A DNA stretch of 64,000 bases from Alphaproteobacteria bacterium. GTDB lineage: Bacteria; Pseudomonadota; Alphaproteobacteria; GM7ARS4; G965262615. The notes beneath the pieces are model-generated. The model ran no database searches and was not told where the DNA came from. It worked only from the letters and a program-made list of their open reading frames with translations. Position 1 is the stretch's first letter. Every line of letters begins with the position of its first letter. Positions 1 to 64,000 of this stretch are shown here, piece by piece. Where the stretch lies: assembly GCA_965262615.1 (NCBI GenBank), contig OZ253545.1, forward strand, positions 1,280,001 through 1,344,000. The letters run 5' to 3'. The translations under genes were made by a program, and so were the position numbers.

Positions 1-1330
1 ACCTTGAACATTTGCACCACCAGCAATTCTCACCGTGCTGTTGCCACCCAAATCTTCGCCCCAGTAAATGTAGGTTGCCGAAACATCCGAGCCACTGGAA
101 AAAGTCACATTGGCACTCTTGCCCGAGCCTCCCTCAACGGCAATGGCGATGTTACGAGAACTGATGCTGCCACTGTTGCTGATGGTGGCACTGGCGACAG
201 AGGATGGATGAGACAGTTCAGCCAAAATCCCCACCATCCTACTGACGCCAATGGTGGCATTCACATTGATGTCGCCACTGTTCACAATACTGATATTCCC
301 CGTGCCGATATGACTCGCCGCAATGCCACGATGACTCGTGCCACAACTCACGGTGCAAGCGGCAGAAAAACCAAGAGTGGCAGACGAATTGTTGGTGACG
401 GTCAGATTGCCCGTCCCTGTGGCAATGGCGTGAATGCCATAAAGAGATGACTCATGGCGACCAGCATTGGTGGCAAACATCAAATTCGCACCATTGACAA
501 CAGTGACGGCGTTTCGTCCTTTGACATACAACCCCGCCTGACCACGATGGCGCACTTGCACGGTGCGTGGCGTGCCGGTGGTTTGATGATTGACCGTCAG
601 ACTGCCGGTCACCCGTGAGCCTTCCCGTGCCCCATCAATACGCACACCGTGACCCGTGCCATCCGAGTTGATGGTGGTGTCGGTCACATTATTGATGGTG
701 ACGGTGAGATTGCCCGTGTGAACACCGTCTTGCAAAGAGGTGATGTCTTGAAACAAACGCCGCGCATTGATGCCTGTCCCCAACTCGCTGGCATTGCCGC
801 CCGTGCAGGTGAGGGTGGTGCTGGCAAGGGCACAGGTCATGGTGGAGGCGGTATTATTGACCACCGCCATATTGCTCCAACGAAGGGTGAGAGCGGTGGG
901 AATGGCGTTGGTGGTGGTCACGCCCAACTCAACAAAGCCCACATATTCCGTGCCATCAGCGGCAAAAATACGCACCTGAGATGCCAAGTCCGCCAAATCA
1001 AAAACACTATTGGGAACAAGAGCCGTGGCACTGATGAGGGTGAAATAGTTTTGGTCACTGATGCTATACCCAGACGGCAGATACACATGCAATGCGGTGG
1101 GGTCTTGTCCCACCGCCGCATTGACATTCACACGCCCTGATAGAGTCATGGCGGTATCAAAGACATTGCCCGTGCGGCTTAAATAAAGCCCCATGGTGGT
1201 ATTGGCATTGACGGTGAATGTCTCCAAACCGGTCACGGTGACTCCTTTTGAGCCATTGCTGGCATCCCCCACAATCAGCGTGCCACCACTGAGTGTCATG
1301 CTATCTGTTCCACCGCCAAATGCCGATGTG
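1..1330. repeat. Long intragenic direct repeat, copy of ~5386-6720 (offset 5385)
   Basis: Near-identical DNA by eye; shadow ORFs at 649/6034 and 1193/6578 are near-identical at a constant offset. Boundaries are approximate. Confidence 0.85.
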
Positions 1331-4300
1331 CCGTTTGTCAGCGTCATTGTGCCACCATTGACCGTGACGGTGTCATTGCCGCCGCCAAGAGTGATGCGAC
1401 CCGTGGCATTGCCGCCGTTCATGGTGACTGTCACATTACCTGCAAAATCTGAGTTAATAATCTCGCTCGCCGTGACCGTGCCCGATGTCAAGTTGATGGT
1501 GGCGGTGTCAGCAGACGCTCCCCCCGTCAAAGACATCGCCGCGCCCGCCACATTAATTGTTCCCGTGTTACTGATGGTCACCGCTTCGGTCGCCGTCCCC
1601 GCCGACACCTGTATGCCATGTGCCGCCGTGCCAGAACCCGTAAGATTAATTGTTCCAGAATTTGTGATGCTCACTGTTCCCGAGCCAGCATGATTGATAA
1701 AAATACCCTGATGACTCGTGCCACAATTGGTGGTGCAAGCAGAAGCAAAACCAATTTGACTTCCACTATTATTGGTCACATTCACATTTCCTGTGCCTGC
1801 TGAAATCGCCTCAATGCCCCGTAGTCCATTGTTGTAGGGTGTTCCAGAAAACACCAGATTGCCGCCATTGGTGATGGTCACGCCCGCCGCCGACTTCACA
1901 TACAGAGCCGCTTTGTTTGTCCCCCGCACCTGAATATCACGCTTGGTGGCAGGAGCGGTCTGATTATTGACCGTCATACTGCCCGTCACCCGAGAATCCG
2001 TCACCGTGCCATCCAGCTCAATGCCATGACCCGTGCCCGCCGTGTTCACTGTCGCCGCCAAAGACTCCGTTGCCGAGCCAAGATTGACCGTCAAATCGCC
2101 CGTAAAAACACCGCTTGATAATGAACTGATTTTTCTAAAAATATCATCCAAATCAAAGCCACCCACAAACTCAAAACTGCTGGCACTGCCACCACTGCAG
2201 GTGATGGCACTGCCCACCAACCGACAGTTTAATGCCTCACCAATCGTCCCCCACGCCAACTGCAACTGACCCCCTGTGGCGCGCGATAAGGTGAAATCAC
2301 CGTCATACACCGTGCCGTCACGACTCCGCACGACCAGACGGCGAGCCAACTCCGAGAAAGTCAGAGTGGATTGCAAAACAATCGCCGATGCATCAATCAA
2401 GGTAAAAGCCGAGCGACTTCCAGAATCATAGCCCGCAGGAAGAAACAACTCAAGGATGGGAGCATCTCGGTCATTGCTGCCATTGAAAGTCACCGTGCCG
2501 GATATATCCACCTTGCCAAAAAGACTATCCAGATACAAACGCAGCGTGCTGTTCGCCGCCATGGTGAAAGTCTCCAAGCCGGTGATGCTGATATAACGTG
2601 ACACCTGTGTGCTGCTGCCAATCGCCATGATGCCGCGATTGGTGATGGAATCCGTGCCGCTACCAAAAGACGAATTGTAATTAATTGTCCAACTGCCGTT
2701 CGCAAAAACCGACACAGATTCATTGCCCGTTCCTCCCATGATGCCACCCGTCACAACGGCATAAGAGCCAATATTCACGGTGCTGTTGCCACCAAACTGC
2801 TGACTCCAATAGGCAACCAACGCCGAGGTACGAGAACCATTGTTGAAACTAAGAGTCGCGGTTTTACCTGTTCCCCCCACCACATTGATGGCAATATCAC
2901 GAGCCTCAATAATGCCCGTATTGTCAATGCTCACACTGGCAGTGGCACTTGATGATGGCAGTTCCGCAAGAATCCCCACCATGCCCACAGCATTGACGGT
3001 ATTGCTCACCCGAATGACACCCGCATTGACAATATCAATGTCCCCCGTGCCGATATGACTCGCCGCAATGCCGCGATGATTTGTCCCACAGTTTGCAGTG
3101 CAAGCAGCAGAAAAGCCAATGGTGGTGGCAAAATTGTTGGTGACGGTCAGATTGCCCGTCCCCGTCGCTATGGCATAGATGCCATACAACGATGAGGCGT
3201 ACCGATTATTATTGGTGGCAAACTGCACATTCGCTCCATTGACAACCGTCACACCACTGCGTCCCTTCACATACAACCCCGCCTGACCGCGATGGCTTAC
3301 CTGCACGGTGCGCTTTGTCCCGGTGGTCTGATGATTGACCGCCAGACTGCCGGTCACCCGTGAGCCTTCCCGCGCCCCATCAATGCGCACACCGTGTCCC
3401 GTGCCATCCGAGTTGATGGTGGTGTCGGTCACATTATTAATGGTGACGGTCAGATTGCCCGTGTGAACACCGTCTTGCAAAGAGGTGATGTCTTGAAACA
3501 AACGCCGAGCATTGATGCCCGAATTGAGCTCGCTGGCATTGCCGCCCGTGCAGGTGAGGGTGGTGCTGGCAAGATTGCAACTCATGGTGGATGCCGTATT
3601 ATTGACCACCGCCATATTGCTCCAGCGCATCGTCAAAGCGGTGGGAATGGAATTGGTGGTTGTCACACCCAGTTCAATAAAACCCACATATTCGGTGCTA
3701 CCGTCTGATGAAAACAGACGCACCTGAGATGCCAAGTCCGCCAAATCAAAAACGCTATTGGGAACAAGAGCGGCGGCACTCAGAAGGGTGAAATAGTTTT
3801 GATCGCTCATGCTATATCCAGACGGCAGATACACATGCAATGCGGTGGGGTCTTGTCCCACCGCCGCATTGACATTCACCCGCCCCGACAGAGTCATGGC
3901 GGTGTCAAAGACACTGGCGGTGCGACTCAGATAAAGTCCCATGGTGGTATTGGCATTGACGGTGAATGTCTCCAAACCGGTCACGGTGACTCCCTTTGAG
4001 CCATTGCTGGCATCCCCCACAATCAGCGTGCCACCACTGAGTGTCATGCTATCTGTTCCACCGCCAAATGCCGATATTCCATTGGCAAGAGTGAGCGTTC
4101 CGCCATTCACCGTCACGGTGTCATTACCACTGCCAAGAGTGATGCGACCCGTGGCACTGCCGCCGTTCATGGTCATGGTGATGTTGCCCGCAAAGTCCGA
4201 ATTGATGAGCTCATTCGCCGTGACCGTGCCAGATGTCAATCTAATGGTGGCGGCGGTGCTGGATGTCCCGCCCGTCAGAGCGATCGCCGCACCACTGCCC

Positions 4301-7300
4301 ACATTGATATCACCCGAATTGCTAATGCTCACCGTGCCAGAGCCGCCGTGACTCACCAATATCCCCCGATGATTGCTGCCGCAATTGGTAGTGCAAGTGC
4401 TGGCAAAGCCGATGGTGGCAGAATTGTTTATGGTCACATTGCCTGTGCCTGCCGAGGTCGCTTCAATGCCGCGCAAGCCATTGTTGTAAGGTGTTCCAGC
4501 AAACACCAGATTGCCACCATTGGTGACACTCACACCCGCCGCCGACTTCACATACAGAGCCGCCTTGTTCGCCCCACGCACCGACACATCTTGTTTTGTG
4601 CCTGTGGTTTGATGATTGACCGTCATACTTCCCGTCACTCGTGACCCTGCCACCGTGCCATCCAATGTGATGCCATGCCCAGTGCCACTGGTATTGACCG
4701 CACTGGTGAAACTATGAAGAGTCACGGTGAGATTGCCCGAACGCAATCCTTCCGCCGCCAATTCCGACACATCCGCAAACATGCGATCCATCCTCAGACC
4801 GCCAGCCAACTCATCGGCAGAGCCTCCCGTGCAGGTCAGAGTCGGCACACTGTAGGAACAATCCAATGTGCTGGCAGGCACAGACGCAAAAAGACCCGTC
4901 CAGGACACTTGCAAATTCTCACCGTCCTCACGCAAAACAAATCTGCCTCTGTAGGTGACAGCTCCGCGCAACACCTTCACCTTGGCATCCAAGTCAGACA
5001 GACTCGCTATCGTGAGAGAACCACTGCCTGTGTCAATCAAATCAAAAGCCGTGCGGTCGGAAAGATCGTAACTGGCGGGCAGATGAATCTCAATCACGGG
5101 CGCATTGCTACCCGTGCCATTAAAACGAACCGCAGAAGATAACCTAAGAGCATTGAAATCTCTCCCCAAATAAAACCGCACAATGCTGCCGGACTCCGCC
5201 GTGAAGCTCTCCAACCCTCTGATGATGAGATTGCCCGCAGGGCGTGTCCTCATGCCAAAATGCACCGTGCCGCGATTGGTCACAGAGTCAGTGCCAGAGC
5301 CAAAATCAGAAATCAGAGAATCCCAACGCCATGTGCCATTCGCCGCAACGCTCACCGCATCATTGCCACTGCCACTGCGCACCCCGCCTTGGACATTTGC
5401 ACCACCAGCAATGCTCACCGTGCTGTTGCCACCCAAATCTTCACCCCAGTAAATGTATGATGCCGAAACATCCGAGCCACTGGCAAAAGTCACATTGGCA
5501 CTCTTGCCCGAGCCTCCCTCAACCGCAATGGCAATGTTATGGGATTTGATGCTGCCACTGTTGCTGATGGTGGCACTGGCGACAGAGGATGGATGAGACA
5601 ATTCAGCCAAAATCCCCACCATCCTAATGACGCCAATGGTGGCATTCACATTGATGTCGCCACTGTTCACAATACTGATATTCCCCGTGCCGATATGACT
5701 CGCCGCAATGCCACGATGAGCTTGTCCACAACTCACGGTGCAAGCGGCAGAAAAACCAAGAGTGGCAGAAGAATTGTTGGTGACGGTCAGATTGCCCGTT
5801 CCTGTGGCAATGGCGTGAATACCATACAGAGATGACTCATGACGACCAGCATTGCTGCCAAACAGCACATTCGCACCATTGACAACAGTGACGGCGTTTC
5901 TTCCTTTGACATACAACCCCGCCTGACCGCGATGGCGCACTTGCACATCACGCTTTGTGCCGGTGGTTTGATGATTGACCGTCAGACTACCGGTCACTCG
6001 TGAGCCTTCTCGTGCCCCATCAATACGCACGCCGTGTCCCGTGCCATCCGAGTTAATGGTGGTGTCGGTGACATTATTAATGGTGACGGTGAGATCGCCC
6101 GTGTGAACACCGTCTTGCAAAGAGGTGATGTCTTGAAACAAACGCCGAGCATCAATGCCTGTCCCCAACTCGCTGGCATTGCCGCCCGTGCAGGTGAGGG
6201 TGGTGCTGGCAAGACCACAGGTCATGGTGGAGGCGGTATTATTAACCACCGCCATATTGCTCCAGCGCATCGTCAGAGCCGTGGGAATGGCATTGGTGCT
6301 GGTGATGCCCAACTCAACAAAGCCCACATATTCCGTGCCATCAGCGGCAAAAATACGCACCTGAGATGCCAAGTCCGCCAAATCAAAGACGCTATTGGGA
6401 ACAAGAGCGGCGGCACTCAAAAGGGTGAAATAGTTTTGATCGCTAACGCTATACCCAGACGGCAGATACACATGCAATGCGGTGGGGTCTTGTCCCACCG
6501 TGCTATTGACATTCACACGCCCCGACAGAGTCATGGCGGTGTCAAAGACACTGGCGGTGCGACTCAGATAAAGTCCCATGGTGGTATTGGCATTGACGGT
6601 GAATGTCTCCAAACCGGTCACGGTGACTCCCTTTGAGCCATTGCTGGCATCGCCCACAATCAGCGTGCCGCCACTATTCACCGTGAGGCTATCTGTTCCA
6701 CCGCCAAATGCCGATGTGCCATTGGCAAGAGTGAGCGTTCCGCCATTCACCGTCACACTGTCACTGCCTCCTGCCAGAGTGACGCGCCCCGTGGCACTGC
6801 CGCCGCTCACGGTCACGGTGACATCACCCGTAAAGGTGGAATTGATGATTTCACTCGCTGTCACCGTTCCTGATGTGAAATTAATAGTGGCGGTGTCAGC
6901 AGCTTCTCCGCCCGTCAGAGCCACCACCGCACCCTGACCCACATTGATATCTGCCGAATTGGTAATGCTCACACTGCCACTCCCACCGTGATTCACCAGT
7001 ATCCCCCGATGGTTATCGTTACACTGAGAAATATCAGGACAGAAGCCGCCAAAACCAATAGCACCAGTGTTGGTGATGCTCACGCTACCCGTCCCCGCCG
7101 AAATAACCTCCATGCCACGCAGTCCACTTCTGAAGGGAGAGCCCACAAACCTCAAACTGCCGCCATTGGTCACGCTCACCCCCATCTGTGATTTCACATA
7201 TAACGCCGCCCTGTTGGTCCCTTGCACCCACACTTCATGTCTCGTCCCTGTGGTTTGATGATTGACCGTCAGATTGCCCGTCACGCGGCTGCCAAGAATC

Positions 7301-10300
7301 GTCCCATCCAGTGTGATGCCATGACCCGTTCCCACCGCATTCACAATTGCTCCAAAACTATGAAGAATCACAATCAGCTCGCCCGAACGCACTCCCCGCC
7401 TCAATAGCGATGGGGAAGAGGCAAACAAACGCCGAAGATCAATACCTTCAGTGACATTACTGTCAGAACGACCCGTACAGGTGAGGGTCGGCACACTGTA
7501 AGAACAACTCAGTGTGCTATTGGTCGTGGGAGCATAAAGATCCTCAAATGAAACCTGCAAATTCTCACCGTCTTCACTCAAGGTCACAATCCCACTGAGG
7601 TTGATTCCGCCCCGCCTAATCGACACTTTGGCATTCAAAGCCGCCAGACTCGCTATCGTGAGAGAACCACTCCCTGTGTCAATCAAATCAAAAGCCGCAC
7701 GATCGGAAAGATCATAACTGGCTGGCAGATTAATCTCAATCACGGGCGCATCGCTCGTCCCATTAAAGCGCACAGCAGAAGATAATGTCACAGCATTGAA
7801 ATCACCGTCCAAATAAAGACGCAAAGTCGCCCCTGCATTCACGGTAAATGTCTCCAACCCACTTAATGTCACACCATCAGAGCCAGCCGTGGCATTGCCC
7901 CAAACCAGCGTGCCATTATGAATGACGGAATCAGAGCCACCGCCCAAAGTAGAACTTTGCGTCATATTCCACAAACCGCCCGAGGCAATCGTCACGGTCT
8001 CATTGCCCGAGCCCCCCGTGATGCCGCCCGTCACAATGGCATTGGAACTAATATTCACGGCACTGTTGCCGCCAAAATTCGTGCTGGCATAGATGGACTG
8101 AGATGTCACGCGAGAGCCACTGTTGAAATTGACGGTGGCGGTTTTGCCCGAGCCCCCTTGAACGGAAACGGCAACATCAGGAACATTGATGGTCGCCGTG
8201 TTGGTGATGGTCACGCTGGCAGACGCTGATGTACGAGGCATCAGTACCAAAATACCCACCATGCCTGTGGCTTGAGTGGTGTGATTCAATTGAATCGTCC
8301 CCCCATTGGCAATGGTGATGTTCCCCGTGCCTGTGTGGCTTGCCACAATGCCGCGATGATTTGCGCCACAGGTCGCCGTGCACGCAGAAGAAAAACCAAT
8401 GGTGGCAGCCGAATTGTTGGTCACCGAAAGAGTGCCCGTCCCCGTTGCGATGGCATGAATGCCTTCAAGAAATAATTCATACTGACCATCGCGCTCAGCC
8501 GCAAGCACCAAATTGGCGGAATTGGCAACAGTCACGCCACTGCCTCCTTTCACATACAGTGCCGCACGACCACGATGGCGAACCTGAACATTAGTTGTCG
8601 TGCCTGTGGTTTGATGATTGACCGTCAGATTGCCCGTCACCCGAGAACCGTTACGCTCGCCATCAATGGTCACACCGTGTCCTAAACCAACGAAATTGAC
8701 AACATTCTCGCCGACACGATTGATCACAACCGTGAGATCACCATCGTGAATACCATCTCGCAAAGACGCAATATCTTGAAACAAACGACGCGCATTGATG
8801 CCACGACCAATTTCACTAAAATCGCCTCCCGTACAAGTGAGGGTATTGGAGGCAAAAGAGCAATTCATGGTAGAAGGGGTGTTATTAAATCCCACCATAT
8901 TGCTCCAACGAATTCTGAGGGCATTGAAACTGCTCTGCAGCTCAATGGTGCCTTCATATTCGGTGTTGCCGTCTGATGAGAAAATCCGCACTCTCTGTGC
9001 CATGTCCGTCAAATCAAAGGCGGCATTGGAGGCAACAGAGATGGCATTGATGAGAACGAAATACGATTGGTTGCCGATGGTGTACCCAGACGGCAAATGC
9101 ACATACAACGCCGTTGGATCTTTGCCCGCCTCTCCATTGATATTGATGCGCCCCGAAAGTGTCAGAGCGAAATCAAAAGCATTGCCCGTGCGACTCAGAT
9201 AGAGCTGCGTGGTGGAATCGGCATTGAGCGTCAATGTCTCCAAACCAGAAAATGTGACGCCTTTGGAGCCATTGGTGACATCCCCTAAAGTCAGCCAAGT
9301 GCCATCATTCACCGTGAAGCTGTCTGTGCCATTGCCAAAATTGAGAGTGCCATTGGCAATGGTGACTCTCCCACCATTGAGGGTCATGCTGTCATTGCCA
9401 CTGCCAAAATTGGATGTGCCATTGGCAATGGTGAGAGTGCCGCCACTCACCGTCATGGTGTCATTGCCAGCGCCAAAATTCAGAAGCCCTGAGGCACTGC
9501 CACCACTCATGGTCACAAACACCGAGCCCACAAAATTAGAATTGATGATTCGTGACGCTGTCACACTCCCTGCTGAAAGGGCGATGGTGGAAAAATTGAA
9601 AAAGGTGCCGCCATCCAATCTGATTGCATCACCGTTGCCCACATTAATGTTGCCCGAATTGCTGATGCTCACCACTCCACTGACACGCTGATCCACCCAT
9701 ATACCCCGATGATTGCTGCCACAGTTGGCGGTGCAATTGGATGCAAAACCGATGGCTTTTGTGTTGGTGATGGTCACACCGCCCGTCCCCGTTGAAATGG
9801 CATGAATGCCGCTCAATCCGCTGTTGTAATTTGTGCCAGAAAAAACCAAATCGCCACTATTGCTGATGGTAATTCCCGCCGCAGATTTAACATAGAGCGC
9901 AGCCCTGTTGCCACCTCGCACCTGCACATTGCGCGTCGCATTGCTGCTTGTTTGATTATTGACCGTCAGATTGCCCGTCACCCGCGAGCCTTCCATTGTG
10001 CCATCAATCGTCATGCCGTGCCTGTTGCCGGTGGCATTGATGGTGGTGTCGGTGACGCTATCAATGTTAATGGTGAGGTTGCCCGTGTGGGTGCCACCTT
10101 GCAGGGCGGTGATATCTTTGAAGAGAAGGCGGGCATTGATTCCCGTATTGAGTTCGGCGACTGAGCCTCCCGTGCAGGTGAGGGTATTGGATGCAAAGGA
10201 GCAGTCCATGCTAGAGGCGGTATTACTGATAGCGACCATATCGCTCCAACGGATTCTCAGATTGGTTCTGTTGGAGAGGGGCGATGCGACCATCTGAATG

Positions 10301-11574
10301 GCGCCCACATATTCGGTGTTGTCGTCTGCTGAGAAAATGAGCACTCGTGATTCCAAATCCGCCAGCCTCAGAGCGAGATTGGTGGAAACGGTCAAGCCAC
10401 TCATAAGGGTAAAATACCCTTCATTGCCGATGGTGTAGCCAGATGGCAGATACAAAAGCAATGATGCAGGCTCTTCGCCCACAGCGCCATTGAGAGCAAT
10501 GTTTCCAGAAAATGTCAGAGCGGAATCAAAAGCAGTTCCTGTGCGTGTCAGATAGAGTCGCATGGTTGCGCCGACATTGACATTGATTGTCTGCAGATTA
10601 GAAAATCGTGTTCCTTTAGAGCCATTGGTGGCATCTCCCAGTGTGAGCAATCCGCCATTGAGGGTGAGGGTATCGTTGCCGCCGCGAAAATTGGATTCTC
10701 CATTGACGAGGGTGAGATGACCGCCACTCAGTGTCACAGTGTCATTGCCGTTGGAAATATCAAAAAGCCCAGAGACGCTGCCGCCACTGATGACGGCGTT
10801 CACTCTGCCGCCAAAATTAGAATTGATAATTCGTGAAGCGGTGACGCGTCCATTAGCAAAGGTAACATTGGCGACACTGTTGTCAGCACCGCCTTCCAAA
10901 GTGACGGCGTTTGCTCCTGCCACATTGATATTGCCCGAATTGGTGACACTCAATGGTCCTCCGACACGCTGAATCAGCCAAATGGCGCTGTGATCAGAGC
11001 CGCAGTTGGCGGTGCAATTGGAAGCAAATCCGATGTTGCCGCTGTTGTTGATATTAATAACGAGGCTGGCGAGCGTTTCGGCGTGAATCCCTCGCAGACC
11101 GTTATTGTATCCGCCGCCACTTTTGGTGTCAAAGACGAGATTTGCGCTGTTATTGATATTCACATCTGAGGAGTTTCTCACATACAAAGCGGCTTGCGAT
11201 TCCCCCCGCACCTGCACATCTCTCTTGGTGGTGCTGTTGGTCTGATGATTGAGTGTGATGCCGAGCCTGATTCGTGTGCTCTGCAGCGAGCCATCAATGG
11301 TGATGCCATGCCCTGTGCCTGTGGTGTTGACGGTGGTATCAAAATCATTGAGATTGATGATGGCATTATCGGAGATGCCGGTGACGGATGCGGCGGAGAA
11401 AATAGTGCCGAGTGTGAGTCCGCCTGCGAGTTGAGCGGCGGTTCCGCCTGTGCAGGTGATGGTGTTATTGTTGTTGGCACACGCCAGAGCGGCGAGCGTG
11501 ACCGCATCGCCAGACGATGACCGCGCCTCAACAGACGCCGTCCCTAGAAGAAGCAAAAATGCAAACAAATGCAC
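1..11574 (-). CDS. Giant repetitive autotransporter-like adhesin passenger, >3,850 aa; 3' end lies outside the window
   Basis: Absent from the ORF track, consistent with no in-frame stop inside the window. One minus-strand frame was spot-translated at 11640, 8761, 5461, 2401 and 1 and gave module sequence each time. GTG at 11574 lies 8 nt after GGAGGT and opens a signal-peptide-like MHLFAFLLLLGTASVEA (alternative GTG at 11640). At least 9 modules start with C-x8-C-(T/S)G near 11455, 10175, 8835, 7480, 6190, 4830, 3550, 2200 and 805, homologous to the two neighbouring giants. Confidence 0.85.
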   Translation of the reverse strand, partial: MHLFAFLLLLGTASVEARSSSGDAVTLAALACANNNNTITCTGGTAAQLAGGLTLGTIFSAASVTGISDNAIINLNDFDTTVNTTGTGHGITIDGSLQSTRIRLGITLNHQTNSTTKRDVQVRGESQAALYVRNSSDVNINNSANLVFDTKSGGGYNNGLRGIHAETLASLVININNSGNIGFASNCTANCGSDHSAIWLIQRVGGPLSVTNSGNINVAGANAVTLEGGADNSVANVTFANGRVTASRIINSNFGGRVNAVISGGSVSGLFDISNGNDTVTLSGGHLTLVNGESNFRGGNDTLTLNGGLLTLGDATNGSKGTRFSNLQTINVNVGATMRLYLTRTGTAFDSALTFSGNIALNGAVGEEPASLLLYLPSGYTIGNEGYFTLMSGLTVSTNLALRLADLESRVLIFSADDNTEYVGAIQMVASPLSNRTNLRIRWSDMVAISNTASSMDCSFASNTLTCTGGSVAELNTGINARLLFKDITALQGGTHTGNLTINIDSVTDTTINATGNRHGMTIDGTMEGSRVTGNLTVNNQTSSNATRNVQVRGGNRAALYVKSAAGITISNSGDLVFSGTNYNSGLSGIHAISTGTGGVTITNTKAIGFASNCTANCGSNHRGIWVDQRVSGVVSISNSGNINVGNGDAIRLDGGTFFNFSTIALSAGSVTASRIINSNFVGSVFVTMSGGSASGLLNFGAGNDTMTVSGGTLTIANGTSNFGSGNDSMTLNGGRVTIANGTLNFGNGTDSFTVNDGTWLTLGDVTNGSKGVTFSGLETLTLNADSTTQLYLSRTGNAFDFALTLSGRININGEAGKDPTALYVHLPSGYTIGNQSYFVLINAISVASNAAFDLTDMAQRVRIFSSDGNTEYEGTIELQSSFNALRIRWSNMVGFNNTPSTMNCSFASNTLTCTGGDFSEIGRGINARRLFQDIASLRDGIHDGDLTVVINRVGENVVNFVGLGHGVTIDGERNGSRVTGNLTVNHQTTGTTTNVQVRHRGRAALYVKGGSGVTVANSANLVLAAERDGQYELFLEGIHAIATGTGTLSVTNNSAATIGFSSACTATCGANHRGIVASHTGTGNITIANGGTIQLNHTTQATGMVGILVLMPRTSASASVTITNTATINVPDVAVSVQGGSGKTATVNFNSGSRVTSQSIYASTNFGGNSAVNISSNAIVTGGITGGSGNETVTIASGGLWNMTQSSTLGGGSDSVIHNGTLVWGNATAGSDGVTLSGLETFTVNAGATLRLYLDGDFNAVTLSSAVRFNGTSDAPVIEINLPASYDLSDRAAFDLIDTGSGSLTIASLAALNAKVSIRRGGINLSGIVTLSEDGENLQVSFEDLYAPTTNSTLSCSYSVPTLTCTGRSDSNVTEGIDLRRLFASSPSLLRRGVRSGELIVILHSFGAIVNAVGTGHGITLDGTILGSRVTGNLTVNHQTTGTRHEVWVQGTNRAALYVKSQMGVSVTNGGSLRFVGSPFRSGLRGMEVISAGTGSVSITNTGAIGFGGFCPDISQCNDNHRGILVNHGGSGSVSITNSADINVGQGAVVALTGGEAADTATINFTSGTVTASEIINSTFTGDVTVTVSGGSATGRVTLAGGSDSVTVNGGTLTLANGTSAFGGGTDSLTVNSGGTLIVGDASNGSKGVTVTGLETFTVNANTTMGLYLSRTASVFDTAMTLSGRVNVNSTVGQDPTALHVYLPSGYSVSDQNYFTLLSAAALVPNSVFDLADLASQVRIFAADGTEYVGFVELGITSTNAIPTALTMRWSNMAVVNNTASTMTCGLASTTLTCTGGNASELGTGIDARRLFQDITSLQDGVHTGDLTVTINNVTDTTINSDGTGHGVRIDGAREGSRVTGSLTVNHQTTGTKRDVQVRHRGQAGLYVKGRNAVTVVNGANVLFGSNAGRHESSLYGIHAIATGTGNLTVTNNSSATLGFSAACTVSCGQAHRGIAASHIGTGNISIVNSGDINVNATIGVIRMVGILAELSHPSSVASATISNSGSIKSHNIAIAVEGGSGKSANVTFASGSDVSASYIYWGEDLGGNSTVSIAGGANVQGGVRSGSGNDAVSVAANGTWRWDSLISDFGSGTDSVTNRGTVHFGMRTRPAGNLIIRGLESFTAESGSIVRFYLGRDFNALRLSSAVRFNGTGSNAPVIEIHLPASYDLSDRTAFDLIDTGSGSLTIASLSDLDAKVKVLRGAVTYRGRFVLREDGENLQVSWTGLFASVPASTLDCSYSVPTLTCTGGSADELAGGLRMDRMFADVSELAAEGLRSGNLTVTLHSFTSAVNTSGTGHGITLDGTVAGSRVTGSMTVNHQTTGTKQDVSVRGANKAALYVKSAAGVSVTNGGNLVFAGTPYNNGLRGIEATSAGTGNVTINNSATIGFASTCTTNCGSNHRGILVSHGGSGTVSISNSGDINVGSGAAIALTGGTSSTAATIRLTSGTVTANELINSDFAGNITMTMNGGSATGRITLGSGNDTVTVNGGTLTLANGISAFGGGTDSMTLSGGTLIVGDASNGSKGVTVTGLETFTVNANTTMGLYLSRTASVFDTAMTLSGRVNVNAAVGQDPTALHVYLPSGYSMSDQNYFTLLSAAALVPNSVFDLADLASQVRLFSSDGSTEYVGFIELGVTTTNSIPTALTMRWSNMAVVNNTASTMSCNLASTTLTCTGGNASELNSGINARRLFQDITSLQDGVHTGNLTVTINNVTDTTINSDGTGHGVRIDGAREGSRVTGSLAVNHQTTGTKRTVQVSHRGQAGLYVKGRSGVTVVNGANVQFATNNNRYASSLYGIYAIATGTGNLTVTNNFATTIGFSAACTANCGTNHRGIAASHIGTGDIDIVNAGVIRVSNTVNAVGMVGILAELPSSSATASVSIDNTGIIEARDIAINVVGGTGKTATLSFNNGSRTSALVAYWSQQFGGNSTVNIGSYAVVTGGIMGGTGNESVSVFANGSWTINYNSSFGSGTDSITNRGIMAIGSSTQVSRYISITGLETFTMAANSTLRLYLDSLFGKVDISGTVTFNGSNDRDAPILELFLPAGYDSGSRSAFTLIDASAIVLQSTLTFSELARRLVVRSRDGTVYDGDFTLSRATGGQLQLAWGTIGEALNCRLVGSAITCSGGSASSFEFVGGFDLDDIFRKISSLSSGVFTGDLTVNLGSATESLAATVNTAGTGHGIELDGTVTDSRVTGSMTVNNQTAPATKRDIQVRGTNKAALYVKSAAGVTITNGGNLVFSGTPYNNGLRGIEAISAGTGNVNVTNNSGSQIGFASACTTNCGTSHQGIFINHAGSGTVSITNSGTINLTGSGTAAHGIQVSAGTATEAVTISNTGTINVAGAAMSLTGGASADTATINLTSGTVTASEIINSDFAGNVTVTMNGGNATGRITLGGGNDTVTVNGGTMTLTNGTSAFGGGTDSMTLSGGTLIVGDASNGSKGVTVTGLETFTVNANTTMGLYLSRTGNVFDTAMTLSGRVNVNAAVGQDPTALHVYLPSGYSISDQNYFTLISATALVPNSVFDLADLASQVRIFAADGTEYVGFVELGVTTTNAIPTALTLRWSNMAVVNNTASTMTCALASTTLTCTGGNASELGTGINARRLFQDITSLQDGVHTGNLTVTINNVTDTTINSDGTGHGVRIDGAREGSRVTGSLTVNHQTTGTPRTVQVRHRGQAGLYVKGRNAVTVVNGANLMFATNAGRHESSLYGIHAIATGTGNLTVTNNSSATLGFSAACTVSCGTSHRGIAASHIGTGNISIVNSGDINVNATIGVSRMVGILAELSHPSSVASATISNSGSISSRNIAIAVEGGSGKSANVTFSSGSDVSATYIYWGEDLGGNSTVRIAGGANVQG
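3330..4170. repeat. Third, shorter copy of the intragenic repeat block (matches ~590-1420 and ~5970-6760)
   Basis: Shadow ORFs 3394/649/6034 and 3941/1193/6578 are near-identical; offsets about 2745 and 2640. Confidence 0.8.
5386..6720. repeat. Long intragenic direct repeat, copy of 1-1330
   Basis: For example 'gacagaggatggatgagaca.ttcagccaaaatccccaccatccta.tgacgccaatggtggcattcacattgatgtcgcc' occurs at ~195 and ~5581. Confidence 0.85.
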
Positions 11575-11662
11575 TAAAGACCACCTCCCCCACAACTCAC
11601 ACGACACCGTGCCCGCCTCACGACAGGACAAAGATGACACTATAGGATGCTATTTCAAACGA

Positions 11663-14600
11663 TCAAAATGACAGTTTGAAAGTCGCCGAATGCCGTCCGA
11701 CATCTCCATTGATGCCCACCATGCCGTCATAATCCAGCGAGCCAAAGAATTGCTCATCGGCGAACAGCTGCACCCCAGCGGCGAAATCCACATAGATGTC
11801 ATCCATCACGCCGGTATAGGTGAAACTATTGCCCATGCGGTCGGCGGCGAGCTGCGAGGTGATATCAATCTCATCAAATCCTGAGAGCACATAAGTCACA
11901 CCGAGTTTGAAGAGCGGCTGAAATGTGACATCCCCAGGATAGAGATAGTCCCCCCCAAAGAGGAGTGCGGTACGCAAACTGGTGAAATTGAAATGCTCAT
12001 CATTGACATTGAGATTGAAAGGCGAGATACCACTGACGGTGCTCAGATTATTCTCTTCAACATCCTGCATGAAGATTTGTGTCGCGCTGATTCCAGCACT
12101 GGGCTCCATATAAACATCGGCATCAACATACGCCCTGTAGGCGACTTTGGCGTGAACGCCATAGTTGACGAAGACGGGTTCAGACTCAACGACGGCGGTA
12201 TTGAAGGTGGCGCGTTCCATGTCGTGTGCGGTGACACCCAGTGTTATTGCGCCGCCTGCTCTGAATCCGTCTGTTTGGAGCAGTCCGCTTGGAGCAAAGT
12301 GTCCTGATGCGGCAAAGGAGACTCGGTGTCCATCGGATTCGCCGCCTCTGTTATTTTCGTGGGCGAGCAGGCTGTAGCTGCCTCCGAACGACATATGGAT
12401 TTGATTGGTCAGTGACAAATCCCAGAATGCGGCAAAGTTGATTGGCGAATCTTCGTTAAATCCGACCGTTCCTTCCTTGTCGGTTTTGCGCAGGAGCGAG
12501 CCCCAGATGGCGGTTCTGCCACAGACGATTTGCCCCTGGCGTCTCAACGCGCTGTAGGTGCTGTAGCGTTTTTTGCCCAAATAGTTGGATTGGGCGCACG
12601 ACTGATTAAGCACCTGCTCTGCCAGTTGTTGGTCGGCGAACCAGTTGGCTTGCACCATGGTGCCATAGATGGGCGCAGAGACGCGATCCAGTGCCTCACC
12701 AAGATTTTGGTGTCTGTCATTGCCAACTTCTTCCAGCGCATTGTAGAGGTGATCAAAAACCTCGCCACTGCCATCCCGCAAAGAGGCGGTTTGCAACACT
12801 CTGGCGATGCCCAGCTGTCTCTGATTAGCACCAGCAGCGATGGCGAGGTCACTGAAATCCACTCTTTGAATGGCAGCCCATTGAGCCTTGAGGATATTAG
12901 TGCCGCTCACGCTAAATGCGACATCTCTGGCTTTGAGGAGTGTTCCAGCTTGAACAAATCGCACTCGTGCCGCGAGCCCCGCCAGTGTTGGGGCATCATC
13001 ACCGCTAGAGGCAGTCACACCGATGGAGAGTGAGGAGGCAGTGAACAGATTAAGGTCACCGCCGGCGGAAAGGTCATAACCAGAGGGCAGATTGATGACG
13101 ATGGTGGGAGCATTGCCCTCTCCTCTGACGGCGAGCGTCGCGCCAGACATGGAGATGGTGCTGAAGTTGTTATTCACAAACAAGTTCAAGGTGGAGCCTC
13201 CCTCAAGGGTGAAGTTTTCCACACCAGCGATGCTCACGCCATCCGAGCCATTGGTGGCATCGCCCAAAGTCAGATTGCCGCCGCTATTGACGGTGACGCT
13301 GTCCGTTCCAGCACCAAAGTTGGATGCGCCGTTGTTAATCACAAGGTTGCCGCCGCTATTGACGGTGACGCTGTCATTGCCGCCGCCGAGATTGAATGTC
13401 CCCGCGAGCCTGCCACCACTGACAGTCACGCTGTCATTGCCGTCACCGAGATTGAGTGTGCTTGCGAGCGTGCCACCACTGACAGTGACGCTGTCATTGC
13501 CGCCGCCGAGGTCCAGTGTGCCGGTGAGCGTGCCACCACTGACAGTCACGCCGTCATTGCCGCCGCCGAGACTGACCGTGCCGGTGAGCGTGCCACCACT
13601 GACATTCACACGGTCAGCTCCGTTGCTCAAACTGATTGCTCCCGTTGCCGTGCCACGATTCATATTGACCGTGACGATATTGTTGGTCGTGTCAGAAGTT
13701 ACCAAATTACCAGTGGCTGTCACCCTGCCACCATTGAAATTGACAGTCGCTGACCCAACAGTCGCTGCCCCCCCAGCAATACTGTTAAAAGTAACGGCAT
13801 CACCCTTCACATTGATGTTGCCGGTGTTGGTGACGGTCGGCGTTCCCCCTTGCACATAAATCGCATTAGCGTTGACGGTGGCGGTGGTATCGGGGTTCAT
13901 GCTGATGGTGCCACTGTTGGTGACGCGGTTCGCCCCCGAGCCAGAGGAAATTCTTGAGATGATGCCGAAATGGGTCGTGCCACAATTGGCACTGCAGGAA
14001 GCGGCGTAGCCGATTGCACCAGAGTTGGTGACAGTCGCCGTGCCACTCGCCGCGGTGACCTCAATGCCCCGCAGAGAGGTGGCATAGACACCGCTCACGG
14101 CGGCAAACGAAAGGGGCGCGGCACTCGTAACTGTCACGCTTGCCGCACCTCTCACAAACAGTGCGGCTTGGCTTGCCCCTCGCACAAACACACTGCGTCT
14201 GGTGACGGAATTGGTTTGATGATTGACGGTGATATTGCCACCGATGAGGTCGGGGTCGCCAGCCGTGCCATCAATCTCAATGCCGTGCGTATTGCTGTTG
14301 GCATTTGTATTCACATCCACGCCAAGATTATTGAGGTTGATGACACCAGCCCCTGCGATTCTGGTCACAGCCGAGCCGGCATAAGAGAAAATCTCGGCGG
14401 CAGTCAGACCGTCAGCCAATTCAGTGGCTGCACCCGATGAGCAACTGATGGTGCTATTGCTATTGGATGGTGAGCAAGCAAGGGAATTGGCTGTCAGCAA
14501 TCTCCACTGCACCTGCAGTATCTCGCCTGATGCTTCCGACACCGTGGCAATATAACTGCCCAAATTGACTCCGCCGCGAATAAGCCTCACATTAAAGTCA

Positions 14601-17600
14601 TTGACACTGAAGCCACCGCTAAAATCAAGGGTGTTATTGCTGCCATCCACATCAATCAAATCAAAGGCATCGCGGGTTGCCAGCGTGTAGCCGCTGGGCA
14701 ACACAATCTCAAGGGTGACAGTTCCGCTGCCATTAAACACAAAGTCACCGGAATCAAATGTGAATTTATTGGCGGCACTGCCACTGAAGGAGCTGTCCAT
14801 GAAGATTCGCAAAGTCGCACCCGAATTGACGGTAAATGTCTCCACCCCATTGATGTCCACGCCATCGGAGCCATTGGTAGAGTCGCCGAGACGCAGACTG
14901 CCGCCGCTATCGACAATAATCCTATCGTTTGAGCCAGCACCAAAATCGGAAGTTCCATTGCTCATCACATAAGTGCCGCCATTGTTCACTCTGATTAAGT
15001 CATCATCGCCATAGGATCTGAATCTGCCCGTCACCGTGCCACCACTGACTCTCATTTCAACAGAGTAATTAGCATCCCGACTGGAGCGCACGGCATAAGT
15101 TGCCGTCACCGTGCCACCACGGAAATTGACACTGACACCATCATTGGAGCCCTCCGTCACAACAGCCGCGCCACTGTTGTTAGCGGTGTCTCCCACGGAG
15201 ATGTTTCCATAGTTGTCAATGGACACAGCTCCCCCTGATTGCGCAATAAAAATACCACCGCTTCCAGAACCATTGCCAGAGTCACCGCCGATGGTGATGT
15301 TCCCCCGATTGGTCACGGTGATATTCCCCGCATCAGAGGCATCGGGCAGATTAATCTCCATGCCCCAATGCCCCACGCCACAATCGTCGGTGCACGAATT
15401 GCCGATATTGCCTGTGTTGGTGATTGTCGCGTTCCCCGTGCCAGTAGTCGCCAGGGCAATGATTCCCCGAAATTGGTCGTTGTAGGCATTGTTGCGTTGG
15501 GAATGGACGATGTTGGACGCATTGTTAATGGTCAACCCTGCTTGGCTTAGCAAATACATCCCACTTGTGTTTGCCGCGGAGACAAAAAGAGTGCGCTTGA
15601 TAGCGGAGTTGGTTTGAACATTGACAGTCAAATTGCCCGACACCCTTGAGCCAGTTTCGCCTGCATTCATGTAAATGGCATGAGTTGTGGTATCATTGGC
15701 GGTGTTCAAATCGGCAACCAGATTATCCAGATTGATCACAAGATTTCCTGTGTATGATGTGCCCAGAGCACTGACATCGGCAAAGATGCGTCTCAAAGTG
15801 ATGCCTTTGGTGATTTCATCGTCACTGGCAGTTCCCCCTGAGCAGGAAATGGTGGGAGGCGTTCCCGAGCAAGCAAGGGTGGATGGCGTCACAGTCAGCC
15901 ATTGCACCCGCAGAATCTCGCCATCTGTTCCTGAGTCCGTCGGTGTGACAATATACCCCGACAAGGCTGTTCCCCCCTGCCTCAGAATCACATTAACATT
16001 ATTGACATCTGCACCATTGATAAAATCAAGGGTGTTGTTGTTGCCATCCACATTAATCAAATCAAAGGCATTGCGATCTGCCAGCGTGTAGCCAGAGGGC
16101 AACACAATCTCAATGGTGTAGGTGCCGCTGCCATCAAACACGAAGTCCCCCGAACCAAATGTGAGTTCGGTATGAGTGCTCGCACCAAAATCGCTGCGCA
16201 TAAACAGCCGCAAAGTCGTCCCCGCTTTGACGGTAAATGTATCCAACCCATTGAGGTTCACCTCGTCCGTGCCTTCGGTGCTGGCATGCCCCAAATACAC
16301 CGTGCCGCCGCTATTGACTGTCAGGCTATTGTCGCCGCCAGCAAATTCCGATGTGCCTCTGAAATCCAACACACCGCCATTATTCACCGTGACCACCGCA
16401 TTGCCCCCATGCCAGCGCAGCGCGCCCCGCACCGTGCCACCGTTAATCGTTGCGTTGAGAGTATAATCCGCCGAGCGTTCGGCATACAAAAAGTAATGAG
16501 CATCCACCGTGCCACCATTGAAATTGACAACGGAATTGCTCTGAAGGGAAATAGCTTTGCCCCTGTTGCTGTCAGCAGTCCCCGCAGCATTGGCAACATT
16601 AATATTCCCCGTGTTGGTGATGGTCACCGTGCCGCCCGCCCGAGTCACAAAAATACCAGAACTGCCAGCATTACTACCAGAGTCACCAGGACCGAAAGTG
16701 ATATTGCCACTATTGGTCACAGTGACCGTAGACCCCGAATCAGAATTACCAGAAGCGAGCAGTTCCAAGCCCCGATGTGCAACACCGCAGTCGGATGTGC
16801 ACGAAACACCAATATTGCCACTGTTGCTGACCGTCAAAGCCGAAGTGCCACCCGCCCGAGCAAGAATTCCCCGAAAAGCACTGTCGTAAGCATTGCCGGT
16901 TCGTTTATGACGAATCTCGGCAGCATTGTTGACGACCACCTCTCCTGAACCCCACACACGCAAGCCCGCTCTGTTCGCAACGGGACTCTCAATGGCACGC
17001 TTGGTGGAAGAATTGGTTTGCATATTGACGGTCAATTTGCCCGACACGGTCGACCCACTCGCTGTTCCATCAAAATTAACGACATGGTCTGTGGGGGTGC
17101 CGCTGCCAATATTGCCAGAGAGATTATTCAGAGTCACCGTCAAATCTCCCGTGTAACTTGCCAGCTGCGTGGCATCGGCAAAGATGCGCCGCAAATGCAT
17201 TCCGACTCTGAATTCGTCGTCACCGGTATTTCCCCCCGTGCAGGTAACGGTGGCGGAGGCAAAAGAGCAATTCATGGTGGATGCCGTCACGGTCTGCCAT
17301 GCCACCCGCAGTTTCTCGCCTGAGCCTTCCGTCACAATGCCATAATACCCACCCAAGGTGTTTCCATTACTCGCAATAAGACGCACACGAATGTTATCAA
17401 CACTGGCACCATTTTCAAAATCAAGGGTGTTGTTGTTGCCTTCCACATCAATCAAATCAAAGGCATCGCGATTTGCCAGCGAGTAGCCACTGGGCAACAC
17501 AATCTCAAGGGTGATGAGGCCGCTGCCATCAAATTTCAAATCACCACCACCAAATGTGCCAAATATGAAAGAGTTAGAGGCGGAGCTGGTAAAGGTGCTG

Positions 17601-19039
17601 TCCATAAACATCCGCAATGTTGCCCCGGCTTTGATGGTAAATGTATCCAACCCATTGAGATCCACGATATCCGAACCATCGGTGGCGTTACCCAACCACA
17701 CCGCACCGCCGCTATTGACCGTCACGGAATCATCGCCTTCGCGAAACTCCGCTCCAGCAGTCGCGCTGTTCAAAAATTGCCACACACCGCCACTATTCAC
17801 ATTGATGGTATCATCACCCCCCTGCAAATGAACCGCGCCCGACACCCTGCCGCCGCTCACATTGATGGTAATATCATCATCAGCCTCACCGCGAGTCACA
17901 TCCACAACATAATAAGCCGACACATTGCCACCTTGGAAATTAACCGTCATGCCCTCAGCCGCACCCTCAGTCGCAATAGCTCTGCCCCTGTTGTTTTGAG
18001 TGTCACCAATTCTGATGTCCGCATTATTGCTAATGGTCACCGCACCCCCCGCTTGCCTGACCATAATACCAGCACTGCCATCACCATCACCACCGTTTCC
18101 GCCGAGGCGAATCCATCCAGTATTGGTCACAGTGACATCAGAAGCCGTATTATTATTGGTGGAAGGGACAATTTCTATGCCAAAATGCCCAGTGGCACAG
18201 TTGGTGGTGCAGCTATTACCAATATTGCCGCTGTTCGTGACATTGACAGTTTTGGTGGTTCCGTCATTGCGCGCATAAGCAAGAATTCCGCGAAACTGGT
18301 GGTTGTAATTCTGACCGCTTCGGTTATGAGTAATAGTGGTTCCATTGTTAATGACAATCCCCGCTCTGGCATTCACATTCAACCCAGCGGCATTGGAAGC
18401 AGTAGCAAGAATCTCCCTCGTTCCGCTTGTGTTTTGAAGATTGACGGTGACCAGACCAACCGTTACATGACTACCTGATGCCAAATCCATGTTAATGACA
18501 TGACCGGAGGTGTTAGCCGGCGAGTCTTCAAAATCATTAATGTTGAACACAAAATTATTGGCATTGGATGCACTGCTTCCCGTCACACCTGCTTCGTTAA
18601 TAAAGGTATCCGCTGTCAGCCCCGAACTCACCTCATTGCCTCTTCCCCCCGTGCAAGTGACCGTGAGAGGCGTTGATGCGTTGAAGAAAAAAGGTCTGCC
18701 TGTATGCGAGCAATCCAAAGGTGCCAATGGCACAGGCAGCTGATCGGTTTCTCTATCGGCTGCAAAGGCGGCTGCGACATTCGCGACGGCGCGATCCTCA
18801 TCAGTGCAATAAACCATGCCCCATGGGCTGTTGGCTATGGCATGGTCAGAGCATGCCACGCTCACATCATTACTTGCGTTGATGCTTTGCGCGTGAACAG
18901 GCGATGCCATCCACAATGACATCGCTCCCAGCATCGCCACCAGCGAGCCGTATGTCCACAAGGCATGTGGCACAATCAACATTCTCACCTTTTTTGCTTG
19001 TTGACAAAGTTCGTTCATCCAAAGGAACAATGACATCAT
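11663..19039 (-). CDS. Large autotransporter (type Va-like) adhesin, 2,458 aa, 4 Cys-pair modules plus C-terminal beta-barrel
   Basis: AGGAG RBS; extended N-terminal signal ending ASPVHA|Q; G/N/T/S-rich beta-helix-like passenger; C-terminal ~330 aa of amphipathic strands (YMEPSAG, FQPLFKLG) ending ATFKLSF with terminal Phe. Confidence 0.85.
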   Translation of the reverse strand: MMSLFLWMNELCQQAKKVRMLIVPHALWTYGSLVAMLGAMSLWMASPVHAQSINASNDVSVACSDHAIANSPWGMVYCTDEDRAVANVAAAFAADRETDQLPVPLAPLDCSHTGRPFFFNASTPLTVTCTGGRGNEVSSGLTADTFINEAGVTGSSASNANNFVFNINDFEDSPANTSGHVINMDLASGSHVTVGLVTVNLQNTSGTREILATASNAAGLNVNARAGIVINNGTTITHNRSGQNYNHQFRGILAYARNDGTTKTVNVTNSGNIGNSCTTNCATGHFGIEIVPSTNNNTASDVTVTNTGWIRLGGNGGDGDGSAGIMVRQAGGAVTISNNADIRIGDTQNNRGRAIATEGAAEGMTVNFQGGNVSAYYVVDVTRGEADDDITINVSGGRVSGAVHLQGGDDTINVNSGGVWQFLNSATAGAEFREGDDSVTVNSGGAVWLGNATDGSDIVDLNGLDTFTIKAGATLRMFMDSTFTSSASNSFIFGTFGGGDLKFDGSGLITLEIVLPSGYSLANRDAFDLIDVEGNNNTLDFENGASVDNIRVRLIASNGNTLGGYYGIVTEGSGEKLRVAWQTVTASTMNCSFASATVTCTGGNTGDDEFRVGMHLRRIFADATQLASYTGDLTVTLNNLSGNIGSGTPTDHVVNFDGTASGSTVSGKLTVNMQTNSSTKRAIESPVANRAGLRVWGSGEVVVNNAAEIRHKRTGNAYDSAFRGILARAGGTSALTVSNSGNIGVSCTSDCGVAHRGLELLASGNSDSGSTVTVTNSGNITFGPGDSGSNAGSSGIFVTRAGGTVTITNTGNINVANAAGTADSNRGKAISLQSNSVVNFNGGTVDAHYFLYAERSADYTLNATINGGTVRGALRWHGGNAVVTVNNGGVLDFRGTSEFAGGDNSLTVNSGGTVYLGHASTEGTDEVNLNGLDTFTVKAGTTLRLFMRSDFGASTHTELTFGSGDFVFDGSGTYTIEIVLPSGYTLADRNAFDLINVDGNNNTLDFINGADVNNVNVILRQGGTALSGYIVTPTDSGTDGEILRVQWLTVTPSTLACSGTPPTISCSGGTASDDEITKGITLRRIFADVSALGTSYTGNLVINLDNLVADLNTANDTTTHAIYMNAGETGSRVSGNLTVNVQTNSAIKRTLFVSAANTSGMYLLSQAGLTINNASNIVHSQRNNAYNDQFRGIIALATTGTGNATITNTGNIGNSCTDDCGVGHWGMEINLPDASDAGNITVTNRGNITIGGDSGNGSGSGGIFIAQSGGAVSIDNYGNISVGDTANNSGAAVVTEGSNDGVSVNFRGGTVTATYAVRSSRDANYSVEMRVSGGTVTGRFRSYGDDDLIRVNNGGTYVMSNGTSDFGAGSNDRIIVDSGGSLRLGDSTNGSDGVDINGVETFTVNSGATLRIFMDSSFSGSAANKFTFDSGDFVFNGSGTVTLEIVLPSGYTLATRDAFDLIDVDGSNNTLDFSGGFSVNDFNVRLIRGGVNLGSYIATVSEASGEILQVQWRLLTANSLACSPSNSNSTISCSSGAATELADGLTAAEIFSYAGSAVTRIAGAGVINLNNLGVDVNTNANSNTHGIEIDGTAGDPDLIGGNITVNHQTNSVTRRSVFVRGASQAALFVRGAASVTVTSAAPLSFAAVSGVYATSLRGIEVTAASGTATVTNSGAIGYAASCSANCGTTHFGIISRISSGSGANRVTNSGTISMNPDTTATVNANAIYVQGGTPTVTNTGNINVKGDAVTFNSIAGGAATVGSATVNFNGGRVTATGNLVTSDTTNNIVTVNMNRGTATGAISLSNGADRVNVSGGTLTGTVSLGGGNDGVTVSGGTLTGTLDLGGGNDSVTVSGGTLASTLNLGDGNDSVTVSGGRLAGTFNLGGGNDSVTVNSGGNLVINNGASNFGAGTDSVTVNSGGNLTLGDATNGSDGVSIAGVENFTLEGGSTLNLFVNNNFSTISMSGATLAVRGEGNAPTIVINLPSGYDLSAGGDLNLFTASSLSIGVTASSGDDAPTLAGLAARVRFVQAGTLLKARDVAFSVSGTNILKAQWAAIQRVDFSDLAIAAGANQRQLGIARVLQTASLRDGSGEVFDHLYNALEEVGNDRHQNLGEALDRVSAPIYGTMVQANWFADQQLAEQVLNQSCAQSNYLGKKRYSTYSALRRQGQIVCGRTAIWGSLLRKTDKEGTVGFNEDSPINFAAFWDLSLTNQIHMSFGGSYSLLAHENNRGGESDGHRVSFAASGHFAPSGLLQTDGFRAGGAITLGVTAHDMERATFNTAVVESEPVFVNYGVHAKVAYRAYVDADVYMEPSAGISATQIFMQDVEENNLSTVSGISPFNLNVNDEHFNFTSLRTALLFGGDYLYPGDVTFQPLFKLGVTYVLSGFDEIDITSQLAADRMGNSFTYTGVMDDIYVDFAAGVQLFADEQFFGSLDYDGMVGINGDVGRHSATFKLSF
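13361..13610 (-). repeat. 60-bp in-frame tandem repeat (~4 copies; GTLxLGGGNDSVTVSGGTLx)
   Basis: Lines 13381, 13441, 13501 and 13561 align column by column. Confidence 0.9.
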
Positions 19040-19165
19040 GAGTTCTCTCCTATTGATATATCACAAAAGCAAACGGCAACGAAAAAATCTGAACGCGCCG
19101 TTCATCCAAAAGACACACTACAACAAAATCAAATCATAAGCAAGAGATAAAATGATGAAAAATCA

Positions 19166-19362
19166 TGAAAAAATTCGCAGTGAAAAAATTAGCAGTGAAA
19201 AAATCAGCAGTGAAAAAATCAGCAGTGAAAAAATTAGCAGTGAAAAAATTAGCAGTGAAAAAATTAGCAGTGAAAAAATTAGCAGTGAAAAAATTAGCAG
19301 TGAAAAAATTAGCAGTGAAAAAATTAGCAGTGAAAAAATTAGCAGTGAAAAAATTAGCAGTG
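19166..19362. repeat. 15-bp tandem array, 13 units of TGAAAAAATTAGCAG (three single-base variants at the left end)
   Basis: Directly visible, with no spacers; intergenic between the 5,839-aa and 2,458-aa genes. Confidence 0.97.
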
Positions 19363-19382
19363 CCTTTACAAGCCTCCTCACA

Positions 19383-19415
19383 AGCCAATGCCTCACTCTT
19401 AGTGAGGCATTGGCT
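19383..19415 (-). terminator. Perfect 15-bp stem, 3-nt loop; terminator-like or mRNA-stabilising hairpin
   Basis: AGCCAATGCCTCACT-CTT-AGTGAGGCATTGGCT, 27 nt after the stop of the 5,839-aa gene; no strong U-tail follows directly. Confidence 0.6.
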
Positions 19416-19442
19416 AAGCTCCCCCACGGGCATCATTACACC

Positions 19443-22400
19443 TTAGAATGACAACCGCAGGCGAGCGGAATGACGGCGTGTTTTACCAATCAGGCTAAAC
19501 ATGCCTTCATAATCCAGCGAGCCGAGCATTTCCTCGTCTCCAAAGAGCAAGAATCCGGTGCTGATGTCCACAAACAAGCGATCCATGTCATTGTTGTAGG
19601 CGATGAAGTTCTGTTCATTGAGGTCACCCACAAAGCGACTGTTGACATCAATATCGGTTCCTGTGGCGATGTATGTGAGTCCAGCTTTGAGTGATGGCTC
19701 CATCTGCATGGAGTTAGACAGTTGCCACTGGTCTCCCATCATGACGCTACCGTGCAACGATGTGAAGCTGTGGCGACCGTCATCCAGTGCGAGATTGAAG
19801 TCACTGGTTCCCTGCACCCTGCGAGAGACCTCTTCTTGCGTTTCCTGCATGAACAGTTGCGAGAAGCTGATACCACCGCGCGGCTCAATGAACATATCGC
19901 CCAAGAGTGTCAAGCGCAATCCGCCTCTGGCGTGTAGCCCGTAGGTCACCATAGAGACATCGGAAGTCACAGACCCGCCGCCGACAGTATCCCGATCCAC
20001 ATCAAAGATAGAGCCACTCACGGTCGCGCCCGCCGATGCGATAAATCCATTGCGTTGCAACGCACCATTTTGAGTCAAATGCAACACCGCCGCCCCCGAC
20101 ACCCGATGACCATAAGATTCACCACCGCGATTGCTCTCATGATTGATCAGACCATAGCTCACCGCACCCGAGAAGGTGAAGTGCTTGTTGAGTCCTCTGC
20201 TCCAGAATCCGCCGAAGTTAAAGAGACTGTTTTCTTCAAATCCGACCGCGCCATCATCATCGGACTTGCGAGTGACCGAACTCCAGATATCCGCCCGTCC
20301 GCACGAAGTCCGCTTGTTGCGAGTGGAATGCTCCGAATAGCTGAGTTTCTTCAAGCCAGTCACTCTATGACGAGAACAGAAGTTTTCCATGACCTCATTC
20401 ACAAAGCGATGCCCCGCAAACCAGCTGGATTGCACCAGCGAGCCATAAATGGGCGCAAGACTGGACTCAAGGTTTTTAGCATCGCCACTGTCCTCAACGG
20501 CATTAAAGAGATCCCGATAGAGGTTGGGATTGCCACTTCTTTCAGCCGCATTGGAAAGCGCAAGAGCAACGCTACTTTGATTGTCATCGCCACCCAAACC
20601 TCGAGCGATTTCATTGAATTTGATCGCCTCAAGACTATCATTCCATGCCATCTGCAAATTCGTGCCATCAGCCGACAGACTGAATGTCAGAGCACTGCCG
20701 CCTTTGAAACGCTGCGAGCCTCTCACAAGGCGAACATTATTGGCAAGACCTCGCAGCGTTGCCGCATCCACCGTGACCGTATTAGTGCCCGTCACACCAA
20801 TCAAGGTGAAGGCACTGCGCGCCGCGAGGTCATAGCCCACAGGCAGATTGATGACCAAAGTGGGAGCGTCACTGCCGCCATTGATGGCAATACTGGTCGC
20901 CATGGAGAACGCATTGAAGTTGCTATCCAAATACACACTCAGCGTGGATTTGGCGTTCAGCGTGAAAGTCTCAAGTCCGCTGATGGTGACCCCATCAGAG
21001 CCACCCGTCGCATCATTGCTGAGATTCAGGTGACCGCCCTCATTGACCACAATGGCATCAGCACCCGCACCGAATTTGGACTCGCCATTGGTGATGACCA
21101 GCGTGCCACCACTATTGACATTCACGGTTTCTGCGCCAGCGGCGATCGTGCCGCCAAAGTTGAAGCGTCCTTCCACTTCTGTTCCAGCGTTCACATTGAC
21201 GGTTGTGGTGCCGCCCAAAGCAAGCTCGCCATTGACAATCTCATCGGTTTTCACCTCACCGCCATTGAAATTGATGACCCGATTCTGCGCACCCGCACCA
21301 GCAATGATGCCAACCGCCGATGAGTATTCACCGCCCGTAATATTGCCGGTGTTGGTCACGGTGACATTGTTACCGTAAGGAACAGTCAACAAAATGGCGG
21401 TATTGGCGGTAACAATTTCAGAGGTCACTGGAGCTTGCCCGGGAATGTTGATGCTCAAACGCTCCACGCCACCGCTTCCCATGGCGATATTGCCCACATT
21501 GGTCACACTGACATCCCCCGTAGCACTGTGACCAATGGCAATGCCAATATGACCCTCACCACACTGTGGCACACAAGAGGATGCAAAGCCAATATCGCCA
21601 CTGTTAACAACGGTGATGCTTCCCGTGGTGTTCTCCAATGACGAAACGGAGAGTCCCGTCAGAGAGTCATCGTAAAAGCCGGTGTCTTTGGTTTTGAATC
21701 TCAAATCGGCGGCATTATTCACGGTGACATTGGCGGCTGCTGCCACATACAATGCGGCGTTTGTGCCCCCTCTGACCTGAACCTCTCCTCTGGTGCCGGT
21801 CACCTGATTATTGACGGTGAGATCCCCTGCGATATACCTCGTCGTGGTGAAAGTGGTGTTGGAATCGGTGGGATCATCAGGAACAACGGTGACAGCCTCA
21901 ATGGCGATACCGTGTCCCAAGCCAGCCGTGTTGACTGTGGTGGTCAGTCCACTGAGGTTAATGGTGAGATTGCCACTATATTGACCGTTGTTATAGAGAC
22001 CTCCTCTGCCGAAGGACACATCATTAAAGATGCGCGTGAGATTCATTCCATGAGAGAATTCAGTATCACTGGCATCGCCGCCACTGCACTGAATGGATCT
22101 GGCAATGCTGGTGTATGAGCAGTTCATGGATGAAGCCCCTGCAAATTGTGTCAAGTCGCTCCATGCGATTTGCAGGTCTTCTCCGCTTTGACTGAGGGTA
22201 ATCGTTCCCTGATACAGCACCCCTCCACTATCAAAAATGCGCACCCGATTGCTCAAGATTCTAAGACTTCCCACATCAAGAGCGGTGGCATCAATAAGCG
22301 TGAATGCGGTCTTATCGCCGATGGTGTATCCCGAAGGCAGGTTGATATCAATGTTCGCGGAGGAATTGATTGAGACGGTGCTATTGATTCTCGCGGCATT

Positions 22401-25400
22401 GACGCTGTTGCTGCTGACGCTGTCATCCAAGTAGAGCCGCAGCGTTGCGCCCGCATTGAGGTTGAAGTTCTCCAATCCCGAGAATTGGATGCTACTAGAG
22501 CCAGTGGGGATGCTGGTTTCATTGGGATCACTGGAAGAGCCAGCCACATAGGGAGAACCCAACACCAAGGTGCCTCCTCTGCCCACACTGAGGGTATCGG
22601 TTCCTCTGCCAAAGTCGGAGACACCGCCCGCACCGCCGTCTGCTGTGACACTGGGCAGAACCAAAATGCCTCCCGTCACATTGACGGTGTCATCGGAGCT
22701 GACGGCTCTGTTGAAGACAAAGTTACCAACATTGAGACCACCGGTCACATTGACGGTCACCTTGCCAACGAATCCAGAATCCACCTTGCAGGCATCGGTG
22801 TCATTGGTGGTATCGGCGTCGTTACAAACGGCGGCGTTCAAATCCAGCGTGCTGAGATCCACATCGGGCGAATCCAAGTCCTCAAAGTTAAAGCGATCGG
22901 CATGAACGAGAGCGGCTGTGCGCACGACTCCGCCACTGAAATTAATGACAGCCGTATCACTGGCTGGGTCACCATCTATCTGCGAGAATATGACAGCATT
23001 TTTGGCAGTGATGTTGCCGTTGTTGGTGATGGTCACCGTTCCGACTCCGCCCAGTTGCTGAACAAAGATGGCATCGTTGCCACCCCCCACATTGATGCTG
23101 CCGTTATTGACGACAATGGTTGCCCCCGCCTCATGTTGACTGGCAGAAATTCCAATGAGTTCCGAGCCGCAATTTGCGCCATTGGTAACGGCGATGCACA
23201 CTTCATCAAATCCGATTCTGGCATTGTTGGTGACATGCAACCGCCCCGCTCCCAATGAGTTGGCACTGAGAGCGATCATGGCGTTGCTGTAGTTAGCGGT
23301 GTTGCCAATCTTTCTGAAGAAGATGTTGCCCGCATTGGTGACGGTGGCGGCTTTAGCCGAGTTGACAAAAATGCCCGCTTGCTCGGAGGCTCGCACATAG
23401 ACATCTTTTTTGTCGTCATCGGCGGTTCTCACCTGATTATTGACGGTGAGATTGCCTCTGACTTCCGACAATGAGCTGCGTCCATCAACATAAATGCCGT
23501 AGCCGCTGCCCGTCAGATTGACATGACTGACAAGGTTATCAAGATTGAGGACGAATCCTGTTTCCACAAACCCGGTTTGGGCCTCATCTCCGAGGGTCAC
23601 GACCCCCAATCTCTCAAGAATACCAATCAGGCTGATTCCAGAGTTGAATTCATTTGATCCCAGGACACCCCCCGAGCAATTCACGATCTCTCCTCCGAGA
23701 CGGCAATCCATCTGTGAGACATTGAAATTGGGAGCACCCGTGGTCACCCATCCGAGATTCAGTGAGTCAAAGCCTCTGATGGTCAAATACGATGCAACGG
23801 AGAGGATTTGCCCATCCTGAATAATCCGCACCCTTGATGCCATGTCACGCAGCGATTCCGCCGTCACGCCGGCGCTTGCCACTGAACCGGGATTAGTCCG
23901 ATAGATTCTTTGTGTCGCAATGATGGTAAAATCGGGGCGAGGGACACGGCCAGCACCTTCCAAAGCAAATCCACTGGGCAGATGAATCCGAATGATGGGA
24001 GCATTATTTCCCCTGCCTTGGAATGCCACTTGACCTTGCACTTTGAATGCCTTTGCATCCAACGCTCCGAGGGCGACTCTCAATGCGGTTTGGGCGGCTC
24101 TGATTTGTGCCTGCGTGCTGCTGCTGTTGGCGGTGACTGTGCTCAGGTTTGCTTGTGCGGTGGTCCATGCGCTGTATGCGGCATTGAATCCGCTGTCCAG
24201 GAACAGTGTCAGGCTTGCGCTATTGCTGAAGGTGACTGATTCCAAGCCGTTGAGTTGCACATCGTCAGAGCCATCGGTGGCATTGCCGGCGATGATTTGT
24301 GCTCGGTCACGAACGATGAGGCTATCGTCTCCAGCCCCAAAGTTGAATGGGCTACCGAGGGTAAACTTGGCACTATCGGAGACGGTGACGGTATCATTGC
24401 CTCGTCCCAGCGACAAAGACCCCATAACATCCGTGCTACTGATATTGAGATTGACTTTGAAATTGGCTGTGGAGCTGGTTGTCACGATTTCTCCAGCGGT
24501 GATGTCGCCGCCCGTGAGATTGATGGTCACCGTCTGCGAGCTGCTTCCTGTGTTTGCGATTCGCACTGCGCTGTGGTCATCTTGCACGGTGATATTGCCA
24601 GAGCTGGTAATGGTGACATCGCCGCTATTGTTGCCGTGTTCCACATAGAATGCTGCGCCTCTTTGGATGTTGATGTCGCCAGAGTTGGTGATGGTCACCG
24701 TTCCCGAGCCACCATGTTGCACATTGATTCCTCTGTGTCCGCCGCCGCAGCTGATATCGGTGCAGTTGCCGTTAAAGCCGATGGCGGCACTGTTGGTGAT
24801 GGCGACACTTCCCGAGCCCGCCGACACAGCCGTGATGCCAGCCAGATTGTTTCTGTAGGGATTTGACGGACGATTCGCATCGGGACAACTCCCCGTGGTG
24901 ACACAAAGCCATGATGTCGTCCCCTCAGCCCGATGAAAGACGAGGTCGGCGGCATTATTGACGGTCACACCGGCATCAGATTTCACATACAGTGCGGCGA
25001 CATGGGTGGTGATGTGTGCGAGTCCTCTCACAAACACATCCACCTTGTCGGCACTGGCGGTGTTCACCTGATTATTGACGGTGAGATTGCCCGAGAGACT
25101 GCTGCTGAGCGTTGCATCAACGACAATGCCATGCCCGTTCGTATCAATGTTGGATTTGCTTCCCACATTGGCGGCGAGGTCATCAAAGTTGAATGTGGGG
25201 TTGGCGACCGATGATGTGATCCCTGCTGCCTCAAAGATGACAATAGATGCCAATCCATCCTCCACCTCGCTCACGACACCGCCAGAGCAATTGAAGGCAT
25301 TGGTGACACCAGCGGCTGGAGCGCAACCAAAATCAAGGTAAGAAATGTCACCCAGCCACTCCAATTGCAAGGTGCTACCGGATTGGATCACATTGAGTGT

Positions 25401-28400
25401 TCCCTTAAGGCGAGAGCCTCTGTAATACAGGCGCGCATTGGCGGCGACATCAGAAAGAGATGCAACGCTCGCGGTGCCGGCGGTGATGAAGGCAAACCGA
25501 CTGCGCGCGCCCAGCACATACCCATTGGGCAGATAAATCTCCAACCGTGCGGCGCTCTCGCCTGTTCCGTTCAGAGAGTAGGCTCCGCCCAGGTTCAAAA
25601 CGGTGGAATTGGCACTGTCAAAGGAGTCGCCCAGATAAACCCGCAACGCACCACCGGCATTGGCGGTAAAGTTGTCCAATCCCGTGAGTGCGGCTCCGCT
25701 TGTGACGGCGAATGTGCCTCCCTGTTCGGCAATGACGGAATTATTGCCGAGACCAAAATCAGCCGAGCTGCCCACATTGAACGACCCGCCAGTGATTCTA
25801 ACGGTGTCATTGCCAGATCTGAGGTTAAACGAGCCACTCACATCACCGCCCGTGATATTGATATTAAAGTTGGCATTGGATGGACTTTTGACGATGGTGT
25901 CAGCCACCACGCTATTGCCGATATTGACCGTGAATGTGCGCGCCGATGAGGCAGACCCTGCGAATTCGGCGAACACCGACCCCGTGCCAAGAGCGACAGT
26001 GCCGCTGTTGGTGACGGTGATATTCCCGCTATTGTTGGTGTGACTCACATAGATGCCCACACTGTTGGTGGCGACACCGAAATCAATCGCCCCGCTGTTG
26101 GTGATGGTGGCGGCTGTTTGTCCCGTGGTGGAGTTCGTTCCGGTGTGTTCCACGAAGATGCCTCGGTGTCCCGAGCCGCAGTTGGATGTGCAAGAAACAA
26201 AGCCGATGTTTCCTTTATTGGACACGGTGGTAGCCTTGCCTCTTCCAGCAACGGCATGAATACCCCGCATATTATTGACATTGCTTCCTGCGAACACGAG
26301 GGGTGAGTTGCTCTCCACATAGAGGTCGCCGCTTGCTTTGGCGAAGATGGCGGCTCTCTCGGCAGCTCTCACCTGCACCTGTCTTCTTGTTGGGTTTTGG
26401 TTTAGGGTTTCTGTTCTGCTCTCTTTCACTTGATTGAAGACCCGCAGATCTCCCGTGACCAGCGAGCCATTGGCGGTGGCATCAAAGGTCATGCCGTGTC
26501 CTGTGCCTGAGGTGTTCACATTGGCAGAGAGGCCATCCACCCACACACGCAAGCCGCCATCAACGGCTCCTGTGTTTGTGACGAAGTTGGCGTGACCAAA
26601 GAAGCGCGAGAGCAAAAAGCCATTGGTGTATTCGCTACCCGAACCGCCCGTGCAGCTGAAGTCATTGCCGCCTGAGACGCAGGTGAGCCCGCTGGCAGTA
26701 TCCAGCATCGTCAGATTGACTACGAAATTGCCACCGGTATTGCTGAAGGTGCGCGTGAACGGACTGGCGACAACGCCTCCCAGTGTGAATCTGGCTTTGC
26801 TGACAAGACCAGCCGCGTCCGCGATAGTGGTTGTATTGGCACTGATGATGCCATAGTTGCCATTTCCTGTGCCTGTGGGCAGATGCACCACAACGGTGGG
26901 GGCGTTGCTGCCAGAACCCGAGATGCTTGCCGTCCCCGTGATGCTGAAGTTGCCAAACACTTCCAAGATACCGTTGGCATTCAGATTAAAGTTCTCCAGC
27001 CCAGTCAGCGTGACATTTGTGCTGGAAGTTCCCATGATCAATCTGCCACCGTTATTGACGGTGATGGCATCGGTGCCGCCATAGAAGTTAGAAGTGCCGA
27101 CAAGATGGAGTGTGCCGACTTGGAGTGTGCCGCCTTGGGGTGTGTTGCCGCTAACGGTGACGGTGTCATTGTCGTTGTCATCGCTGAACACCAACTGACC
27201 TTTGGCAGTGCCGCCGTTCACATTGACATTGAAAGCGAGGTCTGTGGTTGCGTTGGCGCGCACCAAAGTGCCAACATCCACCGTGCCGCCATTGAAATTG
27301 ACGGTGATGCTGTTGGATGTGGCAGTTCCCGCCGCCACATAAACGGCTCTTGAATTGCTCCCACCCGAGATATTTCCTGTGTTGGTGATGGTGACATTAC
27401 CCAAATCACTACCGCTAAAAACATAAATGGCACGATTGTAGTCAGCATCAGAGCTTCCACCGCTACCAATTGCAATATTGCCACTGTTGACGATGGTGAT
27501 GGTTCCCGTGGCGGCTCCAACCATAATGCCGCGCTGATTAGCTCCACAGTTGCTGGTGCAGGCGGATTCAAAGCCGATGTCAGCCGAGTTGGTGACCATC
27601 GCATTACCCGTGCCCGTTGCCACAACACTCAGACCTCTCATGACGCTGTTATATCCGCCGCCGCTTTTTTCGCCAAAGAACAGATTACCCTCATTGGTGA
27701 CGGTGATATTTCTGTTGGTGATGGCTTTCGCATACAGGGCGGCTTGACTGGCGGCTCTCACATAGGCGGTGAATGCGGGCGATGAGGTGGTTTGATTATT
27801 GACGATGAGATTTCCCGTCACCCGACTGCCGCCCGCAGAGCCATCAATGGTGATGGTGCTGTTCGTGGGTGATTGTGCGTCATTCCAAGCGAGGTCATTG
27901 CCGAGGTTATTGATGTTGACGGTGAGGTCGCCACTATGGATGCCCGAATTGAGGGTGCTGACTTTCTGGAAGAAGCGATTCAAATTAACACCGCCTTGCA
28001 GATACTCCCGCCCCAGATAAGGAGCGTTAAAGTCAGTCCGTCTGGGTCCTGTGCAGGCGAGGGTGCCGCTGGCGAGGGAGCAGGTGAATGCGGACGGATC
28101 CACAACCGAATAGGCATCAGTCCAAGTCAGATTGAGCTTGGTAGTGTCGTTACTGTCTCTATTGAGCGTGAAAGTGGCTCTGTAGGTTGTGTTCCCTTGC
28201 ACCAGTCTGACTCGCCGTGCCATGTCGGTGAGGGTTGTGGCACTGGCTGTGATTGCGGCGGAGGCATCAAAGATAGTGAACTCGGAACGCTGGGTGGCGA
28301 GGGTGTAGTTTTCATGAAGATACACTTCAATGACGGGGGCATTGTTTCCCGTGCCAGCAAAGGCGGTTGTTGCGGCGATGTTGGCGGCGTTAAACGAGGC

Positions 28401-31400
28401 ATCCATGTAGAGTCTCAGCGTGCCACCGGCATTGACATTGAAGTTCTCCAGCCCTGCGATGGTGACTCTGTCGGAGCCATCGGAGGCATTGCCCAAGGCG
28501 ACCGTGCCGCCGCTATTGACATTGATTGTGTCGGCATTGCCGCCGCCGAAGTTGTTGGTGTCGTTTGAGACACCTGCGATAATCAGCGTTCCCGTGCCAC
28601 TGACGGTGACGGTGTCATTGCCGCCGCCCGTGACGATGCGTCCTTGTGCCGTTCCCCCCGTGACACGCATGATAACGGGTGAATTTCCTGAGGAAGAAAC
28701 CAGATTATCGGCTTCCACGCGTCCGCCCGAGACATTGATATTGATGTTGCCCGAAGCCGAAATCGCGCCAAAGGCGGTGGTGTTCGCGCCGCCGAGGATG
28801 ACCCCAGAGCCCGAGTTGGTCATCGTCCCGCCGGTGCTACCAGAAGTCTGCACGACGATTCCTCTGTTGCCGTTGCCGGTGCCACCGGCACCCAAGAAGA
28901 TGTTGCCCTGATTGGTGACCGAGACACTGCCGCTTCCCTTATGGTCGGCGAGAATGCCGATGTGCTGATTGCCGCAGTTAGCAGAACAGCTGGATGACAC
29001 AGTGACGGTGCGGCGAATGGTCTTGGTGGCGGTGCCATTGGAGAATTCAATGACATCCTCAACCCTGCGATTGACAAACCCGATTGACCCCGTGTTGGTG
29101 ACCGTAATTCCGCCACTTCCGCCCGATTCGGCAGAGATTCCGTCAAGGTTGTTGGCGTAGCTGGTGCCATTTTGCACAAACACGAGGTCACCGCCATTGG
29201 TGATACCCACCGAGGCGGCGGCTTTCACATAGAGGGCGGCATTGCCAGAGCCACGCACTTGGATGGCGCGCGGGCTCACGCTGTTGCTTTGATTGGTGAC
29301 GGTGATATTCCCACTGACGCTGTTCGCGCCCGAAGTGCCATCAAGTTCCAAGCCATGCCCTGTGCCAGTGGCTCGGGAGTTGATATCAGCCCCAAGAGTG
29401 CCAATAGCCACACTCACATTGCGCCGATCGCCGCCCAATTCGTCATTGAGATTCACCCCCGACCCCATGCCGAATGCGCTGCCGCCGGCGCAGGTCAGGG
29501 CGGCATCATTGGTGCTGATGGTGCGTGAGCAGTCAACGGAGGGGGCGATGGATGCGGACGCTCTGAGATTCACCCATCGCACTTGCAGATTGTTGGTGTT
29601 GGGGTCTATTCTCACTTCGGCATCGGCGAAAATCTCGCGTGTCCCACGGAAGAAACGCATCCCGAGAGCCAGCCCTTGTGCCGCCGTGATGTCGGCAAGC
29701 CGCAGGTTGAGGGCGTTGTTGCTGGTGATGGTGTTAGGAAGGTTGACATCTCTGGTGGCTCTGTTGAGGGTGACGCTGCCCTGAATGAGGGTAATCCAGC
29801 TGGTGCGGTCGCCGAGCGCGACACCAGAGGGCAGGTGCATCACGATGGTTGTGCCACTGCTGTGCGTTCCATCCACGGTGACATTGGTCGTGCCAGTGAA
29901 GGTCAACCCCGCGTTACTCAAATCGTTGTTGAAATAAAGGTGCAGGGTGCTCAATCCACGCAGATGGAAGTTCTCCAGCCCCGTGATAGTGCCACCGACA
30001 GAAGCCGATGAGCCCACCGTGAGCGTTCCCGTGCCGCCCACCGTCATGGTGTCCGTTCCAGCCCCAAAGGTCAGATTGCCACTGCCGCCGAAGGAGTATG
30101 AACCCCCCGCAAAGCCGTTATTGACAGTAAAGAGAGTGGTTTGCACGCTTTGCCCGCTTTGCCCTCCCTGTGGCACATTGCGTGTGCGCGTGCCTTGATT
30201 GTAGCCGCCGCCGATGTAGAAACTGTCACTGCCTGCGCCCAGATCAATATCACCCCTGACATTCGCCAGTTCCCGCACTTCAACGATGGCATTGCCCGCA
30301 AAGCCAGTGGTATCCACGAGCGTTCCGATGGCGCTGTTGTTGAGTCCTGTTTGCGAGACGCTGATGACTCCCTTGTCACCACTGCGCGTTCCCACCAGTT
30401 TGAAGGCGGTGATGTTCGCGCCCCCTATGATTGTTCCCTTATTGCTGATGGTGATATCAACATTCGCGCTGGCACTGGTGGTATCCACCTCAATGGCGGT
30501 ACTCGCGCTATTGCCGATGCGAATCGTGCCGCTTGTTTCATTGGTAACCCGCACAAAGGATGCACTGGAGCTCTCAGCCTTGACATAAATTCCCTTGTGT
30601 CCCGAGCCACAGTTGGATGTGCAGGCTGAGCTAAAGCCCATGGTGCCGCGATTGATGACGGTGGTGTATTCGCCCAAGCCTTCCACCTGAGCGGCGATAA
30701 GATTGTCGAGGTATGAACCGCCAGCGCGTGCGAAGAAAACCAGTCCCCCATCGTTATCCAGCGTGACATTGCGATCATGTTTGATGAAAGCGGCGGCACT
30801 GCCTATAATCCGTGTTCCGATGTTTACTTTGTCGCTGTCGCTGGTGTTTTTTTGCAGATTGATCCAAAGATTGCCCGGCACCCGTGATTGGTTGGCTGTG
30901 CCATCGGCGATGAATGCGCTATCTATGTTAGAAGTTCCCACATTACCAGCGAGGTCATCCACACTGAGAGTCAAATCACCGGGCACCGAGGTGCTGAGAC
31001 CTGTGGCTTTGGAGAAAAACCGATTCATGTTCAAGCCCCTACTGAATTCGGTACCTCCTGCCGTTCCGTTCTCGCAAGAGAGGGTTGCAGCCGATGCGCT
31101 GTAGGTGCAATCCATGGTGGATGCGGTGGCTGCCGTGCCCAAAGACAGTGCTTCCCATGAGACTCGCAGAGTTTCGCCTGTGCCTTCTAACACCTTGCCG
31201 CCTTGCACAACCATTTGTCCGCCGCCCGCTTGGAACACCCGCAAGGTCATTGAGACGCCCGGCTCGCGGTCAAAGAAATTGATGGCATTGCCCGCGCCGC
31301 TCACATCAATGATGGTGAAGGCGGCGCGCGGCCCCGTGAAGGAGTAGGAATTGGGAATGGTGACATCAATATTGATGTTCTCGGGGACAAAGCTGGGATC

Positions 31401-34400
31401 CGGTCGTCCCGATGGGAGTGTGGTCACTTCGCCATCAAACGCGAGATTAGCGTTCAGCGTGAGGGGTGCGGCATCGTTGCTGGTGGAGAATCGGCTGTCC
31501 ATGAACACCCGCAAGGTTGCGCCGGCAATGACATGAAAATTCTCCAAGCCATTGAGGGTCACGCCGTCCGAGCCACTGATGGAATCGCCCACTTGGATTG
31601 TGCCACCGTCATTGACGCTGATATCATCTCTGCCACCGCCAAAATTGGATGTGCCAGAACTAATGACAAGCGTTCCGCCATCATTGACAACGGTCTGACT
31701 GTCGTTGCTGTTGAGATTGAACCGCCCTGTCGCCGTGCCACCATTGACATTGACAGCGACATAACCCGTCGCCGTGTTACTCAAACTCACCAAGTTCGTT
31801 TGACTTATCGCCGTGCCACCATTGAAATTGACGGTCATATTGCCACTCGTGCCCGAAAAACGAACGGCACTGCCAAAGGCGGTGATGGTGCCGGTGTTGG
31901 TGACCGTCTGATGCCTGCCGCCATTCATAAAAATGGCGTTGCGCGCAATGATTGTGCCACTGTTGGTGACCGTGCTAGCCGCCGCCGAACCAGAGACAGC
32001 TTCTGTGAAAATGCCATAGCTATCAGCGTTGTTGCAGTTATTGCAGGCGGTGCTAAACCCAACCCTGCCAGAATTGGTGACCGTGACCGCGCCATTATTC
32101 GCGATGGCACGAATTCCGATCAATTCACCAGCATAGGCACCGCCGCTTTGAGCAAACACGAGGTTGCCCGCATTATTGACGGTTGTCCCCAGCGCGCCCC
32201 GCACACGCAAGGCGGCTTTGCCCGACCCTCGCACAAACACATCGCGTTTTGTGCCAGTGGTCTGATTGTTGACGATGAGATTGCCCGTCACCCGAGCAAA
32301 AACCGAACCCGCCGTATCCGCACCATCAATCTCAATGCCATGACCGGTGCTGGAGGCGTTGGTGTTCACATTCGCCGCCAAATCACTGATATTGACCGTG
32401 CCTCGTCCCTCAACGCGCGTATTCAGCACGGATTCATCACCGAAAAAACTAGGAAGGGTAATTCCGTTCGCCACATTGGCGGCGACACCACCACCGCAAT
32501 TGAGCGTCACGGCACTGGCATTTTCAACGGTTCTGCCACAACCAAAGCCGAGCCCCGCCCCAGCCCATGTGAGAACCAAATTACTGCCAGCGGATTGCAG
32601 CCCTATGCTTGAGAAACTAAGCATTCTGCCACCGGCGAGTCTCACCCGCACGGCAAAATTAGAGTTAGCAAAGCCACTGGAGTATCTAACGGTTCCATTG
32701 TTGGCAATAAGCAACGCCGTGGTGATGCTCGTTGGGAACGCATAATTGGCGGGCAACACCACCTCAAGGGTGACCGTGCCACTGCCATTAAAAGTCAAGT
32801 TGCCATCTGTAAGAGTGACAGCAGAGCTTCGGCTTGCAATGATATTTGCACCCACAAACAATCGCAGAGTCGCCCCCGACCTGATGGTAAAGTTAGTCAA
32901 GCCTCTAATGCCTGAGTTTTCGGCACGGGTGGTGGCATTGCCCCATTGCAATGTGCCACCGCTATTGACATTCACGATGTCATTGCCGCCGCCAAAATTG
33001 GATGCTCCCACCAAATTCAGTGTGCCGCCGCTATTGACGGTGACACTGTCATTGCCGCCGCCAAAATCCGATCCCGCCGTCAAATTCAGTGTGCCGCCGC
33101 TCACCGTGACGGTGTCCGCACCGCCACGGAAAATAAATCTGCCTGTTGCCGTGCCGCCACGGACATTGACGGTGGTGTTACGGTTGTTGCCGCTGGCGAC
33201 TTCCACCAAGTAATCACGCGAGGAAACCGTGCCACTATTGAAATTAATGGTGGGGTTGCCCGCGAGACTTCTCAAATACACCGCCGCGCCGTCCGCCATG
33301 ATGGTGCCGGTGTTGGTGACTGTGGGCGTTCCGCCGTCCATAAAAATCGCCGTGCTGTCGGTGTGGGTGCTGGCGGTGGTTCGCACATTGATTGTGCCGG
33401 AGTTGGTGACGGAGTTCGCCCCCGAGCCCGTTGCCACATCGGAGAAAATGCCCACATGATCCGTGCCACAATTGGTGCTACAGGTGGATGCAAATCCGAT
33501 TCTGCCCGAGTTGGTGATGGTTGTGGTGTTGCCACTTCCTGCCGATGCGGCTTCAATTCCATAGAGTTCGTCTTCGTAGCCCGTGGATTTGGCGGCAAAC
33601 ACAAGATTGGCGGCATTGGTGACCGTCACCCCCGCCCTGCTGTTCACATACAGCGCAATCGCCCCCTCGCCTCGCACAAACACATCGCGTTTGGTGGTGG
33701 AATTGGTCTGATGATTCACCGTGATAGACCCCGTGATGCCATTAGTAACGCTGCCATCAATCGCAATGCCGTCATTGTCACTGGCGGTGCTGGTGTTCAC
33801 ATTGGCTCGGAAATCATTGAGGCTGATGACCCCATCCCCCGTAATGCTGGAGACCCCACTGACATTGGCAAAAATCTCAGCCAGCGTCAGACCATCCGCC
33901 GTCAGCCCGCCCGATGCCCCCGTGCAGGTGAGCGTTCTGTTGCTGTTGGATGTCCCACAGGTGATGGGAAGTGACCACGCCAGACGCAAATTCTCATTGG
34001 CTTCCGTCACAACAAGCGTATAGCCATCAACGGTGACGATGTTATCACTGCCGTCAAGCACATTCACAGTCAGCGTGGACAAAGACGCACCATTGATAAA
34101 ATCAAGAGAGTTGCTACCGCCACCCACATCAATCAAATCAAAGGCGGCGCGATCCGCGAGCGTGTAGCCCGATGGCAACCTCACATTGATGGTGATGGCA
34201 CCGCTGCCGTCAAACTGCAGATTGCCCGTAGAGAAAAAGAAGGCTCTGGAGGAGGTGGTGGTGAAGTTGCTGTCCAAAAAGATATTCAGAGTCGCACCGC
34301 TTTTGATGGTGAAGGTGGACAAACTAGAGAGGGTGACATTGTCCGAGCCATCGGCGGCATCGCCCAAATTCAATGTGGCACCGCTATTGACCGTGAGAGA

Positions 34401-36962
34401 ATCCGTGCCACCGCCAAAATTGGATGTGCCGCTTGACAGAGTCGTTGTGCCACCACGCACGGTGACGGCATCATTACCGCCCCCTAAGGTGATGCGCCCC
34501 GTTGCCGTGCCGCGAATGCTGACGGTCGTCGCACCCGCAAAGGTGGAATTCACCAAATACTGCCCACTCACCGTGCCAGATTGGAAATTGATGGTGGCAT
34601 TGTCATCGGACGCACCGCCCGTGAGAACCACCACCCCGCCGGTGCTACTGATGTTTCCCGAATTGCTGATGTTAATAGATGCCGTTGTTGAGCCCGCGTC
34701 CACGCGAATGCCAGCCGCCGTCACGCCTGCCCCTCCGAGACTGATGCGCGCCCCATTGGTCACCGTCACCGAGCCCGTGCCACCATGATTCACATAAATG
34801 CCGCGATGCCCCGAGCCACAATTGATGGTGCAGACAGAAGAAAAGCCAATCCGCCCCGTGCCTTGCGTGGTGATGTTCACATTGCCCGTGCCACCCGAGA
34901 CGGCTTCAATGCCGCGCCTGTTGCTGTTTGCAGTCCCCGTAAACACCAAAGCCGCCGCATTGTTGATGGTCACCGAGCGATTGCTTTTCACATACAACGC
35001 CGCTTGGTTTGCTCCCCGCACATTGGCAGCTCGCCGTGTGGCAGAAGAGGTTTGATTATTGACGGTCAAATCCTGCGACACGGTGCTTCCGCTCGCCGTG
35101 CCATCAAAGGTCATGGCGCGCCCCGTGCCAGAGCTGGAATTGCTCACAACACCAGTAAGGTTGTTCAAATTCACCGTCAAACTGCCCGTGTGCGAGCCAC
35201 TGATGAGACCCGTGTCGGCAAACATACGGTTCATATTAAGACCATTCCTGAATTCATTGTCAACCACCGAGCCACCGGTGCATCCCAAGACATTGGACGC
35301 GTAGCTACAGCTCATGGATGATGGCTCCACATTGGTCCACACCACCCGCAGATTCTCGCCTGATGCCTCACTCACCGCAAAGCCATACAGATTCTGAACG
35401 GCATTGCCCTTCAGCACCCGCACATTGAAGGTGGTGTTAGAGCCAATATCAAGGGTGTTGCCAGAACCAGTCACATCAATCAAATCGGTGACGCGATAGC
35501 CAAGCGTGTAGCCCGAAGGCACTTCAATATCAAGATTGACAGCACCACTGCCAGCAAAACTCAAATCGCCCCTGAAAATCATTTTGTTAAAGGAGCTATC
35601 CATAAACACCCTCAAGGTGGCACCGGAATTGACGGTGAATGCCGTTGTGCCTTGCGTTGAACTCCTTGTATTGAAGGTCACGCCATCGGAGCCACCCGAA
35701 GCCGTGCCAAGGTGCAACGCGCCACCGCTATTGACACGCACATTATCCGTATTATTGCCAGTGCCAAAATCCGATGACCCAATCAGCACAAGAGTGCCGC
35801 CGTTGTTCACATTGATGGTGCTCGCACCCGCATTCAAATCCAAACGCCCCGTTGCCGTGCCGCCACCGACATTAATATTGACCGTGTTGGTTGAGCTATC
35901 AGACGCAACCACCAAATGCTGCGAGGAACGCACCGTGCCACCATTGAAATTGATCGTGAAATTGCTCGCACCCTCCAACTCAACCACCGTTCCAGCTCCC
36001 ACATTGATATTGCCGGTGTTGGTGATGGTGCTACTGACAGAATTGGCAGCCGCATAAATGCCAACATGACCCGTGCCACCCACACTGCCCGCAAAGCCAA
36101 TTCTGCCACTGTTGTTGATATTCACATTAGTGCCGTCCGCCTCAATGCCCACCAAATCATCGTTGGTGCTGGCAAAATCAAGGTCGGCGGCATTGTTGAT
36201 GGTCACCCGAGTGGGTGCAACGCCAAGAATCGCGACCGCGCCCTCCCCGCGAATCTGAATGGTTCTGACCGTGCCAGTCTGACCCGCGCCATTAGAACCC
36301 GTGCCAGTCGTCTGATTGTTGATGGTGAGAGCCCTCTCTGCCCGCAGTGTGCCACCAGTCAAATCAACACTGATGCCATCGGCATTGCTGTTTGATGCCG
36401 TGTTCACATTAGCCGACAGATTGCGTATTCTGATGAGAAGTGAGACAGCACCTTGATTTTTATGCTCACCTGTCGGCGAGAGTTCGGATTCCGTCAGCCC
36501 GTTGTTCAAGTCGCTCGCCGCTCCCCCCGCACACTCAAACACCACCAAAGACGAATTGCCCGTGCCGAGGGCGCATGTCAATGCCTGGGCGATTGCCTTA
36601 TGATTGCCGTCACGCTGATTATTATTGCCTGCCGCGGCTGTGGCATTGGCATAGGCGCGGTCGGAATCGGAGCAATGAATCATTCCCCATGGGCTATGGG
36701 CGGTTGTGGCATCGCCACACGCCACGCTCTCATCGCCACTCATGACAAGCCCCGAGACTTGCGGGCCTCCCGCGTAAGACGGCGATGCCAGCATCACCGC
36801 CATCGCACAGACCTGCACCACCCAAAGCGTGCCGTATGTCAGAAAAGACTGTGGCGTGAGCCGTTTTCCCACTCCTTCAGTTTTTTTGGCAGTCCTGCTG
36901 GCAATCGTGCTTGCATCTCGCCGCTTTGTTGTGAAAATCCAAGATAACAGTGATGTCGCCAT
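19443..36962 (-). CDS. Giant autotransporter adhesin, 5,839 aa, 11 Cys-pair modules plus C-terminal beta-barrel
   Basis: GAAGGAG RBS; extended signal region ending ASPSYA|G; 11 modules starting with a Cys pair (LTCALG, MSCSYA, ITCGTS, FGCGRT, MDCTYS, VDCSRT, FTCSLA, LTCVSG, FGCAPA, MDCRLG, MNCSYT); barrel homologous to that of 11663-19039, ending ARLRLSF. Confidence 0.88.
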   Translation of the reverse strand: MATSLLSWIFTTKRRDASTIASRTAKKTEGVGKRLTPQSFLTYGTLWVVQVCAMAVMLASPSYAGGPQVSGLVMSGDESVACGDATTAHSPWGMIHCSDSDRAYANATAAAGNNNQRDGNHKAIAQALTCALGTGNSSLVVFECAGGAASDLNNGLTESELSPTGEHKNQGAVSLLIRIRNLSANVNTASNSNADGISVDLTGGTLRAERALTINNQTTGTGSNGAGQTGTVRTIQIRGEGAVAILGVAPTRVTINNAADLDFASTNDDLVGIEADGTNVNINNSGRIGFAGSVGGTGHVGIYAAANSVSSTITNTGNINVGAGTVVELEGASNFTINFNGGTVRSSQHLVVASDSSTNTVNINVGGGTATGRLDLNAGASTINVNNGGTLVLIGSSDFGTGNNTDNVRVNSGGALHLGTASGGSDGVTFNTRSSTQGTTAFTVNSGATLRVFMDSSFNKMIFRGDLSFAGSGAVNLDIEVPSGYTLGYRVTDLIDVTGSGNTLDIGSNTTFNVRVLKGNAVQNLYGFAVSEASGENLRVVWTNVEPSSMSCSYASNVLGCTGGSVVDNEFRNGLNMNRMFADTGLISGSHTGSLTVNLNNLTGVVSNSSSGTGRAMTFDGTASGSTVSQDLTVNNQTSSATRRAANVRGANQAALYVKSNRSVTINNAAALVFTGTANSNRRGIEAVSGGTGNVNITTQGTGRIGFSSVCTINCGSGHRGIYVNHGGTGSVTVTNGARISLGGAGVTAAGIRVDAGSTTASINISNSGNISSTGGVVVLTGGASDDNATINFQSGTVSGQYLVNSTFAGATTVSIRGTATGRITLGGGNDAVTVRGGTTTLSSGTSNFGGGTDSLTVNSGATLNLGDAADGSDNVTLSSLSTFTIKSGATLNIFLDSNFTTTSSRAFFFSTGNLQFDGSGAITINVRLPSGYTLADRAAFDLIDVGGGSNSLDFINGASLSTLTVNVLDGSDNIVTVDGYTLVVTEANENLRLAWSLPITCGTSNSNRTLTCTGASGGLTADGLTLAEIFANVSGVSSITGDGVISLNDFRANVNTSTASDNDGIAIDGSVTNGITGSITVNHQTNSTTKRDVFVRGEGAIALYVNSRAGVTVTNAANLVFAAKSTGYEDELYGIEAASAGSGNTTTITNSGRIGFASTCSTNCGTDHVGIFSDVATGSGANSVTNSGTINVRTTASTHTDSTAIFMDGGTPTVTNTGTIMADGAAVYLRSLAGNPTINFNSGTVSSRDYLVEVASGNNRNTTVNVRGGTATGRFIFRGGADTVTVSGGTLNLTAGSDFGGGNDSVTVNSGGTLNLVGASNFGGGNDIVNVNSGGTLQWGNATTRAENSGIRGLTNFTIRSGATLRLFVGANIIASRSSAVTLTDGNLTFNGSGTVTLEVVLPANYAFPTSITTALLIANNGTVRYSSGFANSNFAVRVRLAGGRMLSFSSIGLQSAGSNLVLTWAGAGLGFGCGRTVENASAVTLNCGGGVAANVANGITLPSFFGDESVLNTRVEGRGTVNISDLAANVNTNASSTGHGIEIDGADTAGSVFARVTGNLIVNNQTTGTKRDVFVRGSGKAALRVRGALGTTVNNAGNLVFAQSGGAYAGELIGIRAIANNGAVTVTNSGRVGFSTACNNCNNADSYGIFTEAVSGSAAASTVTNSGTIIARNAIFMNGGRHQTVTNTGTITAFGSAVRFSGTSGNMTVNFNGGTAISQTNLVSLSNTATGYVAVNVNGGTATGRFNLNSNDSQTVVNDGGTLVISSGTSNFGGGRDDISVNDGGTIQVGDSISGSDGVTLNGLENFHVIAGATLRVFMDSRFSTSNDAAPLTLNANLAFDGEVTTLPSGRPDPSFVPENINIDVTIPNSYSFTGPRAAFTIIDVSGAGNAINFFDREPGVSMTLRVFQAGGGQMVVQGGKVLEGTGETLRVSWEALSLGTAATASTMDCTYSASAATLSCENGTAGGTEFSRGLNMNRFFSKATGLSTSVPGDLTLSVDDLAGNVGTSNIDSAFIADGTANQSRVPGNLWINLQKNTSDSDKVNIGTRIIGSAAAFIKHDRNVTLDNDGGLVFFARAGGSYLDNLIAAQVEGLGEYTTVINRGTMGFSSACTSNCGSGHKGIYVKAESSSASFVRVTNETSGTIRIGNSASTAIEVDTTSASANVDITISNKGTIIGGANITAFKLVGTRSGDKGVISVSQTGLNNSAIGTLVDTTGFAGNAIVEVRELANVRGDIDLGAGSDSFYIGGGYNQGTRTRNVPQGGQSGQSVQTTLFTVNNGFAGGSYSFGGSGNLTFGAGTDTMTVGGTGTLTVGSSASVGGTITGLENFHLRGLSTLHLYFNNDLSNAGLTFTGTTNVTVDGTHSSGTTIVMHLPSGVALGDRTSWITLIQGSVTLNRATRDVNLPNTITSNNALNLRLADITAAQGLALGMRFFRGTREIFADAEVRIDPNTNNLQVRWVNLRASASIAPSVDCSRTISTNDAALTCAGGSAFGMGSGVNLNDELGGDRRNVSVAIGTLGADINSRATGTGHGLELDGTSGANSVSGNITVTNQSNSVSPRAIQVRGSGNAALYVKAAASVGITNGGDLVFVQNGTSYANNLDGISAESGGSGGITVTNTGSIGFVNRRVEDVIEFSNGTATKTIRRTVTVSSSCSANCGNQHIGILADHKGSGSVSVTNQGNIFLGAGGTGNGNRGIVVQTSGSTGGTMTNSGSGVILGGANTTAFGAISASGNININVSGGRVEADNLVSSSGNSPVIMRVTGGTAQGRIVTGGGNDTVTVSGTGTLIIAGVSNDTNNFGGGNADTINVNSGGTVALGNASDGSDRVTIAGLENFNVNAGGTLRLYMDASFNAANIAATTAFAGTGNNAPVIEVYLHENYTLATQRSEFTIFDASAAITASATTLTDMARRVRLVQGNTTYRATFTLNRDSNDTTKLNLTWTDAYSVVDPSAFTCSLASGTLACTGPRRTDFNAPYLGREYLQGGVNLNRFFQKVSTLNSGIHSGDLTVNINNLGNDLAWNDAQSPTNSTITIDGSAGGSRVTGNLIVNNQTTSSPAFTAYVRAASQAALYAKAITNRNITVTNEGNLFFGEKSGGGYNSVMRGLSVVATGTGNAMVTNSADIGFESACTSNCGANQRGIMVGAATGTITIVNSGNIAIGSGGSSDADYNRAIYVFSGSDLGNVTITNTGNISGGSNSRAVYVAAGTATSNSITVNFNGGTVDVGTLVRANATTDLAFNVNVNGGTAKGQLVFSDDNDNDTVTVSGNTPQGGTLQVGTLHLVGTSNFYGGTDAITVNNGGRLIMGTSSTNVTLTGLENFNLNANGILEVFGNFSITGTASISGSGSNAPTVVVHLPTGTGNGNYGIISANTTTIADAAGLVSKARFTLGGVVASPFTRTFSNTGGNFVVNLTMLDTASGLTCVSGGNDFSCTGGSGSEYTNGFLLSRFFGHANFVTNTGAVDGGLRVWVDGLSANVNTSGTGHGMTFDATANGSLVTGDLRVFNQVKESRTETLNQNPTRRQVQVRAAERAAIFAKASGDLYVESNSPLVFAGSNVNNMRGIHAVAGRGKATTVSNKGNIGFVSCTSNCGSGHRGIFVEHTGTNSTTGQTAATITNSGAIDFGVATNSVGIYVSHTNNSGNITVTNSGTVALGTGSVFAEFAGSASSARTFTVNIGNSVVADTIVKSPSNANFNINITGGDVSGSFNLRSGNDTVRITGGSFNVGSSADFGLGNNSVIAEQGGTFAVTSGAALTGLDNFTANAGGALRVYLGDSFDSANSTVLNLGGAYSLNGTGESAARLEIYLPNGYVLGARSRFAFITAGTASVASLSDVAANARLYYRGSRLKGTLNVIQSGSTLQLEWLGDISYLDFGCAPAAGVTNAFNCSGGVVSEVEDGLASIVIFEAAGITSSVANPTFNFDDLAANVGSKSNIDTNGHGIVVDATLSSSLSGNLTVNNQVNTASADKVDVFVRGLAHITTHVAALYVKSDAGVTVNNAADLVFHRAEGTTSWLCVTTGSCPDANRPSNPYRNNLAGITAVSAGSGSVAITNSAAIGFNGNCTDISCGGGHRGINVQHGGSGTVTITNSGDINIQRGAAFYVEHGNNSGDVTITSSGNITVQDDHSAVRIANTGSSSQTVTINLTGGDITAGEIVTTSSTANFKVNLNISSTDVMGSLSLGRGNDTVTVSDSAKFTLGSPFNFGAGDDSLIVRDRAQIIAGNATDGSDDVQLNGLESVTFSNSASLTLFLDSGFNAAYSAWTTAQANLSTVTANSSSTQAQIRAAQTALRVALGALDAKAFKVQGQVAFQGRGNNAPIIRIHLPSGFALEGAGRVPRPDFTIIATQRIYRTNPGSVASAGVTAESLRDMASRVRIIQDGQILSVASYLTIRGFDSLNLGWVTTGAPNFNVSQMDCRLGGEIVNCSGGVLGSNEFNSGISLIGILERLGVVTLGDEAQTGFVETGFVLNLDNLVSHVNLTGSGYGIYVDGRSSLSEVRGNLTVNNQVRTADDDKKDVYVRASEQAGIFVNSAKAATVTNAGNIFFRKIGNTANYSNAMIALSANSLGAGRLHVTNNARIGFDEVCIAVTNGANCGSELIGISASQHEAGATIVVNNGSINVGGGNDAIFVQQLGGVGTVTITNNGNITAKNAVIFSQIDGDPASDTAVINFSGGVVRTAALVHADRFNFEDLDSPDVDLSTLDLNAAVCNDADTTNDTDACKVDSGFVGKVTVNVTGGLNVGNFVFNRAVSSDDTVNVTGGILVLPSVTADGGAGGVSDFGRGTDTLSVGRGGTLVLGSPYVAGSSSDPNETSIPTGSSSIQFSGLENFNLNAGATLRLYLDDSVSSNSVNAARINSTVSINSSANIDINLPSGYTIGDKTAFTLIDATALDVGSLRILSNRVRIFDSGGVLYQGTITLSQSGEDLQIAWSDLTQFAGASSMNCSYTSIARSIQCSGGDASDTEFSHGMNLTRIFNDVSFGRGGLYNNGQYSGNLTINLSGLTTTVNTAGLGHGIAIEAVTVVPDDPTDSNTTFTTTRYIAGDLTVNNQVTGTRGEVQVRGGTNAALYVAAAANVTVNNAADLRFKTKDTGFYDDSLTGLSVSSLENTTGSITVVNSGDIGFASSCVPQCGEGHIGIAIGHSATGDVSVTNVGNIAMGSGGVERLSINIPGQAPVTSEIVTANTAILLTVPYGNNVTVTNTGNITGGEYSSAVGIIAGAGAQNRVINFNGGEVKTDEIVNGELALGGTTTVNVNAGTEVEGRFNFGGTIAAGAETVNVNSGGTLVITNGESKFGAGADAIVVNEGGHLNLSNDATGGSDGVTISGLETFTLNAKSTLSVYLDSNFNAFSMATSIAINGGSDAPTLVINLPVGYDLAARSAFTLIGVTGTNTVTVDAATLRGLANNVRLVRGSQRFKGGSALTFSLSADGTNLQMAWNDSLEAIKFNEIARGLGGDDNQSSVALALSNAAERSGNPNLYRDLFNAVEDSGDAKNLESSLAPIYGSLVQSSWFAGHRFVNEVMENFCSRHRVTGLKKLSYSEHSTRNKRTSCGRADIWSSVTRKSDDDGAVGFEENSLFNFGGFWSRGLNKHFTFSGAVSYGLINHESNRGGESYGHRVSGAAVLHLTQNGALQRNGFIASAGATVSGSIFDVDRDTVGGGSVTSDVSMVTYGLHARGGLRLTLLGDMFIEPRGGISFSQLFMQETQEEVSRRVQGTSDFNLALDDGRHSFTSLHGSVMMGDQWQLSNSMQMEPSLKAGLTYIATGTDIDVNSRFVGDLNEQNFIAYNNDMDRLFVDISTGFLLFGDEEMLGSLDYEGMFSLIGKTRRHSARLRLSF

Positions 36963-37100
36963 GAATCATCTCCTTCTATAGGCTTAAAAAAATACTGCTG
37001 AACAATCCGTTCATTCCACAGCAAGATACATGAAAACCAAATCATTGGCAAGAGCTTTTTGTCAAAAAAATAATAGCAAGTTATGAAATCTTTCCGCCAT

Positions 37101-37844
37101 CTATAAACAGCCAGCCACAAAATTACGGAATAACGCGGCGTCTCTCTCGCTCAACAAAAATTCTGGATGCCACTGAACCCCCACACAAAAACGATGGCTC
37201 GGGGATTCTATGCCCTCAATGATGCCATCGGTGGCGCGAGCATTGACAATCAAACCCGTCCCAACTCGCGCAATCGCCTGATGATGAGCCGAATTCACCG
37301 CACATTGATGCACCCCCAACCACTCATCCGCCAAGCGTGTGCCCGCCTCAATCAGCACATCATGAGAGGGGCGACTGCGCGGCGGCGGTTGCTCATGATT
37401 CATCGCCTGCGGCGCATCCATGCCAATATCCTGCAACAAACTGCCCCCAAAAGACACATTAAGAACCTGCGCCCCACCGCATATCCCCAAAACGGGCTTA
37501 TCGCGCCGCAAAATCTCTTTGGTGATTGCCAGCTCAAAATCCGTGCGTTCATGACAAATCCTCATGCCCTCATAACGAATTGTCTCACCATAACACGCGG
37601 GGTCAATATCAAAATCACCCCCGGTGACGAGCAAACCGCTAAGAAGTTCGCCGTAATGAGAAACCAATTCCATATGAGGCAAGAGCAAAATCGGAATTCC
37701 TCCCGCCTTATAAATCGCCTCACCATAAAGCCAAAAAACATGCAATCGCCGCCGTGGCGGCACTCCCGCCTCATCCTCATCCATCGTAATGCCAATTCGC
37801 GCCTTGCGTTTAGTCGTGATGTCAATTCGTGCCTTGCGTTCCAT
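37101..37844 (-). CDS. Peptidase C26 / gamma-glutamyl-gamma-aminobutyrate hydrolase family (class I glutamine amidotransferase)
   Basis: IGIT, TGGDFDIDP, LGICGG nucleophile Cys, VNSAHHQ, GVQWHPE; ATG 37844 preferred over TTG 37880. Confidence 0.9.
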   Translation of the reverse strand: MERKARIDITTKRKARIGITMDEDEAGVPPRRRLHVFWLYGEAIYKAGGIPILLLPHMELVSHYGELLSGLLVTGGDFDIDPACYGETIRYEGMRICHERTDFELAITKEILRRDKPVLGICGGAQVLNVSFGGSLLQDIGMDAPQAMNHEQPPPRSRPSHDVLIEAGTRLADEWLGVHQCAVNSAHHQAIARVGTGLIVNARATDGIIEGIESPSHRFCVGVQWHPEFLLSERDAALFRNFVAGCL

Positions 37845-37880
37845 AGTGAAGATGATACCTTGATTTTTCGGCAAATTCAA

Positions 37881-38402
37881 ATGAAATACTTATCCCCCAT
37901 GCTTAGTGCCATTGAACTGGCGCGCCTTGCCCGTGATTGCGATGAAGTTCCTGTGGGTTGCGTCATTACTGACCCCGATGGCATCATCATCGCATCCGCT
38001 CACAATGAAACCTCCAGCAATGTCTTGCACCATGCCGAAATGCTTGCCATCCAGCGCGCCCTTCGTGCCTCACGGCAAAAACGATTGGACGGACACATTT
38101 TATATGTCACCCTTGAACCCTGCCCACTCTGCGCCGCCGCTATTTCTCTCGCGCACATTCACACATTATATTACGGCGCGCGTGACCTCAAGGCGGGCGC
38201 GGTTGACAGCTGCCAGTGTTATTTTCAGCAAGACTTTTGTCATCACAAGCCGCAAGTCTATGGCGGAATTCACGAGGAAGAATGCGGCGAGCTTTTGACG
38301 CAATTCTTTCAAGACAAGCGTCACGACAAACTTCACGATTTTCGCCAGACCTCGTCTAGTGCGGCGAGGGTCTTGGGCGTTCCCTTGCCAAAATCCTCGT
38401 GA
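37881..38402 (+). CDS. tadA: tRNA adenosine(34) deaminase / nucleoside deaminase
   Basis: EVPVGC, HAE, LYVTLEPCPLC; likely start ATG 37881 inside the longer ORF from 37167. Confidence 0.88.
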   Translation: MKYLSPMLSAIELARLARDCDEVPVGCVITDPDGIIIASAHNETSSNVLHHAEMLAIQRALRASRQKRLDGHILYVTLEPCPLCAAAISLAHIHTLYYGARDLKAGAVDSCQCYFQQDFCHHKPQVYGGIHEEECGELLTQFFQDKRHDKLHDFRQTSSSAARVLGVPLPKSS

Positions 38403-39046
38403 GCACCGCCGATCATCATAAAATGACGCTGAAACGCCCGCAAGGATGCCGTCATGTTTTTTGTGTCATAGCCGATTTTCTGAATGTAAAAACGCCAGTC
38501 ATGCTTATAGCGAACCGCATCCACCGACGGCATGATGCCCAATCCCTCGCGCGCCAGCACCCGCCAATCAAAATGCTCGCCCGGATCTTTCTTGCGCAGC
38601 GGCGCGATGTCACTGTGAGCCAAAATCCGCCGAGCATCCATGTTCCAGCGCGACACGATGTCATGACACAAGGACACCACGCTCTCCATCTGCTGTCCGC
38701 TAAAAATACCATCCCCGCCATGTGTCAATTCAATGCCTATTGAGCAATCATTCACATTACGCACCCCGCGCCAATAAGACTCACCCCCATGCCACGCACA
38801 GTGTTCCTCATCCACCAAGCCGCAAACCGTGCCGTCCTTCGTGATGACATAGTGCGCGCTGACTTTATTTTTGTTCAAAGTGGTCACCTTGCCCTCATGA
38901 TGAAATGGCTTGTCACACAGCAAATTAATAGAATCCTGCTCCGTATCCATACTAATAGAATGGATAATCACCATGCGAGGAACAGCACCATCACGCCTAT
39001 CGCTGAAATGAGGCGAACGGTGGGTGTGGTCAATAACTGTCATCAT
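38333..39046 (-). CDS. N-acetylmuramoyl-L-alanine amidase (Amidase_2, AmiD/AmpD-like)
   Basis: VIIHS, VSAHYVI, AWHGG, NDCSIGIEL, HSDIAPLRKKDPG, C-terminal AFQRHF peptidoglycan-binding motif. Confidence 0.92.
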   Translation of the reverse strand: MMTVIDHTHRSPHFSDRRDGAVPRMVIIHSISMDTEQDSINLLCDKPFHHEGKVTTLNKNKVSAHYVITKDGTVCGLVDEEHCAWHGGESYWRGVRNVNDCSIGIELTHGGDGIFSGQQMESVVSLCHDIVSRWNMDARRILAHSDIAPLRKKDPGEHFDWRVLAREGLGIMPSVDAVRYKHDWRFYIQKIGYDTKNMTASLRAFQRHFMMIGGAHEDFGKGTPKTLAALDEVWRKS

Positions 39047-39069
39047 GGCTTTAACATTTGATATCTATT

Positions 39070-39078
39070 TGTTATAGT
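39070..39078 (+). promoter_or_regulatory. Putative extended -10 element (TGnTATAGT) for the zapA operon
   Basis: TGTTATAGT in an AT-rich 53-bp divergent intergenic gap. Confidence 0.35.
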
Positions 39079-39099
39079 CATTAATGATACGGTGCAATA

Positions 39100-39303
39100 G
39101 TGACAATGGAACAAAATCATAACGCTTGGCAGGATATTCACGCCTCCCTCAACACGCTGGAGGCGGCAATTCACAATGCGCAAAAATCAAAACACAATGA
39201 TGCCCACAAACAGCAACTGCTCAAACAAATTGATTCCACCATCGCCGCACTGGAGAAACTAATGGAGCGACTTCATGGGAACGGTCAAGGTCACGGTCAA
39301 TAA
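39100..39303 (+). CDS. Small coiled-coil protein upstream of zapA (DUF4164-like position)
   Basis: Helical heptads; a small gene usually sits before zapA in Alphaproteobacteria. Confidence 0.6.
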   Translation: MTMEQNHNAWQDIHASLNTLEAAIHNAQKSKHNDAHKQQLLKQIDSTIAALEKLMERLHGNGQGHGQ

Positions 39304-39565
39304 TGAATCCTACAGCATCGCCTGTGGGGATGGTCAAGAGGCGCGTCTGGAGCGTCTGGCGTTGCGTCTGCAGGCGCGCATTGAAGCACTGGCGGGACAA
39401 TTCTCACACGCCGATGACACCCATCTGCTCATCCTCGCCGCCCTCATGCTCATGGATGAAGCCGAACAACGACAAAAACAAGATGACCTCGCCTCACACG
39501 CCTCCGAAGAAATTGCCAAACTAAAGCAGCGGATTGATTCCATCATCCAAAAGATTCCCTCATAA
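39275..39565 (+). CDS. zapA: Cell division protein ZapA
   Basis: VKVTVNNESYSIACGDGQEARL and LLILAALMLMDE. Confidence 0.92.
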   Translation: MGTVKVTVNNESYSIACGDGQEARLERLALRLQARIEALAGQFSHADDTHLLILAALMLMDEAEQRQKQDDLASHASEEIAKLKQRIDSIIQKIPS

Positions 39566-40217
39566 AACCGCCGCCCGTGACTTTTTTCGCGCGAGACGGG
39601 CGCGTCTTGGAGCGCGCGCCTACGGTCGCCTGACTCATCTCACGCAAGGGGACGCGTGTGTGCGTCTGATGAACGCCCTCATGCCACGCGCCCCAAGAGG
39701 CATCGTGGTGAGCTTCTATCATGCCAGCAAGGGCGAATGTGATGTCAGTGCCGTGGCAAGCCATCTGCGCAAACGAGGCTACCGTCTTGCCCTGCCCGTG
39801 ATTGTTGCCCGCAATGCCCCTTTGGCATTTCGTCATGACAACAATGCCATCGCCGCAAAACTGGGAGCATACAATATTCCCGTGCCGCCGCCATTCATGA
39901 GATGGCAACAGCCGCGCATTTTTCTCGTGCCATTGCTCGCCTTTGATGACAAAAACAGACGGCTGGGCTACGGCGGCGGCTACTATGATCGCACCCTCAA
40001 TTTGACACAACGCCGCCACACCCTTGCCATCGGCATCGCTTTTGCTCAGCAACACGCTCGCCAATTGCCTCATGCTCCCTATGACGAAGGACTTGACGCA
40101 ATCCTCACTTGTCGTGCTACAATCATTGTGCAAAGGAGGTTTTCATGGAATCATCGTCCCCGCATCATTCATCACACACGGCGGCAAGCCATCATAAAAA
40201 AAGCGCGCGCTCGGTAA
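39534..40217 (+). CDS. ygfA: 5-formyltetrahydrofolate cyclo-ligase
   Basis: LVPLLAFD...RLGYGGGYYDR, LPHAPYD; TTG start uncertain. Confidence 0.9.
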   Translation: MIPSSKRFPHKTAARDFFRARRARLGARAYGRLTHLTQGDACVRLMNALMPRAPRGIVVSFYHASKGECDVSAVASHLRKRGYRLALPVIVARNAPLAFRHDNNAIAAKLGAYNIPVPPPFMRWQQPRIFLVPLLAFDDKNRRLGYGGGYYDRTLNLTQRRHTLAIGIAFAQQHARQLPHAPYDEGLDAILTCRATIIVQRRFSWNHRPRIIHHTRRQAIIKKARAR

Positions 40218-41524
40218 GCACCATCGCACTGGTGCTGTTTGCCTGTGTGCTGATTGTTCCCGTCTTGTCCATCTCCGATTTGTCCCACACCACTCCTGCC
40301 AATGCGCCGGCGCGCACCGTTCAAGACACCCACAACAATCAGACACCCACGCAAAACAAAGCCACCGCGGTTGCCATCATTGATGACACCACACAATCGG
40401 TGACCAAAAAAATCCCCCTGCAAGATAAAAACATCTATGTGTTTTTGAGTCGTCATGGTTTTGATCGCCACCACGCTCATCATTTGGTCAATCGGCTGCG
40501 TCCCTTTGTGTCGCCCATGCAGTTTCACAAAATATCTCACGCCTCGTTTGTCTATCACCCCGACACCCTGACACATCCTCTGCCCATTCAACTCAATTTA
40601 CGCACCAAAGACGGACACCTCATCACGGCGACTCAATACAGTGATGCCTCCTATCGCGTGCGCCAAGAACAATTGCAGAAAAATCCTGTGGTGACCCTCA
40701 AGGTGGAAGGCGTGATTCGTCATCCTTTGGCTCGCAGTCTTGCCATTGCGGGCGTTCCCGCCGATGTGGCTCGGCAGGTCATCAAGGCTCTGTCGTTCTC
40801 GGTGGATTTGCAACGAGAAATTCGAAGAGGAGACACTTTTCAAATCATGTATGAGATTATTCGTGACCCCCACCATCACACCATCACCGATTATCGCCTG
40901 CTGACGCTTCGCATGAACTACTACGGCAAAAGACGCACCCTTGCCATCTATCGCTCGGTCACCGACGAATCTCATATGCCTTTTTATCATGCCTCGGGCG
41001 CATCGGTGGCGACCTCACTGCTGAAGACTCCCGTGGATGGCGCGTTTTTGACCTCTGGCTTTGGAGAGCGCAAAGATCCGTTTTCTGGCTACACCCGTCA
41101 TCACAAGGGCACGGATTTTGGCGCCCCGAAAGGAACGCCCATCTATGCCGCAGGCGATGGCATCGTGCAAAAAATGGCAACGGTGGAAGATGGCTATGGC
41201 AACTATGTCACCATTCGCCATGACGCACGCTATCGCAGCCTCTATGCTCATATGTCTGCCTTTGCCAAAAACATCAAACCCGGTAGCCATGTCAAACAAG
41301 GAGACATCATCGGCTATGTGGGAACAACGGGATATTCCACAGGCAACCACCTTCATTACGAAGTCCTCGTCAATGGCAACCACATCAATTCGCAAGAAAT
41401 GGTTCTGCCCAGTGCCCGCTATATCACAGGAACAGAACTCATGGAGTTTCGCTCATTGGTCCGATGGTATGAAAAAATCTACTCCGAGCTGCCCACTTTT
41501 CAATTTGCCTCACGCCATCCCTAA
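40145..41524 (+). CDS. M23 family peptidoglycan endopeptidase (MepM-like)
   Basis: AAGGAGG RBS before ATG 40145; N-terminal TM segment; HKGTDFGAP, YAHM, STGNHLHYE. Confidence 0.92.
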   Translation: MESSSPHHSSHTAASHHKKSARSVSTIALVLFACVLIVPVLSISDLSHTTPANAPARTVQDTHNNQTPTQNKATAVAIIDDTTQSVTKKIPLQDKNIYVFLSRHGFDRHHAHHLVNRLRPFVSPMQFHKISHASFVYHPDTLTHPLPIQLNLRTKDGHLITATQYSDASYRVRQEQLQKNPVVTLKVEGVIRHPLARSLAIAGVPADVARQVIKALSFSVDLQREIRRGDTFQIMYEIIRDPHHHTITDYRLLTLRMNYYGKRRTLAIYRSVTDESHMPFYHASGASVATSLLKTPVDGAFLTSGFGERKDPFSGYTRHHKGTDFGAPKGTPIYAAGDGIVQKMATVEDGYGNYVTIRHDARYRSLYAHMSAFAKNIKPGSHVKQGDIIGYVGTTGYSTGNHLHYEVLVNGNHINSQEMVLPSARYITGTELMEFRSLVRWYEKIYSELPTFQFASRHP

Positions 41525-44040
41525 GCGACACGATGACACAGTGCGTCATTTTTGACACTGAATGTAATTCTCTGTCCCTCTTGCAAAGTCTCATCCAAAA
41601 TTGCGTCAGCGATTTCGTTGTCCACCGTATCCTGTAGCAATCGGCGCAATGGACGCGCGCCAAAGGCAACATCGTATCCCTGACGCGCCAGCCACGCCCG
41701 AGCCTTGTCATCCATTTGCAAATCAATGCCCCGTTGGCTGAGCAACGCCTGCCGCTCCCGCCACTGAATGTCCACAATGGCAGACAGAGACTCTTGAGAC
41801 AACGGATTGAAAATCACCGTCTCATCAATGCGATTGAGCAGTTCGGGACGCAGAAAACGCCGCACCTCATTCATCACCGCGTCGCGCATTTCTTTTGGCG
41901 AGGATGCCTGCAGAATTTGCTCACTGGCAATGTTGGAGGTCATGATGACCACCGTGTGTTTGAAATCCACCGTGCGCCCCTGTCCATCGGTGAGCCTGCC
42001 GTCATCCAGCAGCTGCAGCAGAATGTTAAAGACATCATGATGAGCCTTCTCCAACTCATCCAGCAAAATGACCTGATAGGGACGGCGGCGCACGGCTTCG
42101 GTCAACGCGCCCCCCTGCTCATATCCCACATATCCGGGGGGTGCGCCGATGAGTCGCGCCACCGCGTGTCGCTCCATGTATTCCGACATGTCCACGCGCA
42201 GCAGTGCCTGCGGGTCATCAAAAAGGAACTCAGCCAGTGCCTTGCTGAGTTCGGTCTTGCCCACGCCCGTGGGACCCAGAAACAAAAAAGAGCCAATGGG
42301 ACGCTCGTCCTGCTTGAGCCCCGCCCGTGAGCGTTTGATGGCATGAGCCACCGCCGTCACCGCCGTCTGCTGCCCCACCACGCGCTCCCGCAAAAATTCC
42401 TCCACCGCCAGCCATTTGTCCTTGTCCGTGCCCACCAGCTTTTCCAAAGGAATTCCCGTCCAGCGGGTGACAATGGCGGCGACATCCTCCGCACTCACCT
42501 CATGAGACAAAGAATGGCTTTGATTCTTGCCCTCTTGCCACGATGCCAGTTTTTTCTCCAGCGATGGAATGGTGTCATGCTGAATTTGACCAGCCGTGGC
42601 GTAGTCACCGTCCTTGTGGGCGCGTTCAAAGTCGGCTTTGGCTTTTTCCAATTGTTTTTGCAAGGAGCGAATGTCCTCAAGGGTTTTTTTGTCGGCAAGC
42701 CATTGTTGTTCGTGACTGTGAGCCTCCTTTTGCAGCTGTGCCAATTCTTTCTGTAAATCGGCGAGGCGTTTTTGTGATTTTTGATCGCTTTCGTTTTTGA
42801 GTCCCGCCTCTTCAATTTTCAGCTGGGTGATGCGCCTGTCCATGGCATCAAGGTGGTCTGGTTTTGACTCTGCCTGCACCGCCAAGCGGGCGGCGGCTTC
42901 GTCCATCAAATCAATGGCTTTGTCTGGCAGAAAACGCCCGCTGATATGACGCGCCGACAACTCCACCGCCGCCACCACCGCCCCATCACTGATTCTCATG
43001 CCGTGATGCAATTCGTATGTCTCCTTGAGACCGCGCAAAATGGAAATGCTGTCCTCAATGGATGGCTCACCCACAAACAATGGCTGAAAGCGGCGCGCGA
43101 GCGCGGCGTCCTTTTCAATGTGCTGACGGTATTCATCCAGTGTGGTCGCCCCAATGCAATGCAGAGAGCCGCGCGCGAGCGCCGGCTTCACCATGTTGGA
43201 GGCATCCAGTGCGCCCTCACTTGCTCCTGCTCCCACCAGCGTGTGCAATTCGTCAATGAACAAAATAATGCACCCCGTCTCTTGTTCCACCTCCTTGAGC
43301 ACAGCCTTCAGTCGCTCTTCAAACTCGCCTCTGTATTTTGCTCCCGCGAGCAAGGACGCCAAATCCAATGCCAGAAGCTGTTTGTCTTTGAGTCCATCGG
43401 GAACATCGCTCGTGGCAATGCGCCGCGCCAATCCTTCCACAATGGCGGTTTTGCCCACCCCTGGCTCTCCGATGAGAACCGGATTGTTCTTGGTGCGGCG
43501 AGCCAGAATTTGAATCATGCGGCGCACCTCATCCTCTCTGCCGATGACGGGATCAATGTCATCACGGGCGGCTTTTTGCGTCACATTCATTGTGTAGCGT
43601 GCCAGCGCACTGGTGTCATTATTATTGTTGTTGGCAGCACCGGACACCGCTTGAGCTAATTTCTCTTTTTGCAAGCCCGCCTTTTGTGCAAGAGGGACAA
43701 TCTCTCGTTGCTGCATCAATGCCACCACCAAAGCATCACCGCCCACCGATGATGACGATTGACTGTCTTGAGCGCGCACCAACACCTCCTGCATGGCGCG
43801 CCCCATCGTCAGTTGCCCCCCTTCCACCTGAGGAATGGTCGCTAAGCTCTGGTCAAGTTCCTGTTTGAATGTGGCAAGAGACACGCCCCCTTGGGTGAGC
43901 CACTGAGCGGCACTCTCATCCTCCACCACCGCCTTGCCCAAGTGCAAAGGGGTGATTTCCTGATGACTCAAGCGAATAGCATGACGATGAGATGATTCAA
44001 CCAAACTGCGCGCATGAGGCGTTAATTGATCCAGTATCAT
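41521..44040 (-). CDS. clpB: Chaperone ClpB
   Basis: Two AAA+ modules ([16 protein letters not shown]), [20 protein letters not shown], coiled-coil M domain. Confidence 0.96.
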
Positions 44041-44109
44041 GGTCAATCATATAATTCATCTGTGAAAAGAGACAAGGAAAAAGAGACAAGGCTCTCCAAT
44101 TTTGCGTTC

Positions 44110-44511
44110 TTAAAACACGGATCCCGGTCGCACCACTGGCGAAGCCCCTCCTGTCCCTCCTGTTCCATTGCGTCCGTCCCTTGAGGGTTGTTCGTCCCTC
44201 GTGGCTTCTCTTCTCTCATCTCTTATGTCTTGAGGCTGTGCGCCGTGTTGCTGCTGATTGTTCATGGTCTCATTGATATGATTGACCATGCGCTGATAGT
44301 GTTCGGCATACTGCAACAAATACTCCACCATCACCCGATCGCCCGATGCGCGCGCATCACGCGCTTGGCTCAGATAATGATCCAAAATATGCTTGTAGTT
44401 GCCTCTGACTTTGCCATTGGGCCCATGACTCTCCGCCGAGCGATGAGAATTGCCGCCCGAACGGCGAGCATGATGGCTGCGCGATGAGCGCATAAAACGA
44501 GGAGGGGTCAT
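44110..44511 (-). CDS. DUF4167-like protein
   Basis: ESHGPNGKVRG...YLSQARDA...GDRV..EY.LQYAEHYQR; lies between prmC and clpB; AGGAG RBS before ATG 44511. Confidence 0.8.
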   Translation of the reverse strand: MTPPRFMRSSRSHHARRSGGNSHRSAESHGPNGKVRGNYKHILDHYLSQARDARASGDRVMVEYLLQYAEHYQRMVNHINETMNNQQQHGAQPQDIRDERREATRDEQPSRDGRNGTGGTGGASPVVRPGSVF

Positions 44512-44587
44512 GACGGCTCCTTTTGGTGCTGTTGGTTTTCTTCTTGCATGGCAAGTGTTCCAAACATTCCACATCAATGGTCAAAAA

Positions 44588-45439
44588 TCAAGGGCTTCTC
44601 ACAACAAAAGCAAGAGCCCGTTCAATGCCGTGAATGTCCTTTTTTGTGGCACAATGATGAAAATCGTGCCGCCGTGCCAGCATCATCACATCATGCGCCA
44701 TGCTCGCGCCAACCTCCACAATCAACCAGTGACAGGCTAATCCCTTTAATGATGCGAACAGTCCCTCATAACAGCGCAATCCATCTTCCCCGCCGTGCAG
44801 TGCCAGCAATGGGTCATGCGTCAATTCCTTTGGCATGGCGGCGCATTGGTCTGATGTCACATAGGGCGGGTTGGCAATCACCACATCCACCGCTCCTCGC
44901 CAGCCGTGAGCCCAATCACCACGCACCAGATGAACCCGTGACGACAATCCCAAGTGACGCATATTGGTGTCAGCCACCCGCAAACACGCCATAGAACAAT
45001 CCACCCCCACGCCTCGCGCCTCGCCATAATGAGACAACAATGCCGCGAGCAAGCATCCAGAACCGCACCCCATGTCCACAATATAGCGCGGCGTGTGGGC
45101 GGCATCTTTCATCAATTCAATGGCGAGTTCAATGAGCGTCTCGCTCTCGGGGCGCGGGTCTAGCACGGTGTCATCAATAAAAAATGGCAGTGACCAAAAT
45201 TCCCGTTCCCCCGCCAGCCGCGCCACCACGCGGCCCTCAAGACGAGATGCCACCATGTCATGAAAACGTTGTTGCTCAATGGAAGACAAGACGGCATCAT
45301 CATCTTTAATCCACATTTTTGCCTCATCACATTTCAAAACTATTGCCATGATGCGGCGCGCCTCTCGGCGCGCCCCCTCAATGCCGTGAGCGCGCAACAA
45401 TGCCGCCGCCTCATCACACAGGACAGACAGACGATTCAT
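44588..45439 (-). CDS. prmC: Release factor glutamine methyltransferase
   Basis: [21 protein letters not shown]; follows prfA. Confidence 0.93.
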
Positions 45440-46455
45440 GACGCGTGGTTCTTCAGCCGATTCATGATGTTTTCCAATCCTTCACCCTCAAGGATTTTAT
45501 CCAGCTGGCGCATGGTCAAACCGATGCGGTGGTCGGTCACGCGATTTTGCGGAAAATTATAGGTGCGAATACGCTCACTGCGGTCGCCCGAGCCGATTTG
45601 CGTCATGCGTTGTTCAGAGCGCGCCGCCGCCTCCTGTTGTTGCTGGCGGTCAAACAGACGCGCCCGCAACACCTTCAGTGCCCGAGCCTTGTTGCGATGC
45701 TGTGATTTTTCATCCTGACACTGCACCACCAGCCCCGTCGGCAAATGAGTCACCCGCACCGCACTATCGGTCTTATTGACCGACTGTCCCCCTGGTCCCG
45801 ATGCGCGATAGGTGTCAATGCGTAATTCTTGTGGGTCAATGGCGATGTCACTCTCTTGAGCTTCGGGCAGCACCGCCACCGTCGCCGCCGATGTATGAAT
45901 GCGCCCCGATGACTCCGTCTTGGGAACACGCTGCACCCGATGAGTGCCACTCTCATGACACATATGGGCAAACACATCCGCTCCCTTGAGCAGCATCACC
46001 ACCTCACGAATGCCCTGATTTTCCGTATCCTGCAATGACAACACCTCAGTGCGCCATCCTCGCCGCGCCGCAAATCGCTGATACATTCTGTATAAATCCG
46101 CCGCAAACAGTGCCGCCTCCTCGCCTCCCGTGCCGGCGCGTATCTCCACAATCACATTGCGCAAATTGTAATGATGCGATTGCTTTTGTTGTTCTTGCCA
46201 TTTTTGTTCCAATTTTTCGCGCTGCTTGGTGATTGTCTTTTTTTCCTCTGTCATTTCTAATTCTTCGGCGGCGGCGATGTCATCGCTCAGATGCTCCCAT
46301 TGCGAGACAAAATCCACAGCATCCTTGATGTCAGCCATTTCTTTGGCGACCGAGCCATCGCCTCGTTGCAACGCCTCATTGATCTCCTGCCAGCGTTGCT
46401 TGATGCCATCACGCCACGCCTCGTCAGACAGCGATGCCCCCTTGTCATCACTCAT
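45436..46455 (-). CDS. prfA: Peptide chain release factor 1
   Basis: [17 protein letters not shown] (PxT), [15 protein letters not shown]; ATG 46455 overlaps the hemA stop. Confidence 0.95.
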
Positions 46456-47683
46456 TGATGTCACCCTTGATGTCACCCTCTTGGTCTTGCAGAAATAAAA
46501 ACTTAATCAACTTTCGCGCCTCGCCGCCGCGTCCCTTGGATTCCAACGCCCGCAGTTGTTTCAGAGGATGCCGCAGAAACTGCTCCACCGCCGCCTCCGT
46601 GCCATACCCATTACGCAACGACTGCCAATGAGACCACAACAATGAATCCGCCGTCACCACAGGCTCTGGTGGCTCATCGGCTAAAAAATCATGCACCGCC
46701 TCGCGCGCCAGCTGTCGCCCTTGCGTCAACCATTGACTGGTCTCACTGCCGTGCAGCAATCGCTCTTCCAAATCGCTCAAGTCACACACATAGACACCAT
46801 CCACATCGTATGCCGAAGGGTCAATTGAAGACGGCACGGTCATATCCATCATCAGCAAAGGACGACCGCGCCGATGACGCATCACCTGACGCAATAAATG
46901 GTCATCCAACACAAAAGAATCTCCCCCGCGCAAAGATGACAGCAACACGACATCCGCCGAATGCAAGCTTGAGCCCCACGAATCAAACGGAACAGCGCGC
47001 CCATTGGTGCGGCGCACATAGGATTCCGCCACACCCCCATCGTAACTGGCAAGGGTGACATCCTGTGCGCGCGTGCCAATCCGCTCCCCAATGAGCAGTG
47101 CCAGCGGACTGCTCTCCAGCAACAACACATTGAGCTTTTCATCCGTTCCATGCACCTCGTCAATAATGGTCACCGCCGCCTTCGCCAACGATGACGGATG
47201 CTTGCCAAACTTCGCATTATGATGCCATGACGCACCAAACGCCAACGCATAATCAATCATGGAGGCAAGAGGCTCTTGCAGCGCATCGCTCATGCGGGCG
47301 AGCTGAACGCCATCTTGCAGTGCAATCGTCACCGCATCATCGCCCATCACCAGTGACTCCAGACCCGCCGCCATGGAAAACAAATGATACAACGCCTCGC
47401 GTCCCCACAGCGCAAAAATTCCCTCATCACGCATGGAATCCTGACGCACCAACAACGCCATCAAGCGCATCCGCAAATTCATCTGGTCACACGCCGTCTC
47501 AGCCGATGACAGCATGACGATGCAATCATCCGCGACCACCGGCACAAGAGGCAATAAATCGGCTTTGCGAGCCTCCTCAATCAGCCACGCCCCATCCGCA
47601 CCCAACGGCAACATGCGTCTGCGCATCGCCGCCGTGCTGGAGCGATGATTCGCCCCCACCACCAACAAGGATGATTTACTCAT
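46448..47683 (-). CDS. hemA: Glutamyl-tRNA reductase homologue with degenerate catalytic motifs
   Basis: [41 protein letters not shown]; upstream of prfA-prmC; the TCNR and GAGEM motifs are absent. Confidence 0.75.
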
Positions 47684-48189
47684 TGCGATTACCCAACAGT
47701 GCCGCCAATGAATCCGTCACTTGCGAGAATGGCACAAGCTGTTGTTCTCCCGTCTTGAAGTCACGCCATGTGACGCTATCGTCACGCAGTTCATCCTCTC
47801 CCATGATGGCAACACACCGCACCCCTTGTTTATGAGCTTTTGTCAATCGCTTTGCCAAAGAGGCGCGCTCTTCCACAATGACGCGACAAAGACCCGTCTT
47901 CATGCGTCTTCGCATCGCCGCCGTGCTGGAGCGATGATTCGCCCCCACCACCAACAAAGATGATTTATTCATTGCGATTACCCAACAGTGCCGCCAATGA
48001 ATCCGTCACTTGCGAGAATGGCACAAGCTGTTGTTCTCCCGTCTTGAAGTCACGCCATGTGACGCTATCGTCACGCAGTTCATCCTCTCCCATGATGGCA
48101 ACACAACGCACACCTTGTTTGTGAGCTTTTGTGAGTCGCTTTGCCAAAGAGGCGCGCTCTTCCACAATGACGCGACAAAGACCCGTCTT
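47612..48189. repeat. 289-bp tandem duplication of the hisS 3' end / hemA 5' end junction
   Basis: 47612-47900 versus 47901-48189; 8 substitutions counted by eye. Confidence 0.95.
47676..47972 (-). CDS. Chimeric 98-aa ORF: HemA residues 1-24 fused to the last 74 aa of HisS
   Basis: [24 protein letters not shown] + KTGLCRV...GNRNE; created by the duplication and coupled to both neighbours by 8-nt overlaps. Confidence 0.5.
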   Translation of the reverse strand: MNKSSLLVVGANHRSSTAAMRRRMKTGLCRVIVEERASLAKRLTKAHKQGVRCVAIMGEDELRDDSVTWRDFKTGEQQLVPFSQVTDSLAALLGNRNE

Positions 48190-49239
48190 CCGCCACGCCC
48201 TCGCCAATTGATACGACTTGCTCACCGCCGCCTCGCCCATCGGCAAAAGCCATATCTCAGGCATCAAGGAAAATTTCTCGCCCACCTCACCACACAACAA
48301 TGCCAGACGATCCACGCCCGCCGCCCAGCCCACCGCCGCCAGCTCACGCCCGCCCAGAAGCGGCGCAAGACCATCATAGCGTCCGCCCGCCAAAACCGTG
48401 TTTTGTGCTCCCAAGCCATCGCTCGCCACATACTCAAAAGCCGTGTGACCGTAATAATCCAGACCCCGCACCAAATGGGGCACGCGCTCAAACACAATGC
48501 CATCATTGTCCAGACGGCTTTGCAGGTCGGCAAAAAACGCCGCCGCATCGGTGGTGAAAAAATCATCAATGCGCGGGGCATCCGCCACAAGAGCGCGATC
48601 CGATGGCTCTTTGGAATCCAAAATACGCAACGGATTCTTGTGCAAGCGGTCTTGCGACAATGGCGACAGTGCATCATGGTGGCGCGTGAAATACTCCACC
48701 AGAGCGGCGCGCCACCGATTCCGACTGTCATCATCACCCAAACTGTTGAGCTGCAACACCACTTTATCGCGCACATTCAAGCTGTGCAAAAAATCATCCG
48801 CCAGTGCAATGACCTCATGGTCGCCCGCCACTGCCGCGCCTCCCAACATCTCAATGCCCAATTGATAAAACTGACGGTAGCGTCCCTTTTGCGGGCGATC
48901 TCGGCGAAACATCGCACCGTCATAAAACAATCGCTTGGGGAGTGAGAGCTGTGCCATCTGCAGTGCCGCCCGCACCACACCCGCCGTGCCCTCAGGACGC
49001 AGTGCCACCATCTGCCCCCCCACATCCTCAAAGCGATAAATCTCCTTTGACACCACATCCGATGTCAAACCCAAACCCCGCTCAAACAATTCAACATCCT
49101 CCAAGAGGGGCAAGAAAATCTCATCATAGCCATAAGACCCCGCCACCACGCGAAAACGCTCCATGATGGTGCGAAACGATGCCGCCGTCTCATCGGTGAC
49201 ATCGCGCAATCCTCTCATTCTTTTGAATGTGTCAGCCAT
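47965..49239 (-). CDS. hisS: Histidine--tRNA ligase
   Basis: LRPEGTA, FRRDRPQKGRYRQFYQ, LVRGLDYY, GGRYDGL. Confidence 0.96.
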   Translation of the reverse strand: MADTFKRMRGLRDVTDETAASFRTIMERFRVVAGSYGYDEIFLPLLEDVELFERGLGLTSDVVSKEIYRFEDVGGQMVALRPEGTAGVVRAALQMAQLSLPKRLFYDGAMFRRDRPQKGRYRQFYQLGIEMLGGAAVAGDHEVIALADDFLHSLNVRDKVVLQLNSLGDDDSRNRWRAALVEYFTRHHDALSPLSQDRLHKNPLRILDSKEPSDRALVADAPRIDDFFTTDAAAFFADLQSRLDNDGIVFERVPHLVRGLDYYGHTAFEYVASDGLGAQNTVLAGGRYDGLAPLLGGRELAAVGWAAGVDRLALLCGEVGEKFSLMPEIWLLPMGEAAVSKSYQLARAWRKTGLCRVIVEERASLAKRLTKAHKQGVRCVAIMGEDELRDDSVTWRDFKTGEQQLVPFSQVTDSLAALLGNRNE

Positions 49240-49241
49240 CC

Positions 49242-50378
49242 TCAAGAGACGGCTTCTTCTACAGCGTGTCCTTCCTTGTTTTTCGCATCTTCCATCTGCT
49301 GGGCTTTTTTCTCCACCAGCTCCACCAGATGCTCCACAATGTCGCCGTCTCGCAAAATATGATGCTTCTCACCATTGAGATACACCTGATGATGCCCCTG
49401 TCCGCCGCCCGTCAAGCCGATTTGCGTCTCACGGGCTTCGCCTGGCCCATTCACCACACAGCCAATCACCGACAGCGTGATGGGCGCACGAATATGAGAC
49501 AACCGCTCCTCCAACAAACTCACAGTGGGAATGACATCAAACTGCTGGCGCGCACACGAAGGACACGAAATGACCGTCACGCCGCGATGGCGCAGATTGA
49601 GTGACTTCAAAATCTCAAACCCAACGCGAATCTCCTCCACCGGGTCAGCCGACAGCGAGACGCGAATGGTATCGCCAATGCCCGCCCACAACAACGAGCC
49701 CATGCCAATGGCAGATTTCACCGTTCCGCTCTGCAAACCTCCCGCCTCCGTGATGCCCAAGTGCAACGGATAGTCACACGCCCCAGCAATGCCATAATAC
49801 GCCGCCACCGCCATAAACACATCAGATGCCTTCACGCTCACCTTGAATTCCTGAAAATCACAGTCCTCCAGCATGCGAATATGACGCAGTGCCGACTCCA
49901 CCATGGCATCAGGACACGGCTCGGCGTATTTCTCCAACAAATCTCGCTCCAGTGACCCGGCATTGACACCAATCCGCATGGAACATCCATGGTCGCGCGC
50001 CGCCCGCACAACCTCCCCCACCTTCTCGGCAGAGCCAATGTTGCCCGGATTAATACGCAAACACGCCGCCCCCGATTCAGCCGCCTCAATGGCACGCCGA
50101 TAATGAAAGTGAATATCCGCCACAATGGGAACACCCACCTCTTTGACAATCTCCGCCAATGCCTTGCTGGATTCCTCATCGGGACAGCTCACCCGCACAA
50201 TATCCGCCCCCGCCATCTCCAGTTCACGAATCTGACGAATGGTCGCCGCCACATCGGTCGTCAATGTGTTGGTCATGGACTGCACCGCAATGGGAGCATC
50301 ACCACCCACCCGCACCTTGCCCACGCCAATCTGACGGCTGCCACGGCGCGTGATGTCTCGCCAAGGACGAATGCTCAT
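49242..50378 (-). CDS. ispG: 4-hydroxy-3-methylbut-2-en-1-yl diphosphate synthase
   Basis: [36 protein letters not shown]. Confidence 0.97.
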
Positions 50379-50510
50379 TGTCTTGTCCTCACTCTGAATC
50401 CTCTTTTTCTCAATTGCACAATGACCTTCATGTGTGTCATAAGGAACTCTCCCTTATAGTGACCCATCCCAACACAAAAAGCAAGACCGCCCCAAACATT
50501 CCAAGACCAC

Positions 50511-51332
50511 ATGACGCATCTACGCCATCTCATTGACCATTATGATTTGTTTGTGTTGGATCTGTGGGGCGTCATTCATGATGGTGTCACCGCCTTTCCT
50601 CACGCCCTTGAAGCCCTCAGCCAATTGGCGCGTCATGGCAAAACCGTTGCCTTCATCTCCAATGCTCCCAGACGCACCGCCGTCATCGCCACTCAGCTGC
50701 ACCAACTGGGAGTGAGTCCGCAATGCTATGACACCATCTTCTCATCGGGCGAACAGACATGGCAGCAACTTCACCAACAAGGCGTGGCAACATGGGGACA
50801 GCACTGCTATCACATTGGTCCTCCCAGAGATTATCACCTGCTGGAGGGACTGCCCTTCACCCCCACCGATGACATTCTCACCGCCGATTTCATTCTCAAT
50901 AGCGGTCCCTGGGGAGATGACCACCAATTGAGTGATTATCATGACCTCTTGCATCAAGCCCACGCTCGCGCTCTGCCCATGCTGTGTGCCAATCCCGATC
51001 GCACCGTGGTGCGCGGCGGATTCATGATGATCTGTGCCGGCGCACTGGCGAATTTTTATGAAAAACTGGGAAGTCCCGTCACCTATCATGGCAAGCCACA
51101 CCCCGCCATCTATGGCGCATTGCAACACCATTACGCCACCACCGACTCGTCACGCATCATTGCCATCGGTGACAGCATCAGCACCGACATCCAAGGCGCG
51201 CACAACGCCGCCATTGATGCCATTCTCATCACAAGCGGTATTCATCATGAAGAAAGTCAAGAAGACATCACAACAAAACTGGCTCAGCTCAGCCTCACGC
51301 CACGAGCCATCATGACACAGCTCAGCTGGTAG
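50511..51332 (+). CDS. HAD-superfamily class IIA hydrolase (TIGR01459-like)
   Basis: DLWGVIHDG, SNAPR, CANPD, GKPH, IGDSISTDI. Confidence 0.88.
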   Translation: MTHLRHLIDHYDLFVLDLWGVIHDGVTAFPHALEALSQLARHGKTVAFISNAPRRTAVIATQLHQLGVSPQCYDTIFSSGEQTWQQLHQQGVATWGQHCYHIGPPRDYHLLEGLPFTPTDDILTADFILNSGPWGDDHQLSDYHDLLHQAHARALPMLCANPDRTVVRGGFMMICAGALANFYEKLGSPVTYHGKPHPAIYGALQHHYATTDSSRIIAIGDSISTDIQGAHNAAIDAILITSGIHHEESQEDITTKLAQLSLTPRAIMTQLSW

Positions 51333-51335
51333 CCA

Positions 51336-51800
51336 TTACCATGCCTCAAAATCAAACTGACCCCAGTAACGCATCACCAGTTTCTGACGAGCATTGCTGT
51401 TGCCCGCCAGATAAAAGGATGTGTCCTTAAAGTCTGGCAGTGTCAGCATCGGCACCACATCATGACTGAAGCCAAAGCCTTCAAGGGGCCAGCCGAAGAA
51501 TGTTTGGTCAAAAATCCCATTGTTGTTGACATCATGATACATGGCGACCGCATAAAATCCTTCGGGTAAATTTTTGAATGTGAATCCATTTCTGGGAAAT
51601 TCGCTGGCGACAATGTAAGCCCTTCTGACAGGGGTCTCTTGCTTGGCATAGTGATCCTCAGAATCATAAACGGCGATATCCACATGCCCCTCACCGCCAA
51701 TGAGGCGAGAGGGCAAAACGGTGAGCGACCCCGCCTGTGCCGCAAGCGGCATACCCACCAAAATAACCGCCAAAAGAATGGTGCGAATGATGTTCATCAT
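51336..51800 (-). CDS. Secreted DUF2141-family protein
   Basis: Signal peptide (AAQA); G.YAVAMYHDVNNNG.FD..FFGWPLEGFGFS. Confidence 0.8.
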   Translation of the reverse strand: MMNIIRTILLAVILVGMPLAAQAGSLTVLPSRLIGGEGHVDIAVYDSEDHYAKQETPVRRAYIVASEFPRNGFTFKNLPEGFYAVAMYHDVNNNGIFDQTFFGWPLEGFGFSHDVVPMLTLPDFKDTSFYLAGNSNARQKLVMRYWGQFDFEAW

Positions 51801-52837
51801 GACGACTCCTGTCCTTTCTCTTCATCCACCTGTGCTTGGTCAAAGGATGCCATGTCACGATAACACGCGACCGCCGCCTTCAGCAATCCGAGCGCGCACG
51901 CCGCCCCACTTCCTTCTCCCAAAGCCATATTGAGATTGAGCATAGGCTTTTTGCCAATTTTGTCAAGAAGTTTCGCGTGAGATTTCTCCGCCGACTGATG
52001 CCCCACCAGACAGTGCTCCAGTGCCTGTGGTGACCATCGCTGCAACACCGCCGCCACCGCACAACAGATAAAGCCGTCCAAAATGACTGGAACACGCGCC
52101 ATGCGAGCGGCAATGATGCCCCCCGCCATCGCCACCATCTCATAGCCTCCCATGCGGCGCAATAAATCAAAGGGCGAATTCCACTGTCCTTCATGATATG
52201 TCACGGCGCGCGCCACCAATTCAATTTTATGATGCAATGCGTCCCCCTTCACGCCCGTGCCTCTGCCGACCCAGTCCTTTGCCTCGCCTCCATAGAGTGC
52301 ATGACACAGTGCCGCCGCCGCCGTCGTGTTGCCGATGCCCATCTCGCCCAGCGCGACGACATCATCATCGGGCGAGACGGAATCAAATCCTCGCTGCATT
52401 GCCTCACAAAAGCGCGCCTGTGTCATGGCGTCTCGCGTGGTGAAGTCTGCGGTTGCCTCATCCAACCACAATCCATGCACCCGCAATGCCGCACCCGTCC
52501 ACAATGCCAACTGATTGATCGCCGCACCGCCATTGTCAAAATTAACCACCATCTGCCGCGTCACCGTGTCCGGATACGCCGACACCCCATGACAATTCAC
52601 GCCATGCCGTCCCGCATACACATGAATGGTGCAAGAATCACAACACACCTGCCGCTGCCATCCCGCCAAAAAAACAGTCCAATCCTCAAGGTCACCCAAT
52701 GAGCGAGGTGGCTTTGTCAATTGATTCTGACGATGCATCGCCTTGTCACGCGCCTCATCACACGCCGATGGCATCTCGTTTGCCAATGCCAGCCAATCGT
52801 TCATGTTATTTTTTTTGTGGATTTTTTTTGTATCCAT
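51797..52837 (-). CDS. cobT: Nicotinate-nucleotide--dimethylbenzimidazole phosphoribosyltransferase
   Basis: LTKPPRSLG.LE, GEMGIGNTT, LDGFI, LGEGSGA; start may be ATG 52804. Confidence 0.95.
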   Translation of the reverse strand: MDTKKIHKKNNMNDWLALANEMPSACDEARDKAMHRQNQLTKPPRSLGDLEDWTVFLAGWQRQVCCDSCTIHVYAGRHGVNCHGVSAYPDTVTRQMVVNFDNGGAAINQLALWTGAALRVHGLWLDEATADFTTRDAMTQARFCEAMQRGFDSVSPDDDVVALGEMGIGNTTAAAALCHALYGGEAKDWVGRGTGVKGDALHHKIELVARAVTYHEGQWNSPFDLLRRMGGYEMVAMAGGIIAARMARVPVILDGFICCAVAAVLQRWSPQALEHCLVGHQSAEKSHAKLLDKIGKKPMLNLNMALGEGSGAACALGLLKAAVACYRDMASFDQAQVDEEKGQESS

Positions 52838-52893
52838 GCTACATAGTTTCTATAGGGAAACCTCTATCATTGCAAATCAGCAAAGGAATCGTC

Positions 52894-53799
52894 ATGGAAG
52901 AATTGCCCCCCAATACGCCCGCATCCAAAGATAGCCCCAAGAAAAAATCTACGGTCTCTCAAAGCGCAACCAAACAATTGAAGGATGCCGTCTCGCATCT
53001 GGAGAATATTTCGCGCGAGGATATCAGTCGCTCCATGCGTCCGTGGTACGAGGATTTGCTGCAAGCGTTGCGTTTTTTGACTCGCATTCCCGTTGCCGAT
53101 GATACCCCTGCCAATTCTGCCAGTTTGCGGCGCGCGGCGCGTGCCTTTCCTCTGACCGGCTTGGTTGTGGGCGGAGCGGGTGCGTTGGTGATTCTCTTTG
53201 CCGCACCGTTTGGCATTCCTGCCACTGTGACCGTCATGCTTGCTCTTGCCACGATGGTGATGCTCACGGGCGGACTGCACGAAGACGGTCTTGCCGACAG
53301 CAGTGATGCCCTCTTTGCCACCACCGACCCCGATGAGCGCATGAAAATTCTCAAAGACAGCAGCAGCGGTGTCTTTGCCATGCTGGCTCTGATTTTTGTC
53401 ATTCTCATCAAATGGACGGCACTTATTGCCATCATGGAGGAATCCTCGTTTGCCGCCGCCAGTGCCATTGTTGCCGCCAGCATTGTCTCTCGTATCGCTT
53501 TTCTTGTGCCGGTGTGTTTTATGAACCCCGTCAAAGAAGATGGCTTGGGCGCGGCGTTGGGGTCACTCAATCCCGCATCCCTCATTCTTCCTCTGGGTGT
53601 GGGCGCGGGGGCGTTGTTTTTTGTGTTGTTTGACATCATCGCCATCGCCGCAAGCCTCATCGCTTGTGCTGTTGTCGCCTTTGGCATCGCCATTCTCGCT
53701 GAGAAAAAACTCGGCGGCTACAATGGAGACATCGCTGGCGCGACACAACAAATCAGTGAAGCCGTCGCGCTGGTGTCGTTCACCATCACTGTCATTTAG
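52894..53799 (+). CDS. cobS: Adenosylcobinamide-GDP ribazoletransferase (cobalamin synthase)
   Basis: FLTRIP, TGGLHEDGLAD, ILKDS, GG.NGD..GA; AAAGGA RBS before ATG 52894. Confidence 0.92.
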   Translation: MEELPPNTPASKDSPKKKSTVSQSATKQLKDAVSHLENISREDISRSMRPWYEDLLQALRFLTRIPVADDTPANSASLRRAARAFPLTGLVVGGAGALVILFAAPFGIPATVTVMLALATMVMLTGGLHEDGLADSSDALFATTDPDERMKILKDSSSGVFAMLALIFVILIKWTALIAIMEESSFAAASAIVAASIVSRIAFLVPVCFMNPVKEDGLGAALGSLNPASLILPLGVGAGALFFVLFDIIAIAASLIACAVVAFGIAILAEKKLGGYNGDIAGATQQISEAVALVSFTITVI

Positions 53800-53801
53800 C
53801 T

Positions 53802-54338
53802 ATGTCCCCAAACCGCTTGCTGTTCATCATCGGCGGCACATCATCGGGAAAAAGCCTTTTTGCCGAACAGCATCTGCGTGCATCCCATAGCCACGCCTAT
53901 TACATCGCCACCATTCGTGATGACACCACCGACAAAGAACTGCTGGATAAAATCAAATATCATCAAAAGCGGCGCGATCATCATTGGAGCACCATCTGTG
54001 CCCCCTTTGCCATTGCCCGTGCCATCCAAACACAGTGCAACAAAAACATTCCCATTCTCATTGATGGCTTGGATCTGTGGTGTGCCCACAACATGATGGA
54101 CAAACAAAACATGAAGGAACTGACGCATGAATTGATGCGAGCGGTGCGAGGACACTCTGCCGATGTGTGGATGGTCTCCAGTGAGGTGGGCATGGGAACG
54201 ATTGCCAGCCATCCGCAAACGCGCCTTTACACAGAGCAACTGGGATGGATTCATCAACAATGCGCCGCCGCCGCCGATGATGTCATCACCATAACCGCAG
54301 GACTACCGCTTGTGCTCAAGGGGCGAATGCCAAAATAA
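53802..54338 (+). CDS. cobU: Adenosylcobinamide kinase/guanylyltransferase (CobU/CobP)
   Basis: GGTSSGKS.FAE, YIAT, HQKRR, VSSEVGMG, AGLP. Confidence 0.9.
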   Translation: MSPNRLLFIIGGTSSGKSLFAEQHLRASHSHAYYIATIRDDTTDKELLDKIKYHQKRRDHHWSTICAPFAIARAIQTQCNKNIPILIDGLDLWCAHNMMDKQNMKELTHELMRAVRGHSADVWMVSSEVGMGTIASHPQTRLYTEQLGWIHQQCAAAADDVITITAGLPLVLKGRMPK

Positions 54339-54445
54339 AGCGTGCCAAAAACAATTTGATGGCATCATCATAACCGTGGGCTACCGTTGATGCTCAAGGG
54401 GCGAATGCCAAAATGAATTGTGCCACAAACGATCTGATGGCATCA
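54284..54445. repeat. Imperfect ~79-bp tandem duplication at the convergent cobU/comEC ends
   Basis: 'ctaccg..tgctcaaggggcgaatgccaaaat' and 'tgatggcatca' each occur twice, about 78-79 nt apart. Confidence 0.88.
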
Positions 54446-56471
54446 CCTTTACGCGCCAGCTCTCACCATCACGCCACACAGAATGACTGCCGTGTGTTCG
54501 CAAGGCTTTGTTGTCAATCACATGGGCGGCACACGCTCCATGAGGCGCGCCGCCTGTCACCATGACAATAATATCACTGTGGCGACACTCCTCGCGCCAT
54601 GCCTCAGGGCGATGAATAAACGCAATAATACGCGTGTCGTGCCAGATGCATGCGTCACGATCGCAACGCAAGGTATCATCGCGCGCCATTAATTGTTCTG
54701 AAGTCATCAGGCGCGCCGCGAGAGCCTTCTGCCATGATGCCATGCGAAAGTCATCGTGCACCTCACTCATGGGAATCATGACATTGCCCGTCTGTGTCTG
54801 ATTCACAATGACGGCACTGCCATCGTCCGCCACCAGCAACACGGGCGGCGTTGTGTCAAACATCATGACCACCGACACCGCCATCACGGCAAATCCCCAT
54901 CGTCTGTGATGATGCCAAAAACAAAGCCAAAACAATCCCATGCTCCACAGCAGCAACGCCATCACTGGAAAACTGCCCACGCTCACCACCGAGCCACGCC
55001 AGCCATAGACATCATCGGCAATGACAATGAGCCACTCAATTCCCTTGCCCATCATCCACAAAAACGGCGCATCCCACTGCAATGGCATGAACAACACCGC
55101 CAGCAAGCCACTGGGCATAATCCAAAACGCCGTCAGAGGCACAGCCAGCAAATTGGCAAACACGCCGTACAAAGGCACAACATGAAAGTGATAGGCCACA
55201 AAGGGTGTCGTCACCAAGCCGGCAATCACGCTGGAGAGTGCCACCGCCTGCATATAGCGCAACCACACCACACGGCGATACCACGGCAGTTCTTCATCGT
55301 TCCATGATGTTTGCTTCACGATGTGATGAAAAAACGCCACCAGCGCAATCACCGCAATGAACGACATTTGAAATCCGCTTGATAAAACCCGTTCGGGCGA
55401 CATCACCATCAATGCCACCGCCGCCCACGCCACCATGGCAAGAGTATAGACACGCCGCGCCATCATGACTCCCACAAAGAACAAAAACACCATGATAAAG
55501 GCTCGCATGGTGGGCGTTGTGCCTCCTGTGAGCAACAGATAAAAGAATCCGCCGCCAATCGCCAGCAGTGCCGCCCATTTCTTGACGCTGTAATTGAGAA
55601 CCAATGGCGGCAACAAAGCAAAAAACAACCGCAACATGAAAAAGAGCGTGCCACTGATCAGTGCCATGTGGAGTCCCGATATGGCAAGCAAATGAGCCAA
55701 GCCGGAGCCGCGCATGGATTCCCACAGTTCATCCGGCAGGGCATGGCGATAGCCGGTCAGCAATGCCGATGCCACCAGTGAGGCGGGGGCGTCAATCACC
55801 TCTTTGATGCGAGCATCAATGGCGATGCGGAGCGGATTGATTCCTCTCTCATCCTCGCCGCGCTCCAAGACTTTGGCTTTTCCCAGTGCATAGCCATAAC
55901 CGCCGATGGCTTGAAACCACGCATGACGCACGCCATCAAAATCCCCCTGCCATGCGGGCGCACGAGGCGGATACAAATTCCCCATTGTTGCAATGAGCGA
56001 TCCCACAGGATAATCCTCCACCGTGCCGCGCACCGTCATGCGCACATTGGGCAGAGGCAAGCCATCGGGAGCGCGCACCTCATGCAGAGTGAGACGCACG
56101 CCGTTTTTGGATGGCTCTAATCGGTGCACGCGCGCCACCAATGGCTGAAATGACAATGGCTCTGTCAGCAGAAGTGACGATTCATGCCCATGACTGTGCA
56201 TCGCCGCCACGCCCATTCCCAACGCCACGCCTGATGTCAGCAGTGATCCAAACAACAGTGCCACCTGACCATGCCCTCCCCGTCCCCATCCCAGTGCTCC
56301 CAACAGCACCGCCACCAATAAAATCACCAAAGGCTCTTGCGGATATGCTGGCTCATGAGATAATGCAAAATAAGTCACAATGCCCAGCAGTGTGGCGACC
56401 GCAAACCACAACCCCCAATGAGCGCGCTCTTCGTCCAAATGATTCTCTATCGTCTCTATTAAATTCACCAT
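54381..56471 (-). CDS. comEC: ComEC/Rec2 competence membrane protein
   Basis: GLAHLLAISGLH, RAFIM, GFQMSF, ANLLAVP; many TM helices; start uncertain. Confidence 0.9.
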   Translation of the reverse strand: MVNLIETIENHLDEERAHWGLWFAVATLLGIVTYFALSHEPAYPQEPLVILLVAVLLGALGWGRGGHGQVALLFGSLLTSGVALGMGVAAMHSHGHESSLLLTEPLSFQPLVARVHRLEPSKNGVRLTLHEVRAPDGLPLPNVRMTVRGTVEDYPVGSLIATMGNLYPPRAPAWQGDFDGVRHAWFQAIGGYGYALGKAKVLERGEDERGINPLRIAIDARIKEVIDAPASLVASALLTGYRHALPDELWESMRGSGLAHLLAISGLHMALISGTLFFMLRLFFALLPPLVLNYSVKKWAALLAIGGGFFYLLLTGGTTPTMRAFIMVFLFFVGVMMARRVYTLAMVAWAAVALMVMSPERVLSSGFQMSFIAVIALVAFFHHIVKQTSWNDEELPWYRRVVWLRYMQAVALSSVIAGLVTTPFVAYHFHVVPLYGVFANLLAVPLTAFWIMPSGLLAVLFMPLQWDAPFLWMMGKGIEWLIVIADDVYGWRGSVVSVGSFPVMALLLWSMGLFWLCFWHHHRRWGFAVMAVSVVMMFDTTPPVLLVADDGSAVIVNQTQTGNVMIPMSEVHDDFRMASWQKALAARLMTSEQLMARDDTLRCDRDACIWHDTRIIAFIHRPEAWREECRHSDIIVMVTGGAPHGACAAHVIDNKALRTHGSHSVWRDGESWRVKVMPSDRLWHNSFWHSPLEHQR

Positions 56472-57585
56472 GACTGTTATCACTCGTTTTGCTCCTTCAC
56501 CCACAGGCATGCTGCATATCGGCAGTGTGCGCACCGCCTATTATAACTGGCTGCATGCGCGCCGTCATAATGGCAAGATGCTGCTGCGCATTGAGGATAC
56601 CGACCGCCAACGCTCCACACAACAAGCCATCAATGCAATCCTTGATGGACTCAATTGGCTTGAGCTGCATCATGATGAAGAGGTGGTCTATCAATCGGCG
56701 CGTGTCGCTCGTCATGAAGAAGTCGCGCGCCAATTGCTCAAAGAAGGCAAAGCCTATCACTGCTACGCCAACCAAGCTCAAATAGAAGAGATGCGAAAAC
56801 GCAGTGACGGCAAGGTTCATATTTTTAATCGCATGGTGCGGGAACACGCAAAGCCCACCAGTGACAAACCAACCCTGCGGCTTGCCATGCCGTCCGATGG
56901 CACAACCACCATTGATGACCTCATTCAGGGAAGGGTCACCGTTGCCAATGACACCATGGATGACATGGTGTTGCAACGCAGTGATGGCTCACCCACCTAC
57001 ATGCTGGCGGTGGTGGTGGATGACCACGACATGGGCATCACCGATGTTATTCGCGGCGATGACCATCTCACCAACGCCTTTCGTCAATGGCAGCTCAGCA
57101 CGGCACTGGGATGGACTGCGCCGCGCATGGCTCACATGCCATTGCTGCACGGCAATGACGGCAAGAAGCTGTCAAAGCGTCATGGGGCATTGGCGGTGCA
57201 AGAGTGGCGAGACATGGGATACCTGCCAGACGCTCTGCTCAATTATCTGCTCCGACTGGGCTGGTCGCACGGCGATGATGAAATCATCACCAAAGAACAG
57301 GCGGTGCAGTGGTTTGATGTGAAGAATGTGGGGCGCGCCGCGGCGCGCTTTGATGCAAAAAAACTCAATCACATCAACAGCAATTACTTGCGCGATATGG
57401 ACGATGATTTTCTCACGCAAAAGCTATTGGAATTTGATTCAAGCCTCACACACACATTACAACGCATGAACAAAACGCCGAATGATTTTGCATCACTCAT
57501 GCCAGACTTTAAGGGTCGTGTGCAAACTTTGGCGGAATTGCGCGACATCGCGGCTCATTACTTGCGATGGCATCTCCCAACTTGA
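56470..57585 (+). CDS. gltX: Glutamate--tRNA ligase, N-terminal 371 aa (catalytic part)
   Basis: TRFAPSPTG.LHIG, LRIEDTD, IRGDDH, KLSKR; ends before the distal anticodon-binding domain. Confidence 0.9.
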   Translation: MTVITRFAPSPTGMLHIGSVRTAYYNWLHARRHNGKMLLRIEDTDRQRSTQQAINAILDGLNWLELHHDEEVVYQSARVARHEEVARQLLKEGKAYHCYANQAQIEEMRKRSDGKVHIFNRMVREHAKPTSDKPTLRLAMPSDGTTTIDDLIQGRVTVANDTMDDMVLQRSDGSPTYMLAVVVDDHDMGITDVIRGDDHLTNAFRQWQLSTALGWTAPRMAHMPLLHGNDGKKLSKRHGALAVQEWRDMGYLPDALLNYLLRLGWSHGDDEIITKEQAVQWFDVKNVGRAAARFDAKKLNHINSNYLRDMDDDFLTQKLLEFDSSLTHTLQRMNKTPNDFASLMPDFKGRVQTLAELRDIAAHYLRWHLPT

Positions 57586-57610
57586 CATTATGGTCGTTTT
57601 GTCCTACTTT
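57582..57610 (+). promoter_or_regulatory. Putative sigma70 promoter TTGACA-N17-TACTTT overlapping the gltX stop
   Basis: Perfect -35 (57582-57587), 17-nt spacer, -10 at 57605-57610; GGAGG at 57632-57636 precedes ATG 57643. Confidence 0.55.
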
Positions 57611-57642
57611 TTACTCGTCAACAACAAAGTTGGAGGGTAGCA

Positions 57643-57963
57643 ATGGATGTGATGGTATCAGAAGTCTCTGGTTATGAACAGGGTGCGCTGTTGCAAGTGC
57701 AGCCCCATGTGCAAGACCTGAGCGATATGATCGCCAAAATGGAAGCCATTGATGAATGGAAAAAAGACACCATTGGCGACACCCTCAAGCAGCGAGCAAA
57801 AAGCTGTGACCAGCCCCTTAAAACCACCATGACTCTGTGTCGTGTGGCTTTGTTGGGACGCACTGAGTCACCGCCCGTCTTCGGCTTGATGGAATTTCTT
57901 GGCAAGAAAGAAACCCTTGCCCGTTTGCGTCACCTTGCAACACAGCTTGCCTCATCACCTTGA
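57643..57963 (+). CDS. gltX: Glutamate--tRNA ligase C-terminal anticodon-binding domain as a separate ORF
   Basis: W.....  and CRVALLGRTESPPVFGLMEFLGKKETLARL match the GluRS C-terminus (RxALxGxxxSPxxFxxxxxLGxxExLxRL); same frame as the N-terminal ORF; own RBS. Confidence 0.82.
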   Translation: MDVMVSEVSGYEQGALLQVQPHVQDLSDMIAKMEAIDEWKKDTIGDTLKQRAKSCDQPLKTTMTLCRVALLGRTESPPVFGLMEFLGKKETLARLRHLATQLASSP

Positions 57964-57985
57964 ATTGTGCTAGATTGCGGCATCC

Positions 57986-64000: not shown

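What the first reader, a model, noticed from the sequence alone, without database searches (positions are those of the whole stretch)
1..36962. At least 37 kb of tandem giant autotransporters built from one Cys-pair module
Seen: three co-oriented genes (5,839, 2,458 and >3,850 aa) contain 11, 4 and at least 9 copies of one ~430-530 aa unit with a fixed motif order: C-x(8-13)-C-xGG; RxF; GHG..DG; VTGNLTVNxQT; VRG..AALY; GF.S.CTxNCGxxHRGI; INFxGGxV; LGxGND; GDAxxGSDGV..GLExF; LPSGYxL..R..FxLI; LxxxW. Established: classical type Va passengers are mostly one continuous, Cys-poor beta-helix, and adhesins this large usually use T1SS or two-partner secretion. Inference: each unit is a self-contained beta-helix with a disulfide-capped start and its own autochaperone-like end. 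That would give a 'polymeric passenger' folding module by module through one barrel. This is the best candidate for an undescribed host-attachment system here.
Basis: partly seen in the sequence, partly recalled or inferred. Interest (0 to 1): 0.85.

Follow-up and report, generated by a model that had tools for sequence, protein, structure and literature searches.

The report
Giant multi-module autotransporter adhesin cluster
A marine bacterium with a very small genome spends about 6% of its DNA on outer-membrane 'autotransporter' proteins up to 11,294 residues long, whose exported part is a chain of up to 24 copies of one previously uncatalogued 450-residue beta-helix domain; this is an extreme, barely studied way of building a surface fibre.

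Summary
Three co-oriented minus-strand genes are intact. The third gene runs off the window: in the genome it is one 11,294-aa frame with 24 modules. All three end in a PF03797 autotransporter domain above Pfam's cut-off. The modelled end of the 2,458-aa protein superposes on AaaA, NalP, EstA and EspP at Z 25-30.

An AlphaFold2 model of two modules (pLDDT 89.7) gives two separate right-handed beta-helix domains. Each starts with a Cys-stapled hairpin and short helices. The 'autochaperone-like end' found no sequence support.

The module has no Pfam or PDB sequence match. It was found in 0 of 400 other genomes of the class. Full-length matches in 1.84 billion proteins appear to be sister strains.

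The idea is not unprecedented. BigE (10,429 aa, an eight-fold repeated passenger segment) was reported in 2012, and other giant autotransporters show Cys-pair-delimited units. The scan had noted other giant beta-helix proteins on other DNA, none with this module.

Verdict: new variant of a known kind.

The parts
19443..36962 (-). Gene A: 5,839-aa type Va autotransporter. Signal peptide, small N-terminal Cys-pair tip, 11 modules, linker and beta-barrel.
   Evidence: Intact ORF and translation. 11 module matches by profile. PF03797 at 49.6 bits on the last 399 aa.
36771..36962 (-). Gene A N-terminus, residues 1-64: long charged leader, then a hydrophobic core ending ...MLASPSYA|GG. Probable Sec signal peptide.
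   Evidence: Read from the translation. No signal-peptide predictor was on hand. No ESPR hit in Pfam.
20643..36575 (-). Gene A module array: 11 modules of 422-540 aa, starting at residues 130, 552, 1002, 1475, 1952, 2478, 2961, 3428, 3880, 4420 and 4948.
   Evidence: Cys positions, cutting and identity matrix with 25-40% identity between the modules of this gene, alignment A1.
19446..20642 (-). Gene A helical linker plus 12-strand-type beta-barrel translocator. The protein ends ...RLRLSF.
   Evidence: PF03797 at residues 125-364 of this piece, 49.6 bits. 38% identical to the gene B domain.
19166..19362 (.). 15-bp tandem repeat, 13.1 copies (CACTGCTAATTTTTT on the gene strand), in the spacer upstream of gene B. 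A hairpin at about 19381-19411 lies just downstream of the gene A stop.
   Evidence: An X5 contig replaces 19179-19437 (257 bases) with 151 letters, so the length differs between strains.
11663..19039 (-). Gene B: 2,458-aa type Va autotransporter with 4 modules. The true start may be the Met at residue 20, where the sister-strain protein P0004 begins.
12878..18712 (-). Gene B module array: modules start at residues 110, 591, 1057 and 1522. Module 4 carries a 20-aa coil repeated 4.3 times (13360-13616) and a core that varies between strains (about residues 1651-1800).
   Evidence: The X5 contig does not cover 13594-14118.
11666..12877 (-). Gene B linker helices plus beta-barrel. The protein ends ...TFKLSF.
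   Evidence: PF03797 at 44.4 bits. In the AF2 model the barrel part has pLDDT about 75-95. VIA Z 30.4 to AaaA, 27.9 to NalP, 26.9 to EstA, 25.6 to EspP.
1..11640 (-). Gene C, first 3,880 of 11,294 residues. The gene runs a further 22.2 kb beyond the window start, to genome position 1257768, and ends in a PF03797 barrel (...TLQLFF).
   Evidence: PF03797 at 36.4 and 35.7 bits.
1..11481 (-). Gene C modules 1-9; the ninth is cut by the window edge. From module 3 on, two module types alternate as a di-module super-repeat of about 2.66 kb.
   Evidence: The whole gene has 24 modules, and modules 3-17 alternate, with 72-92% identity among even and 53-96% among odd modules. DNA self-matches reach 5.8 kb at about 90%, at offsets that are multiples of about 2.66 kb.

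Best explanation
These are three tandem classical (type Va) autotransporters. Each passenger is a chain of discrete right-handed beta-helix domains of about 450 aa: 11, 4 and 24 copies.

Proposed steps, all inferred unless marked:
1. The protein crosses the inner membrane by Sec.
2. In the periplasm, only very short disulfide loops can form. Every Cys has a partner 2-25 residues away (shown).
3. The C-terminal 12-strand barrel is inserted by the single BamA (presence of the genes shown).
4. The passenger is threaded out from its C-terminal end, and each module folds outside in turn, so that each folded module stops back-sliding.
5. A module's C-terminal hairpin cap would emerge first. Its N-terminal Cys-stapled hairpin and short helices would seal the helix core last.

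The product would be a segmented surface fibre. Scaled from Fap2 (2,905 residues = 47 nm), it would be roughly 30, 85 and 175 nm long if the modules lie end to end.

The most likely role is attachment to a host, matrix or partner surface, or a surface coat, in a marine and probably sponge-associated alphaproteobacterium. Module cores are swapped between strains, as expected for exposed, selected surfaces.
For: Barrel:
- PF03797 above cut-off on all three genes.
- Fold match to solved type Va translocators at Z 25-30 and rmsd 2.4-3.3. The nearest non-autotransporter barrels reach Z 17 or less.
- The proteins end in F.

Passenger fold:
- AF2 on a 20-row alignment of two-module pieces gives pLDDT 89.7 and pTM 0.68, almost all beta.
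- Foldseek's best hits are the autotransporter passengers Hap, SepA, IgA1 protease, EspP, Ag43, Hbp and pertactin.

Domain boundary at the module period:
- Single-domain beta-helices (RbmB, AlgE4 A-module, polygalacturonases, inulin lyases, tailspikes) align at Z 16-19.5 and rmsd 3.4-4.
- They align to residues 1-~440 or to 453-~870, not across the junction.
- Spans of both modules have rmsd 20-28.
- A hairpin plus two short helices recur at residues 2-29 and 451-483.

Cys rule:
- All Cys of the mature proteins lie in pairs 2-25 residues apart.
- This fits the published consensus that only disulfides between closely spaced Cys are tolerated in autotransporter passengers (PMC3546941, passages read).

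Machinery: one Omp85/BamA and one DsbA-like gene are present; no TamB was found.

Selection and exposure:
- The frames are intact over 34 kb.
- Sister-strain orthologues are 96-100% identical in most 50-aa bins but 28-46% in a module core.

Habitat:
- Close copies occur in runs labelled marine and sponge metagenome.
- Earlier scan notes call the genome a sponge-symbiont alphaproteobacterium (not checked here).
Against: - No expression or localisation data. No RNA run holds the stretch.
- I had no model coordinates. The domain boundary rests on aligned ranges, secondary structure and pTM, not on measured geometry.
- The junction is short (about 7 residues) and confidently modelled, so the modules may stack into a quasi-continuous rod and not behave as beads.
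- The expected autochaperone signature is absent.
- A 4,846-aa paralogue elsewhere in the genome carries the same modules behind a lipoprotein-type start, with no PF03797 hit. The module is therefore not tied to type Va export.
- No secretion of a passenger this long has been shown. The longest passenger in the largest adhesin group of a 2022 review is 3,333 aa (PMC9289746, passage read).
- The module count in the 11,294-aa gene depends on one assembly with 90%-identical 2.66-kb repeats.
Confidence: 0.72

Rival explanations
1. Each module is a carbohydrate-binding or carbohydrate-cleaving unit of the pectate-lyase/CASH type. The proteins would then be multivalent lectins or poly-enzymes acting on host or biofilm glycans, and the fibre shape would be secondary.
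For: - The top structural matches to single modules are polysaccharide lyases, epimerases, glycosidases and phage tailspikes: RbmB Z 19.5, AlgE4 A-module 19.2, inulin lyase 19.1, polygalacturonase 18.6.
- Polar residues are conserved across modules that are only 23-50% identical: GHG..DG, N.Q, HRGI, with Q86 and N185 invariant.
Against: - Identity to those enzymes is 7-16%, and no enzyme family is hit in Pfam, NCBIfam or PDB by sequence.
- The same fold is the standard autotransporter stalk.
- Catalytic residues could not be mapped without coordinates.
Confidence: 0.15
2. The period only records how the gene grew by duplication. The passenger folds as one continuous beta-helical rod, as in Fap2, with no functional domain boundaries.
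For: - The inter-module linker is only about 7 residues with pLDDT 84-90.
- Fap2 aligns over model residues 4-870 at Z 17.3.
- Coil-level repeats also expand: a 20-aa unit occurs 4.3 times.
Against: - That Fap2 alignment has rmsd 21.3.
- All low-rmsd alignments stop at the junction.
- A hairpin and helices, typical end caps, recur at each period.
- pTM is 0.68 although pLDDT is 89.7.
Confidence: 0.12
3. The proteins form a dense protective coat, like an S-layer or a shield against being eaten, and do not act as specific adhesins.
For: - 5.9% of a 1.54-Mb genome and at least five loci carry the module.
- Strain mosaics fit pressure from phages or host recognition.
Against: There is no evidence on abundance or lattice formation. 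Nothing here separates a coat from an adhesin.
Confidence: 0.1
4. The genes are silent, decaying or misassembled repeat DNA.
For: - One paralogous locus (genome 264-281 kb) is broken where the sister-strain protein P0155 reads through.
- No RNA holder is listed.
Against: - There are no stops in 11,294, 5,839 and 2,458 codons.
- The barrels are 96-100% conserved between strains.
- Independent contigs from other studies cover the genes and their junctions.
Confidence: 0.03

Closest known systems
BigE, a 10,429-aa betaproteobacterial autotransporter (Celik et al. 2012, PMC3419190; passages and the Figure S1 legend read, file not seen)
   Same: A giant classical autotransporter whose size comes from replication of a passenger segment: a segment matching residues 220-528 of a smaller Ralstonia relative (about 309 aa) repeated 8 times, plus other repeats. 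It was called the largest known autotransporter at the time. It was noted only by bioinformatics; my full-text search found it in that one paper.
   Different: - Here the unit is longer (about 450 aa) and is a whole capped beta-helix domain with two Cys pairs.
- There are 24 copies in one protein, which is longer (11,294 aa).
- Three such genes lie in tandem.
- Sequence relatedness to BigE was not tested, because its sequence was not on hand.
Fap2 of Fusobacterium nucleatum (PDB 9qe7; PMC12397386, passages read)
   Same: A very large type Va adhesin with a beta-helical rod: 2,905 helix residues make 47 nm, with a kink that splits the rod in two. It is among the structural hits.
   Different: - Fap2 is an essentially continuous helix with one kink.
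- The word 'disulfide' does not occur in that paper's text, and no periodic caps are described.
- It is a third of the length.
- Its alignment across both modules has rmsd 21.3.
Classical beta-helix passengers with an AC_1 or Pertactin autochaperone (Ag43, pertactin, Hap, EspP, Hbp)
   Same: Same barrel family and same passenger fold class.
   Different: - Those have one helix and one autochaperone.
- Here no AC_1 or Pertactin signal was found, whereas the Ag43 control scores 67 bits for AC_1.
- Here the passenger is a polymer of capped helices.
Other giant database proteins with Cys-pair-delimited units (P0057 6,744 aa; P0040 4,295 aa; P0150 3,715 aa; P0088 5,114 aa)
   Same: One short Cys pair per repeated unit of 430-1,230 aa. 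P0057 ends in PF03797 at 109 bits. The same building principle has therefore arisen or spread elsewhere.
   Different: - They match only the central coils of the module profile, at E 1e-8 to 1e-23.
- Unit lengths and motifs differ.
- The P0150 tail has no Pfam hit.
Region IV of the giant Marinomonas RTX adhesin, the Ca2+-dependent beta-helical antifreeze protein (PDB 3p4g)
   Same: It has the highest identity among the top structural hits: Z 18.2, rmsd 3.8, 277 of 313 residues, 16%. The modules carry G.G.D.U.U turns 20-23 residues apart, 27 in the three proteins against about 1 in shuffles. From memory, this resembles that protein's Ca2+-binding coil motif.
   Different: - That adhesin is exported by type I secretion.
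- There is no significant sequence match and no RTX Pfam hit.
- Ca2+ binding is untested here.
AlgE mannuronan epimerases (A-module, PDB 2pyh)
   Same: Secreted proteins made of repeated beta-helix modules of about 385 aa. The A-module aligns to one module at Z 19.2.
   Different: - They are enzymes with one or two A-modules (recalled) and, as I recall, are exported by a type I route.
- Identity is 7%.
- The epimerase motifs were not looked for here.

Membership tests
Type Va (classical monomeric) autotransporter | C-terminal autotransporter beta-domain (Pfam PF03797) above the curated cut-off | tested here: met
   49.6 bits (gene A), 44.4 bits (gene B), and 36.4 and 35.7 bits (gene C), against a cut-off of 26. 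Whole-protein scans missed it; only the isolated C-termini score.
Type Va (classical monomeric) autotransporter | 12-stranded barrel with an alpha-helical linker leading into it | tested here: met
   The AF2 model of gene B residues 1930-2458 has about 12 long strands from residue 241 to 528, preceded by a helix at 195-215. VIA gives AaaA Z 30.4 (rmsd 2.4, 312 aligned), NalP 27.9, EstA 26.9, EspP 25.6 and AIDA-I 25.1, with alignments starting at 151-192, so the helix is included. This is a prediction, not a solved structure.
Type Va (classical monomeric) autotransporter | N-terminal Sec signal peptide | tested here: inconclusive
   Hydrophobic cores ending in A-x-A-type sites are visible in all three N-termini. 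No predictor was available, and there is no ESPR hit.
Type Va (classical monomeric) autotransporter | Beta-helical passenger | tested here: met
   The AF2 model is almost all beta with pLDDT 89.7. Foldseek's top hits are autotransporter passengers. Right-handed beta-helix domains align at Z 16-19.5.
Type Va (classical monomeric) autotransporter | Autochaperone domain (PF18883 AC_1 or PF03212 Pertactin) at the passenger's C-terminal end. It is prevalent in, but not required for, beta-helical passengers. | tested here: not met
   0 of 23 module C-terminal segments hit either family at E<=10. hhalign against Ag43 AC_1 gives probability 0.1%. The genome-wide best AC_1 score is 13.3 bits against a cut-off of 27.1. 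As a positive control, Ag43 scores 67.1 bits.
Type Va (classical monomeric) autotransporter | Terminal aromatic residue (beta-signal) | tested here: met
   The proteins end ...RLRLSF...TFKLSF and ...TLQLFF.
Type Va (classical monomeric) autotransporter | Passenger actually exported to the cell surface | not testable with these tools
   Needs expression with protease accessibility tests, or proteomics.
Right-handed parallel beta-helix (pectate-lyase-like) fold | A single module superposes on solved members over most of the domain | tested here: met
   RbmB has 292 of 360 residues aligned at rmsd 3.6, Z 19.5. AlgE4 has 310 of 376 at rmsd 3.6, Z 19.2. Both modules are matched separately, at 1-~440 and 453-~870.
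BigA pectate-lyase-like passenger domains (Pfam PF27417, PF27415, PF25783; names seen only in the Atlas listing) | Match to those Pfam models | not tested
   Atlas feature scores are 0.85-0.92, which are leads only. PF27417 is not in the Pfam copy on hand.
RTX / type I secreted repeat adhesins | HemolysinCabind nonapeptide repeats and a C-terminal T1SS signal | tested here: not met
   No RTX family appears in the Pfam scans of modules or of the whole proteins. The C-termini are autotransporter barrels.

The most novel reading that the evidence does not exclude
A passenger of about 10,800 residues (roughly 1.1-1.2 MDa) is exported through one 12-strand barrel, in a cell with BamA but no detectable TAM. 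This would work because the passenger is divided into 24 self-capping beta-helix units that fold one after another outside the cell. Short disulfide staples, and possibly Ca2+-binding G.G.D turns that fold in seawater calcium, would make each unit an independent ratchet. If so, this is a general design rule for very long type Va fibres, also seen in unrelated giants with one Cys pair per unit. It would also give a natural set of 4-, 11- and 24-unit proteins for testing how passenger length limits autotransport.
Probability: 0.3. Interest if true: 0.8.

Novelty: new variant of a known kind. Interest (0 to 1): 0.6.

Why it matters
Type Va secretion is studied almost entirely on passengers of 300-3,300 residues that form one beta-helix. 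Three questions remain open: how far the mechanism scales, what drives export without ATP, and how much folded or disulfide-bonded structure the pore tolerates.

This locus offers a natural length series of 4, 11 and 24 copies of the same unit on related barrels. Its Cys spacing obeys the 'closely spaced' rule throughout. The host genome appears to lack TAM.

The module is a new family that could be added to domain databases. It would help annotate giant 'hypothetical' genes in marine symbiont genomes.

A 1.54-Mb genome that invests about 6% of its DNA in these proteins, beside an expanded Sel1-repeat family noted earlier by the scan, points to the cell surface as the main interface of this symbiosis.

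The strain-to-strain mosaic module cores and the variable 15-bp repeat in front of gene B suggest that the surface is also varied and regulated.

Tried and rejected
- Whole-protein Pfam and NCBIfam scans gave only sub-threshold noise, as did scans of four related database proteins. Long repetitive proteins must be scanned in pieces.
- The search for related loci with the module alignment failed for lack of a conserved 7-10-column stretch.
- PDB sequence search with the module profile gave 3 chance-level hits at E 0.34-0.91.
- The autochaperone reading gave nothing: Pfam on the 23 C-terminal segments, hhalign against Ag43 AC_1, and a genome-wide AC_1 search.
- The last module's cap in the barrel model has pLDDT 37-56, because the alignment had only 6 rows, so it says nothing about an autochaperone-like fold.
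- No RNA holder is listed among the sequencing runs, so there is no statement on expression.
- Contig depth over the repeats is 3-8 times that of unique parts. The tool warns that depth is not copy number, so I did not use it.
- Promoter and terminator scans around the gene starts gave counts near the shuffle expectation.
- The Pfam BigA domain models could not be tested.
- The C-terminal 800 aa of the 4,846-aa lipoprotein-type paralogue has no Pfam hit. A subtilase-like motif seen by eye was therefore not confirmed.
- My self-BLAST of P0040, P0057, P0088 and P0150 returned no rows under my filter. Their periods are given from Cys spacing only.
- I rejected the pseudogene or assembly-artefact reading for the three window genes (see rivals).
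Full report
OBSERVATION

The three minus-strand frames exist as described: 19443-36962 (5,839 aa), 11663-19039 (2,458 aa) and 1-11640 (3,880 aa, open at the window edge) (translations). Their Cys positions are strikingly regular. Cutting at the first Cys of each period gives 11, 4 and 9 units of 422-540 aa, the last one cut by the window.

Its invariant columns are C1, C10, G23, Q86, G155, N185, I189, G271 and G301. Units are 23-94% identical and score 300-559 bits against their own profile, so chance is excluded. Only the first unit of the 5,839-aa protein lacks it.

EXTENT

- The window lies at 1280001-1344000 of a single 1,542,258-base contig with 51.4% G+C.
- The third gene is one 11,294-aa open frame with 24 units. 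Units 3-17 alternate between two types: even units are 72-92% alike and odd units 53-96% alike.
- At the DNA level this is a di-module super-repeat of about 2.66 kb. Self-matches reach 5.8 kb at about 90% identity, and the longest exact repeat is 397 bases.
- The tandem cluster spans 59,198 bases.
- The same unit also fills a 5,057-aa plus 941-aa pair of frames at 264-281 kb. This copy stops where the sister-strain protein P0155 reads through, so it is broken here.
- It also fills a 4,846-aa frame at 700-714 kb. That frame begins like a lipoprotein and has no autotransporter domain hit.
- Together the module-bearing frames come to 91.3 kb, 5.9% of the genome.

WHAT THE ENDS ARE

Whole-protein scans found nothing. 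The isolated C-termini match Pfam PF03797 above its 26-bit cut-off:

| Gene | PF03797 score |
|---|---|
| A (5,839 aa) | 49.6 bits |
| B (2,458 aa) | 44.4 bits |
| C (11,294 aa) | 36.4 and 35.7 bits |

An AlphaFold2 model of the last 529 residues of gene B was built on a 6-row alignment. Its barrel part has pLDDT about 75-95. It shows helices followed by about twelve long strands. It superposes on solved type Va translocators, helix included: AaaA Z 30.4 (rmsd 2.4), NalP 27.9, EstA 26.9, EspP 25.6 and AIDA-I 25.1. Other barrel families reach Z 17 or less. The proteins end in F. N-terminal hydrophobic cores with A-x-A-type sites are visible by eye, but no predictor was available.

I conclude that all three are classical type Va autotransporters.

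WHAT THE UNIT IS

By sequence, the unit has no Pfam or NCBIfam family and no PDB relative.

I folded a two-unit piece (929 aa) with a 20-row alignment of all consecutive unit pairs in the window. The result was pLDDT 89.7 and pTM 0.68, almost all beta. Foldseek's best hits are autotransporter passengers (Hap, SepA, IgA1 protease, EspP, Ag43, Hbp, pertactin) but with TM only 0.13-0.23.

The second-look aligner explains that low TM:
- Single-domain right-handed beta-helices (RbmB, AlgE4 A-module, inulin lyases, polygalacturonases, tailspikes, the Ca2+-dependent antifreeze helix 3p4g) fit at Z 16-19.5 and rmsd 3.4-4.
- They fit either residues 1-~440 or residues 453-~870.
- Every alignment that spans both units (Fap2, two-domain PL6 lyases, pertactin) has rmsd 20-28.
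- Each unit opens with a two-strand hairpin that carries the first Cys pair, then two short helices (2-29 and 451-483). Each closes with a helix and a hairpin.

So the model supports a domain boundary at the period. The caveats are that I had no coordinates and that the linker is only about 7 well-modelled residues. The units may therefore stack into a stiff segmented rod.

THE AUTOCHAPERONE CLAIM

None of the 23 C-terminal segments hits AC_1 or Pertactin at E<=10. hhalign of their profile against the Ag43 AC_1 domain gives probability 0.1%; that domain was located with Pfam at 67.1 bits as a control. The best AC_1 score anywhere in the genome is 13.3 bits. The end cap is real in the model, but its kinship or likeness to autochaperones is unsupported.

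CYSTEINES AND MACHINERY

Every Cys of the mature proteins has a partner 2-25 residues away, including the pair just before the barrel. This fits the published consensus that autotransporter passengers tolerate only disulfides between closely spaced Cys (PMC3546941, passages read). The genome has one Omp85/BamA, one DsbA-like gene and no TamB match.

The units also hold 27 G.G.D.U.U turns spaced 20-23 residues apart, against about 1 expected from shuffles. In module 4 of gene B, a 20-aa coil carrying this turn is repeated 4.3 times. From memory, this resembles the Ca2+-binding coils of 3p4g, which is the top hit with the highest identity at 16%. This is a lead, not a finding.

DISTRIBUTION

A profile search of 1.84 billion representative proteins gave 295 hits at E<=1e-3, 112 at E<=1e-10 and 26 at E<=1e-30. 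About 20 of these cover most of the profile. Those I inspected are orthologues, fragments from sister strains, or copies of the lipoprotein-type paralogue. The weaker hits match only profile positions about 100-340, many times over, which is the generic coil pattern of autotransporter stalks.

The unit was not found in 0 of 40 relatives at E<=1e-10 (3 of the same order), nor in 0 of 400 other genomes of the class at E<=1e-15. A word-based search with the barrel found 4 proteins, all of this lineage.

STRAINS

Orthologues of gene B are 96-100% identical in most 50-aa bins, but 28-46% identical at residues 1651-1800, a module core. A 17.6-kb contig from another study fails to cover that same stretch, 13594-14118. 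Close copies occur in runs labelled marine metagenome and sponge metagenome. Earlier scan notes call the genome an uncultivated alphaproteobacterial sponge symbiont (not checked by me).

PRECEDENT

- Celik et al. 2012 described BigE: 10,429 aa, 'the largest known autotransporter', with an eight-fold replication of a passenger segment (PMC3419190, passages and the Figure S1 legend read). My full-text search found BigE in that paper only.
- Among functionally reviewed adhesins of one large group, passengers reach 3,333 aa (PMC9289746, passage read).
- Fap2's 2,905-residue helix is 47 nm long (PMC12397386, passages read).
- Among my distant hits, P0057 (6,744 aa) ends in PF03797 (109 bits) and has nine C-x10-14-C pairs, one per unit of 550-1,230 aa. 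P0040, P0150 and P0088 are similar.

The principle of a replicated passenger is therefore in print, and Cys-pair-delimited units recur elsewhere. The new points here are the unit family, the evidence that the unit is a capped beta-helix domain, the scale (24 units, 11,294 aa, three tandem genes, about 6% of a reduced genome) and the strain mosaicism. I did not survey current databases for longer autotransporters.

MECHANISM

Shown:
- the barrel family;
- the predicted beta-helix units with caps at the period;
- short-range Cys pairs throughout;
- BamA and DsbA present, TamB not found.

Inferred:
- Sec export;
- formation of small disulfide loops in the periplasm;
- C-to-N threading with unit-by-unit folding outside the cell as successive ratchets;
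- a segmented fibre of roughly 30, 85 and 175 nm, scaled from Fap2;
- a role in attachment or as a surface coat.

The rivals are: a glycan-active or lectin unit, a continuous rod, a protective coat, and silent DNA. They are weighed in their own sections.

VERDICT

This is a new variant of a known kind, of real interest to the type V secretion and symbiosis fields, but not categorically new.

Noticed in passing
window 19166-19362 (spacer between gene A stop and gene B start): A 15-bp unit is repeated 13.1 times at 98% matches. It sits just upstream of a weak promoter-like site and downstream of a hairpin. A contig from another study has 151 letters where the window has 257, so repeat number probably varies between strains. 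It may be a regulatory or phase-variable element for genes B and C.
   Followed up: partly
G000:C1:699825-714362 (+), locus L012: A 4,846-aa frame has a lipoprotein-type start (...LAACGGGGG), about 9 of the same modules, and a C-terminal 800 aa with no Pfam hit and no PF03797. Fragments of the same type are in the protein library (P0008, P0018, P0020). The module is thus also used on a protein that may reach the surface by another route.
   Followed up: partly
G000:C1:264453-281392 (-), locus L013: A paralogous giant gene is split into 941-aa and 5,057-aa frames, with one TGA between them. It stops inside its last module, where the sister-strain protein P0155 continues into a barrel. This is a frameshifted or decaying copy, or a sequencing error.
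   Followed up: partly
window 13360-13616: A 60-bp (20-aa) coil unit is repeated 4.3 times inside module 4 of gene B, each copy carrying a GGGND turn. The helix therefore also grows one coil at a time.
   Followed up: partly
window 36576-36770 and 18713-18880 (N-terminal tips of genes A and B): Between the signal peptide and the first module there is a conserved tip of about 45 aa with its own Cys pair (VAC.D.....SPWGM..C.D.DRA.AN). It is present in genes A and B and absent from gene C. No Pfam hit.
   Followed up: no
G000:C1:964712-968491 and 970850-975280 (loci L014, L015): Two further proteins of 1,260 and 1,477 aa. The first has PF03797 at 67 bits; the second aligns with the barrels and ends in F but gave no PF03797 match. 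Their passengers match only the central coils of the module profile.
   Followed up: no
whole genome G000: No TamB (PF04357) match and only one Omp85-family gene in a genome that is 98.3% complete and encodes these giant autotransporters.
   Followed up: partly
window 37167-38402 (+): The gene next to the cluster encodes 411 aa. Only its C-terminal 145 aa match TadA-type deaminase, at 91 bits and below the cut-off. The 240-aa N-terminal extension is unexplained.
   Followed up: no

Follow-up and report, generated by a model that had tools for sequence, protein, structure and literature searches.

In the lineage studied here, gltX is carried as two adjacent open reading frames, ORF1 and ORF2, and we consider it probable, at roughly 0.7 as judged from sequence, that they encode the large (alpha) and small (beta) subunits of a heterodimeric GluRS1, the small one being translated separately and reassembling with the large one into a working GluRS. 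The gene is split, the split is conserved across divergent strains, and the catalytic motifs and most of the anticodon-pocket residues are retained. GluRS, a class Ib synthetase, is described as consisting of one chain and as monomeric in the normal case. The window referred to below is the whole stretch of DNA analysed, 64,000 nucleotides in length, and the features concerned are the following.

56470..57585, + strand: gltX-alpha, putative large subunit, 371 aa (ORF list, translation)
57582..57610, + strand: promoter-like TTGACA-N17-TACTTT (consensus match only)
57583..57585, + strand: TGA ending the large subunit, next base C (sequence, translation)
57583..57675, + strand: extra sequence relative to unsplit GluRS, approximate extent (TGA, spacer of 57 nt, ORF2 codons 1-11)
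57632..57636, + strand: Shine-Dalgarno GGAGG, 6 nt before the ORF2 ATG at 57643 (sequence)
57643..57963, + strand: gltX-beta, putative small subunit, 106 aa (Pfam PF19269, TIGR00464, stand-alone relatives)

ORF1 comprises the catalytic domain together with the initial portion of the anticodon-binding region and is terminated by TGA; ORF2 corresponds to the last helical subdomain of that region. The original prediction, which was made from the letters and the open reading frames, placed the two ORFs in a common frame, separated by one TGA and 19 sense codons, and the sequence, the ORF list and the translation bear this out. The gap is 57 nt, the first ATG, GTG or TTG past the TGA is the ATG of ORF2, and a read-through product would have 497 codons, as predicted. 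The predicted excess of about 25-30 codons is likewise found. Unsplit orthologues are 458-477 aa long (n = 12; these are 12 of 19 extracted loci, L009-L011, L016, L017, L021 and L022 being left out as mis-extracted), and PDB 5h4v, the best solved homologue, aligns to residues 3-374 and 424-493 of the read-through product, with ~26 residues in excess. The extra sequence amounts to ~26-30 codons, and its G+C content is 40%, versus 51-53% in both ORFs. No further copy of it was found in the 1.54-Mb genome (blastn-short, E up to 10). An origin of the insert from a repeat or mobile element was rejected on its single copy in the genome and on a repeat search that returned only a 7-nt inverted pair. 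The citrate synthase gene, the usual neighbour of gltX, still adjoins.

The domain content of the two ORFs is that of one GluRS. PF00749 covers residues 3-300 of ORF1 (E 1.6e-88), and TIGR00464 matches ORF1 alone at positions 2-367 of 470 with 419.5 bits (cut-off, 289.95). The translation shows the ATP-binding motifs HIGS (residues 16-19) and KLSKR (233-237), so that ORF1 has the catalytic Pfam domain, the score of the gltX equivalog, and the HIGH-type and KMSKS-type motifs of a GluRS; in the motif H-phi-G-X, S at the last position is within the range described in PMC3927822. On ORF2, PF19269 matches at profile positions 67-140 of 141 (E 8.2e-18) and TIGR00464 at positions 389-465 of 470. The cut thus falls between TIGR00464 positions 367 and 389, inside the anticodon-binding region, and no single polypeptide carries the complete anticodon-binding domain, PF19269 being represented by positions 67-140 in ORF2 only. 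The earlier suggestion was of a separately expressed anticodon-binding domain; the small piece is only the last subdomain and not the whole region. In Thermus thermophilus GluRS the boundary between domains 4 and 5 lies near residue 370.

Compared with the canonical single-chain bacterial GluRS (TIGR00464, PF00749 + PF19269; 5h4v, 7k86, 1j09), the domains and their order are alike, but here they are on two polypeptides with the extra codons at the junction. ORF1 resembles GluQRS/YadB in being a GluRS-like catalytic chain without the usual C-terminus; it differs from them in running ~70 residues past the catalytic Pfam domain and in having the missing piece next to it. Its identification as GluQRS was rejected, because it scores below all five listed cut-offs (TIGR03838, 250.9 vs 276.7; NF004314, 244.7 vs 256) and above that of gltX. 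Aminoacyl-tRNA synthetases that are naturally split, with products that must reassemble, include the alpha/beta LeuRS of Aquifex aeolicus and the AlaRS of Nanoarchaeum equitans. In these, as here, one ancestral synthetase chain is distributed over two genes; the enzyme and the cut site are different, the present cut being inside the anticodon-binding region with the genes 57 nt apart. No description of a split GluRS came up in a full-text literature search.

On comparison of the available sequences, the break is neither an error nor a fresh nonsense mutation. In runs X1 and X3, Logan contigs (records 6 and 13) are identical to the window over 57312-57916 and 57350-57916, respectively, with no difference across the TGA, the codon on which the earlier reading depended. 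The divergent strains in X5 and X6 have the extra sequence and no large gap, the stop codon itself not being visible there. The four nearest relatives of ORF1 (P0005-P0008; identity 96, 92, 86 and 81%; length 371, 371, 370 and 387 aa) have PF00749 only and no anticodon domain, and their C-termini coincide in the alignment to within a few residues; P0005 and P0006, which are gene calls of other assemblies, end at the last residue of ORF1. The fifth relative, P0009 (62%), is an unsplit protein that carries both domains on its 468 aa. The first scan covered 40 other genomes, in all of which the gene is unsplit. ORF2 has stand-alone relatives as well, P0003 (101 aa, 69% identity) and P0004 (107 aa, 63%), which begin where ORF2 begins, with a homologous M-D.

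The split with both ORFs open is thus represented by at least four ORF1 clusters and at least three ORF2 clusters. Both pieces remain open across diverged relatives, ORF1-type sequences at 81-96% identity and ORF2-type sequences at 63-69%, and this recurrence supports the original prediction of a two-subunit GluRS over a plain nonsense mutation. In a contig of a second strain (record 5, 595 nt) the two pieces are side by side. The differences listed for it imply five amino-acid changes, of which P0007 shares all and P0005 and P0006 share none; except for this contig, the pairing of P0007 and P0008 with P0003 and P0004 is assumed. Since related strains keep the same cut, the locus looks like a working two-piece enzyme and not like a dead gene.

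The pattern of substitutions was considered for each ORF. Of the 32 listed strain differences in ORF1, 20 are at third codon positions (p = 7e-4), while the corresponding excess in ORF2 (4/6) is not significant (p = 0.10); in the second strain, 19 listed differences produce only 5 amino-acid changes. The identity of ORF2, 63-71%, reflects a normal rate, because in unsplit GluRS pairs with N-parts 80-90% identical (11 pairs of 300) the C-parts span 57-82%, with a mean of 71.5%. A test for avoidance of family-conserved columns by within-clade substitutions, with 46 invariant and 31 variable positions, fell short of significance (p = 0.06).

With respect to the family as a whole, ORF2 shows 24-33% identity in alignment A3, in which its N-terminal part is misaligned; residue counts were accordingly taken only from column 405 on, and alignment A1 was used for the complex model described below. 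Among 30 strongly conserved columns, ORF2 deviates from the family residue at 15, including the A-Q-P of AQPLR, which in the split clade is replaced by M-T/P-L ahead of the pocket Arg. Ten of these 15 columns are invariant within the split clade. The domain-V pocket residues named in PMC12088422 are Leu427, Arg435, Leu447 and Phe448, and when aligned to these by motif register ORF2 keeps Leu, Arg, a conservative Val, and Phe, the Arg435 equivalent being placed by offset. On ORF1, the nearly invariant Arg350 is probably the equivalent of the C36-binding Arg358.

The genome contains a second GluRS, an intact paralogue of 453 aa with the motif HAGN, in line with the earlier remark that many Alphaproteobacteria have two. 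The original prediction would have given way to an intact paralogue combined with neutral evolution of both halves. The paralogue is there, but the halves do not give a neutral picture, and the earlier reading is not refuted, because only the former of the two was found. According to PMC3927822, HAGN is the GluRS2-type motif and HIGG the GluRS1-type motif. By its motif, the split gene is of the GluRS1 type, having HIGS where its nearest unsplit relatives have HIGG, and by analogy with Helicobacter pylori and Acidithiobacillus ferrooxidans (PMC3927822) the paralogue would be GluRS2. No glnS was found above the cut-off in the genome (best 60.7 bits vs 425.8), and gatB is present, which argues that the cell needs the enzyme. 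The genome is therefore of the type 'two GluRS, no GlnRS, gatCAB present', as are those with the GluRS1/GluRS2 pairs of H. pylori and A. ferrooxidans; the type accounts for 45 of the 69 alphaproteobacterial genomes in Table 1 of PMC3927822. Where such pairs have been described, each of the two enzymes is a single chain, whereas here the GluRS1-type one is split. The split GluRS would then be the cell's charger of tRNA(Glu), and the split gene could be dispensable if the paralogue charged both tRNAs.

ARAGORN lists 44 tRNAs and one tmRNA in the genome, with one tRNA-Glu (UUC) and one tRNA-Gln (UUG). There is no tRNA-Sec in this list, tRNA-Trp carries the anticodon CCA, and TGA is used more often than any other stop, by 629 of the 1003 long ORFs of the genome; on these three grounds the use of TGA as an amino-acid codon was rejected. 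Selenocysteine insertion or programmed UGA recoding was likewise rejected, given the missing tRNA-Sec, the lack of an Rfam element, and a fold of the spacer at z = -0.38.

The original prediction described three signals in the spacer, and these fared differently. The promoter is present as a match to consensus, TTGACA at 57582-57587 with the TGA inside it and TACTTT at 57605-57610, but the site was not called by a promoter scanner, because its -10 element is identical to TATAAT at only 3/6 positions. In the 64-kb window the pattern TTGACA-N16-18-TANNNT occurs 3 times against 0.81 expected, and at least 3 occurrences were seen in 6 of 100 shuffles. The arrangement GGAGG-N6-ATG is as predicted, and CCTCC is present in the 16S tail. 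It makes the ribosome-binding site of ORF2 an unusual one, since GGAGG-N4-9 lies ahead of only 0.5% of ATGs genome-wide and few crude long ORFs of the genome (35 of 1003) are preceded by GGAGG.

As for the hairpin that was proposed to mask this site partly, the named complementary pairs do exist (CCAACTT 57577-57583 with AAGTTGG 57627-57633, and TTGAC 57582-57586 with GTCAA 57617-57621), but folding of 57565-57655 gives -20.8 kcal/mol at z = -0.38, as good a value being reached by 63 of 200 shuffles. The minimum-energy fold has instead a local stem at 57611-57640 over the GGAGG. No Rfam match to the extra sequence was found at E up to 1, and a hairpin or riboswitch in the spacer was rejected for this and for the chance level of the fold.

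A model of the alpha/beta complex supports binding of the two products, without showing it. The model reaches 0.67 versus 0.15 for the best control, and the mark that it passes is attained by 58 of 80 complexes of solved structure but by just 2 of 110 mismatched pairs; the pass may be memory of single-chain GluRS folds, because alpha and beta are halves of a fold that has often been solved as one chain. Contacts agree between runs to at least 89% and the partner pLDDT is at least 84. In the model, beta is predicted to dock on alpha residues 335-371.

Four other explanations of the locus have been weighed. A sequencing or assembly artefact, in favour of which nothing was found, has next to no probability, in view of the identity of the independent X1 and X3 contig sets to the window, the extra sequence without a large gap in the divergent X5 and X6 strains, and the gene calls of other assemblies that stop at the same residue. 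That the pieces are relics of a decaying pseudogene, a nonsense mutation having killed gltX1 and the intact paralogue having taken over, would fit the presence of that paralogue, the small genome of 1.54 Mb and the distance of ORF2 from the family, as measured in an alignment that misplaces its N-terminal part. Such decay should appear in relatives as neutral drift, stops and frameshifts, and these are not what is found: both ORFs are open in all relatives found, ORF1 remains 81-96% identical among split strains and has a third-position excess, the relative rate of ORF2 is normal, and the catalytic motifs are intact. We therefore hold decay to be distinctly improbable. Improbable, too, is the idea that alpha alone is a working, C-terminally truncated GluRS, the small ORF having another role, for instance as a free tRNA-binding factor, or being dispensable. 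The isolated catalytic domain of Escherichia coli GluRS retains some activity, ORF1 exceeds the gltX cut-off by itself and keeps Arg350, and half of the strongly conserved family columns counted in ORF2 are changed. However, ORF2 is open, adjacent and unchanged in its start even where identity has fallen to 63%, its evolutionary rate is that of the C-terminal domains of intact GluRS, and it keeps the pocket Arg and Phe together with the surface by which it is predicted to contact alpha.

The remaining alternative is a single chain made by read-through of a leaky TGA-C, in which the 19 sense codons would serve as a linker and termination would tune the amount of enzyme. In E. coli a C after TGA makes for weak termination, the frame is common with a 57-nt spacer free of stops, and another related contig has an extra CAA that keeps the frame. 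The common frame (1 in 3) and the 19 stop-free codons (~0.4), however, would arise together by chance with a probability of ~0.13, which is not significant. In the second strain, moreover, 173 letters replace 168 between the coding-frame anchors, and with this net difference of +5 nt the frames of ORF1 and ORF2 differ there (one contig, depth 13.9). This weakens the regulated read-through that the original prediction had allowed for, and speaks against read-through as a route conserved among the strains. Also against it are the lack of a tRNA-Sec and of an Rfam recoding element, the status of TGA as the commonest stop, and the strong Shine-Dalgarno directly before the first ATG, and we consider read-through very improbable.

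The heterodimeric GluRS1 that we favour would have arisen by an ancestral split of the lineage's GluRS1-type gltX, brought about by an insert of ~90 nt in the loop that joins the two helical subdomains for anticodon binding. Alpha would provide the catalytic core and the first anticodon subdomain, and beta the last subdomain. Translation of beta would start from a strong Shine-Dalgarno and an ATG of its own, in the simplest case on the mRNA of alpha, and the two would reassemble non-covalently into an enzyme capable of aminoacylation. A further-reaching proposal, which we regard as unlikely, is that a short insertion, bringing with it a stop, a promoter-like site, a ribosome-binding site and a start, made an obligate alpha/beta enzyme out of a class I synthetase that had been monomeric, with anticodon reading shared between a C36-binding Arg on alpha and a C34/U35-binding Arg on beta, and with the cell tuning it via the supply of beta. 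If this were true, beta supply, for example from an internal promoter, could tune tRNA(Glu)/tRNA(Gln) selectivity or the level of the enzyme.

A lineage that has long kept a two-piece GluRS would amount to a natural fragment-complementation experiment, indicating that the loop which follows the first anticodon subdomain is a point where the last helical subdomain is separable. It would offer a system for probing the share of this subdomain in anticodon reading and in tRNA(Glu)/tRNA(Gln) discrimination, in an organism dependent on transamidation. Annotation pipelines tend to flag such a locus as a pseudogene, and an essential function may consequently be mis-scored in small marine or sponge-associated genomes.

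Searches for similar cases were also made. No fused relative of ORF2 was found among 90 longer-protein candidates, which is weak evidence, and when JGI metagenomes were scanned with the ORF2 alignment there were 538 pattern matches, 0 of them confirmed. A search of representatives with ORF2 gave 118 matches at E up to 0.001, of which only P0003 is close and most others are 70-250 aa long; 16 of the 118 were inspected, and because contig-end fragments and real stand-alone genes look alike without context, this search is uninformative on other splits. A class-wide scan covered 401 genomes, 269 of them with a match; 150 matches were listed, in addition to which there were 125 more. Among the matches listed, short open frames occur in G000, G336 and G348. 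The latter two were rejected as clean splits: the gltX of G336 carries a frameshift, in a genome that is 67% complete, and G348 has a full gltX accompanied by a duplicated C-terminal ORF of 134 aa. One of the unsplit matches, G043, is from a genome marked unpublished, and no other result depends on it. Also among the matches listed, those in G035, G128 and G385 lie within ~800 nt of the contig start.

The glutamyl-tRNA synthetase (GluRS) gene in the window consists of two successive open reading frames (ORFs) that share one frame, as is evident from the sequence, the ORF list and the translation:

56470-57585, + strand: ORF1 (alpha), the large gltX piece, 371 aa, ending in a TGA at 57583-57585
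57643-57963, + strand: ORF2 (beta), the small gltX piece, 106 aa

The original prediction had described the two as separated by one TGA and 19 sense codons, and this holds: the spacer is 57 bases, and ORF2 begins at the earliest possible start codon 3' of the ORF1 stop. The shared frame and the stop-free spacer are unremarkable by chance. The class I catalytic domain (PF00749) lies on ORF1 residues 3-300 (E 1.6e-88), and ORF2 carries only the final portion of the helical anticodon-binding domain (positions 67-140 of the 141 of PF19269). On the NCBIfam model of bacterial GluRS, which is 470 positions long, the ORF1 match extends over 2-367 (419.5 bits; cut-off 289.95) and the ORF2 match over 389-465. 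The cut thus falls inside the anticodon-binding region, which is given as residues 323-468 of the T. thermophilus enzyme in PMC3927822 and described as two helical subdomains, IV and V, in PMC12088422. Positions 30-91 of the small-ORF profile align, weakly (E 0.34), with residues 398-464 of the 1j09 chain. The boundary between the two subdomains lies presumably near residue 370.

The junction is about 26-30 codons longer than in unsplit relatives, both by alignment of orthologues and by comparison with a solved homologue, in agreement with the predicted excess of about 25-30 codons in this linker. This excess comprises the stop, the spacer and codons 1-11 of ORF2; its G+C content is 40%, against 51-53% in ORF1 and ORF2.

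All the predicted signals are found in the sequence: the TTGACA enclosing the TGA, the TACTTT 17 nt further on, the short inverted repeats, and a GGAGG placed 6 nt ahead of the ATG. The ribosome-binding site of ORF2 is unusual for this genome: GGAGG with a spacing of 4-9 nt precedes 0.5% of all ATGs, and among 1003 crude long ORFs just 35 have a GGAGG upstream. The complementary CCTCC is present in the 16S tail. The promoter-like pattern is a fair consensus match (three in the window against 0.81 expected). Its -10 agrees with consensus at only three of six positions, and the promoter scanner made no call there. The proposed hairpin is no better than chance (z = -0.38; 63 of 200 shuffles fold equally well), and an Rfam search of the junction gave no family match.

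In contrast to ORF2, the starts of ORF1 and of the citrate synthase gene (57986-59347) lack GGAGG. Two overlaps occur nearby. Upstream, a long membrane-protein ORF (54381-56534, - strand), if read from its furthest GTG, shares 65 nt with the beginning of gltX at 56470. The hisG ORF (59308-60030, + strand; TIGR00070, E 1.6e-51), if read from its first TTG, shares 40 nt with the end of the citrate synthase gene; hisG probably starts further in.

Contigs from two sequencing runs match the window exactly across the junction, although both runs may be the source sample. Two further runs, one marine and one a sponge metagenome, contain contigs of strains diverged by about 5-6% that cross the junction without a large gap; one of these contigs has an extra CAA within the CAACAACAA run. 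The four nearest relatives of ORF1 (96, 92, 86 and 81% identity) are 371, 371, 370 and 387 aa long and have the catalytic domain alone; all four stop at nearly the same point of the alignment, give or take a few residues, in the loop that is R-P-L-x-L in unsplit enzymes. The fifth relative, at 62%, is an ordinary enzyme of 468 aa. Stand-alone relatives of ORF2, P0003 and P0004, also exist (101 aa at 69% and 107 aa at 63%), with a homologous M-D-x-M/V-V at the start. A second strain is represented by one 595-nt contig in run X1, in which the last part of ORF1 and the greater part of ORF2 are adjacent. All five residue changes implied by the differences listed for it agree with the split-type ORF1 relative P0007, and its 15-nt deletion corresponds to the five-residue gap of P0003 and P0004. 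In a first scan, none of 40 other genomes had a stop inside its best match, and the 34 strong matches, which come from 32 genomes, occupy open frames 459-650 aa long. A wider sample covered 401 genomes of the class, and no other clean split was seen among the 150 matches listed. The conserved cut in the relatives, together with the unsplit genes elsewhere, indicates a derived trait that a small clade has in common and not an accident of one genome; the original prediction, too, had preferred other readings to a plain nonsense mutation.

Other irregularities of gltX were seen along the way. P0008, the 81%-identical split relative, has a further insertion, in frame and roughly 30 residues long, which lies in the catalytic domain just beyond the position of ORF1 residue ~128, so that one gene of the split clade counts two insertions of like size (about 90 nt); its called start is 13 residues inside the usual N-terminus. 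A 17-kb contig of run X5 (record 22; window 56935-58097) shows P0007-type differences in 57342-57515, yet differs little from the window at the junction and in ORF2, which suggests between-strain recombination within gltX. In another alphaproteobacterial genome (G348:C9), a full-length gltX at 2877-4295 (-) is followed about 850 nt downstream by a 134-aa ORF at 1627-2031 (-). [quoted passage not shown] In a third genome, reported 67% complete (G336:C12, about 1959-3482, -), gltX lies in overlapping ORFs of different frames, either a frameshifted pseudogene or an assembly error.

The signs of constraint on the split pieces are indirect. Among 25 unsplit enzymes, pairs with first parts 80-90% identical have C-terminal parts 57-82% identical (mean 71.5%; 11 of 300 pairs), and identity among the small ORFs is 63-71%; the small ORFs thus diverge at a normal relative rate for such C-terminal parts. 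Of the strain differences listed, 20 of 32 in ORF1 fall at third codon positions (p = 7e-4), and the 19 listed for the second strain alter just five residues. Other results point the opposite way. Only six differences are listed in ORF2, four of them at third positions (p = 0.10), and avoidance of family-conserved columns by substitutions among the three small ORFs was not significant (p = 0.06). Of 30 columns strongly conserved in the family, ORF2 has a different residue at 15. Ten of these 15 do not vary among the members of the split clade, a pattern that resembles a burst of change at about the time when the gene split, with constraint restored afterwards. The domain-V pocket is described in PMC12088422 as Leu427, a conserved Arg, Leu447, Phe448 and Ala431. 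By motif register, ORF2 keeps Leu (427), Arg (435 by offset) and Phe (448), with a conservative Val at Leu447 and a Met at Ala431. The solved GluRS 6brl also carries M-P-L ahead of the pocket Arg, and therefore the ORF2 variant is not unprecedented.

The simplest reading of the locus is that ORF1 and ORF2 would be co-transcribed, translation of alpha would end at the TGA, beta would be initiated independently from its strong ribosome-binding site, and the two would then reassemble. Regulated read-through of the TGA, also raised originally, is unlikely as the main route, since TGA is the commonest stop in the genome, no tRNA-Sec is present, and in the single second-strain contig a net +5 nt shifts one coding frame relative to the other. 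The retention of the split in relatives favors the two-subunit enzyme proposed originally. The model of the alpha-beta complex scored 0.67 against 0.15 for the best control, but this may reflect memory, because single-chain GluRS structures are known. Among solved complexes 58 of 80 reach the mark applied, as do 2 of the 110 mismatched pairs. Model runs agree in no fewer than 89% of contacts, with partner pLDDT of at least 84, and alpha residues 335-371 are predicted to lie against beta residues 7-10, 41 and 70-97. The modeling supports alpha-beta binding rather than shows it.

Synthetases of other amino acids are known in split form. Full-text literature searches found no report of a split GluRS, and we rate the case as moderately surprising and experimentally attractive.

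The genome, a single 1.54-Mb contig, has gatB, one tRNA-Glu(UUC) and one tRNA-Gln(UUG), and a model search found no GlnRS (top glnS score 60.7 bits; cut-off 425.8). A search for a second gltX revealed an intact paralogue (about C1:193215-194576; 453 aa) that shares 34% identity with ORF1. According to PMC3927822, alphaproteobacterial GluRS1 has H-phi-G-G and GluRS2 H-phi-G-N, and in the species tested, H. pylori and A. ferrooxidans, tRNA(Glu) is the substrate of GluRS1 and tRNA(Gln) that of GluRS2. The motif is HAGN in the paralogue, HIGS in the split gene and HIGG in the nearest unsplit relative of the latter. By analogy, we infer that the split gene encodes the tRNA(Glu) enzyme, which would be indispensable. 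Elsewhere on the contig are three tRNA-Ser(CGA) genes of 90 nt each within about 13 kb (1427219-1440388), an 85-nt tRNA-Asp call (375268-375352) and a permuted, two-piece tmRNA (125475-125777).
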